DNA of 43,409 nt, from contig CANPXY010000002.1 in NCBI GenBank assembly GCA_947587115.1, forward strand, positions 1 through 43,409, given 5' to 3'. The notes below the pieces were generated by a model. That model saw nothing but the letters and a program-made list of their open reading frames with translations, made no database searches and was not told where the DNA came from. The DNA is from an uncultured Bacilli bacterium. Its GTDB lineage: Bacteria; Bacillota_I; Bacilli_A; RF39; UBA660. The position numbers were made by a program, and so were the translations under genes. Position 1 is the stretch's first letter, and each line of letters begins with the position of its first letter. Positions 1 through 43,409 of this stretch are shown one piece after another.

Positions 1-320
1 TGATCCCCACCTCCTTTCACTAGATAACCTTTTTTTAATCTTGCATTTTCAATTTCTAATCTCATTATTTTTCTTTTTAATTCTTCTTCATAATTTTTGA
101 GTTTTCTTGATCCTTGTCCTTTTGTTCCTCCTTTCTTTTTCCCAGTTTGAGATTTTAATCCTTCTATTCCATTTTTTTCATATTTACTTCTCCAAACTCT
201 AAATGTATTAGTAGAAATACAATATTTTCTACAAATTTCATTTCTTCCTATACTATTTGAATAATATTCTAAAATTATTCTTTCTTTTTCTTTAGGTGTT
301 CTCATGTTATTCTTTCTCAT
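1..320 (-). CDS. IS3-family transposase OrfA (HTH plus leucine-zipper region), truncated by the window edge
   Basis: Absent from the ORF track because it has no stop codon in the window. My reverse-strand translation from the ATG (complement of 318..320) is MRKNNMRTPKEKERIILEYYSNSIGRNEICRKYCISTNTFRVWRSKYEKNGIEGLKSQTGKKKGGTKGQGSRKLKNYEEELKRKIMRLEIENARLKKGYLVKGGGD, with no stops. GGAGGA RBS at the complement of 325..330. An in-phase A-AAA-AAA slippery heptamer followed by G (complement of 29..36) sits where IS3 elements make the -1 frameshift into OrfB. Confidence 0.8.
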   Translation of the reverse strand, partial: MRKNNMRTPKEKERIILEYYSNSIGRNEICRKYCISTNTFRVWRSKYEKNGIEGLKSQTGKKKGGTKGQGSRKLKNYEEELKRKIMRLEIENARLKKGYLVKGGGD

Positions 321-401
321 ATTTTCCTCCTATTTTTATTTTATCATCAAAAAGTAGACTAGAGTGTTTTTCTCTTTGTCTACTTTTATCATATCACTTC
401 A
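1..401 (-). mobile_element. IS3-family insertion sequence, one end only (element continues off the left edge of the window)
   Basis: Carries the 5' part of an IS3/IS150-type orfA (CDS 1..320). Read on the minus strand, the sequence outside the start codon begins TGAAGTGATATGATAAAAGTAGAC at position 401, a TG-type terminus as in IS3-family ends. A perfect 10-bp inverted repeat AAAAGTAGAC/GTCTACTTTT lies at 350..359/378..387. The exact end cannot be proven without the other terminal repeat. Confidence 0.55.
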
Positions 402-471
402 ATTATGGGAATTTTTTTTGTTATAAAATTGTCAAGTGGACAATATGCTTTTGCAAACTAAAAGAAAAGTT

Positions 472-501
472 TTGACAAGTGGGGAGACCTCATTTTATAA
501 T
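472..501 (+). promoter_or_regulatory. sigma-70-like promoter for the 526..4340 module
   Basis: TTGACA (472..477), 18-nt spacer, TATAAT (496..501). An AGGAGG RBS at 515..520 precedes the ATG at 526. A small palindrome ATTGTC-AAGTG-GACAAT lies at 428..444 upstream. Confidence 0.5.
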
Positions 502-525
502 TTAAATATAAAATAGGAGGAAAGT

Positions 526-1653
526 ATGAAAGAAAGTAAAGTATCTAAAAAAAATATTATAAAGGGAGTAGCGATAGGTATAGGAGTATTATTGCTTGTT
601 GCATTTATAGCAGCAATTATTAAATTTGCCTTGTCTTATGATATTGTAAATGAAGATAATGATCATCCAACTGAAGATATAATTGATGAAAAAAAGGAAG
701 CCTTGATTTTTAATAGTTGGGAGGAAAACAAACAAGATTATGGTGATTACAATTTAATCGAGTTTGTAAATAATACTTCGGTTGAAAACTATCCTCGAAG
801 GGATTTTGACAAAGAATATTTTGAATTGGGACAAAATAAACAACTTCACGAAGGAGTTTATCAATATAGTTTCTCAATTAATAATGGTAAAGTAACTGTA
901 AAAAACCAAAAAACTTCCAAGTCATATACAATTAAAAAAATCAACAATGCAAGTGGTTTAGAGTATCTTAGAGGTGGTAAATATTTATTTTTAAACATAT
1001 TAACAGAAGATGGAAAGTTATACATTTTTAAAGATCGTTTAGAAGATATAGATGAACTCAATGTTTTTGATTCTAAATTGCATCAAGTAGAAACTGATTA
1101 TGTCATTACAGAAGTAGGTAGTGGTGATAGTTTGCATCCTTATTCTGATAACTCTTACGCCATGATTGCTAAGACTTCTACTGGTGAAGAATTATACATT
1201 GATATGCTTTCAGATGATTATACTGCTAAAATATTAGGTGAAAAATTCTACTATACATATAGAACACATTTTGATCCTTCACACTATATACTTATTAATT
1301 ATGACAGAAGTGTTTCAATCGATAAGCAAGATCAAATTGTTGTGGATGAAAATAATAATATTATATATGCTAAATATATATTAAATGAAACAGGTTCTTA
1401 CGAATACAAAGATGCAATATATCTGATCGATCATCAAGGATACATATATGAATTAACTGATAAAAATAATACGGTAGCTATAAAAATGACAGATGCTAAA
1501 CTCCAATATTACGCTTTTAAAGATAATGAACGAGATCATTACTATAAAGATTATTTGCTTATATTTGATGATGGGACTTATGCTGAATTAAAAAAACAGA
1601 GTTTGGAATTTGGCTTTGAAGAAGAAGAATTTGACTATGTGACGATGCCTTAA
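526..1653 (+). CDS. hypothetical membrane-anchored extracellular protein
   Basis: 375-aa ORF with a strong RBS and an N-terminal signal-anchor helix (GVAIGIGVLLLVAFIAAII). No family recognised. Confidence 0.6.
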   Translation: MKESKVSKKNIIKGVAIGIGVLLLVAFIAAIIKFALSYDIVNEDNDHPTEDIIDEKKEALIFNSWEENKQDYGDYNLIEFVNNTSVENYPRRDFDKEYFELGQNKQLHEGVYQYSFSINNGKVTVKNQKTSKSYTIKKINNASGLEYLRGGKYLFLNILTEDGKLYIFKDRLEDIDELNVFDSKLHQVETDYVITEVGSGDSLHPYSDNSYAMIAKTSTGEELYIDMLSDDYTAKILGEKFYYTYRTHFDPSHYILINYDRSVSIDKQDQIVVDENNNIIYAKYILNETGSYEYKDAIYLIDHQGYIYELTDKNNTVAIKMTDAKLQYYAFKDNERDHYYKDYLLIFDDGTYAELKKQSLEFGFEEEEFDYVTMP

Positions 1654-1667
1654 AGTGGAGAAACGTT

Positions 1668-3605
1668 ATGAATAAAGAAAAAGAGGTAAGGTCAAAAAAG
1701 CGATTTTTTCCATGGCTGTTATTGGGATTAGGTGTTATATTAGTTGCTTCTGGTTTTGTTATTGCTCTACAGTTTGTGCCTAGTCGTGAAGTTAGCCGCA
1801 CGGTAATGATCTATATGGTCGGTGCTGATTTAGAGTCAAAAGGCAGTATGGCTACTTATGAATTAGATGGAATTGATCCAACGTTGGTCGATTCTGAAAA
1901 TGTAAATGTTTTGTTGATGGCTGGAGGCTCAAAACAGTGGTATAACGATTATATTGATGTTACTAAGACTTCTATATATCAGCTTACTAACAATGGTTTT
2001 GAAGCTGTACAAGAACAAGAACGCAAAAACATGGGGCAAGCGCAAACGTTAATAGATTTTTTGAATTATGCTTATGATAATTCCAAAACGGATCGTTATG
2101 ATTTGATTTTATGGAATCATGGTGGAGCCATCATGGGAAGCGAATTTGATGAACTATATAATAGTGATGGCTTATCGATCAATGAAATGAACGATGCTTT
2201 AGATAGTAGTTCGTTTAATCAAAATAACAAAATAGAGACTGTTTTTTTTGGTACCTGTCTCAATGGTTCCTTTGAAATGATCAATATGTTTAAAGATTAT
2301 GCTAACTATTTAGTTGCGTCAGAAGAAACAACTTTATCAATTAAAAATACAAGTGATTTGTCATTTATCAATGAAATTAAAGCAACTGATTCGGCTGTTG
2401 ATATAGGTGAAAAGTTTATTCAAACATATAAAAATAAACTTGACATTTTAAAAATGAATTATGAAATTTATAATCAAGAATATACTGTTTATTCTACGTA
2501 TTCTTTAGTTGATCTATCTAAAATTGAATCGTTAAATAGTGCATTAAGTGAATTTTTTAATGATGTTGACGTTAATGATGACTATGCGACAATTGCCAAA
2601 GTACGTAGCAATTTATATCAATATGGATCAGAGGCACCATTTTATGATATGATTGATCTTTATAATTTCGTGGATCAGTTGAAATCCTTGTCTAATGTGA
2701 AAGCAGAAAAAGTACTGAAATGTATTGAAGATGCAGTCGTTTACAATTTTGCTACTAACTCAAAATCTCGTGGAATTAGCATTTATTTTCCATACAACGG
2801 TGCTACCCAGGAAAAAGCTGCAATGTTATCTTTATACAATACACTGGATGTTCCAAAAAATTATGCATCACTTGTTTCTAATTTTAATCAGTTACAAACT
2901 TCAAAATCAAGTAAACGTCTTTCTTTTTTAGAAAATGATAGTACAATCACAGATTCTGATTTTACTCTAGCATTGACTGATGAGCAAGCAGGTGATTTTG
3001 CTAAAGCTAGTTACATCGTATTTAGAGATAATAAAGATGGTTATTTTTTGCCAGTATATAGAGGTAATAATGTTATATTAGATGGTAATATTTTAAAAGC
3101 AAATATTCAAGATCGCCAATTAAGAGTTGTATCTAATGTGGATGGCAATGAATATATTCTTTCTTTAATAGAGACTGATGAGACGGATAGTTATATTGAA
3201 TACAATACGATGGTAACTCTAGAAGATTATTCTTCGGAAAATATTGGGGATTGGACTTTAGATACGGCCCAAATGTCGTTAATATTAGATAAAAAGACGA
3301 ATAAGGTTGAAATTGGCAATGTCTCTGTTAAACCAAATGATACTTTGCCATCAGAAATTGCTGTCGATTTAAAAGATTATACCAATGTAGTTTTTGCTAG
3401 CAGTAAATATCATATTTTAGATGATCATGGTAATTATACAGAAGATTGGGAATCCAATGGTGTGATAGAAGGTATGGAAGAGAAAGTAGATCAGTTTACT
3501 TTCAAATTACAAAATTTTGATGATGGTTATGATTATTATTGTATCTTCCGTATCTTTGATGTTAATAATAATGCCTATTATTCTAAACTTGTAAAAATGA
3601 ATTAG
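1668..3605 (+). CDS. clostripain-like cysteine peptidase (family C11), membrane-anchored, with a long C-terminal extension
   Basis: N-terminal TM helix followed by C11 landmarks in the right order: VMIYMVGADLES, NVNVLLMAGG, catalytic-His region DLILWNHGGAIMG, catalytic-Cys region VFFGTCLNGSFE, then YLVASEETT. GGAG RBS upstream of the ATG at 1668. Confidence 0.75.
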   Translation: MNKEKEVRSKKRFFPWLLLGLGVILVASGFVIALQFVPSREVSRTVMIYMVGADLESKGSMATYELDGIDPTLVDSENVNVLLMAGGSKQWYNDYIDVTKTSIYQLTNNGFEAVQEQERKNMGQAQTLIDFLNYAYDNSKTDRYDLILWNHGGAIMGSEFDELYNSDGLSINEMNDALDSSSFNQNNKIETVFFGTCLNGSFEMINMFKDYANYLVASEETTLSIKNTSDLSFINEIKATDSAVDIGEKFIQTYKNKLDILKMNYEIYNQEYTVYSTYSLVDLSKIESLNSALSEFFNDVDVNDDYATIAKVRSNLYQYGSEAPFYDMIDLYNFVDQLKSLSNVKAEKVLKCIEDAVVYNFATNSKSRGISIYFPYNGATQEKAAMLSLYNTLDVPKNYASLVSNFNQLQTSKSSKRLSFLENDSTITDSDFTLALTDEQAGDFAKASYIVFRDNKDGYFLPVYRGNNVILDGNILKANIQDRQLRVVSNVDGNEYILSLIETDETDSYIEYNTMVTLEDYSSENIGDWTLDTAQMSLILDKKTNKVEIGNVSVKPNDTLPSEIAVDLKDYTNVVFASSKYHILDDHGNYTEDWESNGVIEGMEEKVDQFTFKLQNFDDGYDYYCIFRIFDVNNNAYYSKLVKMN

Positions 3606-3623
3606 AAATGAGGTAAGAATGAG

Positions 3624-4340
3624 ATGAATAAAGATCGTCGTTCGATTGTAATAATTGCTATTTGTGTATTTATTGTCTTGTTTATTGGAGCAAGTATTTT
3701 TGGTATTTTCTATATCAATCAACATAAAAATGCAGATAACGATGTAAACCAAGAACATATTAATGATTATGAAGAAGAGAATGATAACGGCTATAGTAAC
3801 AATGATGATTATATTATTGATGATGAGATAGGCGAAGAGTATGAACCGGAAGAAAATAGTGATGTAATCAGCTATGGAGGATTTGAGTTTACTAAGGAAG
3901 AGGGGTACTACTATCAAATATCTAATGATAATCTGTTGATGCAGAATGATGCTCTTTTTGTGACACTTATAGTAGATAAAGGAAATTATGATGGTTTGGT
4001 AACTGAAGAAATCAAGACGAATCTACGCAATAATTTTGAAGCTATAGGTTATAATGTAGGAGCAATGCAAACAGGGACTTATGCTGGTACTAGAAAGGCA
4101 TTTACGATTGAACTTACTGCGCCGAATGGAGAACTTGGCTTTTACTATCTCACTCCATTAAATCAAGATTTCTTTGCTGAAGGATTTGTTGTTTTTGGGG
4201 TAAAAGAGACTTTTGATTATGTTTATGTCAATCAAGGGATGATGCTTATTGGAGAGCCACGTTATGTAGGTGATAATCAAGAATTTACTCCTACAAGCGA
4301 TTTCAAACTAGGAAAATTTGAAGACATCTTAAAAAATTAA
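3624..4340 (+). CDS. hypothetical membrane-anchored protein with an acidic low-complexity linker
   Basis: 238-aa ORF with a GAGG RBS, a TM helix (IVIIAICVFIVLFIGASIFGIFYI) and a D/E/N-rich stretch (NDYEEENDNGYSNNDDYIIDDEIGEEYEPEEN). No family recognised. Confidence 0.55.
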   Translation: MNKDRRSIVIIAICVFIVLFIGASIFGIFYINQHKNADNDVNQEHINDYEEENDNGYSNNDDYIIDDEIGEEYEPEENSDVISYGGFEFTKEEGYYYQISNDNLLMQNDALFVTLIVDKGNYDGLVTEEIKTNLRNNFEAIGYNVGAMQTGTYAGTRKAFTIELTAPNGELGFYYLTPLNQDFFAEGFVVFGVKETFDYVYVNQGMMLIGEPRYVGDNQEFTPTSDFKLGKFEDILKN

Positions 4341-4365
4341 AAAATGAATAAAAGGAAAAACAAAA

Positions 4366-4512
4366 AGTGTCTGTAGACGAAACTGATCTTACATTTAATC
4401 AGCCTTATTTGTTCCAGTACGCGATAAAGCTTCTGGTGAAGTTTGGTTTCAGGGGCAGTATACGAGCCAACAACATGGACGTCTTTTGAAGGAAATTAAA
4501 CTAGATAACTAA
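4366..4512 (+). pseudogene. possible gene remnant (two short reading frames) retaining a terminator
   Basis: GTG at 4366 opens a 42-codon frame (VSVDETDLTFNQPYLFQYAIKLL...). A second frame at 4399..4512 reads SALFVPVRDKASGEVWFQGQYTSQQHGRLLKEIKLDN*, which looks like a protein C-terminus and ends 8 nt before the 4521 hairpin. No family recognised. Confidence 0.2.
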
Positions 4513-4520
4513 AAATAAAG

Positions 4521-4550
4521 ATTCCCAATAGTGGGAATTTTTTGTTTTTT
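4521..4550. terminator. bidirectional rho-independent terminator
   Basis: Hairpin ATTCCCA-ATAG-TGGGAAT (4521..4538) followed by TTTTTGTTTTTT. The A-rich tract on the left gives a U-tract for the convergent minus-strand gene at 4630..4911. Confidence 0.7.
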
Positions 4551-4629
4551 GTGGAATTAAAGAGTTTATTATTTATAATTAAATTGAGAGATAAAATAAA
4601 AGAGTAATATCAAGGTGAGTATTCATGAT

Positions 4630-4911
4630 TTATGGCAAGTCATTGAGGTTATTTAACTTTTGATGCATTTTTTCTACACAGGCTTTGATCGTCTGCATTT
4701 TCTCTTCTTCTGTCTGCTTTTGTTTTTCTTTGCGATCATCTAATACTTGCATCCAAGCAGTGTTAGTCTGTAGGATTTGTCCTACTAACATGAGCCATTC
4801 GCCAATGGCATTTTGTTCATCGATCGATAGATCTTTGCCTAATAGAAAGCCAATGACAATGGCACTTCCAGTGAAGGTAGTCGTAGAGATGTTGGGCAGA
4901 AAGTCTTTCAT
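4630..4911 (-). CDS. small hypothetical protein (93 aa), one hydrophobic segment and a charged coiled C-terminus
   Basis: AGGAGG RBS (complement of about 4917..4922) upstream of the ATG. The translation is plausible, whereas the overlapping + ORF 4685..4972 reads as Cys/Ser-rich noise. Confidence 0.6.
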   Translation of the reverse strand: MKDFLPNISTTTFTGSAIVIGFLLGKDLSIDEQNAIGEWLMLVGQILQTNTAWMQVLDDRKEKQKQTEEEKMQTIKACVEKMHQKLNNLNDLP

Positions 4912-4951
4912 AAGATTGCCTCCTATTTATTTTATGATATTTTCTTTGTGT

Positions 4952-4980
4952 TTGATAAATCTTGGGAAATGAATTATAAT
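4952..4980 (+). promoter_or_regulatory. sigma-70-like promoter of the U32 peptidase gene
   Basis: TTGATA (4952..4957), 17-nt spacer, TATAAT (4975..4980). The predicted transcription start falls at or after the ATG at 4985, which favours the GTG at 5003 as the start codon. Confidence 0.55.
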
Positions 4981-5002
4981 AACCATGCAAAGGGGTGTTA
5001 AA

Positions 5003-7294
5003 GTGAAGAAGAAAGAGTTGTTAGTTCCTGTTGGAAGTAGGGAAGCTTTGTTTCAAGCAATTCACAATGGTGCAGATGCTGTCTATTTGGGTGGTAAGAA
5101 TTTTGGGGCTAGAAAGTTTGCCCAGAATTTTACTGATGACGAGATGATGGAAGCCATTGAACTCTGTCATTTATATGGTGTCAAGATCTATGTGACAGTC
5201 AATACCTTGATCTATGATGAAGAAGTTGAAGATTTCTTATCTTATGTTAAATTTTTATATGATCATCATGTTGATGCAGTGCTCGTTCAAGATTTTGGAA
5301 TGCTCTGTTTAATTCGAGAAATTTATCCAGATCTAGAAGTACATGCTTCGACTCAGATGCACAATCAAAGTCAAGAAGAGCTCGATCTTTTAGAGCGTCT
5401 TGGCGTCAAGCGGGTCGTCTTAGCTCGTGAGTTATCGCTTTCAAAAATTCAAGAATTCAAGACCCATATGGAACTTGAAGTATTTATTCATGGGGCTCTT
5501 TGTATTTGTTATTCGGGATGTTGTCTCATGAGTAGTATGGTCGGTGGTAGAAGCGGCAATCGTGGGGAGTGTGCCGGAAGTTGTAGATTGCCTTATCAAT
5601 TATTAGAAAATGGGGAAGTGGTTCCTACTTCTGGACCTTATTTATTAAGTACTAAAGATTTAGCTACATGGGACTATTTTGAAGATTTGATGCACAGTCA
5701 AATTGACAGTTTTAAAATTGAAGGAAGGATGAAAAGTCCAGAATATGTGGGATTTATTACGAGATTTTATCGTGATTTGATCGATCAATATGAACAAACT
5801 GGCCACATTGTAATCAAGCCGGAAAAGATAAAGGAACTCAAGATTCTGTTCTCTAGAGGGTTTACCAAGGGACATTTATTTGATGAAAACCAGGTAGGTC
5901 TTATGAATATTCAAAGCCCTAATCATATAGGGGTCAAAATTGGCAATGTTTTAGAAGTGACTCCCAAAAAAATCAAGATGCAGTTGACCGAAGATTTGAC
6001 GCAGGAAGATGGTATTCGTTTTTTAGAAAGTGGCAAAGGGATGATTGTCAATTTTCTATATGACCTACAGGGACGATTGATTCATGAAGCTCAGCAGGGC
6101 TCTATTGTCTATGTCGATAATAAGGTGCATCTTAAAACCAAGGATCAAGTTCATAAGACACTCTCTTTTAAATTGATGGGAGAGCTTCGGGATTTGCCAC
6201 GTAAAAAAATACCTATTTCTATGGCTTTTACTTTAAAAAAGGGAGCTCCTGCCACCCTGACTGTGATCGATCCTGATCAACATCGAGTTTTTCTTAAGGG
6301 AGAAGTTGTTATGGATGCGAAAGATGTTCCATTGACGAGGGCGATCGTCGAAGAGAAACTTCGCAAATTGGGAGCAACGCCCTTTATGTTAGAGGAACTT
6401 ACGATTGATTTGGATGACAATGTCTTCTTTCCAATGTCATCTTTAAACCAGATGCGTCGTCTTGCTTTCATTCATTTAGAGAATATTCGTAGGAATGCGG
6501 GGAAGGCCGGCTCTGTTTTGAAATTTCAGCCAGATTTAAAAATGTTGTCCACCAAAACAGTGGAAAATTATGAAGTGACAGCGAGCGTTTGTAATGAAGA
6601 ACAGCTTCGTGCTTGTCTTGCACTTCCTTTGGCACGTATCTATGTACGGGATCTAAAGTTGTATCAATCATATATGAAAGATTCACGGATCATCTATCAA
6701 GGTCATCGGGTTGGAAGTACGCCTTCTTCCTCTGCGCTTTTAGTTCGGCGTTTTGGGGATCTTCTTTCTACAGATCAAAAAGTTGGTGATTATACGCTCA
6801 ATGTAGCGAATGCTTATACGGTTTATTACTTGCAAAAATTTGGATTATCACGAGTGACGCTTTCAAGTGAAATGAATGAACGGCGAGTGGAGCAGTTGAT
6901 TCATAACTATGAACACCTTTTTGGTCTTCTGCCACCGGTCGAGCAATTGATCTATGGAAGAGTAGAATTGATGGTCATGAAGCATTGTCTTTTAAATCAT
7001 CTTGTGCAAGAAGGAAAACGTCCTTGTGCGCTCTGTCGCAATGGAAAGACGTATCAGTTAAAAGACCGCTATGGAGCAATATACCCTGTAGAGAGCGCGA
7101 AGGAGACGACGACTATTTGGTCTTCTGTTTTGGATTTCACGGATGAACTTTCTACGAGTTCTTCCATAGGTGTACGGTGCTTTCGTCTTTCCTTCTTTGA
7201 TGAACAACCAAAAGATATTGAGCGACTTTATCAGAAAGTGACGCAACAATTAAAAAAAGTATCTTATCAAACGTTAGAAAATGTGGTAGAATAA
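5003..7294 (+). CDS. U32-family peptidase / collagenase-like protein (long fused form)
   Basis: U32 signature EVFIHGALCICYSGCCLMS plus HASTQM and LARELS. The ORF opens at ATG 4985, but the AGGGG RBS at 4991..4995 and the promoter position favour GTG 5003. Confidence 0.85.
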   Translation: MKKKELLVPVGSREALFQAIHNGADAVYLGGKNFGARKFAQNFTDDEMMEAIELCHLYGVKIYVTVNTLIYDEEVEDFLSYVKFLYDHHVDAVLVQDFGMLCLIREIYPDLEVHASTQMHNQSQEELDLLERLGVKRVVLARELSLSKIQEFKTHMELEVFIHGALCICYSGCCLMSSMVGGRSGNRGECAGSCRLPYQLLENGEVVPTSGPYLLSTKDLATWDYFEDLMHSQIDSFKIEGRMKSPEYVGFITRFYRDLIDQYEQTGHIVIKPEKIKELKILFSRGFTKGHLFDENQVGLMNIQSPNHIGVKIGNVLEVTPKKIKMQLTEDLTQEDGIRFLESGKGMIVNFLYDLQGRLIHEAQQGSIVYVDNKVHLKTKDQVHKTLSFKLMGELRDLPRKKIPISMAFTLKKGAPATLTVIDPDQHRVFLKGEVVMDAKDVPLTRAIVEEKLRKLGATPFMLEELTIDLDDNVFFPMSSLNQMRRLAFIHLENIRRNAGKAGSVLKFQPDLKMLSTKTVENYEVTASVCNEEQLRACLALPLARIYVRDLKLYQSYMKDSRIIYQGHRVGSTPSSSALLVRRFGDLLSTDQKVGDYTLNVANAYTVYYLQKFGLSRVTLSSEMNERRVEQLIHNYEHLFGLLPPVEQLIYGRVELMVMKHCLLNHLVQEGKRPCALCRNGKTYQLKDRYGAIYPVESAKETTTIWSSVLDFTDELSTSSSIGVRCFRLSFFDEQPKDIERLYQKVTQQLKKVSYQTLENVVE

Positions 7295-7323
7295 AATATA
7301 GAAAAGAATAGGTGATCGATTGT

Positions 7324-7842
7324 ATGAAAAAGAAGAGAAAAAACTTACCAAAGCCTCTTAAGAACTACGTGATTTTAGGACTGATCTGTGGTGTTACCAT
7401 CTTGGCAGTCATCTATCTATGTCTTTGGTATCGGCAATATCGTGCTTATCAAGATACGATTCCAACACTTCGTGGTGTCATTCCCGAGATTACGGAGCGG
7501 GAACTTGGCCATTATGTCCAAGAAAGTGATCGGGCGCTTCTATATCTATGTGTACCAGCCAATGACATGTGTCGGAATTTTGAAAAAGATCTAAAGACCA
7601 TGATCTTAAAGAAAGAGTTAAAAGATGAGCTCACTTATTTGAATTTGGAAAACGAAACGCATGCGGAAGTAATTCTTAAAAACCTTCACGATGAATATCA
7701 CATGAATCAAGATCTTTTAGGATATCCTGCCTTCTTGTTGTTTGAAAACGGAGAAGTGTATAAAGTCTTACAAGGAAATGATTATACCGATTTATCTTTA
7801 AGTGAAGTAGAACAATTCTTAGATACTTATATAACGGATTGA
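7324..7842 (+). CDS. membrane-anchored thioredoxin-fold protein lacking a CxxC motif
   Basis: AGGTGA RBS at 7309..7314, 9 nt before ATG 7324 (the ORF opens at GTG 7312). TM helix VILGLICGVTILAVIYLCLW. LYLCVPANDMCRNFEKDL occupies the position of the CxxC helix in bacteriocin-transport-accessory-type thioredoxin-like proteins. Fold assignment is by resemblance only. Confidence 0.5.
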   Translation: MKKKRKNLPKPLKNYVILGLICGVTILAVIYLCLWYRQYRAYQDTIPTLRGVIPEITERELGHYVQESDRALLYLCVPANDMCRNFEKDLKTMILKKELKDELTYLNLENETHAEVILKNLHDEYHMNQDLLGYPAFLLFENGEVYKVLQGNDYTDLSLSEVEQFLDTYITD

Positions 7843-7893
7843 CGATTACTTTGGTAATGGTCTTTCTTTTAGGAAAATTAAGGAGGAATTTAG

Positions 7894-8403
7894 ATGAATC
7901 ACATTGTTTTATTTGAACCAGAAATACCTCAGAATACGGGAAATATCATGCGTACTTGTGTTGCCACCGGCACTCGTCTTCATCTCATTGGTCCATTAGG
8001 ATTTACTTTGGATGAGCGGCATTTGATTCGAAGTGGAGTCAACTATATCGATCAGTTGGACTATGTGGTCTATGATGATTTTGAAGATTTCAAGTCCAAG
8101 AATCCAGGAACTTATTATTACTTTACACGTTATGGGAGAAAGCCGCATACCAGTTTTGATTATCGCAATTTGGAAGATGAAAATTTGTATTTTATCTTTG
8201 GCAAAGAATCGACGGGAATTCCGAAGTCAATTTTAAAAGAGGATTTAGATCATTGCATGCGAATCCCGATGACCGATAAAGTACGGGCTTTGAATTTGTC
8301 TAACAGTTGTGCGATTGTGATCTATGAAGTTTTAAGGCAACAAGAATATCGAGGACTATTGTTAGAAGAGCCACATAAGGAGAAAGATTATTTAGAAAAA
8401 TAA
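7894..8403 (+). CDS. trmL: tRNA (cytidine/uridine(34)-2'-O)-methyltransferase TrmL (SpoU/TrmH family)
   Basis: IVLFEPEIPQNTGNIMRTCVATGTRLHLIGPLGF, LYFIFGKESTGIP and LNLSNSCAIVIYE are typical TrmL/YibK motifs. AAGGAGG RBS. Confidence 0.9.
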   Translation: MNHIVLFEPEIPQNTGNIMRTCVATGTRLHLIGPLGFTLDERHLIRSGVNYIDQLDYVVYDDFEDFKSKNPGTYYYFTRYGRKPHTSFDYRNLEDENLYFIFGKESTGIPKSILKEDLDHCMRIPMTDKVRALNLSNSCAIVIYEVLRQQEYRGLLLEEPHKEKDYLEK

Positions 8404-8424
8404 ACATCCGTAAAGGATGTTTTT
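8402..8424 (+). terminator. rho-independent terminator of trmL
   Basis: AAACATCC-GTAAA-GGATGTTT hairpin overlapping the stop codon, followed by TT. Confidence 0.6.
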
Positions 8425-8430
8425 AGGTAC

Positions 8431-8457
8431 AAAAAAACCACCAGAGGTGTCTAGTGG
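8431..8457 (-). terminator. rho-independent terminator of the thioredoxin lipoprotein gene
   Basis: On the minus strand: CCACTAGA-CACC-TCTGGTGG (one G-U pair) followed by TTTTTTT, directly after the stop at 8462..8464. Confidence 0.65.
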
Positions 8458-8461
8458 AATT

Positions 8462-8872
8462 TTATTTTATATAGTCTTGTGCTTTCAATTTTTGTTCGAT
8501 CTTATCGTTGGATACTGCTCCGATGATTCGATAAGTTACAGACTCTTCTTCGCCATCGTTAAAGAAGATGACGGTTGGCGTACTGCTGACATTGAGCATG
8601 CTATCAAACGCTTTTCGATCTTCTTCCGTCATATCGGTCAGATTGAGGGCGTACGCTGTAATCTCATGCTCTTTCAAAATCTTTTCAAATCGTGGTGTAA
8701 AGTCTTGACAAGCAGGGCAGCCCGTCTGCATAACCTCTAAAATAAAATGTTCTTTATTTTCTATTTTTTTCGTCAAAGTTTGATAGTTGATCGTCTCTAA
8801 TTTTCCAGATCCACAGCCAGTGAAACAGAGAACTACTAACGCAAGCATTACGACCCATAGTGTCTTTTTCAT
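8462..8872 (-). CDS. thioredoxin-family lipoprotein (extracytoplasmic thiol-disulfide oxidoreductase candidate)
   Basis: Lipobox MKKTLWVVMLALVVLCFTGC and active-site motif CPAC in FILEVMQTGCPACQDF. The start is placed at the ATG at 8872 (AAGGG RBS) rather than the ORF-track start at 8923. Confidence 0.8.
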   Translation of the reverse strand: MKKTLWVVMLALVVLCFTGCGSGKLETINYQTLTKKIENKEHFILEVMQTGCPACQDFTPRFEKILKEHEITAYALNLTDMTEEDRKAFDSMLNVSSTPTVIFFNDGEEESVTYRIIGAVSNDKIEQKLKAQDYIK

Positions 8873-8894
8873 ATTTTCCCTTCTTTCCAAAAAC

Positions 8895-8923
8895 AGTATA
8901 ACATATCTTTCTTTTTTTCGCAA
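8895..8923 (-). promoter_or_regulatory. sigma-70-like promoter of the thioredoxin lipoprotein gene
   Basis: On the minus strand: TTGCGA (8923..8918), 17-nt spacer, TATACT (8900..8895). Confidence 0.5.
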
Positions 8924-8964
8924 AATAAGTTATACTATAAAAAGATAGAATAGGAGGGACTGCC

Positions 8965-10533
8965 ATGGTTTTAAAACGACCTTATGCGTTTTTGATCAAA
9001 CACTTTCAAAAGATCCATGCTTTATTGTTGATCTTGTGCGGATATATTTTCTATAAAAATCAGGCCTTTTCTTCCTTTGTCTCTGATTATATTCTATTGG
9101 GTACTTACGATGAAGCACTGGACAGTGTGCATCACTATGCAAGTATCTTATTCTATATCGTTGTAATAGCGGTGATTTTGATCAGTTTGTTGATCATCTA
9201 TCTTTTACGTTATAAAAAGAAACCTTATCGTTTTTATGTTTTTCTAATTTTAGAATATGTGGCTTTATTGTTGGTATTTCTTTATGGTGCCAATTATTTC
9301 CAAGGATTACAAAATGGAGCAACATCAATTACGACCATCATGGCGATTCGTGATTTGCTTTTCATTTTCTCTTTGCCACAGTACTTGATCTTTATCTTGT
9401 TGATCTTGCGGGTTTTGGGAGTGGATCTTAAAAAGTTTGGATTTCAGGAAGATCGTGCTTTTTTAGGCTTAGAAGAGAAAGATAACGAAGAATTTGAATT
9501 CCAAGTTCAGGTGGATAAAGATCGATATAAAAGAGCGATCAAAAAACAACTTCGTTTTTTAAAATATTTTTATCAGGAGCATCAGACGGTCGTCCGAGTT
9601 ATTGGACTAGTGCTTTTTATAGCAATCTTAGGTTATAGCATTTATTTTGTTCAAGTGAAAAATAAAATCTATCATCTTGGGGAACGTTTCGTCTCTAATG
9701 GATATTCGATCCAAGTAAATGCTGCCTATGTGACCGATAAAGATTTTAAAGGGGATTTCGTCTTAGATTCCTCTTCCAAAAGAAAATTTGTCATTTTGGA
9801 TGTTTCTGTTACCAACGAGTCCGTTTCAAGAACGATGACGATCGATCGTTTTCACCTACAAAATGGCGTTTACAGTACTGTCAATACCCAGAAATATAAC
9901 CAGCGTTTTCAAGATTTAGGGACTCCTTATGAAAAAGCAGAACTTCCATCTGGTTCGACACAGACGTTTTTATTGATCTATCAAGTTCCGTCTTCTTTAG
10001 AGAATGATCATTTTGTACTCACTTATCAAGACATTCAAGGACGCTCTAACTTAAGTTTGAAGAAAGTGAAACTTAAGGTTACGGATTTAGGAGCCATTAC
10101 CCTTGATCAAGAGAAAAAAATGGGGGAAGATTTGACGGTCACTTTCCCTGATCGAAAGAAGAAGATCGTTCGCTTTGTAAAATCTGAATTGGTAGCTAGT
10201 AAACCTTATTATTTTGAACGTTGTCTTGAGCAGGGATGCTCTATTGTAGAAGAGGAATTGACGGCTCCAAGTGGCAATATGTTATTGGTTTTGTCGTTTG
10301 TGAGTGATGATTTTACGACGAGCGAATTGGTTGACTTTTCTAAGAAGTATGGTACAATTAATTATATAGATAATAAGGGCGAAGAAGTAGAGCTTCCGAT
10401 CAATCTTGCGACGAAGCGAAGTTACCAAGGAAATTACTTGTATTTGCTAGTGAAGTCAGACTTGATGGAGCAGCAACAAGTTGATTTAGAGTGGACGGTT
10501 CGTAATCGAAAATTGATCTATCACTTAAAATAG
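8965..10533 (+). CDS. polytopic membrane protein with a C-terminal extracellular DUF4352-like beta-sandwich region
   Basis: AGGAGGG RBS. About 5 N-terminal TM helices, a charged loop, a further TM helix, then FVILDVSVTNES...FLLIYQVP, the pattern I associate with DUF4352-type Ig-like domains. First gene of the long + strand locus. Confidence 0.6.
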   Translation: MVLKRPYAFLIKHFQKIHALLLILCGYIFYKNQAFSSFVSDYILLGTYDEALDSVHHYASILFYIVVIAVILISLLIIYLLRYKKKPYRFYVFLILEYVALLLVFLYGANYFQGLQNGATSITTIMAIRDLLFIFSLPQYLIFILLILRVLGVDLKKFGFQEDRAFLGLEEKDNEEFEFQVQVDKDRYKRAIKKQLRFLKYFYQEHQTVVRVIGLVLFIAILGYSIYFVQVKNKIYHLGERFVSNGYSIQVNAAYVTDKDFKGDFVLDSSSKRKFVILDVSVTNESVSRTMTIDRFHLQNGVYSTVNTQKYNQRFQDLGTPYEKAELPSGSTQTFLLIYQVPSSLENDHFVLTYQDIQGRSNLSLKKVKLKVTDLGAITLDQEKKMGEDLTVTFPDRKKKIVRFVKSELVASKPYYFERCLEQGCSIVEEELTAPSGNMLLVLSFVSDDFTTSELVDFSKKYGTINYIDNKGEEVELPINLATKRSYQGNYLYLLVKSDLMEQQQVDLEWTVRNRKLIYHLK

Positions 10534-10544
10534 GAGCGATGACG

Positions 10545-12386
10545 ATGAAAGAAAAGAAGAGAAAAAAGTTTATATTGATTTTTGGCATCTTAGTTGTTGT
10601 CGTTCTTTTTGCGTGTCTTCTTTGGTTCTTCTGGTTAGAAAAACTTTATCTTTTCCATAAAGAGGAAGGGCGGCTTTTAGAAGCAGGAGAGAAATATTTC
10701 GATCTCAATTATCGATTGCTTCCAGTACAAGATGGTGAAGTTGCCAGTGTCAGTTTACAAAAGCTCTACGATGAAAAATGGACGACCGCGTTCTATGTAC
10801 CTAAAAAGAATACCTTGTGTGATGCGAAAGATAGTTGGGTAAAAGTGCGTCGTGAAGATGGGAAAAATGTTTACTATACTTATTTAAAATGTGGAAAATT
10901 CGAATCTAGAGTGGATCATGAAGGACCAGTTATTACGCTCAATGGGGATGATGAAATTTATATTGATCGAGGCGATACTTATGAAGAACTTGGTATTTCA
11001 TCTTTAGTCGATCGAGTCGATGGTAAACTTTCAAACAGTGAAGTTCGCATTCAACAAGAGGTCGATACTTCTAAGGTGGGACGTTATACCGTCACTTACA
11101 GCGCCTATGATCATTTGCGAAATAAATCTGAAAAACAGCGAACCGTCGTCGTTTTAGATATGTTAAATACCGTCATGAAATCGAAGATGGGAGATCTTAA
11201 TTATTTTAAAGGCGATCAAAGTGATAATTATGTATTGTTTTCCGGAATGCTCTTTCAGGTAGTGGGGGTCAATCAAGACAACACGACCAAACTGATCAGT
11301 GCTTATACCGTTGGTAATATGAACAATAATAGTTCGGACACGTCTTTTGATCATAGTGATCTAAAGAAATGGCTCAACAATTATTTTTATAATCATCTAA
11401 GTGAACGCAGCAAGGAATATGTGGTTTCCAAGAGCAGTTTTTGTGATGATGTCATTACGAATGAAGATCGCGAGAAAACAACTTGTGACAAACAGACGGA
11501 TCCGATGGCCGTAGGGCTTCTTTCCGTACAAGAATTCAACCTTAGTTTAGGAGATAACGGCGTTGAAAGTTATCTACAATCTCCTTACATGTTCTGGCTT
11601 TCTAATCGCAAAGATCAAGAGGCCGGTTGGGTAAACCGCAGTGATTTCAACATTACGGGAGAGAGCAATTTCTTAAGCTTCACTTCCAATACTCTTTTGG
11701 GTGTTCGTCCTGTTCTCAATGTGAAAGCAGATTTGGGTATTATTGATGGAAGTGGAACAGAGAATGATCCTTATATATTGAACGATTATCAAGAGGCTCG
11801 ATTACAATCAAAATTGAATACACGCTATAGTGGAGAATACTTGATGTATTCTGGCTATCTATGGCGTATCATGGAAGTTACAGCGGATGGAGAAACGAAG
11901 GTCATCATGGATCGCACGTTAACTAGCAACGATGAGGAAATTCAAATTCGTTATGAAAATGCCGATCATAGTGCTATTTACAATCCAAAACAACAAGGAA
12001 ACATCGCCTATCAAATCGTGAATGAACTTAATCGCTATGTCAATACCAATCGCTTTGTCAGTCATGAGATCAAAGTACCGGTCTATGAGAAATGGGCTAC
12101 ATACGAAACTTCCAGAATCGATAAATACAAAGTCAAAATTTCTTCACCGGATGCTTATGAATTATTCACAGCAAAGAATACCAATAATGATTACAGCAGC
12201 TATTGGTTTATGAACTCGACAAAGATGGAAGGTATGAAATATGTGATGGCCCCAGCAGGCAGTCCTTATACGCAGAGTGTTCCAGAAGATTTGAAAGCAG
12301 GAGTTAAGTTGGTTGCGTATTTCGATCGCGATGTCAAAATTACGAGTGGTAAGGGTTTTAGAGATGATCCTTATTATGTAAGGTAG
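10545..12386 (+). CDS. signal-anchored surface protein: pseudopilin-like N-module, Ig-like (DUF5011-type) domain, two DUF6273-like repeats
   Basis: AGGAG at 10532..10536 fits ATG 10545 better than ATG 10539. GPVITLNGDDEIYIDRGDTYEELGISSLVDRVDG...VGRYTVTYSAYD is a DUF5011/HYR-style Ig repeat. Two repeats end in GVRPVLNVKADL...GTENDPYIL and GFRDDPYYV. Paralogous to 34060..35154. Confidence 0.65.
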   Translation: MKEKKRKKFILIFGILVVVVLFACLLWFFWLEKLYLFHKEEGRLLEAGEKYFDLNYRLLPVQDGEVASVSLQKLYDEKWTTAFYVPKKNTLCDAKDSWVKVRREDGKNVYYTYLKCGKFESRVDHEGPVITLNGDDEIYIDRGDTYEELGISSLVDRVDGKLSNSEVRIQQEVDTSKVGRYTVTYSAYDHLRNKSEKQRTVVVLDMLNTVMKSKMGDLNYFKGDQSDNYVLFSGMLFQVVGVNQDNTTKLISAYTVGNMNNNSSDTSFDHSDLKKWLNNYFYNHLSERSKEYVVSKSSFCDDVITNEDREKTTCDKQTDPMAVGLLSVQEFNLSLGDNGVESYLQSPYMFWLSNRKDQEAGWVNRSDFNITGESNFLSFTSNTLLGVRPVLNVKADLGIIDGSGTENDPYILNDYQEARLQSKLNTRYSGEYLMYSGYLWRIMEVTADGETKVIMDRTLTSNDEEIQIRYENADHSAIYNPKQQGNIAYQIVNELNRYVNTNRFVSHEIKVPVYEKWATYETSRIDKYKVKISSPDAYELFTAKNTNNDYSSYWFMNSTKMEGMKYVMAPAGSPYTQSVPEDLKAGVKLVAYFDRDVKITSGKGFRDDPYYVR

Positions 12387-12391
12387 TTCTT

Positions 12392-13132
12392 ATGCGCAAG
12401 GTCTATTATGTGATTTTACTTCTCTTGGGATTGACTTTCGTTGGATGGCTCTTTAAGGATGCTCTATTTCCTTATTACAAAGTGGAAAGTCGAAGTGTCC
12501 AACAGCAAGAGTACAGTGCACCGGTGGTCGGTTGGATTCGCGTACAGGGGACGAACATCGATTATCCGATTGTTGTTGGAAACGATGCAGGCGGATCGCT
12601 TGCAGATTATACTTGGATGCAGTATGATCCATCGGATACGCTTCCCAATCGACTTGCCATCTTTGGACATAACATTCAAAACGTCTCTAGTCATCCTTTG
12701 ATTTCCAATCCAGAACATAGTCGTTTTGAACAGTTGATGGGGTTTGTCTATACTGAATTTGCAAAAAAGAATCAGTACATTCAAGTCTCATTTGGAGAAA
12801 AAGATTATCTTTACCGCATCTATGCGGTAGAGTTTGTCAAGGAAAACGATGCTGGAGCAAGTCTTCCTAAACAGGATTTAAAAGATTATATTCAATCTGC
12901 AAAAGAGCAAAGTTACTATGATTATGATGTCAAAGTGAGTGAAGATGATCCGCTGCTTACTTTGATTACTTGTACGAGGTTTTTTGGACCGACGACAGAA
13001 TATGAATTTAAAGTAGAAGCACGACTTGTACGGCCCCATGAAAAAGTTGTTCAAGGGGCACTCAAGGAAACAGATGCTTATCAAGAAATTAAAAAGATAT
13101 TGAAAGAAGGTGAAAGCGATGCGGAAGTTTAG
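12392..13132 (+). CDS. srtB: class B sortase
   Basis: N-terminal TM helix, VGWIRVQGTNIDYPIVVG (class B hallmark), catalytic His in AIFGHN, catalytic Cys in LLTLITCT, and Arg in VEARLVR. Confidence 0.8.
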   Translation: MRKVYYVILLLLGLTFVGWLFKDALFPYYKVESRSVQQQEYSAPVVGWIRVQGTNIDYPIVVGNDAGGSLADYTWMQYDPSDTLPNRLAIFGHNIQNVSSHPLISNPEHSRFEQLMGFVYTEFAKKNQYIQVSFGEKDYLYRIYAVEFVKENDAGASLPKQDLKDYIQSAKEQSYYDYDVKVSEDDPLLTLITCTRFFGPTTEYEFKVEARLVRPHEKVVQGALKETDAYQEIKKILKEGESDAEV

Positions 13133-15617
13133 TAAGAAACAGGGACTATGGTTCATCGGCGTTTTGGCTCTAGCGGTATTGGTCGTTGGACTTTTTGTAC
13201 AAGCCGAGGATGGACCTACAACGAATGATCTTGAAAACTTTGGTTCTTCGCAGAGCTCTGATTCTTGTTTTACAAGTGATGAGGATCGGAATGCTTATGT
13301 AAATGCAAGTAAAATCACCTACCAAGAGCCAACTTCAGAAAATGGTTGGGTTGCAAAACTTAGTAGTCTTCCAGCCAATGCAAAAGTTACGATCTATCTT
13401 AATGATACTGTTACGAACTACGAAAATACTTCCTCTTCTGATATTTGGGATTTATCGGTTGCTGTCAAAGATATTGTCTTCGATAGTATGATCGATTTGG
13501 AAATAAAAGTTTATCCGAATTATATTGATTTGACGGGTGAATGTGCCAAGGCGGGAAGATCTTATTATACGATGACGGATACAGATGAGCGAGGATCTTA
13601 TACTACGACACTGGATGAAGCTTCGATTCAAAAACAACAGGAACTTGAGAATAAATGGAATTTTATTCCTAGTGCCGGATCTTCTTTCAGTGCGGATGCG
13701 AACGCTGATCCTAATCAAACTCAAAATTTATCTTGTGATTATAATCCAGAAATCGCTACAAATAAAAAGCAAGTGGTAGGAACCAAAACTGAAAAAATTA
13801 ATTCTTATTGTAGTAGAGAATGTAAAGAAACGGTTTCTGTCACTTATGGACCTCCAGTAGTAACGCAAGCTGGTATGGGGGTTGAATATGAAGTTACCGT
13901 AACTTCTAAATTGGAGTGTCAGGCAGTAAAGACGGCTAGTTATCCACAAATTTCAGCACCAAAAGTCTGTGTACCAAGACCAGTTTGTAATGGTGGTCAT
14001 TGGGAAGATAAAAATACTGAAGCCGCTGGTCCGTCCGCACAATTTGATGCTTGTGTATTGTCTTGTGATGGTGGAAATTATTCACAGGAATGTATTGCTT
14101 CTTGTTATCAACAAACTTATCAAGAGGATGATATGGCATCTACAGCGGTACCTTCTTCTTTCTCTACCGTCGTGCCGGTATACAAACAGTATGATTACCG
14201 TGATGGTGTAACGAGAACGGGAGATCCGTTAGGATATTACACAGGAAGTGGCAATAATTTAAAATGGAACAGCAGTCAAAGTGGCTGTGGAACGAGCGAT
14301 GTCCCTTATGGTGAATGTGCAGGATACTATTATTATTCGACTCCAGCACGAACTGCTTGGAGCAATGCTCGATTGCATCAGAAGGTAACAAATGATGTTT
14401 CACGTCGTCATAAATATTATTTCTTTGATACGAATGGTATTTTACGTAGTTATACTTATGACTATAGTGTAGGCGCTGACGTCTATTGTAATGCCAATTG
14501 TCAATGGGTTGGATGTAGTGGAACTCCTGGCAAAGATTATTATCTTACCGAACAACAAGCCAATGAGAAATATCAACAGGATCTAGCCAATGCCGAAGCA
14601 ATCATTCGGGAATGTAGTGAAGAGCCTACGGTTAAAGAAGATACTGCAGTCTATACAGTATCTGTAGAAAATACTCCAGACAACAATCTAACTTTCAGTA
14701 CCAGTTTGGCTAGTAAAGATTATAAAGCCGGAATGGAAGAAGACGTCGATGGAACGAAGATTTATCGCTTTCCGGAAGCTCGCATCGACGATGTTACAGG
14801 GGAAGTAGAATATGGAAAAACTGATAATAAGACCGAATATAAAGCTGGAGGAAATCGGTTCTATACGAGTTTGTTATCAGAAGATACGAATACGCCTTGG
14901 TACAACTTAAAAACAGGGCAAATCGATTTGCCAGAATTTAATGAATTGACAGAATGTAAAGAAGGGCAAGATCGAACTTGTTCGGAAATTGATTACAACA
15001 TCGACGCTAAAATTAAGAATTATGGATATTTAGATTGGGATTTTGATATTGCTTGTTTCTATGCGTTAGAGAACGACGAAGATGATTGTGTTCCTGGCAC
15101 AGAAGGGTGTGATGAGGATCCTGAAAATCCAGGTCCAAACGATGACGATCAACAAGATCCAAAATATCTTCAATTTATCTTCCGTCCAATTTCTTTGAAT
15201 GATGTGTTCCCGGCGAGTTATGAAGCACCTTTGGGACGTGCGCCTCGTTGGAATTGGAGTGCAGGGGCAATCAATACGACCAATCGTAACTATCAGATCG
15301 ATCCAACAGCTCTAACAGAAAAGATCGAAAAAGATAACTATGAAATTTATAATGACGATCAGGAACTCGATTATGAATTCTATATTGATCGTCAGACGAT
15401 CAACTATATTCGTTCTTACAACCAGGAACGAGGAGATTATTTGAATTACGATACGACGAATTGTCGTACGAAAAATGGCATGACGATCTGTCAGAGCGCT
15501 CTTTTAGATACTTTAAGGACGCGAACTAGTTTCGGTGGAAATGCAGTTTTACAACGACGAGGAGTCACGGGATGTAACAATCAACGTGGTGAATCATGCG
15601 ATACATATAGCAAGTAG
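13119..15617 (+). CDS. large secreted cysteine-rich protein (about 27 Cys by hand count), no recognisable family
   Basis: GAAGGTGA RBS before ATG 13119 (the ORF opens at GTG 13110), overlapping the sortase stop. Signal peptide WFIGVLALAVLVVGLFVQAED. Cys residues are mostly in close pairs (CSREC, CVPRPVC, CVLSC, CIASC, CNANCQWVGC). No C-terminal LPXTG/NPXTN sorting signal or TM anchor. Confidence 0.65.
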   Translation: MRKFSKKQGLWFIGVLALAVLVVGLFVQAEDGPTTNDLENFGSSQSSDSCFTSDEDRNAYVNASKITYQEPTSENGWVAKLSSLPANAKVTIYLNDTVTNYENTSSSDIWDLSVAVKDIVFDSMIDLEIKVYPNYIDLTGECAKAGRSYYTMTDTDERGSYTTTLDEASIQKQQELENKWNFIPSAGSSFSADANADPNQTQNLSCDYNPEIATNKKQVVGTKTEKINSYCSRECKETVSVTYGPPVVTQAGMGVEYEVTVTSKLECQAVKTASYPQISAPKVCVPRPVCNGGHWEDKNTEAAGPSAQFDACVLSCDGGNYSQECIASCYQQTYQEDDMASTAVPSSFSTVVPVYKQYDYRDGVTRTGDPLGYYTGSGNNLKWNSSQSGCGTSDVPYGECAGYYYYSTPARTAWSNARLHQKVTNDVSRRHKYYFFDTNGILRSYTYDYSVGADVYCNANCQWVGCSGTPGKDYYLTEQQANEKYQQDLANAEAIIRECSEEPTVKEDTAVYTVSVENTPDNNLTFSTSLASKDYKAGMEEDVDGTKIYRFPEARIDDVTGEVEYGKTDNKTEYKAGGNRFYTSLLSEDTNTPWYNLKTGQIDLPEFNELTECKEGQDRTCSEIDYNIDAKIKNYGYLDWDFDIACFYALENDEDDCVPGTEGCDEDPENPGPNDDDQQDPKYLQFIFRPISLNDVFPASYEAPLGRAPRWNWSAGAINTTNRNYQIDPTALTEKIEKDNYEIYNDDQELDYEFYIDRQTINYIRSYNQERGDYLNYDTTNCRTKNGMTICQSALLDTLRTRTSFGGNAVLQRRGVTGCNNQRGESCDTYSK

Positions 15618-15629
15618 AGGAGGTAAGAG

Positions 15630-16097
15630 ATGAGTAAAGGTGTTTTAGCAGCAGGAATTATTTCTTTGGGAATCTTAGCTTTTGCGGTTGTCAATATTAT
15701 TTCTAATTATTTCTCTGGTAATGAACTCGATTATTACTTGTTGAAAGAGACAACCGAAGCAGCGATGACGGATGCGGTCGACATAGGGTTTTATCGATTG
15801 ACCGGACAACTTCGAATGGACAAAGAAAAATTTGCTGAAAGTTTTGTACGAAGATTTTCTCAATCTGTGAATCAAGATCGTAATTATCGTATTCGCATGT
15901 ACGACATCAATGAAACTCCACCCAAAGTCAGCGTGCAGGTCGATTCGACTACCAGCGTCACCTTTAACAGTGAAAGCTTGGGTATTCGCAATCAAATCGA
16001 TGCTATTTTGGAAACAAAGTATGACGAAAATCGTCTGATTGAAGAATTAATGAAAGAAGGGAAGTTAGATTATGAGCAACTTAATAGTAGGAATTAA
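15630..16097 (+). CDS. small TM-anchored protein, possible TadE/TadF-type pseudopilin
   Basis: GAGGAGG RBS. N-terminus MSKGVLAAGIISLGILAFAVVNII followed by a soluble domain of about 120 aa. Sits directly upstream of, and overlaps, the CpaB-like gene. The functional call rests on context only. Confidence 0.4.
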   Translation: MSKGVLAAGIISLGILAFAVVNIISNYFSGNELDYYLLKETTEAAMTDAVDIGFYRLTGQLRMDKEKFAESFVRRFSQSVNQDRNYRIRMYDINETPPKVSVQVDSTTSVTFNSESLGIRNQIDAILETKYDENRLIEELMKEGKLDYEQLNSRN

Positions 16098-16878
16098 GAA
16101 ATTTTTGACCAATAAGAATACTGTTACAGTGGTCGGTGTACTAGCAGCTGTCGTCGTCTTGTATATTGGTTATAACTGGCGTATTAAAACAACTTTGCAA
16201 ACGAGAGTAGTGCCTTATGCCAAAGAGACGATTACCGCAGGGGAGCAGATTACTCCCGATATGATTGGAACAATGGAAGTGGTGCCAGCACTTCTACAAG
16301 GAGATGTGATCTTAGATGCTGCCAGCATCGTCGATAAATATGTAAGTTCCGATGGAGTAATTCCTAAAGGCAGTCTATTCTATAGTCGCTGTGTCGTAGA
16401 AAAGGAGCAACTTGCTAGTTCCTTTATCATGGATTATCCAGAAGGATACGTACTCTATAACTTTGCGATCAATACAGAGCTTTCATATGGAAATTCGATG
16501 TATCCAGGAAACTACATCGACATCTATTTAAAAGCTATCAATCGAATCGATGATGGTAGCAATGAGCCAGATAAGATCATGGTTGGAAAACTCTTGGAGA
16601 ACGTTAAGATTTTAGCAGTCCTCGATAGCAACGGGGATCCAGTATTTGCAAACTTGGAAGAAAAGAGATCTCCTGCTTTGATGATCTTTGCGGTTCCAGA
16701 AGAGTACCATATTTTGCTTCGTAAAGCGAGTTATTTACGTGCCTATGAGACGACACTTATTCCAGTACCGACTGCGGAAAGCATGAAGGAAGAACCAGGA
16801 GAAGTTGCCCTCAGCAGTACGGACTTGAAAGATTTCATCAATCGTGTTACCGTTTGGACGGAAGAAAACACGCAATAA
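16072..16878 (+). CDS. cpaB: Flp/Tad pilus assembly protein CpaB/RcpC-like (SAF domain)
   Basis: N-terminal TM helix, SAF-like VVPYAKETITAGEQITPDMIGTMEVVPALLQGDVI, then PGNYIDIYL...LLENVKILAV, matching the CpaB beta-clip layout. Confidence 0.65.
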   Translation: MSNLIVGIKKFLTNKNTVTVVGVLAAVVVLYIGYNWRIKTTLQTRVVPYAKETITAGEQITPDMIGTMEVVPALLQGDVILDAASIVDKYVSSDGVIPKGSLFYSRCVVEKEQLASSFIMDYPEGYVLYNFAINTELSYGNSMYPGNYIDIYLKAINRIDDGSNEPDKIMVGKLLENVKILAVLDSNGDPVFANLEEKRSPALMIFAVPEEYHILLRKASYLRAYETTLIPVPTAESMKEEPGEVALSSTDLKDFINRVTVWTEENTQ

Positions 16879-16905
16879 GTAAACAGAAAGGAGAAAAGGG
16901 GTTAA

Positions 16906-18006
16906 ATGAGGGAAAATATATTTGATCAGTTGGATTTCGGACCATTTCAACCGTTGCTTCAAAATGATGATATTACCGATATTTCTTATAGCAACAATGG
17001 CCAGGTTTGGGTACGCTCATTAACCCAAGGCTCCATTCGAGTAACGGTCGATGGTCTTACCAACGAGTTTGTAGAAAAACTTGCTTTTCAGTGTTCCAAT
17101 GTAATGGGGACGACATTTAACAATGCCAAACCTTTCTTGGATGCGGAAAGTACTGAACTTCGTCTCAACTTTGTTCATGAATCGATTGCCACGAACGGAA
17201 TTGCTTTGGTTATACGTAAGACTCCGGCAAAGATTCGACTTGAAAAAGAGAAGTTGTTGGAAGAAGAGTATGTACCTTTGGACATTCATGATTTCCTATT
17301 GAAGTGTGTCGAAGGGCATTGCAATGTGATCGTCAGTGGAGAAACTGGTTCTGGTAAGACCGAGTTTGTCAAATATCTAGCGAGTCATACGAAGACCAAT
17401 GAGAAGATTATTACGATCGAAGATACGCTGGAATTACATCTAGATCGCATCTTCCCAGAACGTGATATCGTGGCGATGAAAACAAACAATGTCGCTTCTT
17501 ATACCGATGTTTTGGTGACCTGTATGCGTCAAAATCCAAAATGGATTTTGCTATCAGAGGTACGTAGTGCAGAGGCTGTCAGTGCCGTTCGTAACTCTAT
17601 TTCTTCAGGACATAATATTCTATCGACGATCCACGCTGACAAAGCGAGTGCGATTCCTTATCGTATGTATAGTTTGATGGAGACCGATCTCGATGTCAAT
17701 CAGTTCTTGTCGACCATCTATCGTTACATTCAGTTGGGAGTTCATATCAAAGCTTACTACAGTCCCAAATATCAGAAATTTCATCGTGAGATCGACGAAG
17801 TAGTAGAGTTTTATGTCGATCAAGACAATCAACCACAGTGTAGAACACTCTATCAAAAATTTTTTGAGGGAAAACCGATCGTTCAATCCCCAAGTAAATT
17901 TTTAACAGAATACTTGGCCAATCAAAATATCAAATTAGAGCCAATCAAAGAATCTATTCCCGATTCTTTAAACGAGGAAGCAGGAGCAGTTGAAGAATTG
18001 ATTTAA
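16906..18006 (+). CDS. tadA: CpaF/TadA-type (VirB11-superfamily) secretion ATPase
   Basis: FGPFQPLLQNDDITDISYSNNGQVWV (CpaF N-domain motif), Walker A SGETGSGKTEF, Asp box IITIEDTLEL, Walker B region RQNPKWILLSEVR, His box ILSTIHA. Confidence 0.85.
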   Translation: MRENIFDQLDFGPFQPLLQNDDITDISYSNNGQVWVRSLTQGSIRVTVDGLTNEFVEKLAFQCSNVMGTTFNNAKPFLDAESTELRLNFVHESIATNGIALVIRKTPAKIRLEKEKLLEEEYVPLDIHDFLLKCVEGHCNVIVSGETGSGKTEFVKYLASHTKTNEKIITIEDTLELHLDRIFPERDIVAMKTNNVASYTDVLVTCMRQNPKWILLSEVRSAEAVSAVRNSISSGHNILSTIHADKASAIPYRMYSLMETDLDVNQFLSTIYRYIQLGVHIKAYYSPKYQKFHREIDEVVEFYVDQDNQPQCRTLYQKFFEGKPIVQSPSKFLTEYLANQNIKLEPIKESIPDSLNEEAGAVEELI

Positions 18007-18022
18007 GAAAGGAGATGATCCT

Positions 18023-18916
18023 ATGGAATTGTTTATTTTGCTTTTCATAGCTGTATTTATTGTCTTATATCGAAACTACAAAGGGCAAAATGTATACAAG
18101 TATATTGTCGAGCAAGTACAGGTTGCGTATGATAAGTTTGCACCATATTCTTTTAAAGTCGTACGTGAGAAGACGAAAGAGTTGGGGCAAGAGTATACCG
18201 CACGACAATATTTGATCCAAGTGATTCTCTTTGCTGGTTTTGCGGGTATCGTTTCTTACATTTATTTCTATAATCTCTTTATATCATTACTTTATATCGT
18301 CGTTACGGTGGCCTTCATTCCATATCTTGCTTATTTACGTTGTAAGAGGGTCTATAGTGAATTTATCTTTGAGCAAGTGCAAGTTTATACGACCAATACC
18401 ATTATGGAGTTCGCTACTACGCAGTCTTTTGTCAAATCTTTAGAGGGTGTCCGCAATTCTGGAGTACTTGAAGATCCAGTACTTTCGGATGTCAGCTATA
18501 TGATCGAACTCGCTTATAAAAATGGCAGTATCGACGAATCGGTCGAATACATGAATCAAAAGTATCCGTACTACATTGTTAAAAACATGCATCAGTTGTT
18601 CTTACAGATTACCAAAGAAGGAGCACGCGATACAGGAGAGAGCTTAGATAATATGCAACTTGACATCGATATGCTCGTTGAAAGTGTCTATCGCGATCGT
18701 ATCGAAAGAGCAACTTTCCACAAGTCGTTCTTGCGTTATGGAGTCATGTTGTTCCTGATGGTAATGTTGGTACAGTATCTATTGGGAAGAGAAAGTTACA
18801 TTGCGCTTTTAAATCGTTGGTATATTCAGCTTCTTTTACATGCGGTATTAATTATCAATAGTTATTTCCTTCTCAAGGGAGAAAAATATTATAACGAGAA
18901 TGTGGGGGCTGAATAA
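18023..18916 (+). CDS. tadB: TadB-like platform protein (T2SSF domain)
   Basis: N-terminal TM helix, paired TM helices, a cytoplasmic helical domain and C-terminal TM helices. Size (297 aa) and position immediately after the ATPase fit TadB. Confidence 0.6.
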   Translation: MELFILLFIAVFIVLYRNYKGQNVYKYIVEQVQVAYDKFAPYSFKVVREKTKELGQEYTARQYLIQVILFAGFAGIVSYIYFYNLFISLLYIVVTVAFIPYLAYLRCKRVYSEFIFEQVQVYTTNTIMEFATTQSFVKSLEGVRNSGVLEDPVLSDVSYMIELAYKNGSIDESVEYMNQKYPYYIVKNMHQLFLQITKEGARDTGESLDNMQLDIDMLVESVYRDRIERATFHKSFLRYGVMLFLMVMLVQYLLGRESYIALLNRWYIQLLLHAVLIINSYFLLKGEKYYNENVGAE

Positions 18917-19698
18917 TGGAAGTATTTATTGTCGGTGCAATTCTCATCTTTATTTTGGTTTATAACAAGACGATCGATAAAGATAAATTTATTAAAGATA
19001 ACGACCCTTACTTTAAATTGTTAAAAGAAGATGACTATGATTTCTTGTGTTATGCCAAATACGGAGATGCGATCGATGTAGAGGTGTTGTTTAAGAAAAG
19101 ATTGTCCAGTGCCTTTATTGTTGCGGTAGCGTTCTTGTTAATCTTTCTTACGAATTTATCTTTGCTCAATGTGACGATTGCCGTAGCGGTCGGTTATATT
19201 ACCTTTAAATCACAGTACTTTAATTTAAAAAAATATTATAAAGCTCATCTTCATGAGATCGATATCATGTTGCCTTATTATTTGAAAAGTTTGGAGATTT
19301 TGGTCCAGCATTACACTGTTCCAGTAGCGATTGGAAAGAGTATTCCGGATGCACCTGATATCTTCAAACCAGGATTAAAGCAGTTGATCGAAAAAATTGA
19401 TGCTGGAGATTCTAGTATCGATCCATATATGGAATTTGCGAATCTTTATCCAGTACGTGATTCGATGCGAATGATGCGTCTTTTGTATCGTCTTGGAATT
19501 GGTTCTCAAGAAAAGAAACAAGAACGTCTGTTGATGTTTTCTAGGACTGTATCGAACCTTCAAAATAAGGCTCGGGAAACGAAATATAAAGAACGCTTGA
19601 ACTTCATGGAAAATCAGACGATGATCATGTTGGTTGTAACAGGTGTCGGCGTCATGTTGATCATTTTAATTTCCATGATGATGATGTTTCAGTTTTAG
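18916..19698 (+). CDS. tadC: TadC-like platform protein (T2SSF domain)
   Basis: TAATG overlap with the previous gene. IDIMLPYYLKSLEILVQHYTVPVAIGKSI...PGLKQLIEKIDAGDS resembles the T2SSF core. C-terminal TM helix. Confidence 0.6.
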   Translation: MEVFIVGAILIFILVYNKTIDKDKFIKDNDPYFKLLKEDDYDFLCYAKYGDAIDVEVLFKKRLSSAFIVAVAFLLIFLTNLSLLNVTIAVAVGYITFKSQYFNLKKYYKAHLHEIDIMLPYYLKSLEILVQHYTVPVAIGKSIPDAPDIFKPGLKQLIEKIDAGDSSIDPYMEFANLYPVRDSMRMMRLLYRLGIGSQEKKQERLLMFSRTVSNLQNKARETKYKERLNFMENQTMIMLVVTGVGVMLIILISMMMMFQF

Positions 19699-19700
19699 TA

Positions 19701-19728
19701 AAAAGAAGCAAAAAATTGCTTCTTTTTT
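19701..19728 (+). terminator. rho-independent terminator after the tadC-like gene
   Basis: AGAAGCAA-AAAA-TTGCTTCT (19704..19723) extended by A-T pairs, followed by TTTTT. Confidence 0.7.
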
Positions 19729-19779
19729 GGTCTTTCAAATTTAAAAATTTGTCAACAAAAGTAAACTCTAGTAATTTTA

Positions 19780-19808
19780 TTGTAAAAAAATAGGTTTTTT
19801 GTTATACT
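19780..19808 (+). promoter_or_regulatory. sigma-70-like promoter in front of the pilin-candidate gene
   Basis: TTGTAA (19780..19785), 17-nt spacer, TATACT (19803..19808). Confidence 0.5.
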
Positions 19809-19845
19809 AATAATAGAAAAAATAGAAGGGAGTAGATGTTATAAT

Positions 19846-20031
19846 ATGAAAGCAGCATCTGGAGAATTAAGTTTAACTGTAATTACAATTATTGCCATAG
19901 GAGCAGTGATCGGGTTCTTTTGGTTGTTATGGCCAAGAATTCAAAATTCAATTACAGGTCAATGGGATGATATTAGTAATTCACAACCTACGACTACTAC
20001 TTATATTGTACCATTTGAACATATTCAGTAA
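19846..20031 (+). CDS. Flp-sized small pilin candidate (61 aa), non-canonical leader
   Basis: MKAASG-ELSLTVITIIAIGAVIGFFWLLW: a short polar leader ending in Gly, an apolar helix of about 23 residues, and a short Thr-rich tail. It has its own promoter and sits directly after tadBC. It lacks the Flp G/xxxxEY motif. Confidence 0.45.
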   Translation: MKAASGELSLTVITIIAIGAVIGFFWLLWPRIQNSITGQWDDISNSQPTTTTYIVPFEHIQ

Positions 20032-20055
20032 CATAATAAGGAAGGTGAAGTATAG

Positions 20056-20526
20056 ATGAAGGAAGCCATTGGTGGAACAGTAACCATTGCCATCATCATC
20101 GTGTTTTTATTGTTGATTAATGGTTATTTGGCCTTTTCTGTCAACTATACAAAGGCCTTTCGTGTAAAAAATGAAATTATCAGTTTGATTGAACAGCATG
20201 AGGGGCATACTCAGAGTGCCCAGGAAGAGATTCAGGCATATTTGCGAAAAATTCATTATACTGAGATTTCTGATCAGTATTTTAATAACGTAGAAGATGG
20301 ATATACCTGTTATCGTGGCTTTGGCTACTGTATTAAATATACCAATGCCGGTGGAACAAGCAGTAAGGATGAGACTTTTAGGGGAACTTATTATAGTGTC
20401 ATCACCTTTGTTCAAATTGATATCCCTATACTCAATCGTATTTTTCCTTTGATGAATATCTTTCAGGTAAAAGGGGAAACTAAAATGATCTACAGTTCTG
20501 GAACAGATAGTGGACTTGAAACATAG
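20056..20526 (+). CDS. TadE-like pseudopilin candidate
   Basis: AAGGAAGGTGA RBS. MKEAIGG-TVTIAIIIVFLLLINGYLAFSVNY followed by a domain of about 120 aa, which is the TadE/TadF-like layout and position. Confidence 0.45.
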   Translation: MKEAIGGTVTIAIIIVFLLLINGYLAFSVNYTKAFRVKNEIISLIEQHEGHTQSAQEEIQAYLRKIHYTEISDQYFNNVEDGYTCYRGFGYCIKYTNAGGTSSKDETFRGTYYSVITFVQIDIPILNRIFPLMNIFQVKGETKMIYSSGTDSGLET

Positions 20527-20541
20527 GAAAAGGGTGGTTTA

Positions 20542-21522
20542 ATGAACGTCATAATTGCCAATCAACAAAGAGATATCTTGGCGGGGTTAGATATCGATAT
20601 TATCAAAAGTATCAATGGAGAGTTTGATGCGGACGAAATTGTGAGCATGTTTAAAAACTTTTTCTTTGGTAGAATGATCATTGATGTTACCGCCATTAAA
20701 GATTATCAAAATGTTCAAAATTTACAGAAGATTTCTATGAATTTAGATGTAGAAAAAATCATTCTTTTGTTTCCCAATACACCCGAGGTCTCTTCCTCCG
20801 GATTTTTATCAAAGATTATTTCGATGGGGTACTACAACTTTACGACCAATTTAGAGGGATTAAAATACTTGCTAGATCATCCCAATAGTTATAAAGATGT
20901 TGCACATATTCAACAGTTCAATGAACTTTCGGATACCGTGGTCGAAAAAGTTATCAGTGGTAATCATATTCTTGGTATTAAGAATGTGACGGATCATGCA
21001 GGAAGTACCACTTTGATCTATATGCTCAAAAAAGAGTTAGAGAATACGTTTTCAATGAGCGTCGTAGCTTTAGAAGTTGGGAGAAATGATTTTGCCTATT
21101 TTAATGAAAAGAATATGTTTTCTATTCAACCAGAGCAGTTTGCCATGGAATTATTGAAACATAAAGATGCCGACGTCATCTTAGTAGATCTCAATGAGTG
21201 TGAAGATGATGCAGCATGTCATGATGTTCTCTATCTAATTGAGCCAACTTCAATCAAACTGAACAAATTGATGAGAAAAAATCGTACAATTTTTGAGAAA
21301 TTAAAAGGTAAAAAAATTGTTCTTAATAAAAGTTTATTGAGCAATAGTGATATTATGGATTTTGAATATGAATCTAAATCAAAAGTATATTACAATTTGC
21401 CACCAGTAAATGAACGAAATAGAAACAACATCTTTCATGGGCTACTCAGCAAACTTGGAATTGTGAACGTGAAAGAAAATAAAGAAGAAAAAGGTAAAAT
21501 ATTAGGATTATTTAAATTTTAA
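20542..21522 (+). CDS. TadZ/CpaE-like protein: receiver-like N-domain plus ParA/MinD-like domain with a degenerate P-loop
   Basis: The C-terminal half reads ILGIKNVTDHAGSTTLIYMLKKEL...VVALEV...DVILVDLNE...DVLYLIEPTSIKLNKL...KIVLNK. This follows the MinD/CpaE order, but the GKT lysine is replaced (GST). No TM segment. Confidence 0.5.
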   Translation: MNVIIANQQRDILAGLDIDIIKSINGEFDADEIVSMFKNFFFGRMIIDVTAIKDYQNVQNLQKISMNLDVEKIILLFPNTPEVSSSGFLSKIISMGYYNFTTNLEGLKYLLDHPNSYKDVAHIQQFNELSDTVVEKVISGNHILGIKNVTDHAGSTTLIYMLKKELENTFSMSVVALEVGRNDFAYFNEKNMFSIQPEQFAMELLKHKDADVILVDLNECEDDAACHDVLYLIEPTSIKLNKLMRKNRTIFEKLKGKKIVLNKSLLSNSDIMDFEYESKSKVYYNLPPVNERNRNNIFHGLLSKLGIVNVKENKEEKGKILGLFKF

Positions 21523-21552
21523 TGTCAAAAATGTAAAGATTATAGGAAAACA

Positions 21553-21581
21553 TTGACATTTCTTTAAAAAAAAGATATTAT
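21553..21581 (+). promoter_or_regulatory. sigma-70-like promoter of the T4SS module
   Basis: TTGACA (21553..21558), 17-nt spacer, TATTAT (21576..21581), then a GTGAGGT RBS and the ATG at 21608. The -35 box is one arm of an 8-bp inverted repeat (AATGTCAA at 21521..21528, TTGACATT at 21553..21560). Confidence 0.6.
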
Positions 21582-21607
21582 GGAGTTATGAAAGTGAGGT
21601 ATTTTGT

Positions 21608-21949
21608 ATGTCAAGTTTATTTCAAATATTAGATAATTGTGAAGGATTGGCACCAATTGTTCGTTTTGTTAAATTAGGTATTTTCCCAATTATTCAAATT
21701 GGTATTCCAATTATCTTAATTATCATGGGATCTATCGATTTAGGAAAAGCAGTATTATCTAGCGATGATAAAGCCATCAAAGCAGCACAGGGTGCATTGG
21801 TGAAAAGAGCTATTGCAGCAGTAGCAGTGTTCTTTGTTGTAACGATTGTCCAATTACTCTTTGGTCTATTCGCTAGTTCAGGCGCCGACGATTCCGAGAC
21901 TATCACGGGAACTGGCGATTGGTGGTCTTGTTGGAACGATATTCGTTAA
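21608..21949 (+). CDS. VirB2/TrbC-like small membrane (pilin-like) T4SS protein
   Basis: 113 aa with two hydrophobic helices flanking GSIDLGKAVLSSDDKAIKAAQGALVKRAIAAVAVFF, the hairpin layout of VirB2-like conjugal-transfer pilin-like proteins. First gene after the promoter and followed by its own terminator. Paralogous to the C-terminus of 22034..23716. Confidence 0.6.
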   Translation: MSSLFQILDNCEGLAPIVRFVKLGIFPIIQIGIPIILIIMGSIDLGKAVLSSDDKAIKAAQGALVKRAIAAVAVFFVVTIVQLLFGLFASSGADDSETITGTGDWWSCWNDIR

Positions 21950-21955
21950 AGTCAA

Positions 21956-21985
21956 AAATAGCAAAAATATTTTGCTATTTTTTTT
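21956..21985 (+). terminator. rho-independent terminator/attenuator after the small VirB2-like gene
   Basis: AAATAGCAAAA-ATA-TTTTGCTATTT (21956..21980) followed by TTTTT. A TTGCTA, 17-nt spacer, TATACT promoter (21972..22000) overlaps the 3' arm. Confidence 0.7.
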
Positions 21986-22033
21986 ATTCTCTGCTATACT
22001 TAATGTAGATTAGTATATCGAGGAGTGAATGGT

Positions 22034-23716
22034 ATGAAATTCAACAAATTTTTATTTGGAATAATTGTTGTTTTGAGTGTGTTCTTTATTGGAAATAGGA
22101 ATGTAGATGCCACAAGTTACCGGTATTGTGAGTATCGTATTGATGCTGGTACGCTATATGGAGACGAAGGAAAAACACTTCCCCATCCTTCTTATGTTCA
22201 TATTATGTTAAAAAACGGACACCTTGTTTCTATGTCTATAGCTGACTGGTTTAAAAATGAATATGAATACTATGAAAGGTTGGTACTGTCGCGGCAGACC
22301 ACTACTGCAAACGATCGATATGACTTTAAAATATGGCTTGATATTTTTGAAAGACAGCTTGATCATTGTCCACAAACGTTAAAAGCTAAAAGAGCCTACA
22401 ATCTTCGAGACAATAATGACGATATACATGGTGAATTCACGTTAAAAAAAACTGTCGATACCTCGTATTCAACAAACTTACAGCCTCTTTCGTGTTCTTA
22501 TAAAGTTGAGTCGACTATAGAGGGTGCTTTAATTCCGTATCATAATGATGGCGACAAGCGTGTTAACAATAATATCACATTTACTTTTACATTTGATGAT
22601 CTTGAGCACCCTAGTGTTTCGGTAGAGGGAGATTATGAAAGTGATACTACTTCATTCAATAATACACTTCTTGCTGTTATAAATGAAAAAAGTTACTTGA
22701 CAGAAAGAAGACTTAAAAACCAAACGGTTGATGATGAATGGATTTATAGTTCTTATGTATATTTATTGGACGCGCTAAAAAATAGAGAATGTCCTGCCTA
22801 TGTAACTTATTATAAAAAGTGGGGTTATTATATTTCAAGTGGTCCAATTGGCTTGCAGGAAAGTCATCCTCCAGATCTAGCCGGGCAAGATCAACAATAT
22901 TCAATATATAAACCTGATTATTCCAATTATTGTAAAGAGAAAAAGGGCAAGTATGATAATGTATTAAATCAATTAGACAGTTCTATTCTAGGATCGACCG
23001 GTACTCGTACGGGTACAATTCCTAAAATTGAATCAGAATTAGATACTTATATAGCAAACAAAAATTTGACACAAGAAAAATATGAAGAATTTAAAAATGA
23101 GCTTTCATCGATAGAAAAAGGTTTAAGTGGGGAAACAGGCAGCCCTTATGCGATTTTAGGGGACATAGAAACAGACTTTAAACAAGATACTGGAAGATGT
23201 TATGAATATGATCCTGATTATTATACAAAAATGACAAATGCTGTTGAAGCATTAAGAGATAAGATCAGTGGATCTAGTGATATTTATAAAAAGTTGCAAA
23301 ACGCCATTCAAGATTCAACTGCTCTTACACAAGAACAAAAAGAAGCAAATCAATTAAGCTTACAACAACTAATGGAGCAAATTAACGAAGGATTTAAAAA
23401 ACTTAAGTTAAGTAATATTGATCAAAAACAAGATTGTACGTCTATTTTTAATTTTGATACACCAGGTAGTTTTGGTTCAATGTTACAAAGTTTGTTCAAC
23501 ATGGTTAAGATTATTGCACCAATTTTAGTTATTTTATTTGGTGCACTAGATTTTGGTAAGGCAGTAATTGCATCTGATCAAGATGCGTTGAAAAAAGCAC
23601 AATCCAATTTTGTAAAAAGGTGTATTGCAGCAGTTGCATTGTTCTTTTTACCAATGCTTATTAATTTGATATTAGAAATAATAGATTCGAATTTTACAAG
23701 TTGTAATTTAAAATAG
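22034..23716 (+). CDS. secreted large ectodomain fused to a C-terminal VirB2-like membrane hairpin
   Basis: GAGGAG RBS 8 nt before ATG 22034 (the ORF opens at GTG 22025). Signal peptide FLFGIIVVLSVFFIGNRNVDA, an ectodomain of about 430 aa with paired Cys, and a coiled-coil stretch. The C-terminus IIAPILVILFGALDFGKAVIASDQDALKKAQSNFVKRCIAAVALFFLP aligns by eye with the 113-aa protein. Confidence 0.6.
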   Translation: MKFNKFLFGIIVVLSVFFIGNRNVDATSYRYCEYRIDAGTLYGDEGKTLPHPSYVHIMLKNGHLVSMSIADWFKNEYEYYERLVLSRQTTTANDRYDFKIWLDIFERQLDHCPQTLKAKRAYNLRDNNDDIHGEFTLKKTVDTSYSTNLQPLSCSYKVESTIEGALIPYHNDGDKRVNNNITFTFTFDDLEHPSVSVEGDYESDTTSFNNTLLAVINEKSYLTERRLKNQTVDDEWIYSSYVYLLDALKNRECPAYVTYYKKWGYYISSGPIGLQESHPPDLAGQDQQYSIYKPDYSNYCKEKKGKYDNVLNQLDSSILGSTGTRTGTIPKIESELDTYIANKNLTQEKYEEFKNELSSIEKGLSGETGSPYAILGDIETDFKQDTGRCYEYDPDYYTKMTNAVEALRDKISGSSDIYKKLQNAIQDSTALTQEQKEANQLSLQQLMEQINEGFKKLKLSNIDQKQDCTSIFNFDTPGSFGSMLQSLFNMVKIIAPILVILFGALDFGKAVIASDQDALKKAQSNFVKRCIAAVALFFLPMLINLILEIIDSNFTSCNLK

Positions 23717-23726
23717 GAGGTTTAAT

Positions 23727-25580
23727 ATGGAAACAAATTCATTGGATATGTTTGCGGGGGTAAAGCCCAATTTCTTATGGAATTTATTACGAAGTATTTT
23801 GTCGTTATTGGACCGGATTGTTTATCAGTTGCTAGTTTGGGTATATGAATTATTCTTTAATGTCGCAAGCAGTAATATTCTAGCAGATGCTTCTGTAGTA
23901 GCCTTTTTTAAGAGAGTATTTTTAATTATCGGTGTTTTCATGTTATTCAAATTGGCGTTTTCTTTGTTAAGTTCTGTTGTGAATCCTGATGTGTTAACCG
24001 ATAAAGAAAAAGGATTTGGAAAAATTATTTCTCGAGCACTTATTATGCTGATACTATTAACTTTGTTGATTCCTACAGGGGGAGAAGATTTTGATGCTCC
24101 ATCTTCGGCAAATCCAAATTATACAAATTCATATGAATATAAAATTAAGTCACAAGGCTTGCTCTTTGGTACACTGTATACTTTGCAGGATCGTATTCTT
24201 TCGGAAAATGTTATTGGAAAATTGATTGTCGGTAGTTCGTCGGACAATAATTCAGAACAAGAGACGGAATTAAAAGATGTGGGGCAGGAAATGTCGATGA
24301 CCATTCTTAATGTATTTTTTTCTCCAAAAAGTTGTGCTACTCCTATTGAGACAGATACAGTTGCTGAGAAATTGAATAGCATTAATGATACTTGTTCAAA
24401 AGAGGATACGTATGCCTATTCTTACTTCCCTTTGGTATCTACGATTGTTGGTGGAATTTTGGTATTTATTATTTTCTCATTCGTTGTTGATGTTGCTGTT
24501 CGTACGGTTAAGTTAGCGGTATTGAGATTGATTGCACCTATTCCTGTGATCAGTTATATTGATCCAAAATCATCAAAAGATGGTGCCTTTGCATCTTGGA
24601 CGAAATCTTTGACTTCAACATATTTAGATTTGTTCGTTCGATTAATCGTCATTTATTTTGCTGTCTATGTTGTATCGCAAATGGTACAAAATGGTATTGA
24701 TGTAGCAGGTGACGGAATTATCAAGGCCTTGACTACCGTATTCTTAATCATTGGTGTCTTCTTCTTTGCGAAGCAAGCGCCTAATTTTATCAAAGATGTT
24801 CTTGGAATTAAGAGCCAAGGCGGTGGAAGTATTGGTCTAGCCAGTATGATGGCAGGTGCTGGAGCTCTAGCCGGAGGTGTAGGATTAGCAGGTGCTGGAG
24901 CTGCTATGTTGCAAAACGCTAATGCTGCAGGAGCTGCAGCGGCGCAAGGTAAACAGATTTCTGGCGGTTGGGGCGCCGGACGTGATTTGGCGGCTCAAAT
25001 AACTACTGGTAATAAAGATGCGCACGGTGGTATGGTTAATAATTTACAGCAAAGGGCTCTACGTCGTAGTCAAGAGAAAGCAGCAACAAAAGCAGGAGTA
25101 TCTCAAGAAAACATTGATGCTCAAAAGGGTATAGTTGCTAATAAAGCAGCTGATATGCAAAATGCTGAGGCGCAAATGCAAAATGCAAGAGCAGAATGGG
25201 CTTCTTATGATGTTGGCCAAGATCCGGGAGAATGGACTGGTGGTGCAGGACCTTCTATGCCTGAGGCCAGTCAATATAATCAAGACGGTGCCTTTGATGA
25301 AGCCGGTTATAATGGAGCTATGGAAACTTACTATCAACAAAAGAGTGAATATGATACTAAACATGCTCAATGGGAAAAGCAATCTCAAGAATATGCAAAT
25401 AGAGTTGCTGAAAAAGAAAGATTGCGGCAGGCCCGTGATAATGCAGCAAGGGATTATGCAAGTAAAAAGGATTCTTATGAGGATTCTGCTAGAACTTTGG
25501 ATGACGCTAAAGAGAGCAGAAATTCATATGTTGCTAAAAAGAATAAATATAGTAGCGATAATAAGTTTAATCCAAGATAA
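23727..25580 (+). CDS. VirB6/TrbL-like polytopic T4SS channel protein with a Gly/Ala-rich and Gln/Ala-rich coiled C-terminal extension
   Basis: AGGAGG RBS. At least 6 TM helices, then GGGSIGLASMMAGAGALAGGVGLAGAGAAM, then a charged Q/A/E/K-rich tail. Position between the VirB2-like and VirB3/VirB4-like genes. Confidence 0.6.
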   Translation: METNSLDMFAGVKPNFLWNLLRSILSLLDRIVYQLLVWVYELFFNVASSNILADASVVAFFKRVFLIIGVFMLFKLAFSLLSSVVNPDVLTDKEKGFGKIISRALIMLILLTLLIPTGGEDFDAPSSANPNYTNSYEYKIKSQGLLFGTLYTLQDRILSENVIGKLIVGSSSDNNSEQETELKDVGQEMSMTILNVFFSPKSCATPIETDTVAEKLNSINDTCSKEDTYAYSYFPLVSTIVGGILVFIIFSFVVDVAVRTVKLAVLRLIAPIPVISYIDPKSSKDGAFASWTKSLTSTYLDLFVRLIVIYFAVYVVSQMVQNGIDVAGDGIIKALTTVFLIIGVFFFAKQAPNFIKDVLGIKSQGGGSIGLASMMAGAGALAGGVGLAGAGAAMLQNANAAGAAAAQGKQISGGWGAGRDLAAQITTGNKDAHGGMVNNLQQRALRRSQEKAATKAGVSQENIDAQKGIVANKAADMQNAEAQMQNARAEWASYDVGQDPGEWTGGAGPSMPEASQYNQDGAFDEAGYNGAMETYYQQKSEYDTKHAQWEKQSQEYANRVAEKERLRQARDNAARDYASKKDSYEDSARTLDDAKESRNSYVAKKNKYSSDNKFNPR

Positions 25581-25597
25581 GGAGTGTGTGATACTGA

Positions 25598-25915
25598 GTG
25601 AATAATTATTTAATACCGGCCAATACCAATCGTGGGCGATTGATATTTGGTTTGTTTCGTAAGGAAGATTTAATTTTGTTCGGTGTTGGACTTGGAATTT
25701 CATTTGTGTTGTTAACGTTTATTCCAATGACTTCTACAGGGGGAGCTGTATTGGTATTAGCACCTGCAGCGATTTCTGCTTTGCTGGTTGCTCCAGTACC
25801 GTATTATCACAATATATTAAATGTATTAAAAGAGTTAATAGAGTTTTTGAATCATCGTCAAAAATATGTATGGAAAGGTTGGTGTTCAAATTATGGCGAA
25901 GATGGTAACGAGTAA
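25598..25915 (+). CDS. PrgI/VirB3-like small membrane protein
   Basis: GTG start. IPANTNRGRLIFGLFRKEDLILFGVGLGISFVLL followed by a second TM helix, the typical PrgI-family layout directly upstream of VirB4. Confidence 0.55.
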   Translation: MNNYLIPANTNRGRLIFGLFRKEDLILFGVGLGISFVLLTFIPMTSTGGAVLVLAPAAISALLVAPVPYYHNILNVLKELIEFLNHRQKYVWKGWCSNYGEDGNE

Positions 25916-26441
25916 GTATACAGAAGATTGGTTACCAGTAGAAGCAATTCAAAATGGAATTATTCTGCTGTCTGATCAGAATCGCGTCACTGGAGTGAAG
26001 ATTGTTCCTCGAAACATTTTCATTTTAGATCCTGATTCACAAAATAATGTGTTGATCAGTTTAAGGAATTTTTATAATATGCTTGATTTTGAATTTTGGT
26101 TAGTAGTTGCGGATCGTCCGGTGGATATTTCGGTTTATCTATCTCAATTGCAGTTGTTATATAACAATACGCCAGATCCAGCCATTCGGAAATTGATCAG
26201 TGCAGATATTCAAAAAGGGAATTCTTTTATGAACAATAATGTTGTAGATACGGAGTATTATATTTTGTTTAAAGAGAAAAATTTGGAAATGTTACAGAAG
26301 AAAGTACGTCTTTTGATCAACGGACTTGCTGGATGTGGACTCAGTGCTGCTCAGACCAGTAACGATGACTTACGTGTGATCTTAGATAACTTCTTAAATG
26401 GGGGACAAACTACAGAATTTGGGACGGTGTTGCCTTTATGA
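25893..26441 (+). CDS. virB4: VirB4-like ATPase, N-terminal domain encoded as a separate ORF
   Basis: DWLPVEAIQNGIILLSDQNRVTGVKIVPRNIFILDPDSQNNVLISLRNFYNMLDFEFWLVV matches the start of Firmicutes VirB4/TraE proteins. The start is uncertain (ATG at 25866, 25893 or 25902, none with a strong RBS). Ends in an ATGA overlap with the next ORF. Confidence 0.6.
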   Translation: MAKMVTSKYTEDWLPVEAIQNGIILLSDQNRVTGVKIVPRNIFILDPDSQNNVLISLRNFYNMLDFEFWLVVADRPVDISVYLSQLQLLYNNTPDPAIRKLISADIQKGNSFMNNNVVDTEYYILFKEKNLEMLQKKVRLLINGLAGCGLSAAQTSNDDLRVILDNFLNGGQTTEFGTVLPL

Positions 26442-28228
26442 GTAATAAATTAAAATCACAGCTTGCCCCTAAGGGGTTACAATTTAATGCGAGTGACTTT
26501 TTTATCAGTGATAAGTATGCAACTATATTGTCCGTTGTATCTTATCCAAAATATATTGGACCAGGATATTTGTCTTCGCTTACAAATATGCCAGGAATTA
26601 AAGTTGTAGTTAAACATATTCCAGTACCTTTTCAGACGATGTCTAAAATGTTAAATAAACAGATTGCTGAATTAAAAGCTCGTTATCAAGAGGAAAAAGA
26701 TCAGACCATGCAAGAGCGCATTCGTCAAGATGCAGAATCTTTGGAATACTTTGTTTCAATGTTGGCTTCCTCTCAGGCACGCATCTTCGATTTTCAAATG
26801 CACATCATGATTACTGCGGATACAAGAGAAGATTTGGAACTAAAGAAAACCAATGTCAAGAATTATTTGGATGCCATGGAATTAAGAGCACTTCCTCTTC
26901 GTTTTGAACAGGAAAAAGTATTAAAATCTATTTTACCAATATTTCCCAAACAAGATGTGGAAGATCGAATTGGTACCCCAATTCCTTCTGTAACGATTGC
27001 AGCCATGTATCCGTTTATCTTTGATAGTATTAAGGACCCAGGACTTTCTACTTTGCTTGGAGTAGATTTCTCTGGTGGTGTCATCTTATTTAATCAATTT
27101 TTATATAAGATTAAAAAGGAAAATAATCGTAATAATGCAAACTTGATTATTTTGGGTACTTCTGGATCTGGTAAATCTACAGCGGCGAAACTTATATTGC
27201 GTGGACATATTCGTAACGGCTGTCAGTTGGTAGCGATCGACCCTGAAAACGAGCTTGCTGAGATGACAAAGATGTTTGGTGGAGATACGATCGACCTTGG
27301 TAAAGGTGGAGAGTATGGTATGATCAATCCGCTTGAAGTTATCATCGATGCCGATGAAGAAGAGATGCAACAAGGACTTGGTTATACGGTACTTACTCGT
27401 ACCTTACAGACTTTAAAAGCATTTATGAAATATTATGATCCATCGATCGAAGAAGATGTTTTAACATTATTTAGTGAGATTGTGCAAGATACTTATAGAC
27501 GTTTTGGAATGGATTTCAATTCTGATTATACGAAGTTTACTTCTCAAGATTATCCAACTTTTTCAGATGTATATGCAACAATCAAGGGTCGTCTTACTTC
27601 AATGACAGAAGCGACCCATGAACGTGATATTTTGGAACGTTTGGAACTTAAAGTTCGTCCAATTACGAAGGAACTTCAATTCTATTTTGATGGTCATACT
27701 ACCATCAGTCCGCAGAGTGATTTTATCGTCTTCAATATTCGTGAACTGATGAATGCAGACGTCAATATCCGCAATGCATTGTTCTTCAATATTTTGAAGT
27801 ATGCTTGGGGACTTTGTTTGGACACGGAAGTTGACACCGTATTGATGGTCGATGAAGCGCATGTTTTACTTGGACAGAACAATGTGTTGGGAGCTGATTT
27901 CTTGGCTCAAGTACAACGTCGTGCTCGTAAATATAACACGGGAACGATCATTATTACGCAGCAACCTAGTGACTTCTGTGATCCTAGTGTTATTACACAA
28001 GGAAAGGCCATCTTTGATAACGCTTCCTATTACTTAGTCATGGGACTTAAGAAACAAGCAGTAGAAGACTTATCGCAGTTGATCGATTTGAATGATAATG
28101 AGAAAGAGAGTATTAAACGGTATTCACAAGGAGAAGCACTCTTTGTCTGTGGAAATCGTCGTATGCGTATTAACGTTATAGTGTCGCAAGAAGAGTTAGA
28201 TTCCTTCGGTAGTGGAGGAGGATTCTAA
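26438..28228 (+). CDS. virB4: VirB4-like conjugal-transfer ATPase, central and C-terminal ATPase domains
   Basis: Walker A ILGTSGSGKSTAAK, Walker B TVLMVDEAHVLL, IIITQQPSDF. The upstream part YATILSVVSYPKYIGPGYLSSL is typical of the VirB4 middle domain. Confidence 0.85.
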   Translation: MSNKLKSQLAPKGLQFNASDFFISDKYATILSVVSYPKYIGPGYLSSLTNMPGIKVVVKHIPVPFQTMSKMLNKQIAELKARYQEEKDQTMQERIRQDAESLEYFVSMLASSQARIFDFQMHIMITADTREDLELKKTNVKNYLDAMELRALPLRFEQEKVLKSILPIFPKQDVEDRIGTPIPSVTIAAMYPFIFDSIKDPGLSTLLGVDFSGGVILFNQFLYKIKKENNRNNANLIILGTSGSGKSTAAKLILRGHIRNGCQLVAIDPENELAEMTKMFGGDTIDLGKGGEYGMINPLEVIIDADEEEMQQGLGYTVLTRTLQTLKAFMKYYDPSIEEDVLTLFSEIVQDTYRRFGMDFNSDYTKFTSQDYPTFSDVYATIKGRLTSMTEATHERDILERLELKVRPITKELQFYFDGHTTISPQSDFIVFNIRELMNADVNIRNALFFNILKYAWGLCLDTEVDTVLMVDEAHVLLGQNNVLGADFLAQVQRRARKYNTGTIIITQQPSDFCDPSVITQGKAIFDNASYYLVMGLKKQAVEDLSQLIDLNDNEKESIKRYSQGEALFVCGNRRMRINVIVSQEELDSFGSGGGF

Positions 28229-28246
28229 AAAGTAGTTAGGTGGTGA

Positions 28247-30466
28247 TTGCAAGTGGCATATCATGCAAATAGAGATGGTCAAAGACAATATGATCCTGAA
28301 GAACAACCTCAGAAATCAAAAAAAGAGCAGAATAGAGAAAATACAAAATCGCTAGCTAAAGATGCAGGTGCTGTTGCACTCCAAGGCATGGGTGTACCAG
28401 GACCTCTAGCGGGAAAAGCTGCTGAAAAAGCAGCGAAAAATCCATTGGTAAATCATGCACTTAATAAAGTTAGTGATAAATTAAATAAAAATCCACTTGT
28501 ATCCGCTGCCCTCAATAAAGTTGCCAATTCTCCGGCAAGAAATGCCGCCAAAGGGGCCATAGGCTCTAAAAATGGTGATCCGGGATCGACGAAGGATTCT
28601 GGTGAAAACAATAAGAATTCTAATAGCACCGAAAATCAAGGAGAAACGCAGAGTCAAGGTTCTAAATTAGGAAAGCTAGGATTAGGTAAAAATCCTTTTT
28701 CTTCAAATTCTAAAGCAGATGGACAAGCGGGAGCTGAATCGCAAGGCTCTTTTGAAGGTATGGTTAAATTTGCAAAAACGATGAAAAAACTTGCTCCTAT
28801 ATTAGGATTTTTAGGCTCTTTAGCATTACCTATTTTTGGTATTATGATTATATTGGGTGCTATTGGATCTTTTTTTCCAATGTTTGGAACGGATAAATCT
28901 TATGATCAAGGTGGAGTTGGAGGAATCGAATATGTAACAGATTCAGAAGAGGAACTTAATTTTTATGATCGCATTGATACTGTCAGAAAGGAATATGAAG
29001 ATAAGGGTGCTACTTATAAAGCTGAATATATTTCTGGTACTTATTTCATCATGAATCTTCATGATCCGGAGTACACTTTTGATGACATGAGTGAATCAGA
29101 TATTCGTACGCTTTCAGAGTTGATGTTTAAAAAAAGTAAAATTGTAATTACTTGTGAGAAGGATGAGAATGATTTTGTGACGGTAGAAGGCACTAAAGAA
29201 GCAGAGCCAGTTTGTCCGGATGGTTATACACTCAATCCTGATCGAACCGCTGAATCTTATATTTTTGATGAAGAGAGTTTTAAGACTGATCTTGCTAAAT
29301 TTATGCAAAGTAAGTTAAATTTAACTGAAGACAGTGAAGCTGCTGAAGTTGCGGATGAGGTCTATGAGTATATTGCAGATTATAATAGCCTTACTGTTCG
29401 TGAGGAAACTTCTGTTAAAGGAAATGGCAATCTTTCTTATTGGTGGCCTGTTGGTAGCAATGAGACAACGGAAGTAAATGGCGTTTTATTTGCAACCGGT
29501 GCTCCAGCAAGCACTCACATAACGAGTGATTTTGGTGGACGATATGATCCGTTTAGTGGCAAATGGGTCGATGCCCATGGAGCAATTGATATCGCAGGTG
29601 GAGGGATCATTCATGGAAGCACAAGTGCAATCGCAGCTAAAGATGGTATTGTTGAAAAGGTCTCAACTGGTTGTATATCTTTTGGTAGTACATCTTGCGG
29701 TGGTGGTTTTGGTAATTATGTTGTTTTAAAACATAGTGATGGCAACTATACGATTTATGCACATCTTCAACAAAATACGATTACTGTAAATAAGGGTGAT
29801 ACTGTTGCTCAAGGTCAGGTTTTGGGGCGTATAGGTAGTAGCGGTCGATCTACAAACACACACTTGCACTTTGAAGTTCGTGTAGGACAGAATATAAATT
29901 CCGCACATCAAGATCCATTGAACTTTGTGGATCCAGAAAATCCTCGTCCTACTTCTATGGGAAGTTCTAATTTTGTAGAGATGCTTTACAGCTGGGAAGG
30001 AACCGGGCCAGCTGATACGAACAATTATTATGTCTATCAAGATAGTTCTGGAAATTTGACGGTCGGTCATGGTCTTTTGCTTCGCTATAATATTGATCGT
30101 CTATCCGCCTTCGGTGTAAATGCAAGTGCACTAAAAGCAGGTGATCCGGTACCAAGAGCAGCTGCTGAGGGAGTTGAGCAGCAAATCTTGACTGAAAAAC
30201 GTAGCAGTATCACAACACTATTATCTAGAGAAGGTATTACTCTTGAAGAGTATCAAATTGATGCTTTGGTGATTCGTATGTATAATGTAGGAAATATTAA
30301 TGGTTTTGCAGAGAATTATAAAACGTATGGAAATACGCAAGAATTGTATGATCATTATATGTCACAGCCAACTACAAGCGGGGGAAAAGTTTTAGAGGGA
30401 TTGCGTCGTAGAAGAGCTGCGGAATGGACGTTGTTCTCTACGGGAGTATATCAAAAGAATGGTTAA
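28247..30466 (+). CDS. bifunctional cell-wall hydrolase: disordered N-region, TM helix, M23 (LytM) peptidase, GH24 phage-type lysozyme
   Basis: M23 motifs HGAIDIAG, GNYVVLKHSDGNYTIYAHLQ and SSGRSTNTHLHFEVR. GH24 motifs SWEGTG...YQDSSGNLTVGHG, QIDALVIRMYNVG and EGLRRRRAAEWTLF. Start is TTG 28247 or GTG 28253 (AGGTGG RBS at 28238..28243). Confidence 0.8.
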   Translation: MQVAYHANRDGQRQYDPEEQPQKSKKEQNRENTKSLAKDAGAVALQGMGVPGPLAGKAAEKAAKNPLVNHALNKVSDKLNKNPLVSAALNKVANSPARNAAKGAIGSKNGDPGSTKDSGENNKNSNSTENQGETQSQGSKLGKLGLGKNPFSSNSKADGQAGAESQGSFEGMVKFAKTMKKLAPILGFLGSLALPIFGIMIILGAIGSFFPMFGTDKSYDQGGVGGIEYVTDSEEELNFYDRIDTVRKEYEDKGATYKAEYISGTYFIMNLHDPEYTFDDMSESDIRTLSELMFKKSKIVITCEKDENDFVTVEGTKEAEPVCPDGYTLNPDRTAESYIFDEESFKTDLAKFMQSKLNLTEDSEAAEVADEVYEYIADYNSLTVREETSVKGNGNLSYWWPVGSNETTEVNGVLFATGAPASTHITSDFGGRYDPFSGKWVDAHGAIDIAGGGIIHGSTSAIAAKDGIVEKVSTGCISFGSTSCGGGFGNYVVLKHSDGNYTIYAHLQQNTITVNKGDTVAQGQVLGRIGSSGRSTNTHLHFEVRVGQNINSAHQDPLNFVDPENPRPTSMGSSNFVEMLYSWEGTGPADTNNYYVYQDSSGNLTVGHGLLLRYNIDRLSAFGVNASALKAGDPVPRAAAEGVEQQILTEKRSSITTLLSREGITLEEYQIDALVIRMYNVGNINGFAENYKTYGNTQELYDHYMSQPTTSGGKVLEGLRRRRAAEWTLFSTGVYQKNG

Positions 30467-30475
30467 GGAGGATCT

Positions 30476-31006
30476 ATGAAGGACGATAAAAAACGAAGTA
30501 TTTTAATTATTATTATACTTGTAATTTTACTGGGTGGCATGATCTTCTTTTTATTCGTGAATCGTGGAAATCAAGATCCTGCTAAAATTACGAATAAAGT
30601 TCACATGGTAACAGATCATAGTCGCTTTTTTACAGTAGTATCTTGTGTTTCTAGTTTTATTTCTTATCAATCTTCACAAGATACCAATAATCTATTATTG
30701 CTTTTAAATGACAATTATAAAAATAACAATCATATTACAGCAAGTAATCTTTATCAATATATTGGCACATTAGAAAGTGATTATGAATTTTCAGCGAACC
30801 GAATGTATCAAGAACAAGTTAATGATGATGTGATGAAATACTATGTTTCTGGAGTTTTGAATCCTGCGATGATGTATGATGATCCTGAGGATTTATATCA
30901 TGCACCACAAAAAAAGTATGATGTAATAGTCTATTTAAATTTAAGACAGAGTACCTTTTCTATTGAACCTTATGATGGATCTATTTTTGAAGGAGGTGCC
31001 TCATGA
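30476..31006 (+). CDS. small TM-anchored protein, possible VirB8-like (NTF2-like) T4SS component
   Basis: AAGGAGG RBS, one N-terminal TM helix and an extracytoplasmic domain of about 145 aa. The call rests on context and architecture only. Confidence 0.35.
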   Translation: MKDDKKRSILIIIILVILLGGMIFFLFVNRGNQDPAKITNKVHMVTDHSRFFTVVSCVSSFISYQSSQDTNNLLLLLNDNYKNNNHITASNLYQYIGTLESDYEFSANRMYQEQVNDDVMKYYVSGVLNPAMMYDDPEDLYHAPQKKYDVIVYLNLRQSTFSIEPYDGSIFEGGAS

Positions 31007-31491
31007 GTTTTTGGGAAAAGCATAAAGGTTACATTATCATTATTTCTACTCTTGTATTTATTGGAATTGTATGTTATATAATAAGTCTAGTGACAAAAGA
31101 AAAAGTGATTACTTATGTTCCGGATGGTGAAGAAACTAATTTTTTACAAAATTACAAAGTGAATCAAGTTATTCCAGTCTATGTCACAGAAGAACAGATT
31201 GTCAGCATTTATTTTAATGATTATATCAATAAAATATTGTATAATAGAGAAGAAGCTTATGCACTTTTAGAGAAAAAATTTAAAAAGGACCAATATAAAA
31301 CCTTTGAAGAATATGATCAAGCGATGAATAAGCTTCAAGAAAAAGCAAGTTCTTTTTCAATGAGCAATTACACTGTAAAAAAAGGTAAATATATAACGAC
31401 TTATCGTGTGCAAGATAATAATGATAATCTATATATATTTAATGTCACAGCAGTGATGGTTTATACTGTTCAATTTACAACCGCAAAATAA
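31003..31491 (+). CDS. small TM-anchored protein, possible VirB8-like (NTF2-like) T4SS component
   Basis: ATGA overlap with the previous gene, AAGGAGGTG RBS, one TM helix and a domain of about 125 aa. The call rests on context and architecture only. Confidence 0.35.
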   Translation: MSFWEKHKGYIIIISTLVFIGIVCYIISLVTKEKVITYVPDGEETNFLQNYKVNQVIPVYVTEEQIVSIYFNDYINKILYNREEAYALLEKKFKKDQYKTFEEYDQAMNKLQEKASSFSMSNYTVKKGKYITTYRVQDNNDNLYIFNVTAVMVYTVQFTTAK

Positions 31492-31502
31492 GAGGTGAAT
31501 CT

Positions 31503-33644
31503 ATGAAATTAAAATTTAGAGCAGAACCACAAGATATTTTAATTTTTGTATTGTTTGCAATCTTTTTGTTTTATTTAGTAGCAATTGGGGTCTTAAACTT
31601 TTCTACTTTGGCTGTTGAAGGACATTTCTATGGGCTCAATCCTTTAGAAGCGTTTACACCAAGGTATCTTATGGCTACGATCGTATTTTATTTAATAGCA
31701 ATGGGAGGGCTCTTTATCAGTGTTGGTTCTTATTTCTTTGAGCGAGAAAAAGGGGTAGGAATCACAACGGAGAAAAAAGATAAGGGATATTCTCGTTGGG
31801 CAAAAGAAAAGGAAATTAAACAATCAAAAAACGTTGAGAGAATTTTAATTACTGATAAAAAAACGGAAGCCGCTGGAACGCCACTTATTTATAAAGGAAA
31901 TGAAATTTGGGTTGATAATGGTGAAAATCACACTTTGGTGATTGGTGCGACTGGTTCTGGTAAGACACAGACCATCGTTTTACCGACTGTAACCGTACTT
32001 GCCAAAAAAGGTGAGTCCATGATCATCACGGACCCTAAAGGTGAGATCTATGAAAAAACATCGGAGATGTTGCGGGATAAAGGATATCAGATTTTACTTT
32101 TGAATTTCCGAGATCCTCAAGAAGGAAATGCTTGGAATCCTCTTTCATTGCCATATGAAATGTATAAAAATGGCAATCAAGATAAAGCGATCGAGTTGTT
32201 GGATGACTTAGCAATGAATATTTTGTATGATGAAAACAATAGCAATGCGGATCCCTTTTGGGAGAAGACGTCCGCAGACTATTTTTCAGGTATTGCGCTC
32301 GGTTTATTTGAGGATGCTAAGCCCGAAGAAATTAACATTAACAGTATCAGTTTGATGACGACGGTTGGGGAAGAAAAGTTTGGTGGATCTACCTATGTAA
32401 AAGAGTATTTTAACGGAAAAGATCCATCCAGTGCCGCTGCGATCAATGCTTCTAGTACGATCATGGCTCCAAGTGATACGAAGGGAAGTATTTTAGCGGT
32501 ATTTAAACAGAAAATTAAGTTGTTCGCTTCTCGTGAAAATTTGTCCGAGATGTTGTCCCATACCGATATTGATTTAGAGACCATTGGTGAAAAACCTACG
32601 GCTCTTTATATCGTTATTCAGGATGAGAAAACTACCTATCATTCGTTGGTTACAATTTTGTTAAAACAAGTGTATGAAACATTGATTGCCAATGCCCAAA
32701 AGCATGGTGGAAAGCTTCCTGTTCGAACGAATTTCTTATTGGATGAGTTTGCCAATATGCCACCACTTAAAAGTGTAACGACGATGATTACGGCTGCGCG
32801 AAGTCGTCAGATTCGTTTTACGATGATCATTCAGAACTTTGCTCAGTTGGATCAAGTATATGGTAAAGAAAATGCCGAGACACTTCGTGGTAACTGTGGA
32901 AACTTGATCTATTTGATTACAACCGAACTCAAAGCTTTGGAAGAAATTAGTAAGATGTGTGGTGAAGTGAAATCGAAGAAAGATGATAAAACGGCTTCTA
33001 CACCACTGGTCACGATCAGTGACTTGCAGCACATGAAAGAAAACGAAGTTATCATCATGCGTTTACGTCAACAACCATTCCGGACGAAATTTACACCTTA
33101 TTGGAAGATCGATTGGGGTAAGAAATATCCTACGGCAGAATTTCCACATCGAGAAAAAGTACCGGTAGCTACGTTTGACATTCGTGAATTTGTCAAAGAG
33201 AAAAAACGTCAACAGTTGTTTCAAATGATGGATAATAACAATCCAGACGCAGCTCCAATGGGTGGAGGTCCTAGTGATGGTTTTCCACCATTTACGCCGC
33301 CTAGTCTGTTTAATCCACCACCAGTCAACAATGCTCCAAAGGAAAATGATCAATTCAATGTTGATGATTTGGTAAGAAAGATCGATGCTAAAATAGCAGA
33401 ACTGGAGGAAGAAGAAAAGAGAAATCAGGAAGAGGCGAAGGCCAAGGGAATTTCCGCTCCGACGGATTCTTTGCCACCGAAAGCGGATCCTCTTCCACCG
33501 GTTCAAACACCACCGAAGCCATTAGAGAATCCAACTTTGAAGCCGAATGAAGACAAAGCAATTGTTCATACAGAGAATCTTAATGATGCTCCATTGTTAG
33601 AAGAAGATGATGATCAATTCTTTGATGATTTCTTTGATGATTAG
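31503..33644 (+). CDS. virD4: VirD4/TraG-type type IV coupling protein with a Pro-rich C-terminal extension and an acidic-aromatic tail
   Basis: Two N-terminal TM helices, Walker A LVIGATGSGKTQT, Walker B NFLLDEFANMP, RSRQIRFTMIIQNFAQL. C-terminus PPFTPPSLFNPPPVNNAP...PPKADPLPPVQTPPKP...LLEEDDDQFFDDFFDD. Confidence 0.85.
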   Translation: MKLKFRAEPQDILIFVLFAIFLFYLVAIGVLNFSTLAVEGHFYGLNPLEAFTPRYLMATIVFYLIAMGGLFISVGSYFFEREKGVGITTEKKDKGYSRWAKEKEIKQSKNVERILITDKKTEAAGTPLIYKGNEIWVDNGENHTLVIGATGSGKTQTIVLPTVTVLAKKGESMIITDPKGEIYEKTSEMLRDKGYQILLLNFRDPQEGNAWNPLSLPYEMYKNGNQDKAIELLDDLAMNILYDENNSNADPFWEKTSADYFSGIALGLFEDAKPEEININSISLMTTVGEEKFGGSTYVKEYFNGKDPSSAAAINASSTIMAPSDTKGSILAVFKQKIKLFASRENLSEMLSHTDIDLETIGEKPTALYIVIQDEKTTYHSLVTILLKQVYETLIANAQKHGGKLPVRTNFLLDEFANMPPLKSVTTMITAARSRQIRFTMIIQNFAQLDQVYGKENAETLRGNCGNLIYLITTELKALEEISKMCGEVKSKKDDKTASTPLVTISDLQHMKENEVIIMRLRQQPFRTKFTPYWKIDWGKKYPTAEFPHREKVPVATFDIREFVKEKKRQQLFQMMDNNNPDAAPMGGGPSDGFPPFTPPSLFNPPPVNNAPKENDQFNVDDLVRKIDAKIAELEEEEKRNQEEAKAKGISAPTDSLPPKADPLPPVQTPPKPLENPTLKPNEDKAIVHTENLNDAPLLEEDDDQFFDDFFDD

Positions 33645-33651
33645 AAAAAAG

Positions 33652-33673
33652 AAAGGCCTTTGGTCTTTTTTTT
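33652..33673 (+). terminator. rho-independent terminator closing the long locus
   Basis: AAAGGCC-TTT-GGTCTTT (one G-U pair) followed by TTTTT, 8 nt after the coupling-protein stop codon. Confidence 0.6.
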
Positions 33674-33698
33674 CATATAATATTATGAGGTGGAAAAG

Positions 33699-33995
33699 AT
33701 GAAACAAGATATTACGGTTTCAGAATTAAAGAAATTACTTAGCGAGCGTCCTATTCAAGTGATCGATATTCGAGATAACTATCAATATCAATTAGGTAGA
33801 ATTGCTTCAGCTAAAAATATTCCGATGAACTTTTTGCTTACGGTTCCTGAAAATTATTTGAATAAGCAAGAAGTATACTATTTATACTGTGAATATGGTA
33901 GTAGAAGTAAACGGGCTTGTCAGGAACTTCGTGATCTTGGCTATCAAGTGGTCAATGTCTTAGGTGGTTATCAAGAATATCGTCAATCCTTATAA
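33699..33995 (+). CDS. single-domain rhodanese-like sulfurtransferase
   Basis: IQVIDIRDNYQY, active-site loop YCEYGSRSKRA and LGGYQEY. GAGG RBS 8 nt before ATG 33699 (the ORF opens at GTG 33690). Confidence 0.8.
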   Translation: MKQDITVSELKKLLSERPIQVIDIRDNYQYQLGRIASAKNIPMNFLLTVPENYLNKQEVYYLYCEYGSRSKRACQELRDLGYQVVNVLGGYQEYRQSL

Positions 33996-34000
33996 AAATA

Positions 34001-34029
34001 TTGTAACAAAAATAGTTTTGTGCTATGAT
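34001..34029 (+). promoter_or_regulatory. sigma-70-like promoter (extended -10)
   Basis: TTGTAA (34001..34006), 17-nt spacer ending in TGC, TATGAT (34024..34029). Confidence 0.5.
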
Positions 34030-34059
34030 AAATATGAAAACAATGAAAGAGGTAAAAAA

Positions 34060-35154
34060 ATGAACAGTGAACTTAGAAAACGATTGCTTATTTTTGGTGG
34101 TGTTGGTGTAGGGCTTGTCGTCGTAATTTTATTAATTGTATGGATTGTAAACTTAAACTCTGGCAGCAAAGTTAGTTTTGAGGAAGCGGAAGAGACATTA
34201 AAGGCAGCTGCGATTGCTTATTATAAGGACAATCAACAATTGTTGCCTAGTAATGGTGGAGAAGTAAGTGTGGAGGCCGCTGTTTTGGCGGATGATTACA
34301 TGAAACCTCTTAAAGAGATCGTACCAGAAGGAGCCAGTTGTACAGGAAAAGTTGTAGTAAAACAACAAGCAGATGGTTATTCTTATACCCCCTATTTAGA
34401 TTGTAAAGAGCAATATGCAACCAAAGAACTTTATAAAAAAATTTTAGAGGATCATCCAGTTGTAACTTCTTCTAGTGGTCTTTATGAAATCAATGGAGAA
34501 TATGTTTTCCGTGGTGAAGAAGTAGACAATTATGTTCAAATCGATGATAATATATTTCAAATTGTTAAAATTAATGCTGACAACGAGATTCAATTGCTCT
34601 TACAAAATTCTAAATTGAAATTTGCATGGGATGATCGTTACAATATCGATCGTAATCGAAATACTGGTATTAACAATTTTCTCATCAGTAGAATTCGTAC
34701 TTATCTAGAAGATTTATATGATAGTGACGCTTTATTTACAGACTTTTTGAAAGAACGCATGTCGACGATCGATCTTTGCTATGGCAAAAGAGATCCGAAT
34801 TCTTCTATAAATGATGGTTCAGTAGAGTGTGCTCAAGTTTTGCCTTCTCAGCATGTCGGTTTAATAACTACGCATGATTTCATGTTGGCAAGTCTTGATA
34901 GTTCTTGCCAGACAGCTCTTGATCCGCAGTGTCAAAATTACAATTATCTCGCTGCTTCATCAGAATCTAATTGGTGGACTTTGACTGCCTCTTCAAGTGA
35001 TACTTATCGTGTATACGTTGTTGTTTCATCAGGTTATCTTCAAGATAATCAGGCGTCTGGTAATTTATATGTTCGACCAGTAATCGAATTAAGTAATACA
35101 GTCATGTATAAGAGTGGCACTGGAACTAGTAGTGATCCATACATTATAAAATAA
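34060..35154 (+). CDS. signal-anchored surface protein, paralogue of 10545..12386 (pseudopilin-like N-module plus DUF6273-like domain)
   Basis: AAGAGG RBS before ATG 34060 (the ORF-track start at 33964 overlaps the rhodanese gene). TM helix LLIFGGVGVGLVVVILLIVWIV, then LKAAAIAYYKDNQQLLPSNGGEVSV...CTGKVVV...YTPYLDC. Ends NLYVRPVIELS...GTSSDPYIIK, like the repeats of the 615-aa protein. Confidence 0.65.
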   Translation: MNSELRKRLLIFGGVGVGLVVVILLIVWIVNLNSGSKVSFEEAEETLKAAAIAYYKDNQQLLPSNGGEVSVEAAVLADDYMKPLKEIVPEGASCTGKVVVKQQADGYSYTPYLDCKEQYATKELYKKILEDHPVVTSSSGLYEINGEYVFRGEEVDNYVQIDDNIFQIVKINADNEIQLLLQNSKLKFAWDDRYNIDRNRNTGINNFLISRIRTYLEDLYDSDALFTDFLKERMSTIDLCYGKRDPNSSINDGSVECAQVLPSQHVGLITTHDFMLASLDSSCQTALDPQCQNYNYLAASSESNWWTLTASSSDTYRVYVVVSSGYLQDNQASGNLYVRPVIELSNTVMYKSGTGTSSDPYIIK

Positions 35155-35160
35155 AAAATG

Positions 35161-35192
35161 AAATGATTTCAAAAAGAAATCATTTTTCTTTT
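35161..35192 (+). terminator. rho-independent terminator
   Basis: AAATGATTTC-AAAAA-GAAATCATTT (35161..35185) followed by TTCTTTT. Confidence 0.7.
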
Positions 35193-35234
35193 AAAAAGCT
35201 TACAATTATAATATAATAAATTATAGGTGATAAA

Positions 35235-35813
35235 GTGAAAGATACAGTCGATCTAGCTGTAACCTATATGACAACTTTACTAAAGACTTTTGGACCGTTC
35301 TCAGGAATTTTGCTTGTATTATTAGAGTCCATTTTACCGATCCTTCCGTTAGGAGTTTTTATAACATTAAACATTAATGCTTTTGGGTTCCTATTTGGTT
35401 TTTTACTTTCTTGGATGGCAACTTGTATAGGCTGTATTTTATCTTTCTATTGTTGTCGCCTATGGTTTAGTAAGAGCTTCTTGCGCTTTGTTTCGAAAAA
35501 ATCGAAACATCTCAAAGAAGTGGCGGAACGGATCAGTAAGATTCCTTTTACGAATTTGGTCGTGTTGATCGCCTTACCGTTTACTCCAGCATTCTTAATC
35601 AATATTGCTTCAGGATTATCGAAAATGAATACTGAAAAGTTTGTGGTAGCTGTCTTACTTGGAAAACTTTCTATTGTGTACTTTTGGGGCTATATTGGTA
35701 AAAGCATTCTCGAGAGTGTGACTGATATTCGAACGATCATCATCATTACGATCTTATTGTCGATTGCTTATTTTATATCGAAGTTGATCGGGAAAAAATT
35801 AAAGATAGAATAG
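35235..35813 (+). CDS. TVP38/TMEM64 (DedA-related, VTT-domain) membrane protein
   Basis: GTG start with an AGGTGA RBS. LLESILPILPLGVFITLNINAFGFLFGFLLSWMATCIGCILSFYCCRLW and PFTPAFLINIASGLS resemble the VTT/SNARE-associated domain. Confidence 0.65.
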   Translation: MKDTVDLAVTYMTTLLKTFGPFSGILLVLLESILPILPLGVFITLNINAFGFLFGFLLSWMATCIGCILSFYCCRLWFSKSFLRFVSKKSKHLKEVAERISKIPFTNLVVLIALPFTPAFLINIASGLSKMNTEKFVVAVLLGKLSIVYFWGYIGKSILESVTDIRTIIIITILLSIAYFISKLIGKKLKIE

Positions 35814-35824
35814 GGTGTGATAAA

Positions 35825-36913
35825 ATGGATTATATTGTGATTGGTCTATTGATACTATTGGTTATTTTAGTAGTAATTTCTTTATTTAAAAATATTAATG
35901 AAAGTAATATTACGGAGCGACTTGGTAGATTCGAAGTAGAAATCACTAAAGAGATGGGACAATTTAAGTCGGATTTGAGTAAAGAGTTGCAGCAGGACTT
36001 TACGGGTCTCAACGAGCAAGTGGAAAAGCGATTGATGTTGATCAACGAGAAAGTGAACGAGCGTTTGGATCAAAATTTTGACAAGACCAACAAGACTTTT
36101 CAATCGGTATTAGAGCGATTGAGTAAAATCGATGAAGCGCAGAAAAAGATTGAGACATTGTCCAGCGATATTGTCTCACTTCAGAGTATTTTGACAGATA
36201 AGAAGAGTCGTGGAATCTTTGGCGAAGTCAACTTGAAGCATATTTTGACCAGTGTCTTTGGTGAAAAAAATGATCGCATTTATCAACTTCAATATACACT
36301 TCCTAATGGAACGATTGCAGATTCTATTCTTTTTGCTCCAGAACCTTTGGGTACGATTGCGATTGATTCCAAGTTTCCACTTGAACATTATCAATTGATG
36401 GTGGATAAGAAACTTTCGGTTTCTGAGCGAGAGATGTATGAAAAACAGTTTAAGATGGATGTCAAAAAACATATTGATGCGATCGAGGCGAAGTATATCA
36501 TCCCTGGTGTCACTGCCGAACAGGCCATCATGTTTTTACCGGCAGAGGCGATCTTTGCGGAGATCAATGCTTATCATCAGGATTTGATCGACTATGCCTA
36601 TCAAAGAAAAGTTTGGATCACTTCTCCTACGACCTTAATCAGTACGCTTACCGTTATCCAGATGGTGATTAAAAATATGGAACGAGATCATTATACTTCG
36701 ATCATTCATGAAGAGTTGAACAAATTGGGTCTGGAGTTTGCTCGTTATCGTGAACGTTGGGATAAACTTTCCCGCAGTATTCAAGCCGTCAATCGAGATG
36801 TCGAAAATGTTTCGATTACGACTGATAAAATTACTAAGAAGTTTGATTTGATCAATCAAGTAGAAGTAGGGAAATTAAAGGAGGAGGAAGACGATGTGGA
36901 AACTGTTCAATAG
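35825..36913 (+). CDS. rmuC: DNA recombination protein RmuC
   Basis: N-terminal TM helix, a long coiled coil, then SRGIFGEVNLKHILTSVFGE...YQLQYTLPNGTIADSILFAPEPLGTIAIDSKFPLEHY and MFLPAEAIFAEI, which are typical RmuC motifs. Confidence 0.9.
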   Translation: MDYIVIGLLILLVILVVISLFKNINESNITERLGRFEVEITKEMGQFKSDLSKELQQDFTGLNEQVEKRLMLINEKVNERLDQNFDKTNKTFQSVLERLSKIDEAQKKIETLSSDIVSLQSILTDKKSRGIFGEVNLKHILTSVFGEKNDRIYQLQYTLPNGTIADSILFAPEPLGTIAIDSKFPLEHYQLMVDKKLSVSEREMYEKQFKMDVKKHIDAIEAKYIIPGVTAEQAIMFLPAEAIFAEINAYHQDLIDYAYQRKVWITSPTTLISTLTVIQMVIKNMERDHYTSIIHEELNKLGLEFARYRERWDKLSRSIQAVNRDVENVSITTDKITKKFDLINQVEVGKLKEEEDDVETVQ

Positions 36914-37499
36914 ATTGTTTATCATTCTGTTTATCGTTATTGGAATCTTTTATTTTTATGATCAGTTGTCAAGAGGGATCTATGATCGTTTGTTGATTGG
37001 TTTTGCCATTATCCCTGTACTTTTTGGACCTTGGATCATTTCTAAATTGTTTCACTATCAACTAGGAGATGTACTTCAGTTCTGTTATTATGCCTTTGCT
37101 TTTTTAGGCTTGATCTTGGGAAGTATCTTGCGATTCTATCAACTATATCCTGGATATGATAAGTTTGTCCACTTTATTTCTGGGGTAATTACTGCCGTGG
37201 TTGCGCTGTTGTTTTTAAAAAAATCCGGAACCAATACGGCCAAGACGCCTCTATGGTTTCAAATCTTTTTTCTCATCTGTTTTTCTTTAGCGATTGCTGG
37301 CATTTGGGAATTCTTTGAATTCTTTTGTGATCACATCACTGGTGGCGACTGTCAATATGTTGTGGCGACTGGAGTCCACGATACTATGGAAGATATGTTG
37401 GTAGCATTCTTGGGCAGCATTTTATTTGGAGTCTATTATTACTTTGAAATGCGTCGTGGGAAAAATAATCGAATCCAGCAACTTGAAAAATATTTTTAA
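36894..37499 (+). CDS. YjdF/DUF2238-like membrane protein
   Basis: Motif order YDKFVHFISG, IWEFFEFFCD, GVHDTMEDM parallels E. coli YjdF (YDRIVHFLFG, YELIEW, DIWDAQKDM) as I recall it. Multi-TM. Overlaps the rmuC 3' end by 20 nt. Confidence 0.55.
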   Translation: MWKLFNRLFIILFIVIGIFYFYDQLSRGIYDRLLIGFAIIPVLFGPWIISKLFHYQLGDVLQFCYYAFAFLGLILGSILRFYQLYPGYDKFVHFISGVITAVVALLFLKKSGTNTAKTPLWFQIFFLICFSLAIAGIWEFFEFFCDHITGGDCQYVVATGVHDTMEDMLVAFLGSILFGVYYYFEMRRGKNNRIQQLEKYF

Positions 37500-37522
37500 A
37501 ATGGGGCAACCCATTTTTCTTT
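37499..37522 (+). terminator. rho-independent terminator
   Basis: AAATGGG-GCAA-CCCATTT followed by TTCTTT. Confidence 0.65.
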
Positions 37523-37607
37523 CGTATAAAATAAAATAATTTTTATATACTATAACTATCAATACTAAAAGTAAGAAGAGGTTAATACACTAGAATAGGT
37601 GGAACAG

Positions 37608-37832
37608 ATGGGAACTAGAATCTTCTTTTTTCTATTGGGATTTGGCTTGATGGTCATCGGGTGTACTTACATGATCACCTATTTAAATTTATTATCGCTC
37701 GGTTATTCTTTTTGGGAATACTTTCAGTATATTTTAAAACGAAGTGAGTGTCTGTGTTTTGGTTTGGGTTTTTTAACTTCGACACTTGCCATTTTTGTGA
37801 AAGGTGGAGAACGACATGATCTACATTTATGA
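37608..37832 (+). CDS. small two-TM membrane protein, hypothetical
   Basis: AGGTGG RBS 5 nt before ATG 37608 (the ORF opens at GTG 37599). Overlaps the next gene. Confidence 0.5.
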   Translation: MGTRIFFFLLGFGLMVIGCTYMITYLNLLSLGYSFWEYFQYILKRSECLCFGLGFLTSTLAIFVKGGERHDLHL

Positions 37833-38472
37833 CATTTTACTTAATTGGACAGATACAGATAAAATCTATGAATTTTTTGAATGGTTACCGAATGATTCTA
37901 TTGAACATATTAAGAAGATGCCCTTACTTAAAGTCGACAGTGCTCTAATACAATCTCTACTCGAGGGAGTCGTGCAAATAGATGCTTCTTTTTTAAGTGA
38001 GATTGACGATAAAAGTGAAATTTTTTGTGAGAAAAGTACGGAAACGATCGCTTATGCTTGTCTATTTACCGATGCCAAACGAGTCATTGCGGTAGAATTT
38101 GATCCCGATGGGAGAAGTATCTATCGCAGCCATCTGTTGTTGGATGAAGAAGTAGAAATTTTAGAGATTGCGGAACGATTATCTTTACAGGAATTATCTT
38201 ATCAGGTTTTATCTAAGAATGCTTCTTCTACCTTCTTTACTCGCGAAGAACAGATGCGTAAACGTTATTTGCTTCGGGAATTCAAGAATACTTATCAGAG
38301 TAAGAATTTACAAAAGATGGGATATTTATATTCTGAATATTTTACAGATTGCAAGGTGGATTTAAAAGAGATGTATCAAAACTTGATTGACAGTTTAAAT
38401 GAGGAATTTAATGAAAAGCATCAGCGCCTCTATCAGTTGTTGAAACTTTCTCATACTAAGAAACAGGTGTAG
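37816..38472 (+). CDS. conserved hypothetical cytoplasmic protein
   Basis: AAGGTGGAG RBS before ATG 37816 (the ORF-track GTG 37804 lies inside the RBS). The N-terminus MIYIYDILLNWTD...YEFFEW looks like a conserved Firmicutes family that I cannot name with confidence. Confidence 0.55.
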   Translation: MIYIYDILLNWTDTDKIYEFFEWLPNDSIEHIKKMPLLKVDSALIQSLLEGVVQIDASFLSEIDDKSEIFCEKSTETIAYACLFTDAKRVIAVEFDPDGRSIYRSHLLLDEEVEILEIAERLSLQELSYQVLSKNASSTFFTREEQMRKRYLLREFKNTYQSKNLQKMGYLYSEYFTDCKVDLKEMYQNLIDSLNEEFNEKHQRLYQLLKLSHTKKQV

Positions 38473-38485
38473 TCTTTAAAAAAGT

Positions 38486-38514
38486 TTGACAAAATGGGAA
38501 AGAAGCAGTATAAT
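38486..38514 (+). promoter_or_regulatory. consensus sigma-70 promoter of the gatCAB-aspS operon
   Basis: TTGACA (38486..38491), 17-nt spacer, TATAAT (38509..38514). Confidence 0.8.
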
Positions 38515-38519
38515 CTTGC

Positions 38520-38768
38520 TAGAAAACGGAGAAGAAGAGAAGTAGGAATCGAAATTTTTATAGAGAGTTGGAGTTTGGTGAAATCCAACAAAAGGACGGT
38601 TTTGAATAACACTTCGGAGTGCCTAAAGAAATCTTGATAAGAAAGTAGATTGGGCCGGCATCTAGGTAGGTGTCGTTAACATGAAAGTGATTATGGAAAC
38701 ATAATAAATTGGGTGGTACCGCGGATTACAGTAATTCGTCCCTTCAGGGGATGGATTACTGTTTTTTT
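38520..38768 (+). promoter_or_regulatory. T-box riboswitch leader, specifier most likely AAC (Asn)
   Basis: Stem I start GGAGAAGAAGAGAAGTAGGAA, AG bay TAGAGAG, distal loop TGGTGAAA. Specifier region GAAT-AAC-ACTTCGGAG (AAC at 38608..38610 followed by A) aligns with B. subtilis glyQS GAA-GGC-ACUUCGAG as I remember it. Canonical T-box AAATTGGGTGGTACCGCG at 38706..38723. Terminator hairpin 38729..38761 plus T7 (38762..38768), 19 nt before the gatC ATG. Confidence 0.85.
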
Positions 38769-38787
38769 CTGATAAGAAGGTGAAAAT

Positions 38788-39084
38788 ATGATAGAAAAAG
38801 AAAAATTACAAGATTATGCACGAAAGTTGATGTTTGAGATGAGTGATGAAGAATATACGACACTTCAAAAAGAGTTCGATATCATTTTAAAGCAGATGGA
38901 TTTGATTGGGAAGATTCCTAATATCAGTGAAGTGCAACCGATGACGTTTCCTTTTGTGACTTATCAACAACAGTTGCGTGAAGACGAAGAGGCACAAGAA
39001 GGAGTCTTAGTTGTCAGTGAAGTTTTGAAAAATGTCAAGCACGAAGTTTCAAATCAAGTGAAAGTGCCAAAGGTGGTGGAATAA
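38788..39084 (+). CDS. gatC: Asp-tRNA(Asn)/Glu-tRNA(Gln) amidotransferase subunit C
   Basis: 98 aa with an AAGGTGA RBS. Position and TAATG overlap with gatA. The end ...VSNQVKVPKVVE is typical of GatC. Confidence 0.9.
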   Translation: MIEKEKLQDYARKLMFEMSDEEYTTLQKEFDIILKQMDLIGKIPNISEVQPMTFPFVTYQQQLREDEEAQEGVLVVSEVLKNVKHEVSNQVKVPKVVE

Positions 39085-40541
39085 TGGATTATCAACATCA
39101 GACTATTATGGATTTAAGAAAACAGTTGGATGATGGTACTTGTACTTCTGAAGAATTATTTCAGACGGCGCTTGATCTCGCGAAAAAGTATCAGGAGTCT
39201 GACAATAGTTTTGTTACGATCACTCCAGAATTTAAACAGAAGAAGTCACAAAGTCTTTTGAATGGAATACCTTATGGACTTAAGGATAACTTTTCTACTG
39301 CCAACATCTTGACGACAGCATCTAGCAACATTTTAAAAGATTATATTCCGCCATATGATGCGACGGTCTATAAAAAGTTAAAGCAAAGTGGTGCGGTTTT
39401 GGTCGGTAAGACGACGCTCGATGAATTGGCCATGGGAGGAACTGGGACTACGGCTCATACGGGCGTCGTACGGAATCCTTGGGATGAACAGCGCTTAATC
39501 GGCGGCTCTTCCGCGGGAAGTGCTGCCTGTGTGGCACGAGGAATCGTACCTTTTGCCATTGGATCTGATACGGGAGATTCCATTCGTAAACCAGCTGCTT
39601 TTGGTGGCATTGTCGGTTTTAAACCAACCTACGGAAGAATTTCTCGTTATGGGTTGTTCGCTTTTGCTTCTAGTTTGGATCATGTTGGAACTTTGACACG
39701 CTGTGTGGAAGATGCAGCGATTGTGACGGATGTCTTAAAAGGAAAAGATCCTTTAGATATGACCAGTTTAGAAAATGAGGATTTAAATTATTATGAACAT
39801 CTTCATGATGATATCAAGGGTCGAAAACTTTTCTATTTTAAAGAAACTTGTGATCTTGAAAATTATTCTGCAGAGGATGAAGAAGTAATCGCTGTTTTAA
39901 CGAAGTTTCATGAATTGCTCGATCGGTTACGTAAAGAGGGTTTTGAAATCGAAGGAATTTCTTTTGGAAAAGATTTATTAAATGCGATCTATCCATCTTA
40001 TATGACGATCTCTTGTGCGGAAGCAACTAGCAATAATGCCAATTTGACGGGAATTCAGTTTGGTCCTCGTGGAGAAGGCAGCAGCATTGAAGAGATCATG
40101 TTTGATGCTCGAACGAAAGGTTTTTCGGAGCTCATCAAACGTCGCTTTATCTTAGGTAGTTATATCTTGCAAAAAGAAAATCAAGAGCGTCTTTTCTTAA
40201 ATGCGGGTCGAGTTCGGCGCTTGATCGTCGATCGAATGAACAAGTTGTTTGAAACTTACGACGGGCTCATCATGCCCGCAAGCGGAGGCATTGCTCCGAA
40301 ATTTGGAGAGCGCAGTGATGAATTGTCTGAACGTTATCTATTGTTAGAAAACCATTTGGCACTCGGTAATTTTGGAGGTTTTCCAAGTATCACGCTTCCT
40401 ATGGGATTCCTTCACGGAATGCCACTGGGCATTAATTTGACAGGACGCATCAAGGAAGATGGAGTCGTTTTGACCATGGCTCAAAAAATCGAAGATGTTG
40501 CTGGATATCGTGGAATAGTGGCAGGTGATCAAAATGTATAA
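39084..40541 (+). CDS. gatA: Asp-tRNA(Asn)/Glu-tRNA(Gln) amidotransferase subunit A
   Basis: Amidase signature GGSSAGSAACVA...GSDTGDSIRKPAAFGGIVGFKPTYGRISRYG. 485 aa. Confidence 0.95.
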   Translation: MDYQHQTIMDLRKQLDDGTCTSEELFQTALDLAKKYQESDNSFVTITPEFKQKKSQSLLNGIPYGLKDNFSTANILTTASSNILKDYIPPYDATVYKKLKQSGAVLVGKTTLDELAMGGTGTTAHTGVVRNPWDEQRLIGGSSAGSAACVARGIVPFAIGSDTGDSIRKPAAFGGIVGFKPTYGRISRYGLFAFASSLDHVGTLTRCVEDAAIVTDVLKGKDPLDMTSLENEDLNYYEHLHDDIKGRKLFYFKETCDLENYSAEDEEVIAVLTKFHELLDRLRKEGFEIEGISFGKDLLNAIYPSYMTISCAEATSNNANLTGIQFGPRGEGSSIEEIMFDARTKGFSELIKRRFILGSYILQKENQERLFLNAGRVRRLIVDRMNKLFETYDGLIMPASGGIAPKFGERSDELSERYLLLENHLALGNFGGFPSITLPMGFLHGMPLGINLTGRIKEDGVVLTMAQKIEDVAGYRGIVAGDQNV

Positions 40542-41976
40542 AGTAGTCATTGGTTTGGAAGTACACTGTGAAGTAAAGACAAAGACTAAAAATTTTTCTA
40601 ACAGTATCAATACATATTCTACCGTTCCAAACGAGCATGTTTCGACGGTAGATTTAGGACTTCCTGGAATTTTGCCAGTACCGAACAAAGAGGCTGTTCG
40701 TAAGGCCCTCAAGACGGCGATGGCTCTTAACTGTAAGAATCCAGATGAAGTAATTTTTGATCGAAAAAATTATTTTTATCCTGATCTTCCTAAAGGGTAT
40801 CAGATTACACAGGTGACGAAGCCTTGTGGTATTCAAGGTTACTTAGATATCTTTGTAGGAGAAGAAGAAAAAAGAGTCTATATCCATCAGTTGCACCTAG
40901 AAGAGGATACGGCTTCTTTGGAGCACTTTGCAAATTATTCGTTGATCGATTATAACCGCAGTGGCATTCCACTGATGGAGATCGTTACAGAGCCTTGTAT
41001 TTCTTCCGCCGATGAGGCCGTTAGCTTTTTGGAAGCTCTTCGCAATATCTTCTTATATTGTGGAGTAAGTGAAGCGCGAAGTGATAAAGGACAGATGCGA
41101 TGTGACGTCAATATTTCGTTGATGAAAGAAGGCGATACCAAGCTGGGAACTAAGGTGGAGATGAAGAATATCAATGCCTTTACTAGCGTGCGTGCCGCCA
41201 TCGAATACGAAATCAAACGTCAAAGTGAGATTCTAGATCAGGGAGGAACGATCAAGCAAGAGACTCGTCGAATCGATGAAGATGGCAAGACGTACTCAAT
41301 GCGAGAGAAAGTGGATGCCATCGATTATAAATATTTTATCGAACCGAATATTCCTCCTGTGAAATTGACACCAGAATATTTAGATGAGATCAGAAAAGAA
41401 ATTCCGGTCTTAGAGTTTGCGCGCATTAAAAAATATCAAAATGATTTTGGACTTAGTTTCTATGATGCGACAGTGTTGGCGAAAGATCGGGGAATTGCCG
41501 ATTATTTTGAAGAAGTCATCCAAGAAGGAGCAGAACCGATTGATGCAGCAAGTTGGGTCATGACGGTCGTTTTGGGGACGCTTAATAAACTCGAAATTCC
41601 TTTGACGGAGTTGTTTATTACACCGAAGATGTTAGCGGGTGTTCTGCGCTTGATCCGGCAAGATAAGATCTCTTTGAATCATGGTAAGAAAATCATCTAT
41701 CAGGCGATCGAAGAGAAAAAAGATCCACTGGTGATCATCGAGGAGAATCACATTGAACAGATCAAAGATGATCAGTTGATTTTACAACATGTTCAAAAAG
41801 CGATTGAGGAAAATCCGGAACAAGTTCGTCAGTATATTGAAGAAGGTAAAGACTATGTCAAAAACTTCTTTGTCGGAAAGGTGATGCAGGCGACCAATCG
41901 TCAGGCGGATCCCAAAGTGACGCTTGAACTTATTATACAAGAATTAGAAAAGAGGAAAGCAAATGAAGGAAAATAA
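40534..41976 (+). CDS. gatB: Asp-tRNA(Asn)/Glu-tRNA(Gln) amidotransferase subunit B
   Basis: YKVVIGLEVHCEV, GLPGILPVPNKEAV, DRKNYFYPDLPKGYQITQ, HLEEDTA and RCDVNIS. AGGTGA RBS 7 nt before ATG 40534 (the ORF opens at GTG 40525). Overlaps the gatA stop codon. Confidence 0.95.
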   Translation: MYKVVIGLEVHCEVKTKTKNFSNSINTYSTVPNEHVSTVDLGLPGILPVPNKEAVRKALKTAMALNCKNPDEVIFDRKNYFYPDLPKGYQITQVTKPCGIQGYLDIFVGEEEKRVYIHQLHLEEDTASLEHFANYSLIDYNRSGIPLMEIVTEPCISSADEAVSFLEALRNIFLYCGVSEARSDKGQMRCDVNISLMKEGDTKLGTKVEMKNINAFTSVRAAIEYEIKRQSEILDQGGTIKQETRRIDEDGKTYSMREKVDAIDYKYFIEPNIPPVKLTPEYLDEIRKEIPVLEFARIKKYQNDFGLSFYDATVLAKDRGIADYFEEVIQEGAEPIDAASWVMTVVLGTLNKLEIPLTELFITPKMLAGVLRLIRQDKISLNHGKKIIYQAIEEKKDPLVIIEENHIEQIKDDQLILQHVQKAIEENPEQVRQYIEEGKDYVKNFFVGKVMQATNRQADPKVTLELIIQELEKRKANEGK

Positions 41977-43409
41977 ATATCGGAACCATTATTGTGGACT
42001 TTTAAGTGAACAAGAGGTTGGAAGTACCGTCAAGGTGGCAGGTTGGGTCGAAAACATTCGTGACCACGGGGGACTGATCTTTGTCGATGTGCGTGATCAG
42101 TATGGAACGATTCAGGTTGTAAGTGATGATGATCACATGTTCGACGATATTACAAGAGAGTCCAGTGTAGTGCTAGAAGGTCTTCTTCGCAAACGAAGTG
42201 AAGACGACTACAATCCGCGTATTAAAACGGGGACGATCGAAATTTTAGCGCAGTCGATTCAAGTGTTGGGTAAGAGCAAAAATGTTCTTCCATTTGAAGT
42301 GATCACATCGCACGAAGTAGGAGAAGAAGTTCGTTTGAAATATCGTTATCTCGATCTTCGCAATCCTAAGGTCAAAGAGAATATCATCTTCCGTACGGAA
42401 GTGATTGATTTCTTGCGCAAGACCATGAAAGAGATGAATTTTTTAGAAATTCAGACTCCGATTTTGACGGCTTCTAGTCCAGAAGGAGCCCGTGACTTCT
42501 TAGTTCCATCGCGAAAATTTCATGGAAAATTTTATGCCTTACCACAAGCACCACAACAATTTAAACAGCTTTTGATGTGCTCTGGATTTGATCGCTATTT
42601 TCAAATCGCCCCATGTTTTCGTGATGAAGACGCTCGAAGCGATCGTGTCTATGGGGAATTTTATCAATTAGATTTAGAAATGAGTTTTGCGGAAGAAGAA
42701 GATGTGTTGGAAGTAGGAGAAAAAATCTTCTATGAAACTTTCAAAAAATTTTCTAAGAAAAGTATCTCTTCTTTGCCATTTCGCCGTCTAACCTATAAGG
42801 AAGCCATGGCTACTTATGGTACAGATAAGCCAGATTTGCGCAATCCACTAGTGATTATCGATTTGACCGAGGAATTTGAAGATACCGAATTTAAACCTTT
42901 CCGTGGGGTTGCTGTCCGCGGAATCAAAGTCGATGATTTGGCAAGTAAATCCAACTCTTGGTTTAATGAAGTGGTCGATTTTGCTAAGACGATCGGCATG
43001 CCAGGAATTGGCTATATTACCGTTCAGGAAGATGGCTCATTTAAGGGTCCCATCGATAAGTTTTTAAGTGATGATGAAAAGGAACAGTTGACTCAAAAAG
43101 CAGAGTTAAAACCAGGCAGTGTCTTATTTTTCATTGCGGATCGTAAACATGCTTCCGAGTTGGCAGGACAGATTCGAAGTGAACTAGGTCGTAAATTGGG
43201 ATTACTTGATGAAGATCGTTTTGAATTCTGTATTGTCCATGATTTTCCAATGTATGAGTGGAACGAAGAAGAAGAGAAATGGGACTTTATGCACAATCCA
43301 TTCTCTATGCCTAAAGGCGGAATCGATGCTTTTAAGACGGATAAGATCGAGGATATTACTGCTTATCAATTTGACTTTGTATGTAATGGCGTGGAAATGG
43401 CTAGTGGAG
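41963..43409 (+). CDS. aspS: aspartate--tRNA ligase (bacterial type), 3'-truncated by the window edge
   Basis: Absent from the ORF track because it has no stop codon in the window. ATG 41963 overlaps gatB by 14 nt. MKENKYRNHYCGLLSEQEVGSTVKVAGWVENIRDHGGLIFVDVRDQYG, and class II motif 2 FQIAPCFRDEDARSDRVYGEFYQLDLEMSF checked in frame. Confidence 0.9.
   Translation, partial: MKENKYRNHYCGLLSEQEVGSTVKVAGWVENIRDHGGLIFVDVRDQYGTIQVVSDDDHMFDDITRESSVVLEGLLRKRSEDDYNPRIKTGTIEILAQSIQVLGKSKNVLPFEVITSHEVGEEVRLKYRYLDLRNPKVKENIIFRTEVIDFLRKTMKEMNFLEIQTPILTASSPEGARDFLVPSRKFHGKFYALPQAPQQFKQLLMCSGFDRYFQIAPCFRDEDARSDRVYGEFYQLDLEMSFAEEEDVLEVGEKIFYETFKKFSKKSISSLPFRRLTYKEAMATYGTDKPDLRNPLVIIDLTEEFEDTEFKPFRGVAVRGIKVDDLASKSNSWFNEVVDFAKTIGMPGIGYITVQEDGSFKGPIDKFLSDDEKEQLTQKAELKPGSVLFFIADRKHASELAGQIRSELGRKLGLLDEDRFEFCIVHDFPMYEWNEEEEKWDFMHNPFSMPKGGIDAFKTDKIEDITAYQFDFVCNGVEMASG

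What the first reader, a model, noticed from the sequence alone, without database searches (positions are those of the whole stretch)
8965..33644. Tad-type pilus module and Gram-positive-type T4SS module fused in one co-directional chromosomal locus with no relaxase, integrase or replication gene
Seen in sequence: 22 consecutive + strand genes with overlaps or gaps of a few nt, interrupted only by three short terminator/promoter spacers.

- First part: polytopic membrane protein, Ig/DUF5011-like surface protein, class B sortase and a 27-Cys secreted protein. These are followed by CpaB-like, CpaF/TadA-like ATPase (SGETGSGKT), TadB-like, TadC-like, an Flp-sized pilin candidate, TadE-like and TadZ/CpaE-like genes.
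- Second part: two VirB2-like proteins, VirB6/TrbL-like, VirB3/PrgI-like, split VirB4 (GTSGSGKST, MVDEAH), an M23+GH24 wall hydrolase, two TM-anchored small proteins and a VirD4/TraG-type coupling protein (GATGSGKTQ, LLDEFANMP).
- Every unassigned ORF in the locus has an N-terminal TM or signal segment, so none looks like a cytoplasmic relaxase.
- Both flanks are housekeeping for several kb (U32, trmL, thioredoxin on the left; rhodanese, rmuC, gatCAB on the right).

Established knowledge: Gram-positive conjugative T4SSs normally use surface adhesins rather than pili. A type IV pilus teamed with a T4SS is known from Gram-negative elements (the IncI1 R64 thin pilus, PAPI-1/ICEclc-type islands). 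Tad-like genes are required for natural transformation in Micrococcus luteus. The Helicobacter ComB T4SS imports DNA.

Inference: this may be a monoderm counterpart in which a Tad fibre supplies contact or retraction for a T4SS channel. It could serve an element whose relaxase lies elsewhere, or it could be a domesticated DNA or protein translocation machine. I know of no described system with exactly this composition, but I cannot search.
Basis: partly seen in the sequence, partly recalled or inferred. Interest (0 to 1): 0.85.

Follow-up and report, generated by a model that had tools for sequence, protein, structure and literature searches.

The report
Chromosomal conjugation-type machine with pilus module
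A large group of uncultured gut bacteria with small genomes carries, as a fixed and strongly conserved part of the chromosome, a plasmid-style cell-to-cell transfer machine joined to a pilus-building module, but with no DNA-nicking or mobility genes nearby, so a conjugation apparatus appears to have been kept for the cell's own use.

Summary
The 22 co-directional genes are real.

**T4SS half: firmly supported.**
- VirD4 passes its NCBIfam cut-off.
- The split VirB4, the TrbL/VirB6 protein and the M23+lysozyme hydrolase all have profile support.

**"Tad" half: only partly supported.**
- The ATPase is CpaF-like.
- CpaB scores are sub-threshold.
- The two "TadB/C" proteins have no T2SSF profile hit and only a weak fold match to GspF.
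- The pilins have a conserved Gly leader but no Flp motif.

**Fixed chromosomal locus, not an island.**
- Gene order is kept in about 160 related loci from Bacilli MAGs (RF39-type).
- The modules are adjacent in 98 of 99 informative loci.
- The motors are as constrained as the neighbouring RmuC, and their divergence tracks it.
- There is no relaxase, integrase, tRNA or flanking repeat.

**The composition is not unprecedented.** Bacillus conjugative plasmids pBMB67 and pAW63 carry homologous CpaB-like, ATPase, two polytopic, PrgI, split VirB4 and VirD4 genes, plus a relaxase. pLS20 has a similar gene series.

**Best reading.** This is a domesticated, relaxase-less variant of that Gram-positive conjugation apparatus. 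Its substrate is most likely DNA, but this is untested.

It is a new variant of a known kind, of moderate to high interest.

The parts
8965..10533 (+). First gene of the locus: a polytopic membrane protein (4 predicted TM segments) with a large C-terminal ectodomain. Family unknown.
   Evidence: No Pfam or NCBIfam hit. TM scan. It is always the first gene in the 35 of 35 relatives with enough upstream DNA. 32-41% identity among orthologues.
10539..12386 (+). TM-anchored surface protein with a bacterial Ig-like domain and DUF6273; adhesin candidate.
   Evidence: PF16403 at 1.4e-16 and PF19789 at 5e-8. Fast-evolving, about 40% identity.
12392..13132 (+). Sortase-fold transpeptidase with an intact His-Cys-Arg triad. 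Its substrate is not identified.
   Evidence: PF04203 at 3e-9. TIGR03064 gives 56.8 bits, below its cut-off of 153.75. H93, T-C194-T-R and R211 are invariant in 42 orthologues. No sorting signal was found in any locus protein.
13110..15617 (+). Secreted or TM-anchored Cys-rich protein (27 Cys); candidate tip or surface component.
   Evidence: No family hit. At least 14 Cys are invariant in 29 orthologues at about 30% identity. Orthologue lengths range from 461 to 1121 aa.
15630..16097 (+). DUF5411 protein with a short leader and a hydrophobic N-terminus; minor-pilin-like.
   Evidence: PF17424 at 1e-49. Leader MNKG followed by a hydrophobic stretch. A weak DUF5411 gene sits in the same position in pBMB67 and in L167.
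16072..16878 (+). CpaB/RcpC-like SAF-domain protein.
   Evidence: RcpC 21.7 bits and TIGR03177 24.8 bits, both below their cut-offs. The family HMM hits the annotated SAF protein of pBMB67 at 6e-37 and the RcpC-annotated gene of L163 at 6e-55.
16906..18006 (+). CpaF/TadA-type secretion ATPase (Walker A GETGSGKT).
   Evidence: PF00437 at 100 bits. The nearest solved structures are CpaF at 78 bits, then FlaI and archaeal GspE at about 70, then VirB11 at 57. dN/dS 0.037.
18023..18916 (+). Polytopic membrane protein in the TadB position; platform-protein candidate.
   Evidence: No T2SSF hit by sequence or profile. AF2 model with pLDDT 82. The top Foldseek matches are the EpsF/OutF cytoplasmic domains, with probability 0.96 but E about 1. 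Homologous to a pBMB67 ORF at 1.4e-11.
18916..19698 (+). Second polytopic membrane protein, in the TadC position; a weak paralogue of 18023.
   Evidence: hhalign against the 18023 family gives E 1e-4 and probability 56%. Homologous to a pBMB67 ORF at 9e-11.
19700..19727 (+). Terminator-like hairpin in the 147-nt spacer before the pilin gene.
   Evidence: 12-bp stem. A consensus match only.
19846..20031 (+). 61-aa pilin candidate with the conserved leader MK(A/E)ATG followed by ELN(L/M)TV and about 22 hydrophobic residues.
   Evidence: Alignment of 27 orthologues. No Flp_Fap hit and no EY motif.
20056..20526 (+). Minor-pilin candidate ("TadE-like") with the leader M(K/R)(D/E)AxGG. It is duplicated in many relatives.
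   Evidence: No family hit.
20542..21522 (+). Cytoplasmic protein in the TadZ/CpaE role, with a degenerate P-loop (GIKNVTDHAGSTT).
   Evidence: No Pfam, NCBIfam or PDB hit. The hhalign match to the pBMB67 AAA_31 protein is not significant. It is 47% identical in the reduced variant locus L163.
21553..21581 (+). Promoter-like site in front of the T4SS block.
   Evidence: TTGACA-17-TATTAT, 11 of 12 positions. A consensus match only.
21608..21949 (+). Two-TM hairpin protein (VirB2-like topology) with invariant Cys at both outer ends.
   Evidence: Alignment A8 shows C11 and C108 invariant. No family or PDB hit.
22025..23716 (+). Signal peptide plus a variable 470-aa ectodomain, fused to a C-terminal copy of the same hairpin.
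   Evidence: 43% identity to 21608 over 67 aa, E 5e-18. Orthologues are 122-567 aa, median 188.
23727..25580 (+). VirB6/TrbL-type polytopic channel protein.
   Evidence: PF19597 TrbL_4 at 40.4 bits, above its cut-off of 27. Weak hits to the MMCAP2_0566 and pLS20_p028 families.
25598..25915 (+). VirB3/PrgI-like small membrane protein.
   Evidence: No direct family hit. The family HMM hits the annotated PrgI gene of pBMB67 at 8e-5.
25866..26441 (+). N-terminal part of the split VirB4.
   Evidence: Matches NF045975 positions 101-277 at 3.7e-13. It is a separate ORF in all relatives, and also in pBMB67 and pAW63.
26438..28228 (+). VirB4 ATPase part (Walker A GTSGSGKST, Walker B MVDEAH).
   Evidence: NF045975 at 357 bits (positions 293-891) and NF045971 at 168 bits. 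P-loop_TraG and AAA_10 hits. Mean 87% identity across species; dN/dS 0.031.
28247..30466 (+). TM-anchored cell-wall hydrolase, M23 endopeptidase plus lysozyme (VirB1 role).
   Evidence: PF01551 at 3e-20 and PF00959 at 2e-9.
30476..31006 (+). Small N-terminally anchored protein; VirB8-role candidate, untested.
   Evidence: No family or PDB hit. Other species have different small anchored proteins in this position.
31003..31491 (+). Second small N-terminally anchored protein.
   Evidence: No significant hit.
31503..33644 (+). VirD4 type IV coupling protein with an acidic, Pro-rich C-terminal tail.
   Evidence: PF02534 at 202.6 bits. NF045973 CD1115 family at 308.6 bits, above its cut-off of 250. 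dN/dS 0.073.
33964..35154 (+). TM-anchored DUF6273 protein, related to the C-terminal part of 10539; probable accessory surface component. The true start is probably the internal ATG near 34060.
   Evidence: PF19789 at 7e-7. It is a conserved right-hand neighbour, and in about 12 species it lies inside the T4SS block between the 21608 and 22025 homologues.

Best explanation
The locus is a chromosomally fixed, vertically inherited derivative of a Gram-positive conjugation apparatus. That apparatus is the type found on pAW63, pXO2, pBMB67 and pLS20 plasmids and, for VirB4 and VirB6, on Mycoplasma ICEs. It natively combines a CpaF-type filament module with a VirB4/VirB6/VirD4 channel.

**Proposed working (inferred).**
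1. The CpaF-like ATPase (16906), two platform-like membrane proteins (18023, 18916) and the CpaB-like protein (16072) polymerise the 61-aa pilin (19846) and minor pilins (20056, 15630) into a surface fibre.
2. Fast-evolving surface proteins (10539, 13110, 33964, the ectodomain of 22025) give partner contact. Some may be handled by the dedicated sortase.
3. The M23/lysozyme hydrolase opens the cell wall.
4. VirB3, the split VirB4, VirB6, the hairpin proteins and the small anchored proteins form the membrane channel.
5. VirD4 feeds it substrate.

**Substrate.** I take it to be DNA moved between cells of the lineage. Processing would be by a relaxase encoded elsewhere, or relaxase-independent as I recall for mycoplasma chromosomal transfer.

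**Shown:** composition, homology, conservation and the lack of mobility genes nearby.
**Inferred:** fibre formation, cooperation of the two halves, and the substrate.
For: **T4SS core.**
- VirD4 passes the curated CD1115 cut-off, 308.6 against 250.
- VirB4 scores 357 bits on the Mycoplasma ICE model.
- TrbL_4 scores above its gathering threshold, and the hydrolase has M23 plus lysozyme domains.

**Filament motor.** The nearest solved relative of the ATPase is CpaF.

**Pilin candidates.** Short Gly-containing leaders are conserved.

**Platform candidate.** The best fold matches are the GspF cytoplasmic domains.

**Homology of both halves to one conjugative plasmid.** Family HMMs hit eight pBMB67 genes at E values from 8e-5 to 5e-89. 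pBMB67 has a MobP3 relaxase. pAW63 has the same order in its published table and pLS20 a similar one.

**Fixed chromosomal unit.**
- Adjacency holds in 62 of 63 plus 36 of 36 loci. All five left-hand genes are present in 35 of 35.
- Pairwise identities of TadA, TadB, TadC, VirB4 and VirD4 correlate with the flanking RmuC at r 0.67-0.83.
- dN/dS is 0.03-0.07 for the motors and 0.036 for RmuC.

**No mobility signatures.** No relaxase, integrase or Rep gene, no tRNA and no att-like repeat in the window or in the flanks of relatives.
Against: - No experiment or expression data exist.
- The Tad identity rests mainly on the ATPase. There is no T2SSF, Flp or TadZ profile hit and no prepilin peptidase in the window.
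- The Foldseek E-values are about 1.
- No relaxase was seen within about 10 kb of the locus in any relative, and whole genomes could not be searched. DNA transfer is therefore unproven.
- A retained T4CP fits protein secretion equally well.
- One reduced variant (L163) lacks the ATPase and pilin genes in the 14.5 kb held, yet keeps the CpaB, TadB, TadC, TadZ-like and VirB6-like genes. The filament reading may therefore not hold for every lineage.
Confidence: 0.45

Rival explanations
1. The machine is domesticated as described, but it translocates proteins. Effectors would go into neighbouring bacteria or host cells, or macromolecules would be extracted from them. This would resemble core chromosomal T4SSs of other reduced-genome bacteria.
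For: - VirD4 is retained and strongly constrained, with no relaxase nearby.
- The locus is core and vertically inherited.
- Surface parts evolve fast, as expected for target recognition.
- From my own knowledge, these RF39-type lineages have reduced genomes. A paper read also says so.
Against: - No effector or immunity candidates lie in or beside the locus.
- The closest relatives with a known role are conjugative DNA-transfer systems.
- No secretion signal was identified.
Confidence: 0.27
2. It is a DNA-uptake (competence or nucleotide-scavenging) machine. The fibre would capture DNA and the T4SS channel import it, as in the ComB system of Helicobacter or the Ups/Ced pair of Sulfolobales.
For: - No relaxase is nearby.
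- The locus combines a type IV filament-like module with a T4SS-like module.
- VirB4 gives weak hits to CedD, and VirD4 to CedB and CedD.
- The locus is core in a lineage with reduced genomes.
Against: - As I recall, ComB and Ced work without a VirD4-type coupling protein. Here VirD4 is conserved and passes a conjugation-family cut-off.
- The Ced hits are far below their cut-offs.
- Firmicutes normally use ComG/ComE for uptake, and its presence could not be checked.
Confidence: 0.13
3. The two halves are functionally independent neighbours: an adhesion pilus operon next to a T4SS operon.
For: - A promoter-like site and an 85-nt spacer separate them.
- One relative (L026) has the T4SS block without the Tad-like block upstream.
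Against: - They are adjacent in 98 of 99 informative loci.
- Both halves have homologues on the same conjugative plasmid, and pAW63 has them in one tra region.
- The reduced variant L163 interleaves genes of both halves, with TadZ-like directly followed by VirB6-like.
Confidence: 0.1
4. It is an ordinary ICE or integrated plasmid, or a decaying remnant of one, whose relaxase and integrase lie just outside the window.
For: All recognisable parts belong to conjugation-type families.
Against: - The flanks are housekeeping genes in the window and in relatives.
- There is no tRNA or att-like repeat and no GC break.
- All genes are intact across about 160 loci and under purifying selection. Divergence matches the flanking chromosome.
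Confidence: 0.05

Closest known systems
tra regions of Bacillus cereus-group conjugative plasmids pAW63, pXO2, pBT9727 and pBMB67
   Same: - pBMB67 has homologues of the CpaB-like, CpaF-like ATPase, both polytopic proteins, PrgI, the split VirB4 (N and C parts) and the VirD4 of the CD1115 family, at HMM E values from 8e-5 to 5e-89.
- It also has a weak DUF5411 gene before the CpaB-like gene.
- The pAW63 gene table shows the "VirB11" gene, two membrane proteins and small proteins directly upstream of VirD4 ... 223-aa protein - VirB4 - hydrolase (PMC1196294).
   Different: - The plasmids carry a relaxase (MobP3 in pBMB67), replication and partition genes.
- Identity to the window proteins is only about 29-34%.
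- The five left-hand genes, the hairpin proteins and the M23/lysozyme hydrolase of the window have no detected homologue there.
- In pBMB67 the two blocks are about 9 kb apart and in the opposite order.
pLS20-family conjugation operon of Bacillus subtilis-group plasmids
   Same: - It has the gene series adhesin - 126-aa TM protein - "putative VirB11" - 268-aa and 243-aa membrane proteins - 120-aa and 47-aa TM proteins, followed by VirD4, VirB6, VirB4, VirB8 and VirB1 (PMC8557374).
- The ATPase of a plasmid with the pLS20 gene pattern (L166; my reading) is hit by the family HMM at 2e-56.
- VirB6 gives a weak hit to the pLS20_p028 family.
   Different: - It is a plasmid with a relaxase.
- Only the ATPase is detectably homologous at HMM level.
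- The paper treats the ATPase as VirB11 and states that Gram-positive elements make no conjugative pili.
Mycoplasma integrative conjugative elements (VirB4 of the Mbov_0397 family, MMCAP2_0566)
   Same: - This is the best-scoring NCBIfam model for VirB4 (357 bits against 168 for the next family) and for the VirB6-like protein.
- From my own knowledge, these ICEs lack a recognised relaxase and support chromosomal transfer. I could not check this, because the paper tools failed.
   Different: - The score is below the equivalog cut-off of 590.
- The model is a single 894-position profile, whereas here VirB4 is split.
- There is no DDE transposase and no ICE borders.
- A filament module is not, to my knowledge, part of those ICEs.
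Tad/Flp (type IVc) pilus, for example Caulobacter CpaF
   Same: - CpaF is the nearest solved ATPase.
- There is a CpaB/RcpC-like protein, two small polytopic proteins after the ATPase, a very short pilin and minor pilins.
   Different: - No T2SSF, Flp_Fap, TadE or TadZ profile match.
- No G/XXXXEY motif.
- No prepilin peptidase in the locus.
- No secretin, as expected for a monoderm.
Ups pili plus the Ced DNA-import system of Sulfolobales; the Helicobacter ComB system (from my own knowledge)
   Same: These are chromosomal, relaxase-less, T4SS-derived machines used by the cell itself. In Sulfolobales the machine works together with a type IV pilus.
   Different: As I recall, they have no VirD4-type coupling protein. 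Sequence similarity is marginal (the CedB and CedD hits are far below cut-off). The direction of transport here is unknown.
IncI1 R64 thin pilus and PAPI-1/ICEclc-type islands
   Same: A type IV pilus is teamed with a conjugative T4SS.
   Different: They are diderm systems with type IVb pili and are mobile elements with relaxases. No homology beyond the ATPase superfamilies was seen here.

Membership tests
Gram-positive (FATA-type) conjugative T4SS | VirB4-family ATPase | tested here: met
   NF045975 at 357 bits and NF045971 at 168 bits; P-loop_TraG and AAA_10 hits; Walker A and B motifs intact.
Gram-positive (FATA-type) conjugative T4SS | VirD4-type coupling protein | tested here: met
   PF02534 at 202.6 bits. 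NF045973 at 308.6 bits, above its cut-off of 250.
Gram-positive (FATA-type) conjugative T4SS | VirB6/TrbL polytopic channel protein | tested here: met
   PF19597 at 40.4 bits, above its cut-off of 27.
Gram-positive (FATA-type) conjugative T4SS | Dedicated cell-wall hydrolase | tested here: met
   Peptidase_M23 plus Phage_lysozyme in 28247.
Gram-positive (FATA-type) conjugative T4SS | VirB3/PrgI-like and VirB8-like small membrane proteins | tested here: inconclusive
   The 25598 family HMM hits the PrgI gene of pBMB67 at 8e-5. 30476 and 31003 have no hit in Pfam, NCBIfam or PDB sequences.
Conjugative element (plasmid or ICE) | Relaxase (and oriT) linked to the transfer genes | tested here: not met
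   None among the window ORFs scanned with Pfam or NCBIfam, or among the flank ORFs of relatives that were scanned. The rest of the genome could not be searched.
Conjugative element (plasmid or ICE) | Integrase or transposase, att repeats, tRNA target, or replication genes; strain-variable presence | tested here: not met
   No such genes were found. No tRNA. No bracketing direct repeats. The right flank is conserved, and synteny holds across about 160 loci.
Tad/Flp type IVc pilus | TadA/CpaF secretion ATPase | tested here: met
   T2SSE at 100 bits, above its cut-off of 24.9. CpaF is the nearest solved protein. No NCBIfam equivalog cut-off was reached.
Tad/Flp type IVc pilus | TadB/TadC platform proteins with a T2SSF domain | tested here: inconclusive
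   No PF00482 hit in the proteins, or in 17 distant relatives. No PDB sequence hit. The AF2 model (pLDDT 82) best matches the EpsF/OutF cytoplasmic domains, with probability 0.96, TM 0.56-0.67 and E 0.7-1.4.
Tad/Flp type IVc pilus | Flp pilin with the G/XXXXEY processing motif | tested here: not met
   No Flp_Fap hit. The conserved leader is MK(A/E)ATG then ELNLTV, without EY.
Tad/Flp type IVc pilus | Prepilin peptidase (TadV) | tested here: not met
   None among the window ORFs scanned or in the neighbouring genes of relatives. Elsewhere in the genome this is not testable with these tools.
Tad/Flp type IVc pilus | TadZ/CpaE ParA-like protein and CpaB/RcpC | tested here: inconclusive
   20542 has no profile hit, and its hhalign match to the pBMB67 AAA_31 protein has probability 2.5%. 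16072 scores below cut-off on RcpC and CpaB, but is homologous to annotated SAF and RcpC genes.
Mycoplasma ICE | Equivalog-level VirB4 (Mbov_0397 family) and a DDE transposase | tested here: not met
   357 bits is below the cut-off of 590. No transposase is present in the window.
Class B sortase | Score above the TIGR03064 cut-off, and a cognate sorting signal in a neighbouring substrate | tested here: not met
   56.8 bits is below 153.75. No C-terminal sorting signal was found in the locus proteins. The catalytic His, Cys and Arg are invariant, so it is a sortase of unassigned class.

The most novel reading that the evidence does not exclude
The locus is a lineage-defining cell-to-cell organelle of RF39-type gut Bacilli. 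A conjugation machine with its own type IV filament has been converted into a core device. These reduced-genome bacteria would depend on it, either for routine chromosomal exchange without a relaxase or for docking on other cells and moving macromolecules. It would also be the first evidence that the "VirB11" blocks of Gram-positive conjugative plasmids build a pilus.
Probability: 0.3. Interest if true: 0.85.

Novelty: new variant of a known kind. Interest (0 to 1): 0.62.

Why it matters
**For the biology of these gut bacteria.**
- As I recall, RF39-type Bacilli are common, uncultured gut bacteria with reduced genomes.
- Relatives of this VirB4 turn up in hundreds of assemblies of the one-genome-per-species collection.
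- A conjugation-type machine kept as a core, strongly constrained chromosomal locus gives a concrete handle on how they interact with other cells. The options are genetic exchange, parasitism or host contact.

**For the study of conjugation.**
- Gram-positive conjugation is usually described as pilus-free.
- The same filament-like block sits unrecognised in well-studied plasmids: it is homologous in pBMB67 and similarly ordered in pAW63 and pLS20.
- The hypothesis can therefore be tested in Bacillus, which is genetically tractable.

Tried and rejected
**Searches that gave no hit or no usable result.**
- Profile searches of the TadB-like, TadC-like, TadZ-like, hairpin (21608) and 30476 families against PDB sequences gave no meaningful hit.
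- The first AF2 run for 18023 used a shallow alignment and gave pLDDT 56, which is unusable. A more diverse alignment fixed this.
- The exhaustive profile search for the 18023 family found only 284 relatives. Pfam on 17 full-length ones gave no T2SSF hit.
- An exact-sequence look-up of the window VirB4 found nothing on record.
- hhalign of the TadZ-like and hairpin families against their pBMB67 counterparts was not significant.

**Checks on conservation.**
- The first identity-correlation run gave a spuriously low value for TadA, because orthologues have a variable C-terminal tail. It was redone on well-aligned columns.
- dS is saturated even for the nearest relative, so the dN/dS values are rough.

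**Readings considered and rejected.**
- Ordinary ICE: rejected.
- Thioredoxin gene as a fixed part of the locus: rejected, because the divergent thioredoxin lipoprotein is present in only 6 of 36 relatives.

**Literature.**
- Ten paper-tool calls failed: eight searches and two paper look-ups.
- Statements about Mycoplasma ICEs, Ced/Ups, ComB, Rickettsiales and the GTDB placement in RF39 therefore rest on my own knowledge.
- Searches for RF39 with "type IV secretion" or "pilus" found nothing relevant.

Full report

The window has 22 consecutive + strand ORFs from 8965 to 33644. All junctions are overlaps or gaps of at most 27 nt, except three spacers of 147, 85 and 75 nt. The first spacer holds a 12-bp terminator-like hairpin (19700-19727) in front of the small pilin gene. 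The second holds a near-consensus promoter-like site (21553-21581) in front of the T4SS block. These are consensus matches only. GC content shows no break against the flanks.

**2. Gene assignments: the T4SS half**

The T4SS half is well supported.
- VirD4 (31503): PF02534 at 202.6 bits. It passes the curated NCBIfam cut-off of the CD1115 conjugal coupling-protein family, 308.6 against 250.
- VirB4: two translationally coupled ORFs. 25866-26441 matches model positions 101-277 and 26438-28228 matches positions 293-891 of NF045975, the Mycoplasma ICE VirB4 family. The large part scores 357 bits, below the equivalog cut-off of 590. The next family, CD1110, scores 168 bits.
- 23727: a TrbL_4 protein, above the gathering score.
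- 28247: carries Peptidase_M23 and Phage_lysozyme domains.
- 21608 and the last 70 residues of 22025: paralogous two-TM hairpins (43% identity, E 5e-18). They have no family hit, so "VirB2-like" is a reading of topology.
- 25598: linked to PrgI only through a family HMM (8e-5).
- 30476 and 31003: unassigned.

**3. Gene assignments: the Tad half**

The Tad half is only partly supported.
- ATPase 16906: a T2SSE protein at 100 bits. Its nearest solved relatives are CpaF (78 bits), archaeal GspE and FlaI (about 70) and VirB11 (57).
- CpaB-like 16072: below both curated cut-offs. It is, however, clearly homologous to genes annotated SAF or RcpC elsewhere.
- The two polytopic proteins 18023 and 18916:
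  - They have no T2SSF hit.
  - A profile search of 1.84 billion representatives found only 284 relatives. None of the 17 full-length ones tested has T2SSF.
  - An AF2 model built on a diverse alignment (pLDDT 82) has the cytoplasmic domains of the T2SS platform proteins EpsF and OutF as its best PDB matches. Probability is 0.96 and TM 0.56-0.67, but E is 0.7-1.4. This is weak support.
- Pilin candidates: 19846 has a conserved leader MK(A/E)ATG followed by ELN(L/M)TV and about 22 hydrophobic residues. 20056 has M(K/R)(D/E)AxGG and 15630 (DUF5411) has MNKG. This looks like prepilin architecture, but it is not the Flp motif.
- 20542: no profile hit.

**4. Gene assignments: the left-hand genes**

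- The sortase has an invariant His-Cys-Arg triad. It is not an SrtB equivalog, and no sorting signal was found in the locus.
- 13110 keeps at least 14 invariant Cys at about 30% identity.

**5. Where it occurs and how it is inherited**

- Close homologues of the 596-aa VirB4 part are very numerous. The best 120 protein clusters are 83-100% identical and 594-598 aa long.
- In the one-genome-per-species collection, 510 pattern-matched stretches encode a relative. The best 80 come from 80 assemblies titled uncultured Bacilli, Tenericutes or Erysipelotrichaceae, "Mycoplasma sp. CAG:877", Candidatus Onthousia and Candidatus Faecimonas.
- NCBI lists the last two as Bacilli incertae sedis. I recall them as GTDB order RF39.
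- Synteny:
  - 62 of 63 VirB4-centred loci have the Tad-like block directly upstream. The exception is L026.
  - 36 of 36 TadA-centred metagenome loci have the T4SS block downstream.
  - 35 of 35 have all five left-hand genes in the same order.
- The right flank (DUF6273 protein, rhodanese, VTT, RmuC) is also conserved. The left flank varies and includes GreA, BipA and others.
- Across 33 species plus the window, pairwise identities of TadA, the two polytopic proteins, VirB4 and VirD4 correlate with those of the flanking RmuC and with each other (r 0.67-0.83). Mean identities are 0.82, 0.76, 0.74, 0.87 and 0.76, against 0.80 for RmuC.
- Against the nearest relative, dN/dS is 0.03-0.07 for the motors and 0.036 for RmuC. 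It is 0.2-0.6 for the surface-exposed parts. dS is saturated.
- This is the signature of a vertically inherited, functional, core locus whose outer parts diversify.

**6. Mobility genes**

- Among the window ORFs scanned, none is a relaxase, integrase, transposase or replication protein.
- There is no tRNA gene and no direct repeat bracketing the locus.
- Representatives of the larger unmatched ORF families in the flanks of the relatives are housekeeping or unknown proteins. They include a class I aminoacyl-tRNA synthetase, BipA, NAPRTase, a P-type ATPase, a histidine kinase and GreA. None is a relaxase.
- Whole genomes could not be searched, so a relaxase elsewhere is not excluded.

**7. Relatives on mobile elements**

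- The best plasmid matches of VirB4 (about 29% identity, E 1e-80) are Bacillus thuringiensis conjugative plasmids.
- pBMB67 has two relevant blocks:
  - MobP3 relaxase - VirD4 (CD1115) - small protein - TrbL - PrgI - 227-aa protein - DUF87/VirB4.
  - About 9 kb downstream: an 851-aa protein - weak DUF5411 - SAF/RcpC - AAA_31 - T2SSE ATPase - two hypothetical membrane proteins - small protein - DUF4320.
- HMMs built from the RF39-type orthologues hit eight of these genes, including both polytopic proteins (1.4e-11 and 9e-11) and both VirB4 parts.
- The published pAW63 table shows the same series as one tra region, including a 223-aa protein in front of VirB4 (PMC1196294).
- The pLS20 family has adhesin - 126-aa - "putative VirB11" - 268-aa - 243-aa - 120-aa - 47-aa proteins ahead of VirD4, VirB6, VirB4, VirB8 and VirB1. 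The authors state that Gram-positive elements do not form conjugative pili (PMC8557374).
- So the pairing of a CpaF-type block with a Gram-positive T4SS is already present in described plasmids, although it is not interpreted there as a pilus module.
- Two more distant chromosomal or metagenomic variants were seen:
  - L167 has DUF5411 - CpaB-like - ATPase - two polytopic proteins - 52-aa - 135-aa proteins.
  - L163 lies next to ribosomal protein genes. It has RcpC - TadB-like - TadC-like - a 47%-identical homologue of 20542 - a VirB6-like protein, with no ATPase or pilin in the 14.5 kb held.

**8. How it most likely works**

*Shown.* A complete-looking set of conjugation-type channel parts and a CpaF-type filament-like set are inherited together as a core chromosomal unit under purifying selection, without nearby mobility genes.

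*Inferred.* The ATPase, platform-like proteins and CpaB-like protein assemble the small pilins into a fibre. Variable surface proteins mediate contact. The hydrolase opens the wall. The VirB3/B4/B6 set with the hairpin proteins forms the channel, and VirD4 delivers the substrate.

*Substrate.*
- I favour DNA moved between cells (confidence about 0.45 for the whole statement), for two reasons. All relatives with a known role are DNA-transfer systems. The best VirB4 and VirB6 models are those of Mycoplasma ICEs, which, as I recall, lack a recognised relaxase yet drive chromosomal transfer.
- Protein translocation (0.27) fits a retained coupling protein and a core locus in a reduced genome equally well.
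- DNA uptake (0.13) is less likely because VirD4 is kept.
- Independent neighbours (0.10) and an ordinary ICE (0.05) are contradicted by the synteny and plasmid comparisons.

**9. Novelty**

- The kind of machine is known from plasmids.
- What is new is its fixation as a relaxase-less core chromosomal locus across a large uncultured gut lineage, together with lineage-specific additions: the polytopic first gene, an Ig/DUF6273 protein, a sortase, a Cys-rich protein and Cys-capped hairpin proteins.
- Two literature searches for RF39 with "type IV secretion" or "pilus" found nothing relevant. Later searches failed, so prior description elsewhere cannot be excluded.
- I rate it a new variant of a known kind, with interest 0.62.

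Noticed in passing
window 21608-21949 and 23500-23716: The two-TM hairpin protein has invariant Cys near both extracytoplasmic ends (C11 and C108, in a CW motif) in 25 orthologues. A disulfide could close the hairpin, which would be reminiscent of cyclised VirB2/TrbC pilins. The C-terminus of 22025 is a paralogue of this hairpin.
   Followed up: partly
window 8462-8923 (- strand) and 7312-7842 (+): Two thioredoxin-fold genes lie just upstream of the locus. One is a divergent lipoprotein thioredoxin with a CPAC motif and weak matches to DUF6568 and to F-plasmid TraF. The other is a PedC/BrcD-like DUF6568 protein. A PedC-like gene also sits directly upstream of the reduced variant locus L163. 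The divergent thioredoxin is present in only 6 of 36 relatives, so the link is partial.
   Followed up: yes
window 13110-15617: The Cys-rich protein keeps at least 14 invariant Cys across 29 orthologues that are only about 30% identical and 461-1121 aa long. This is unusual for an extracellular protein of a gut anaerobe.
   Followed up: partly
window 12392-13132: The sortase has an invariant catalytic triad, but no protein in the locus has a recognisable C-terminal sorting signal. Its substrate is unexplained.
   Followed up: partly
window 16906-18006; L001-L160: The ATPase of the window is 366 aa long. Most orthologues carry a poorly conserved C-terminal extension (median length 480 aa, maximum 603).
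   Followed up: partly
window 33964-35154; L005, L011, L014, L015, L019, L035, L044, L048, L073-L075, L147, L148: The DUF6273 gene is the right-hand neighbour in most genomes. In about a dozen it lies inside the T4SS block, between the two hairpin genes. This suggests it belongs to the system, so the locus may extend beyond 33644.
   Followed up: partly
L086 and L092 (1-1700); many loci at the 20056 position: Local duplications occur: an extra pair of Cys-rich and DUF5411 genes upstream of the first gene in two loci, and two tandem TadE-like genes in many loci.
   Followed up: no
L163 9209-14539 (also L164, L165): A reduced variant lies next to ribosomal protein genes. It has RcpC-like, TadB-like, TadC-like, a 47%-identical homologue of 20542 and a VirB6-like gene. 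There is no ATPase, pilin or hairpin genes between them.
   Followed up: partly
L026 1-10000: This is the only one of 63 VirB4-centred loci in which the T4SS block is not preceded by the Tad-like block. An amine oxidase and other genes lie there instead. It could be a rearrangement or a misassembly.
   Followed up: partly
window 38520-38746: A T-box leader (127.8 bits) lies upstream of gatCAB.
   Followed up: no
window 1668-3605: A clostripain-family (C11) peptidase with an N-terminal TM segment lies in the far left flank. It sits among two unassigned TM-anchored proteins (526-1653 and 3624-4340).
   Followed up: no
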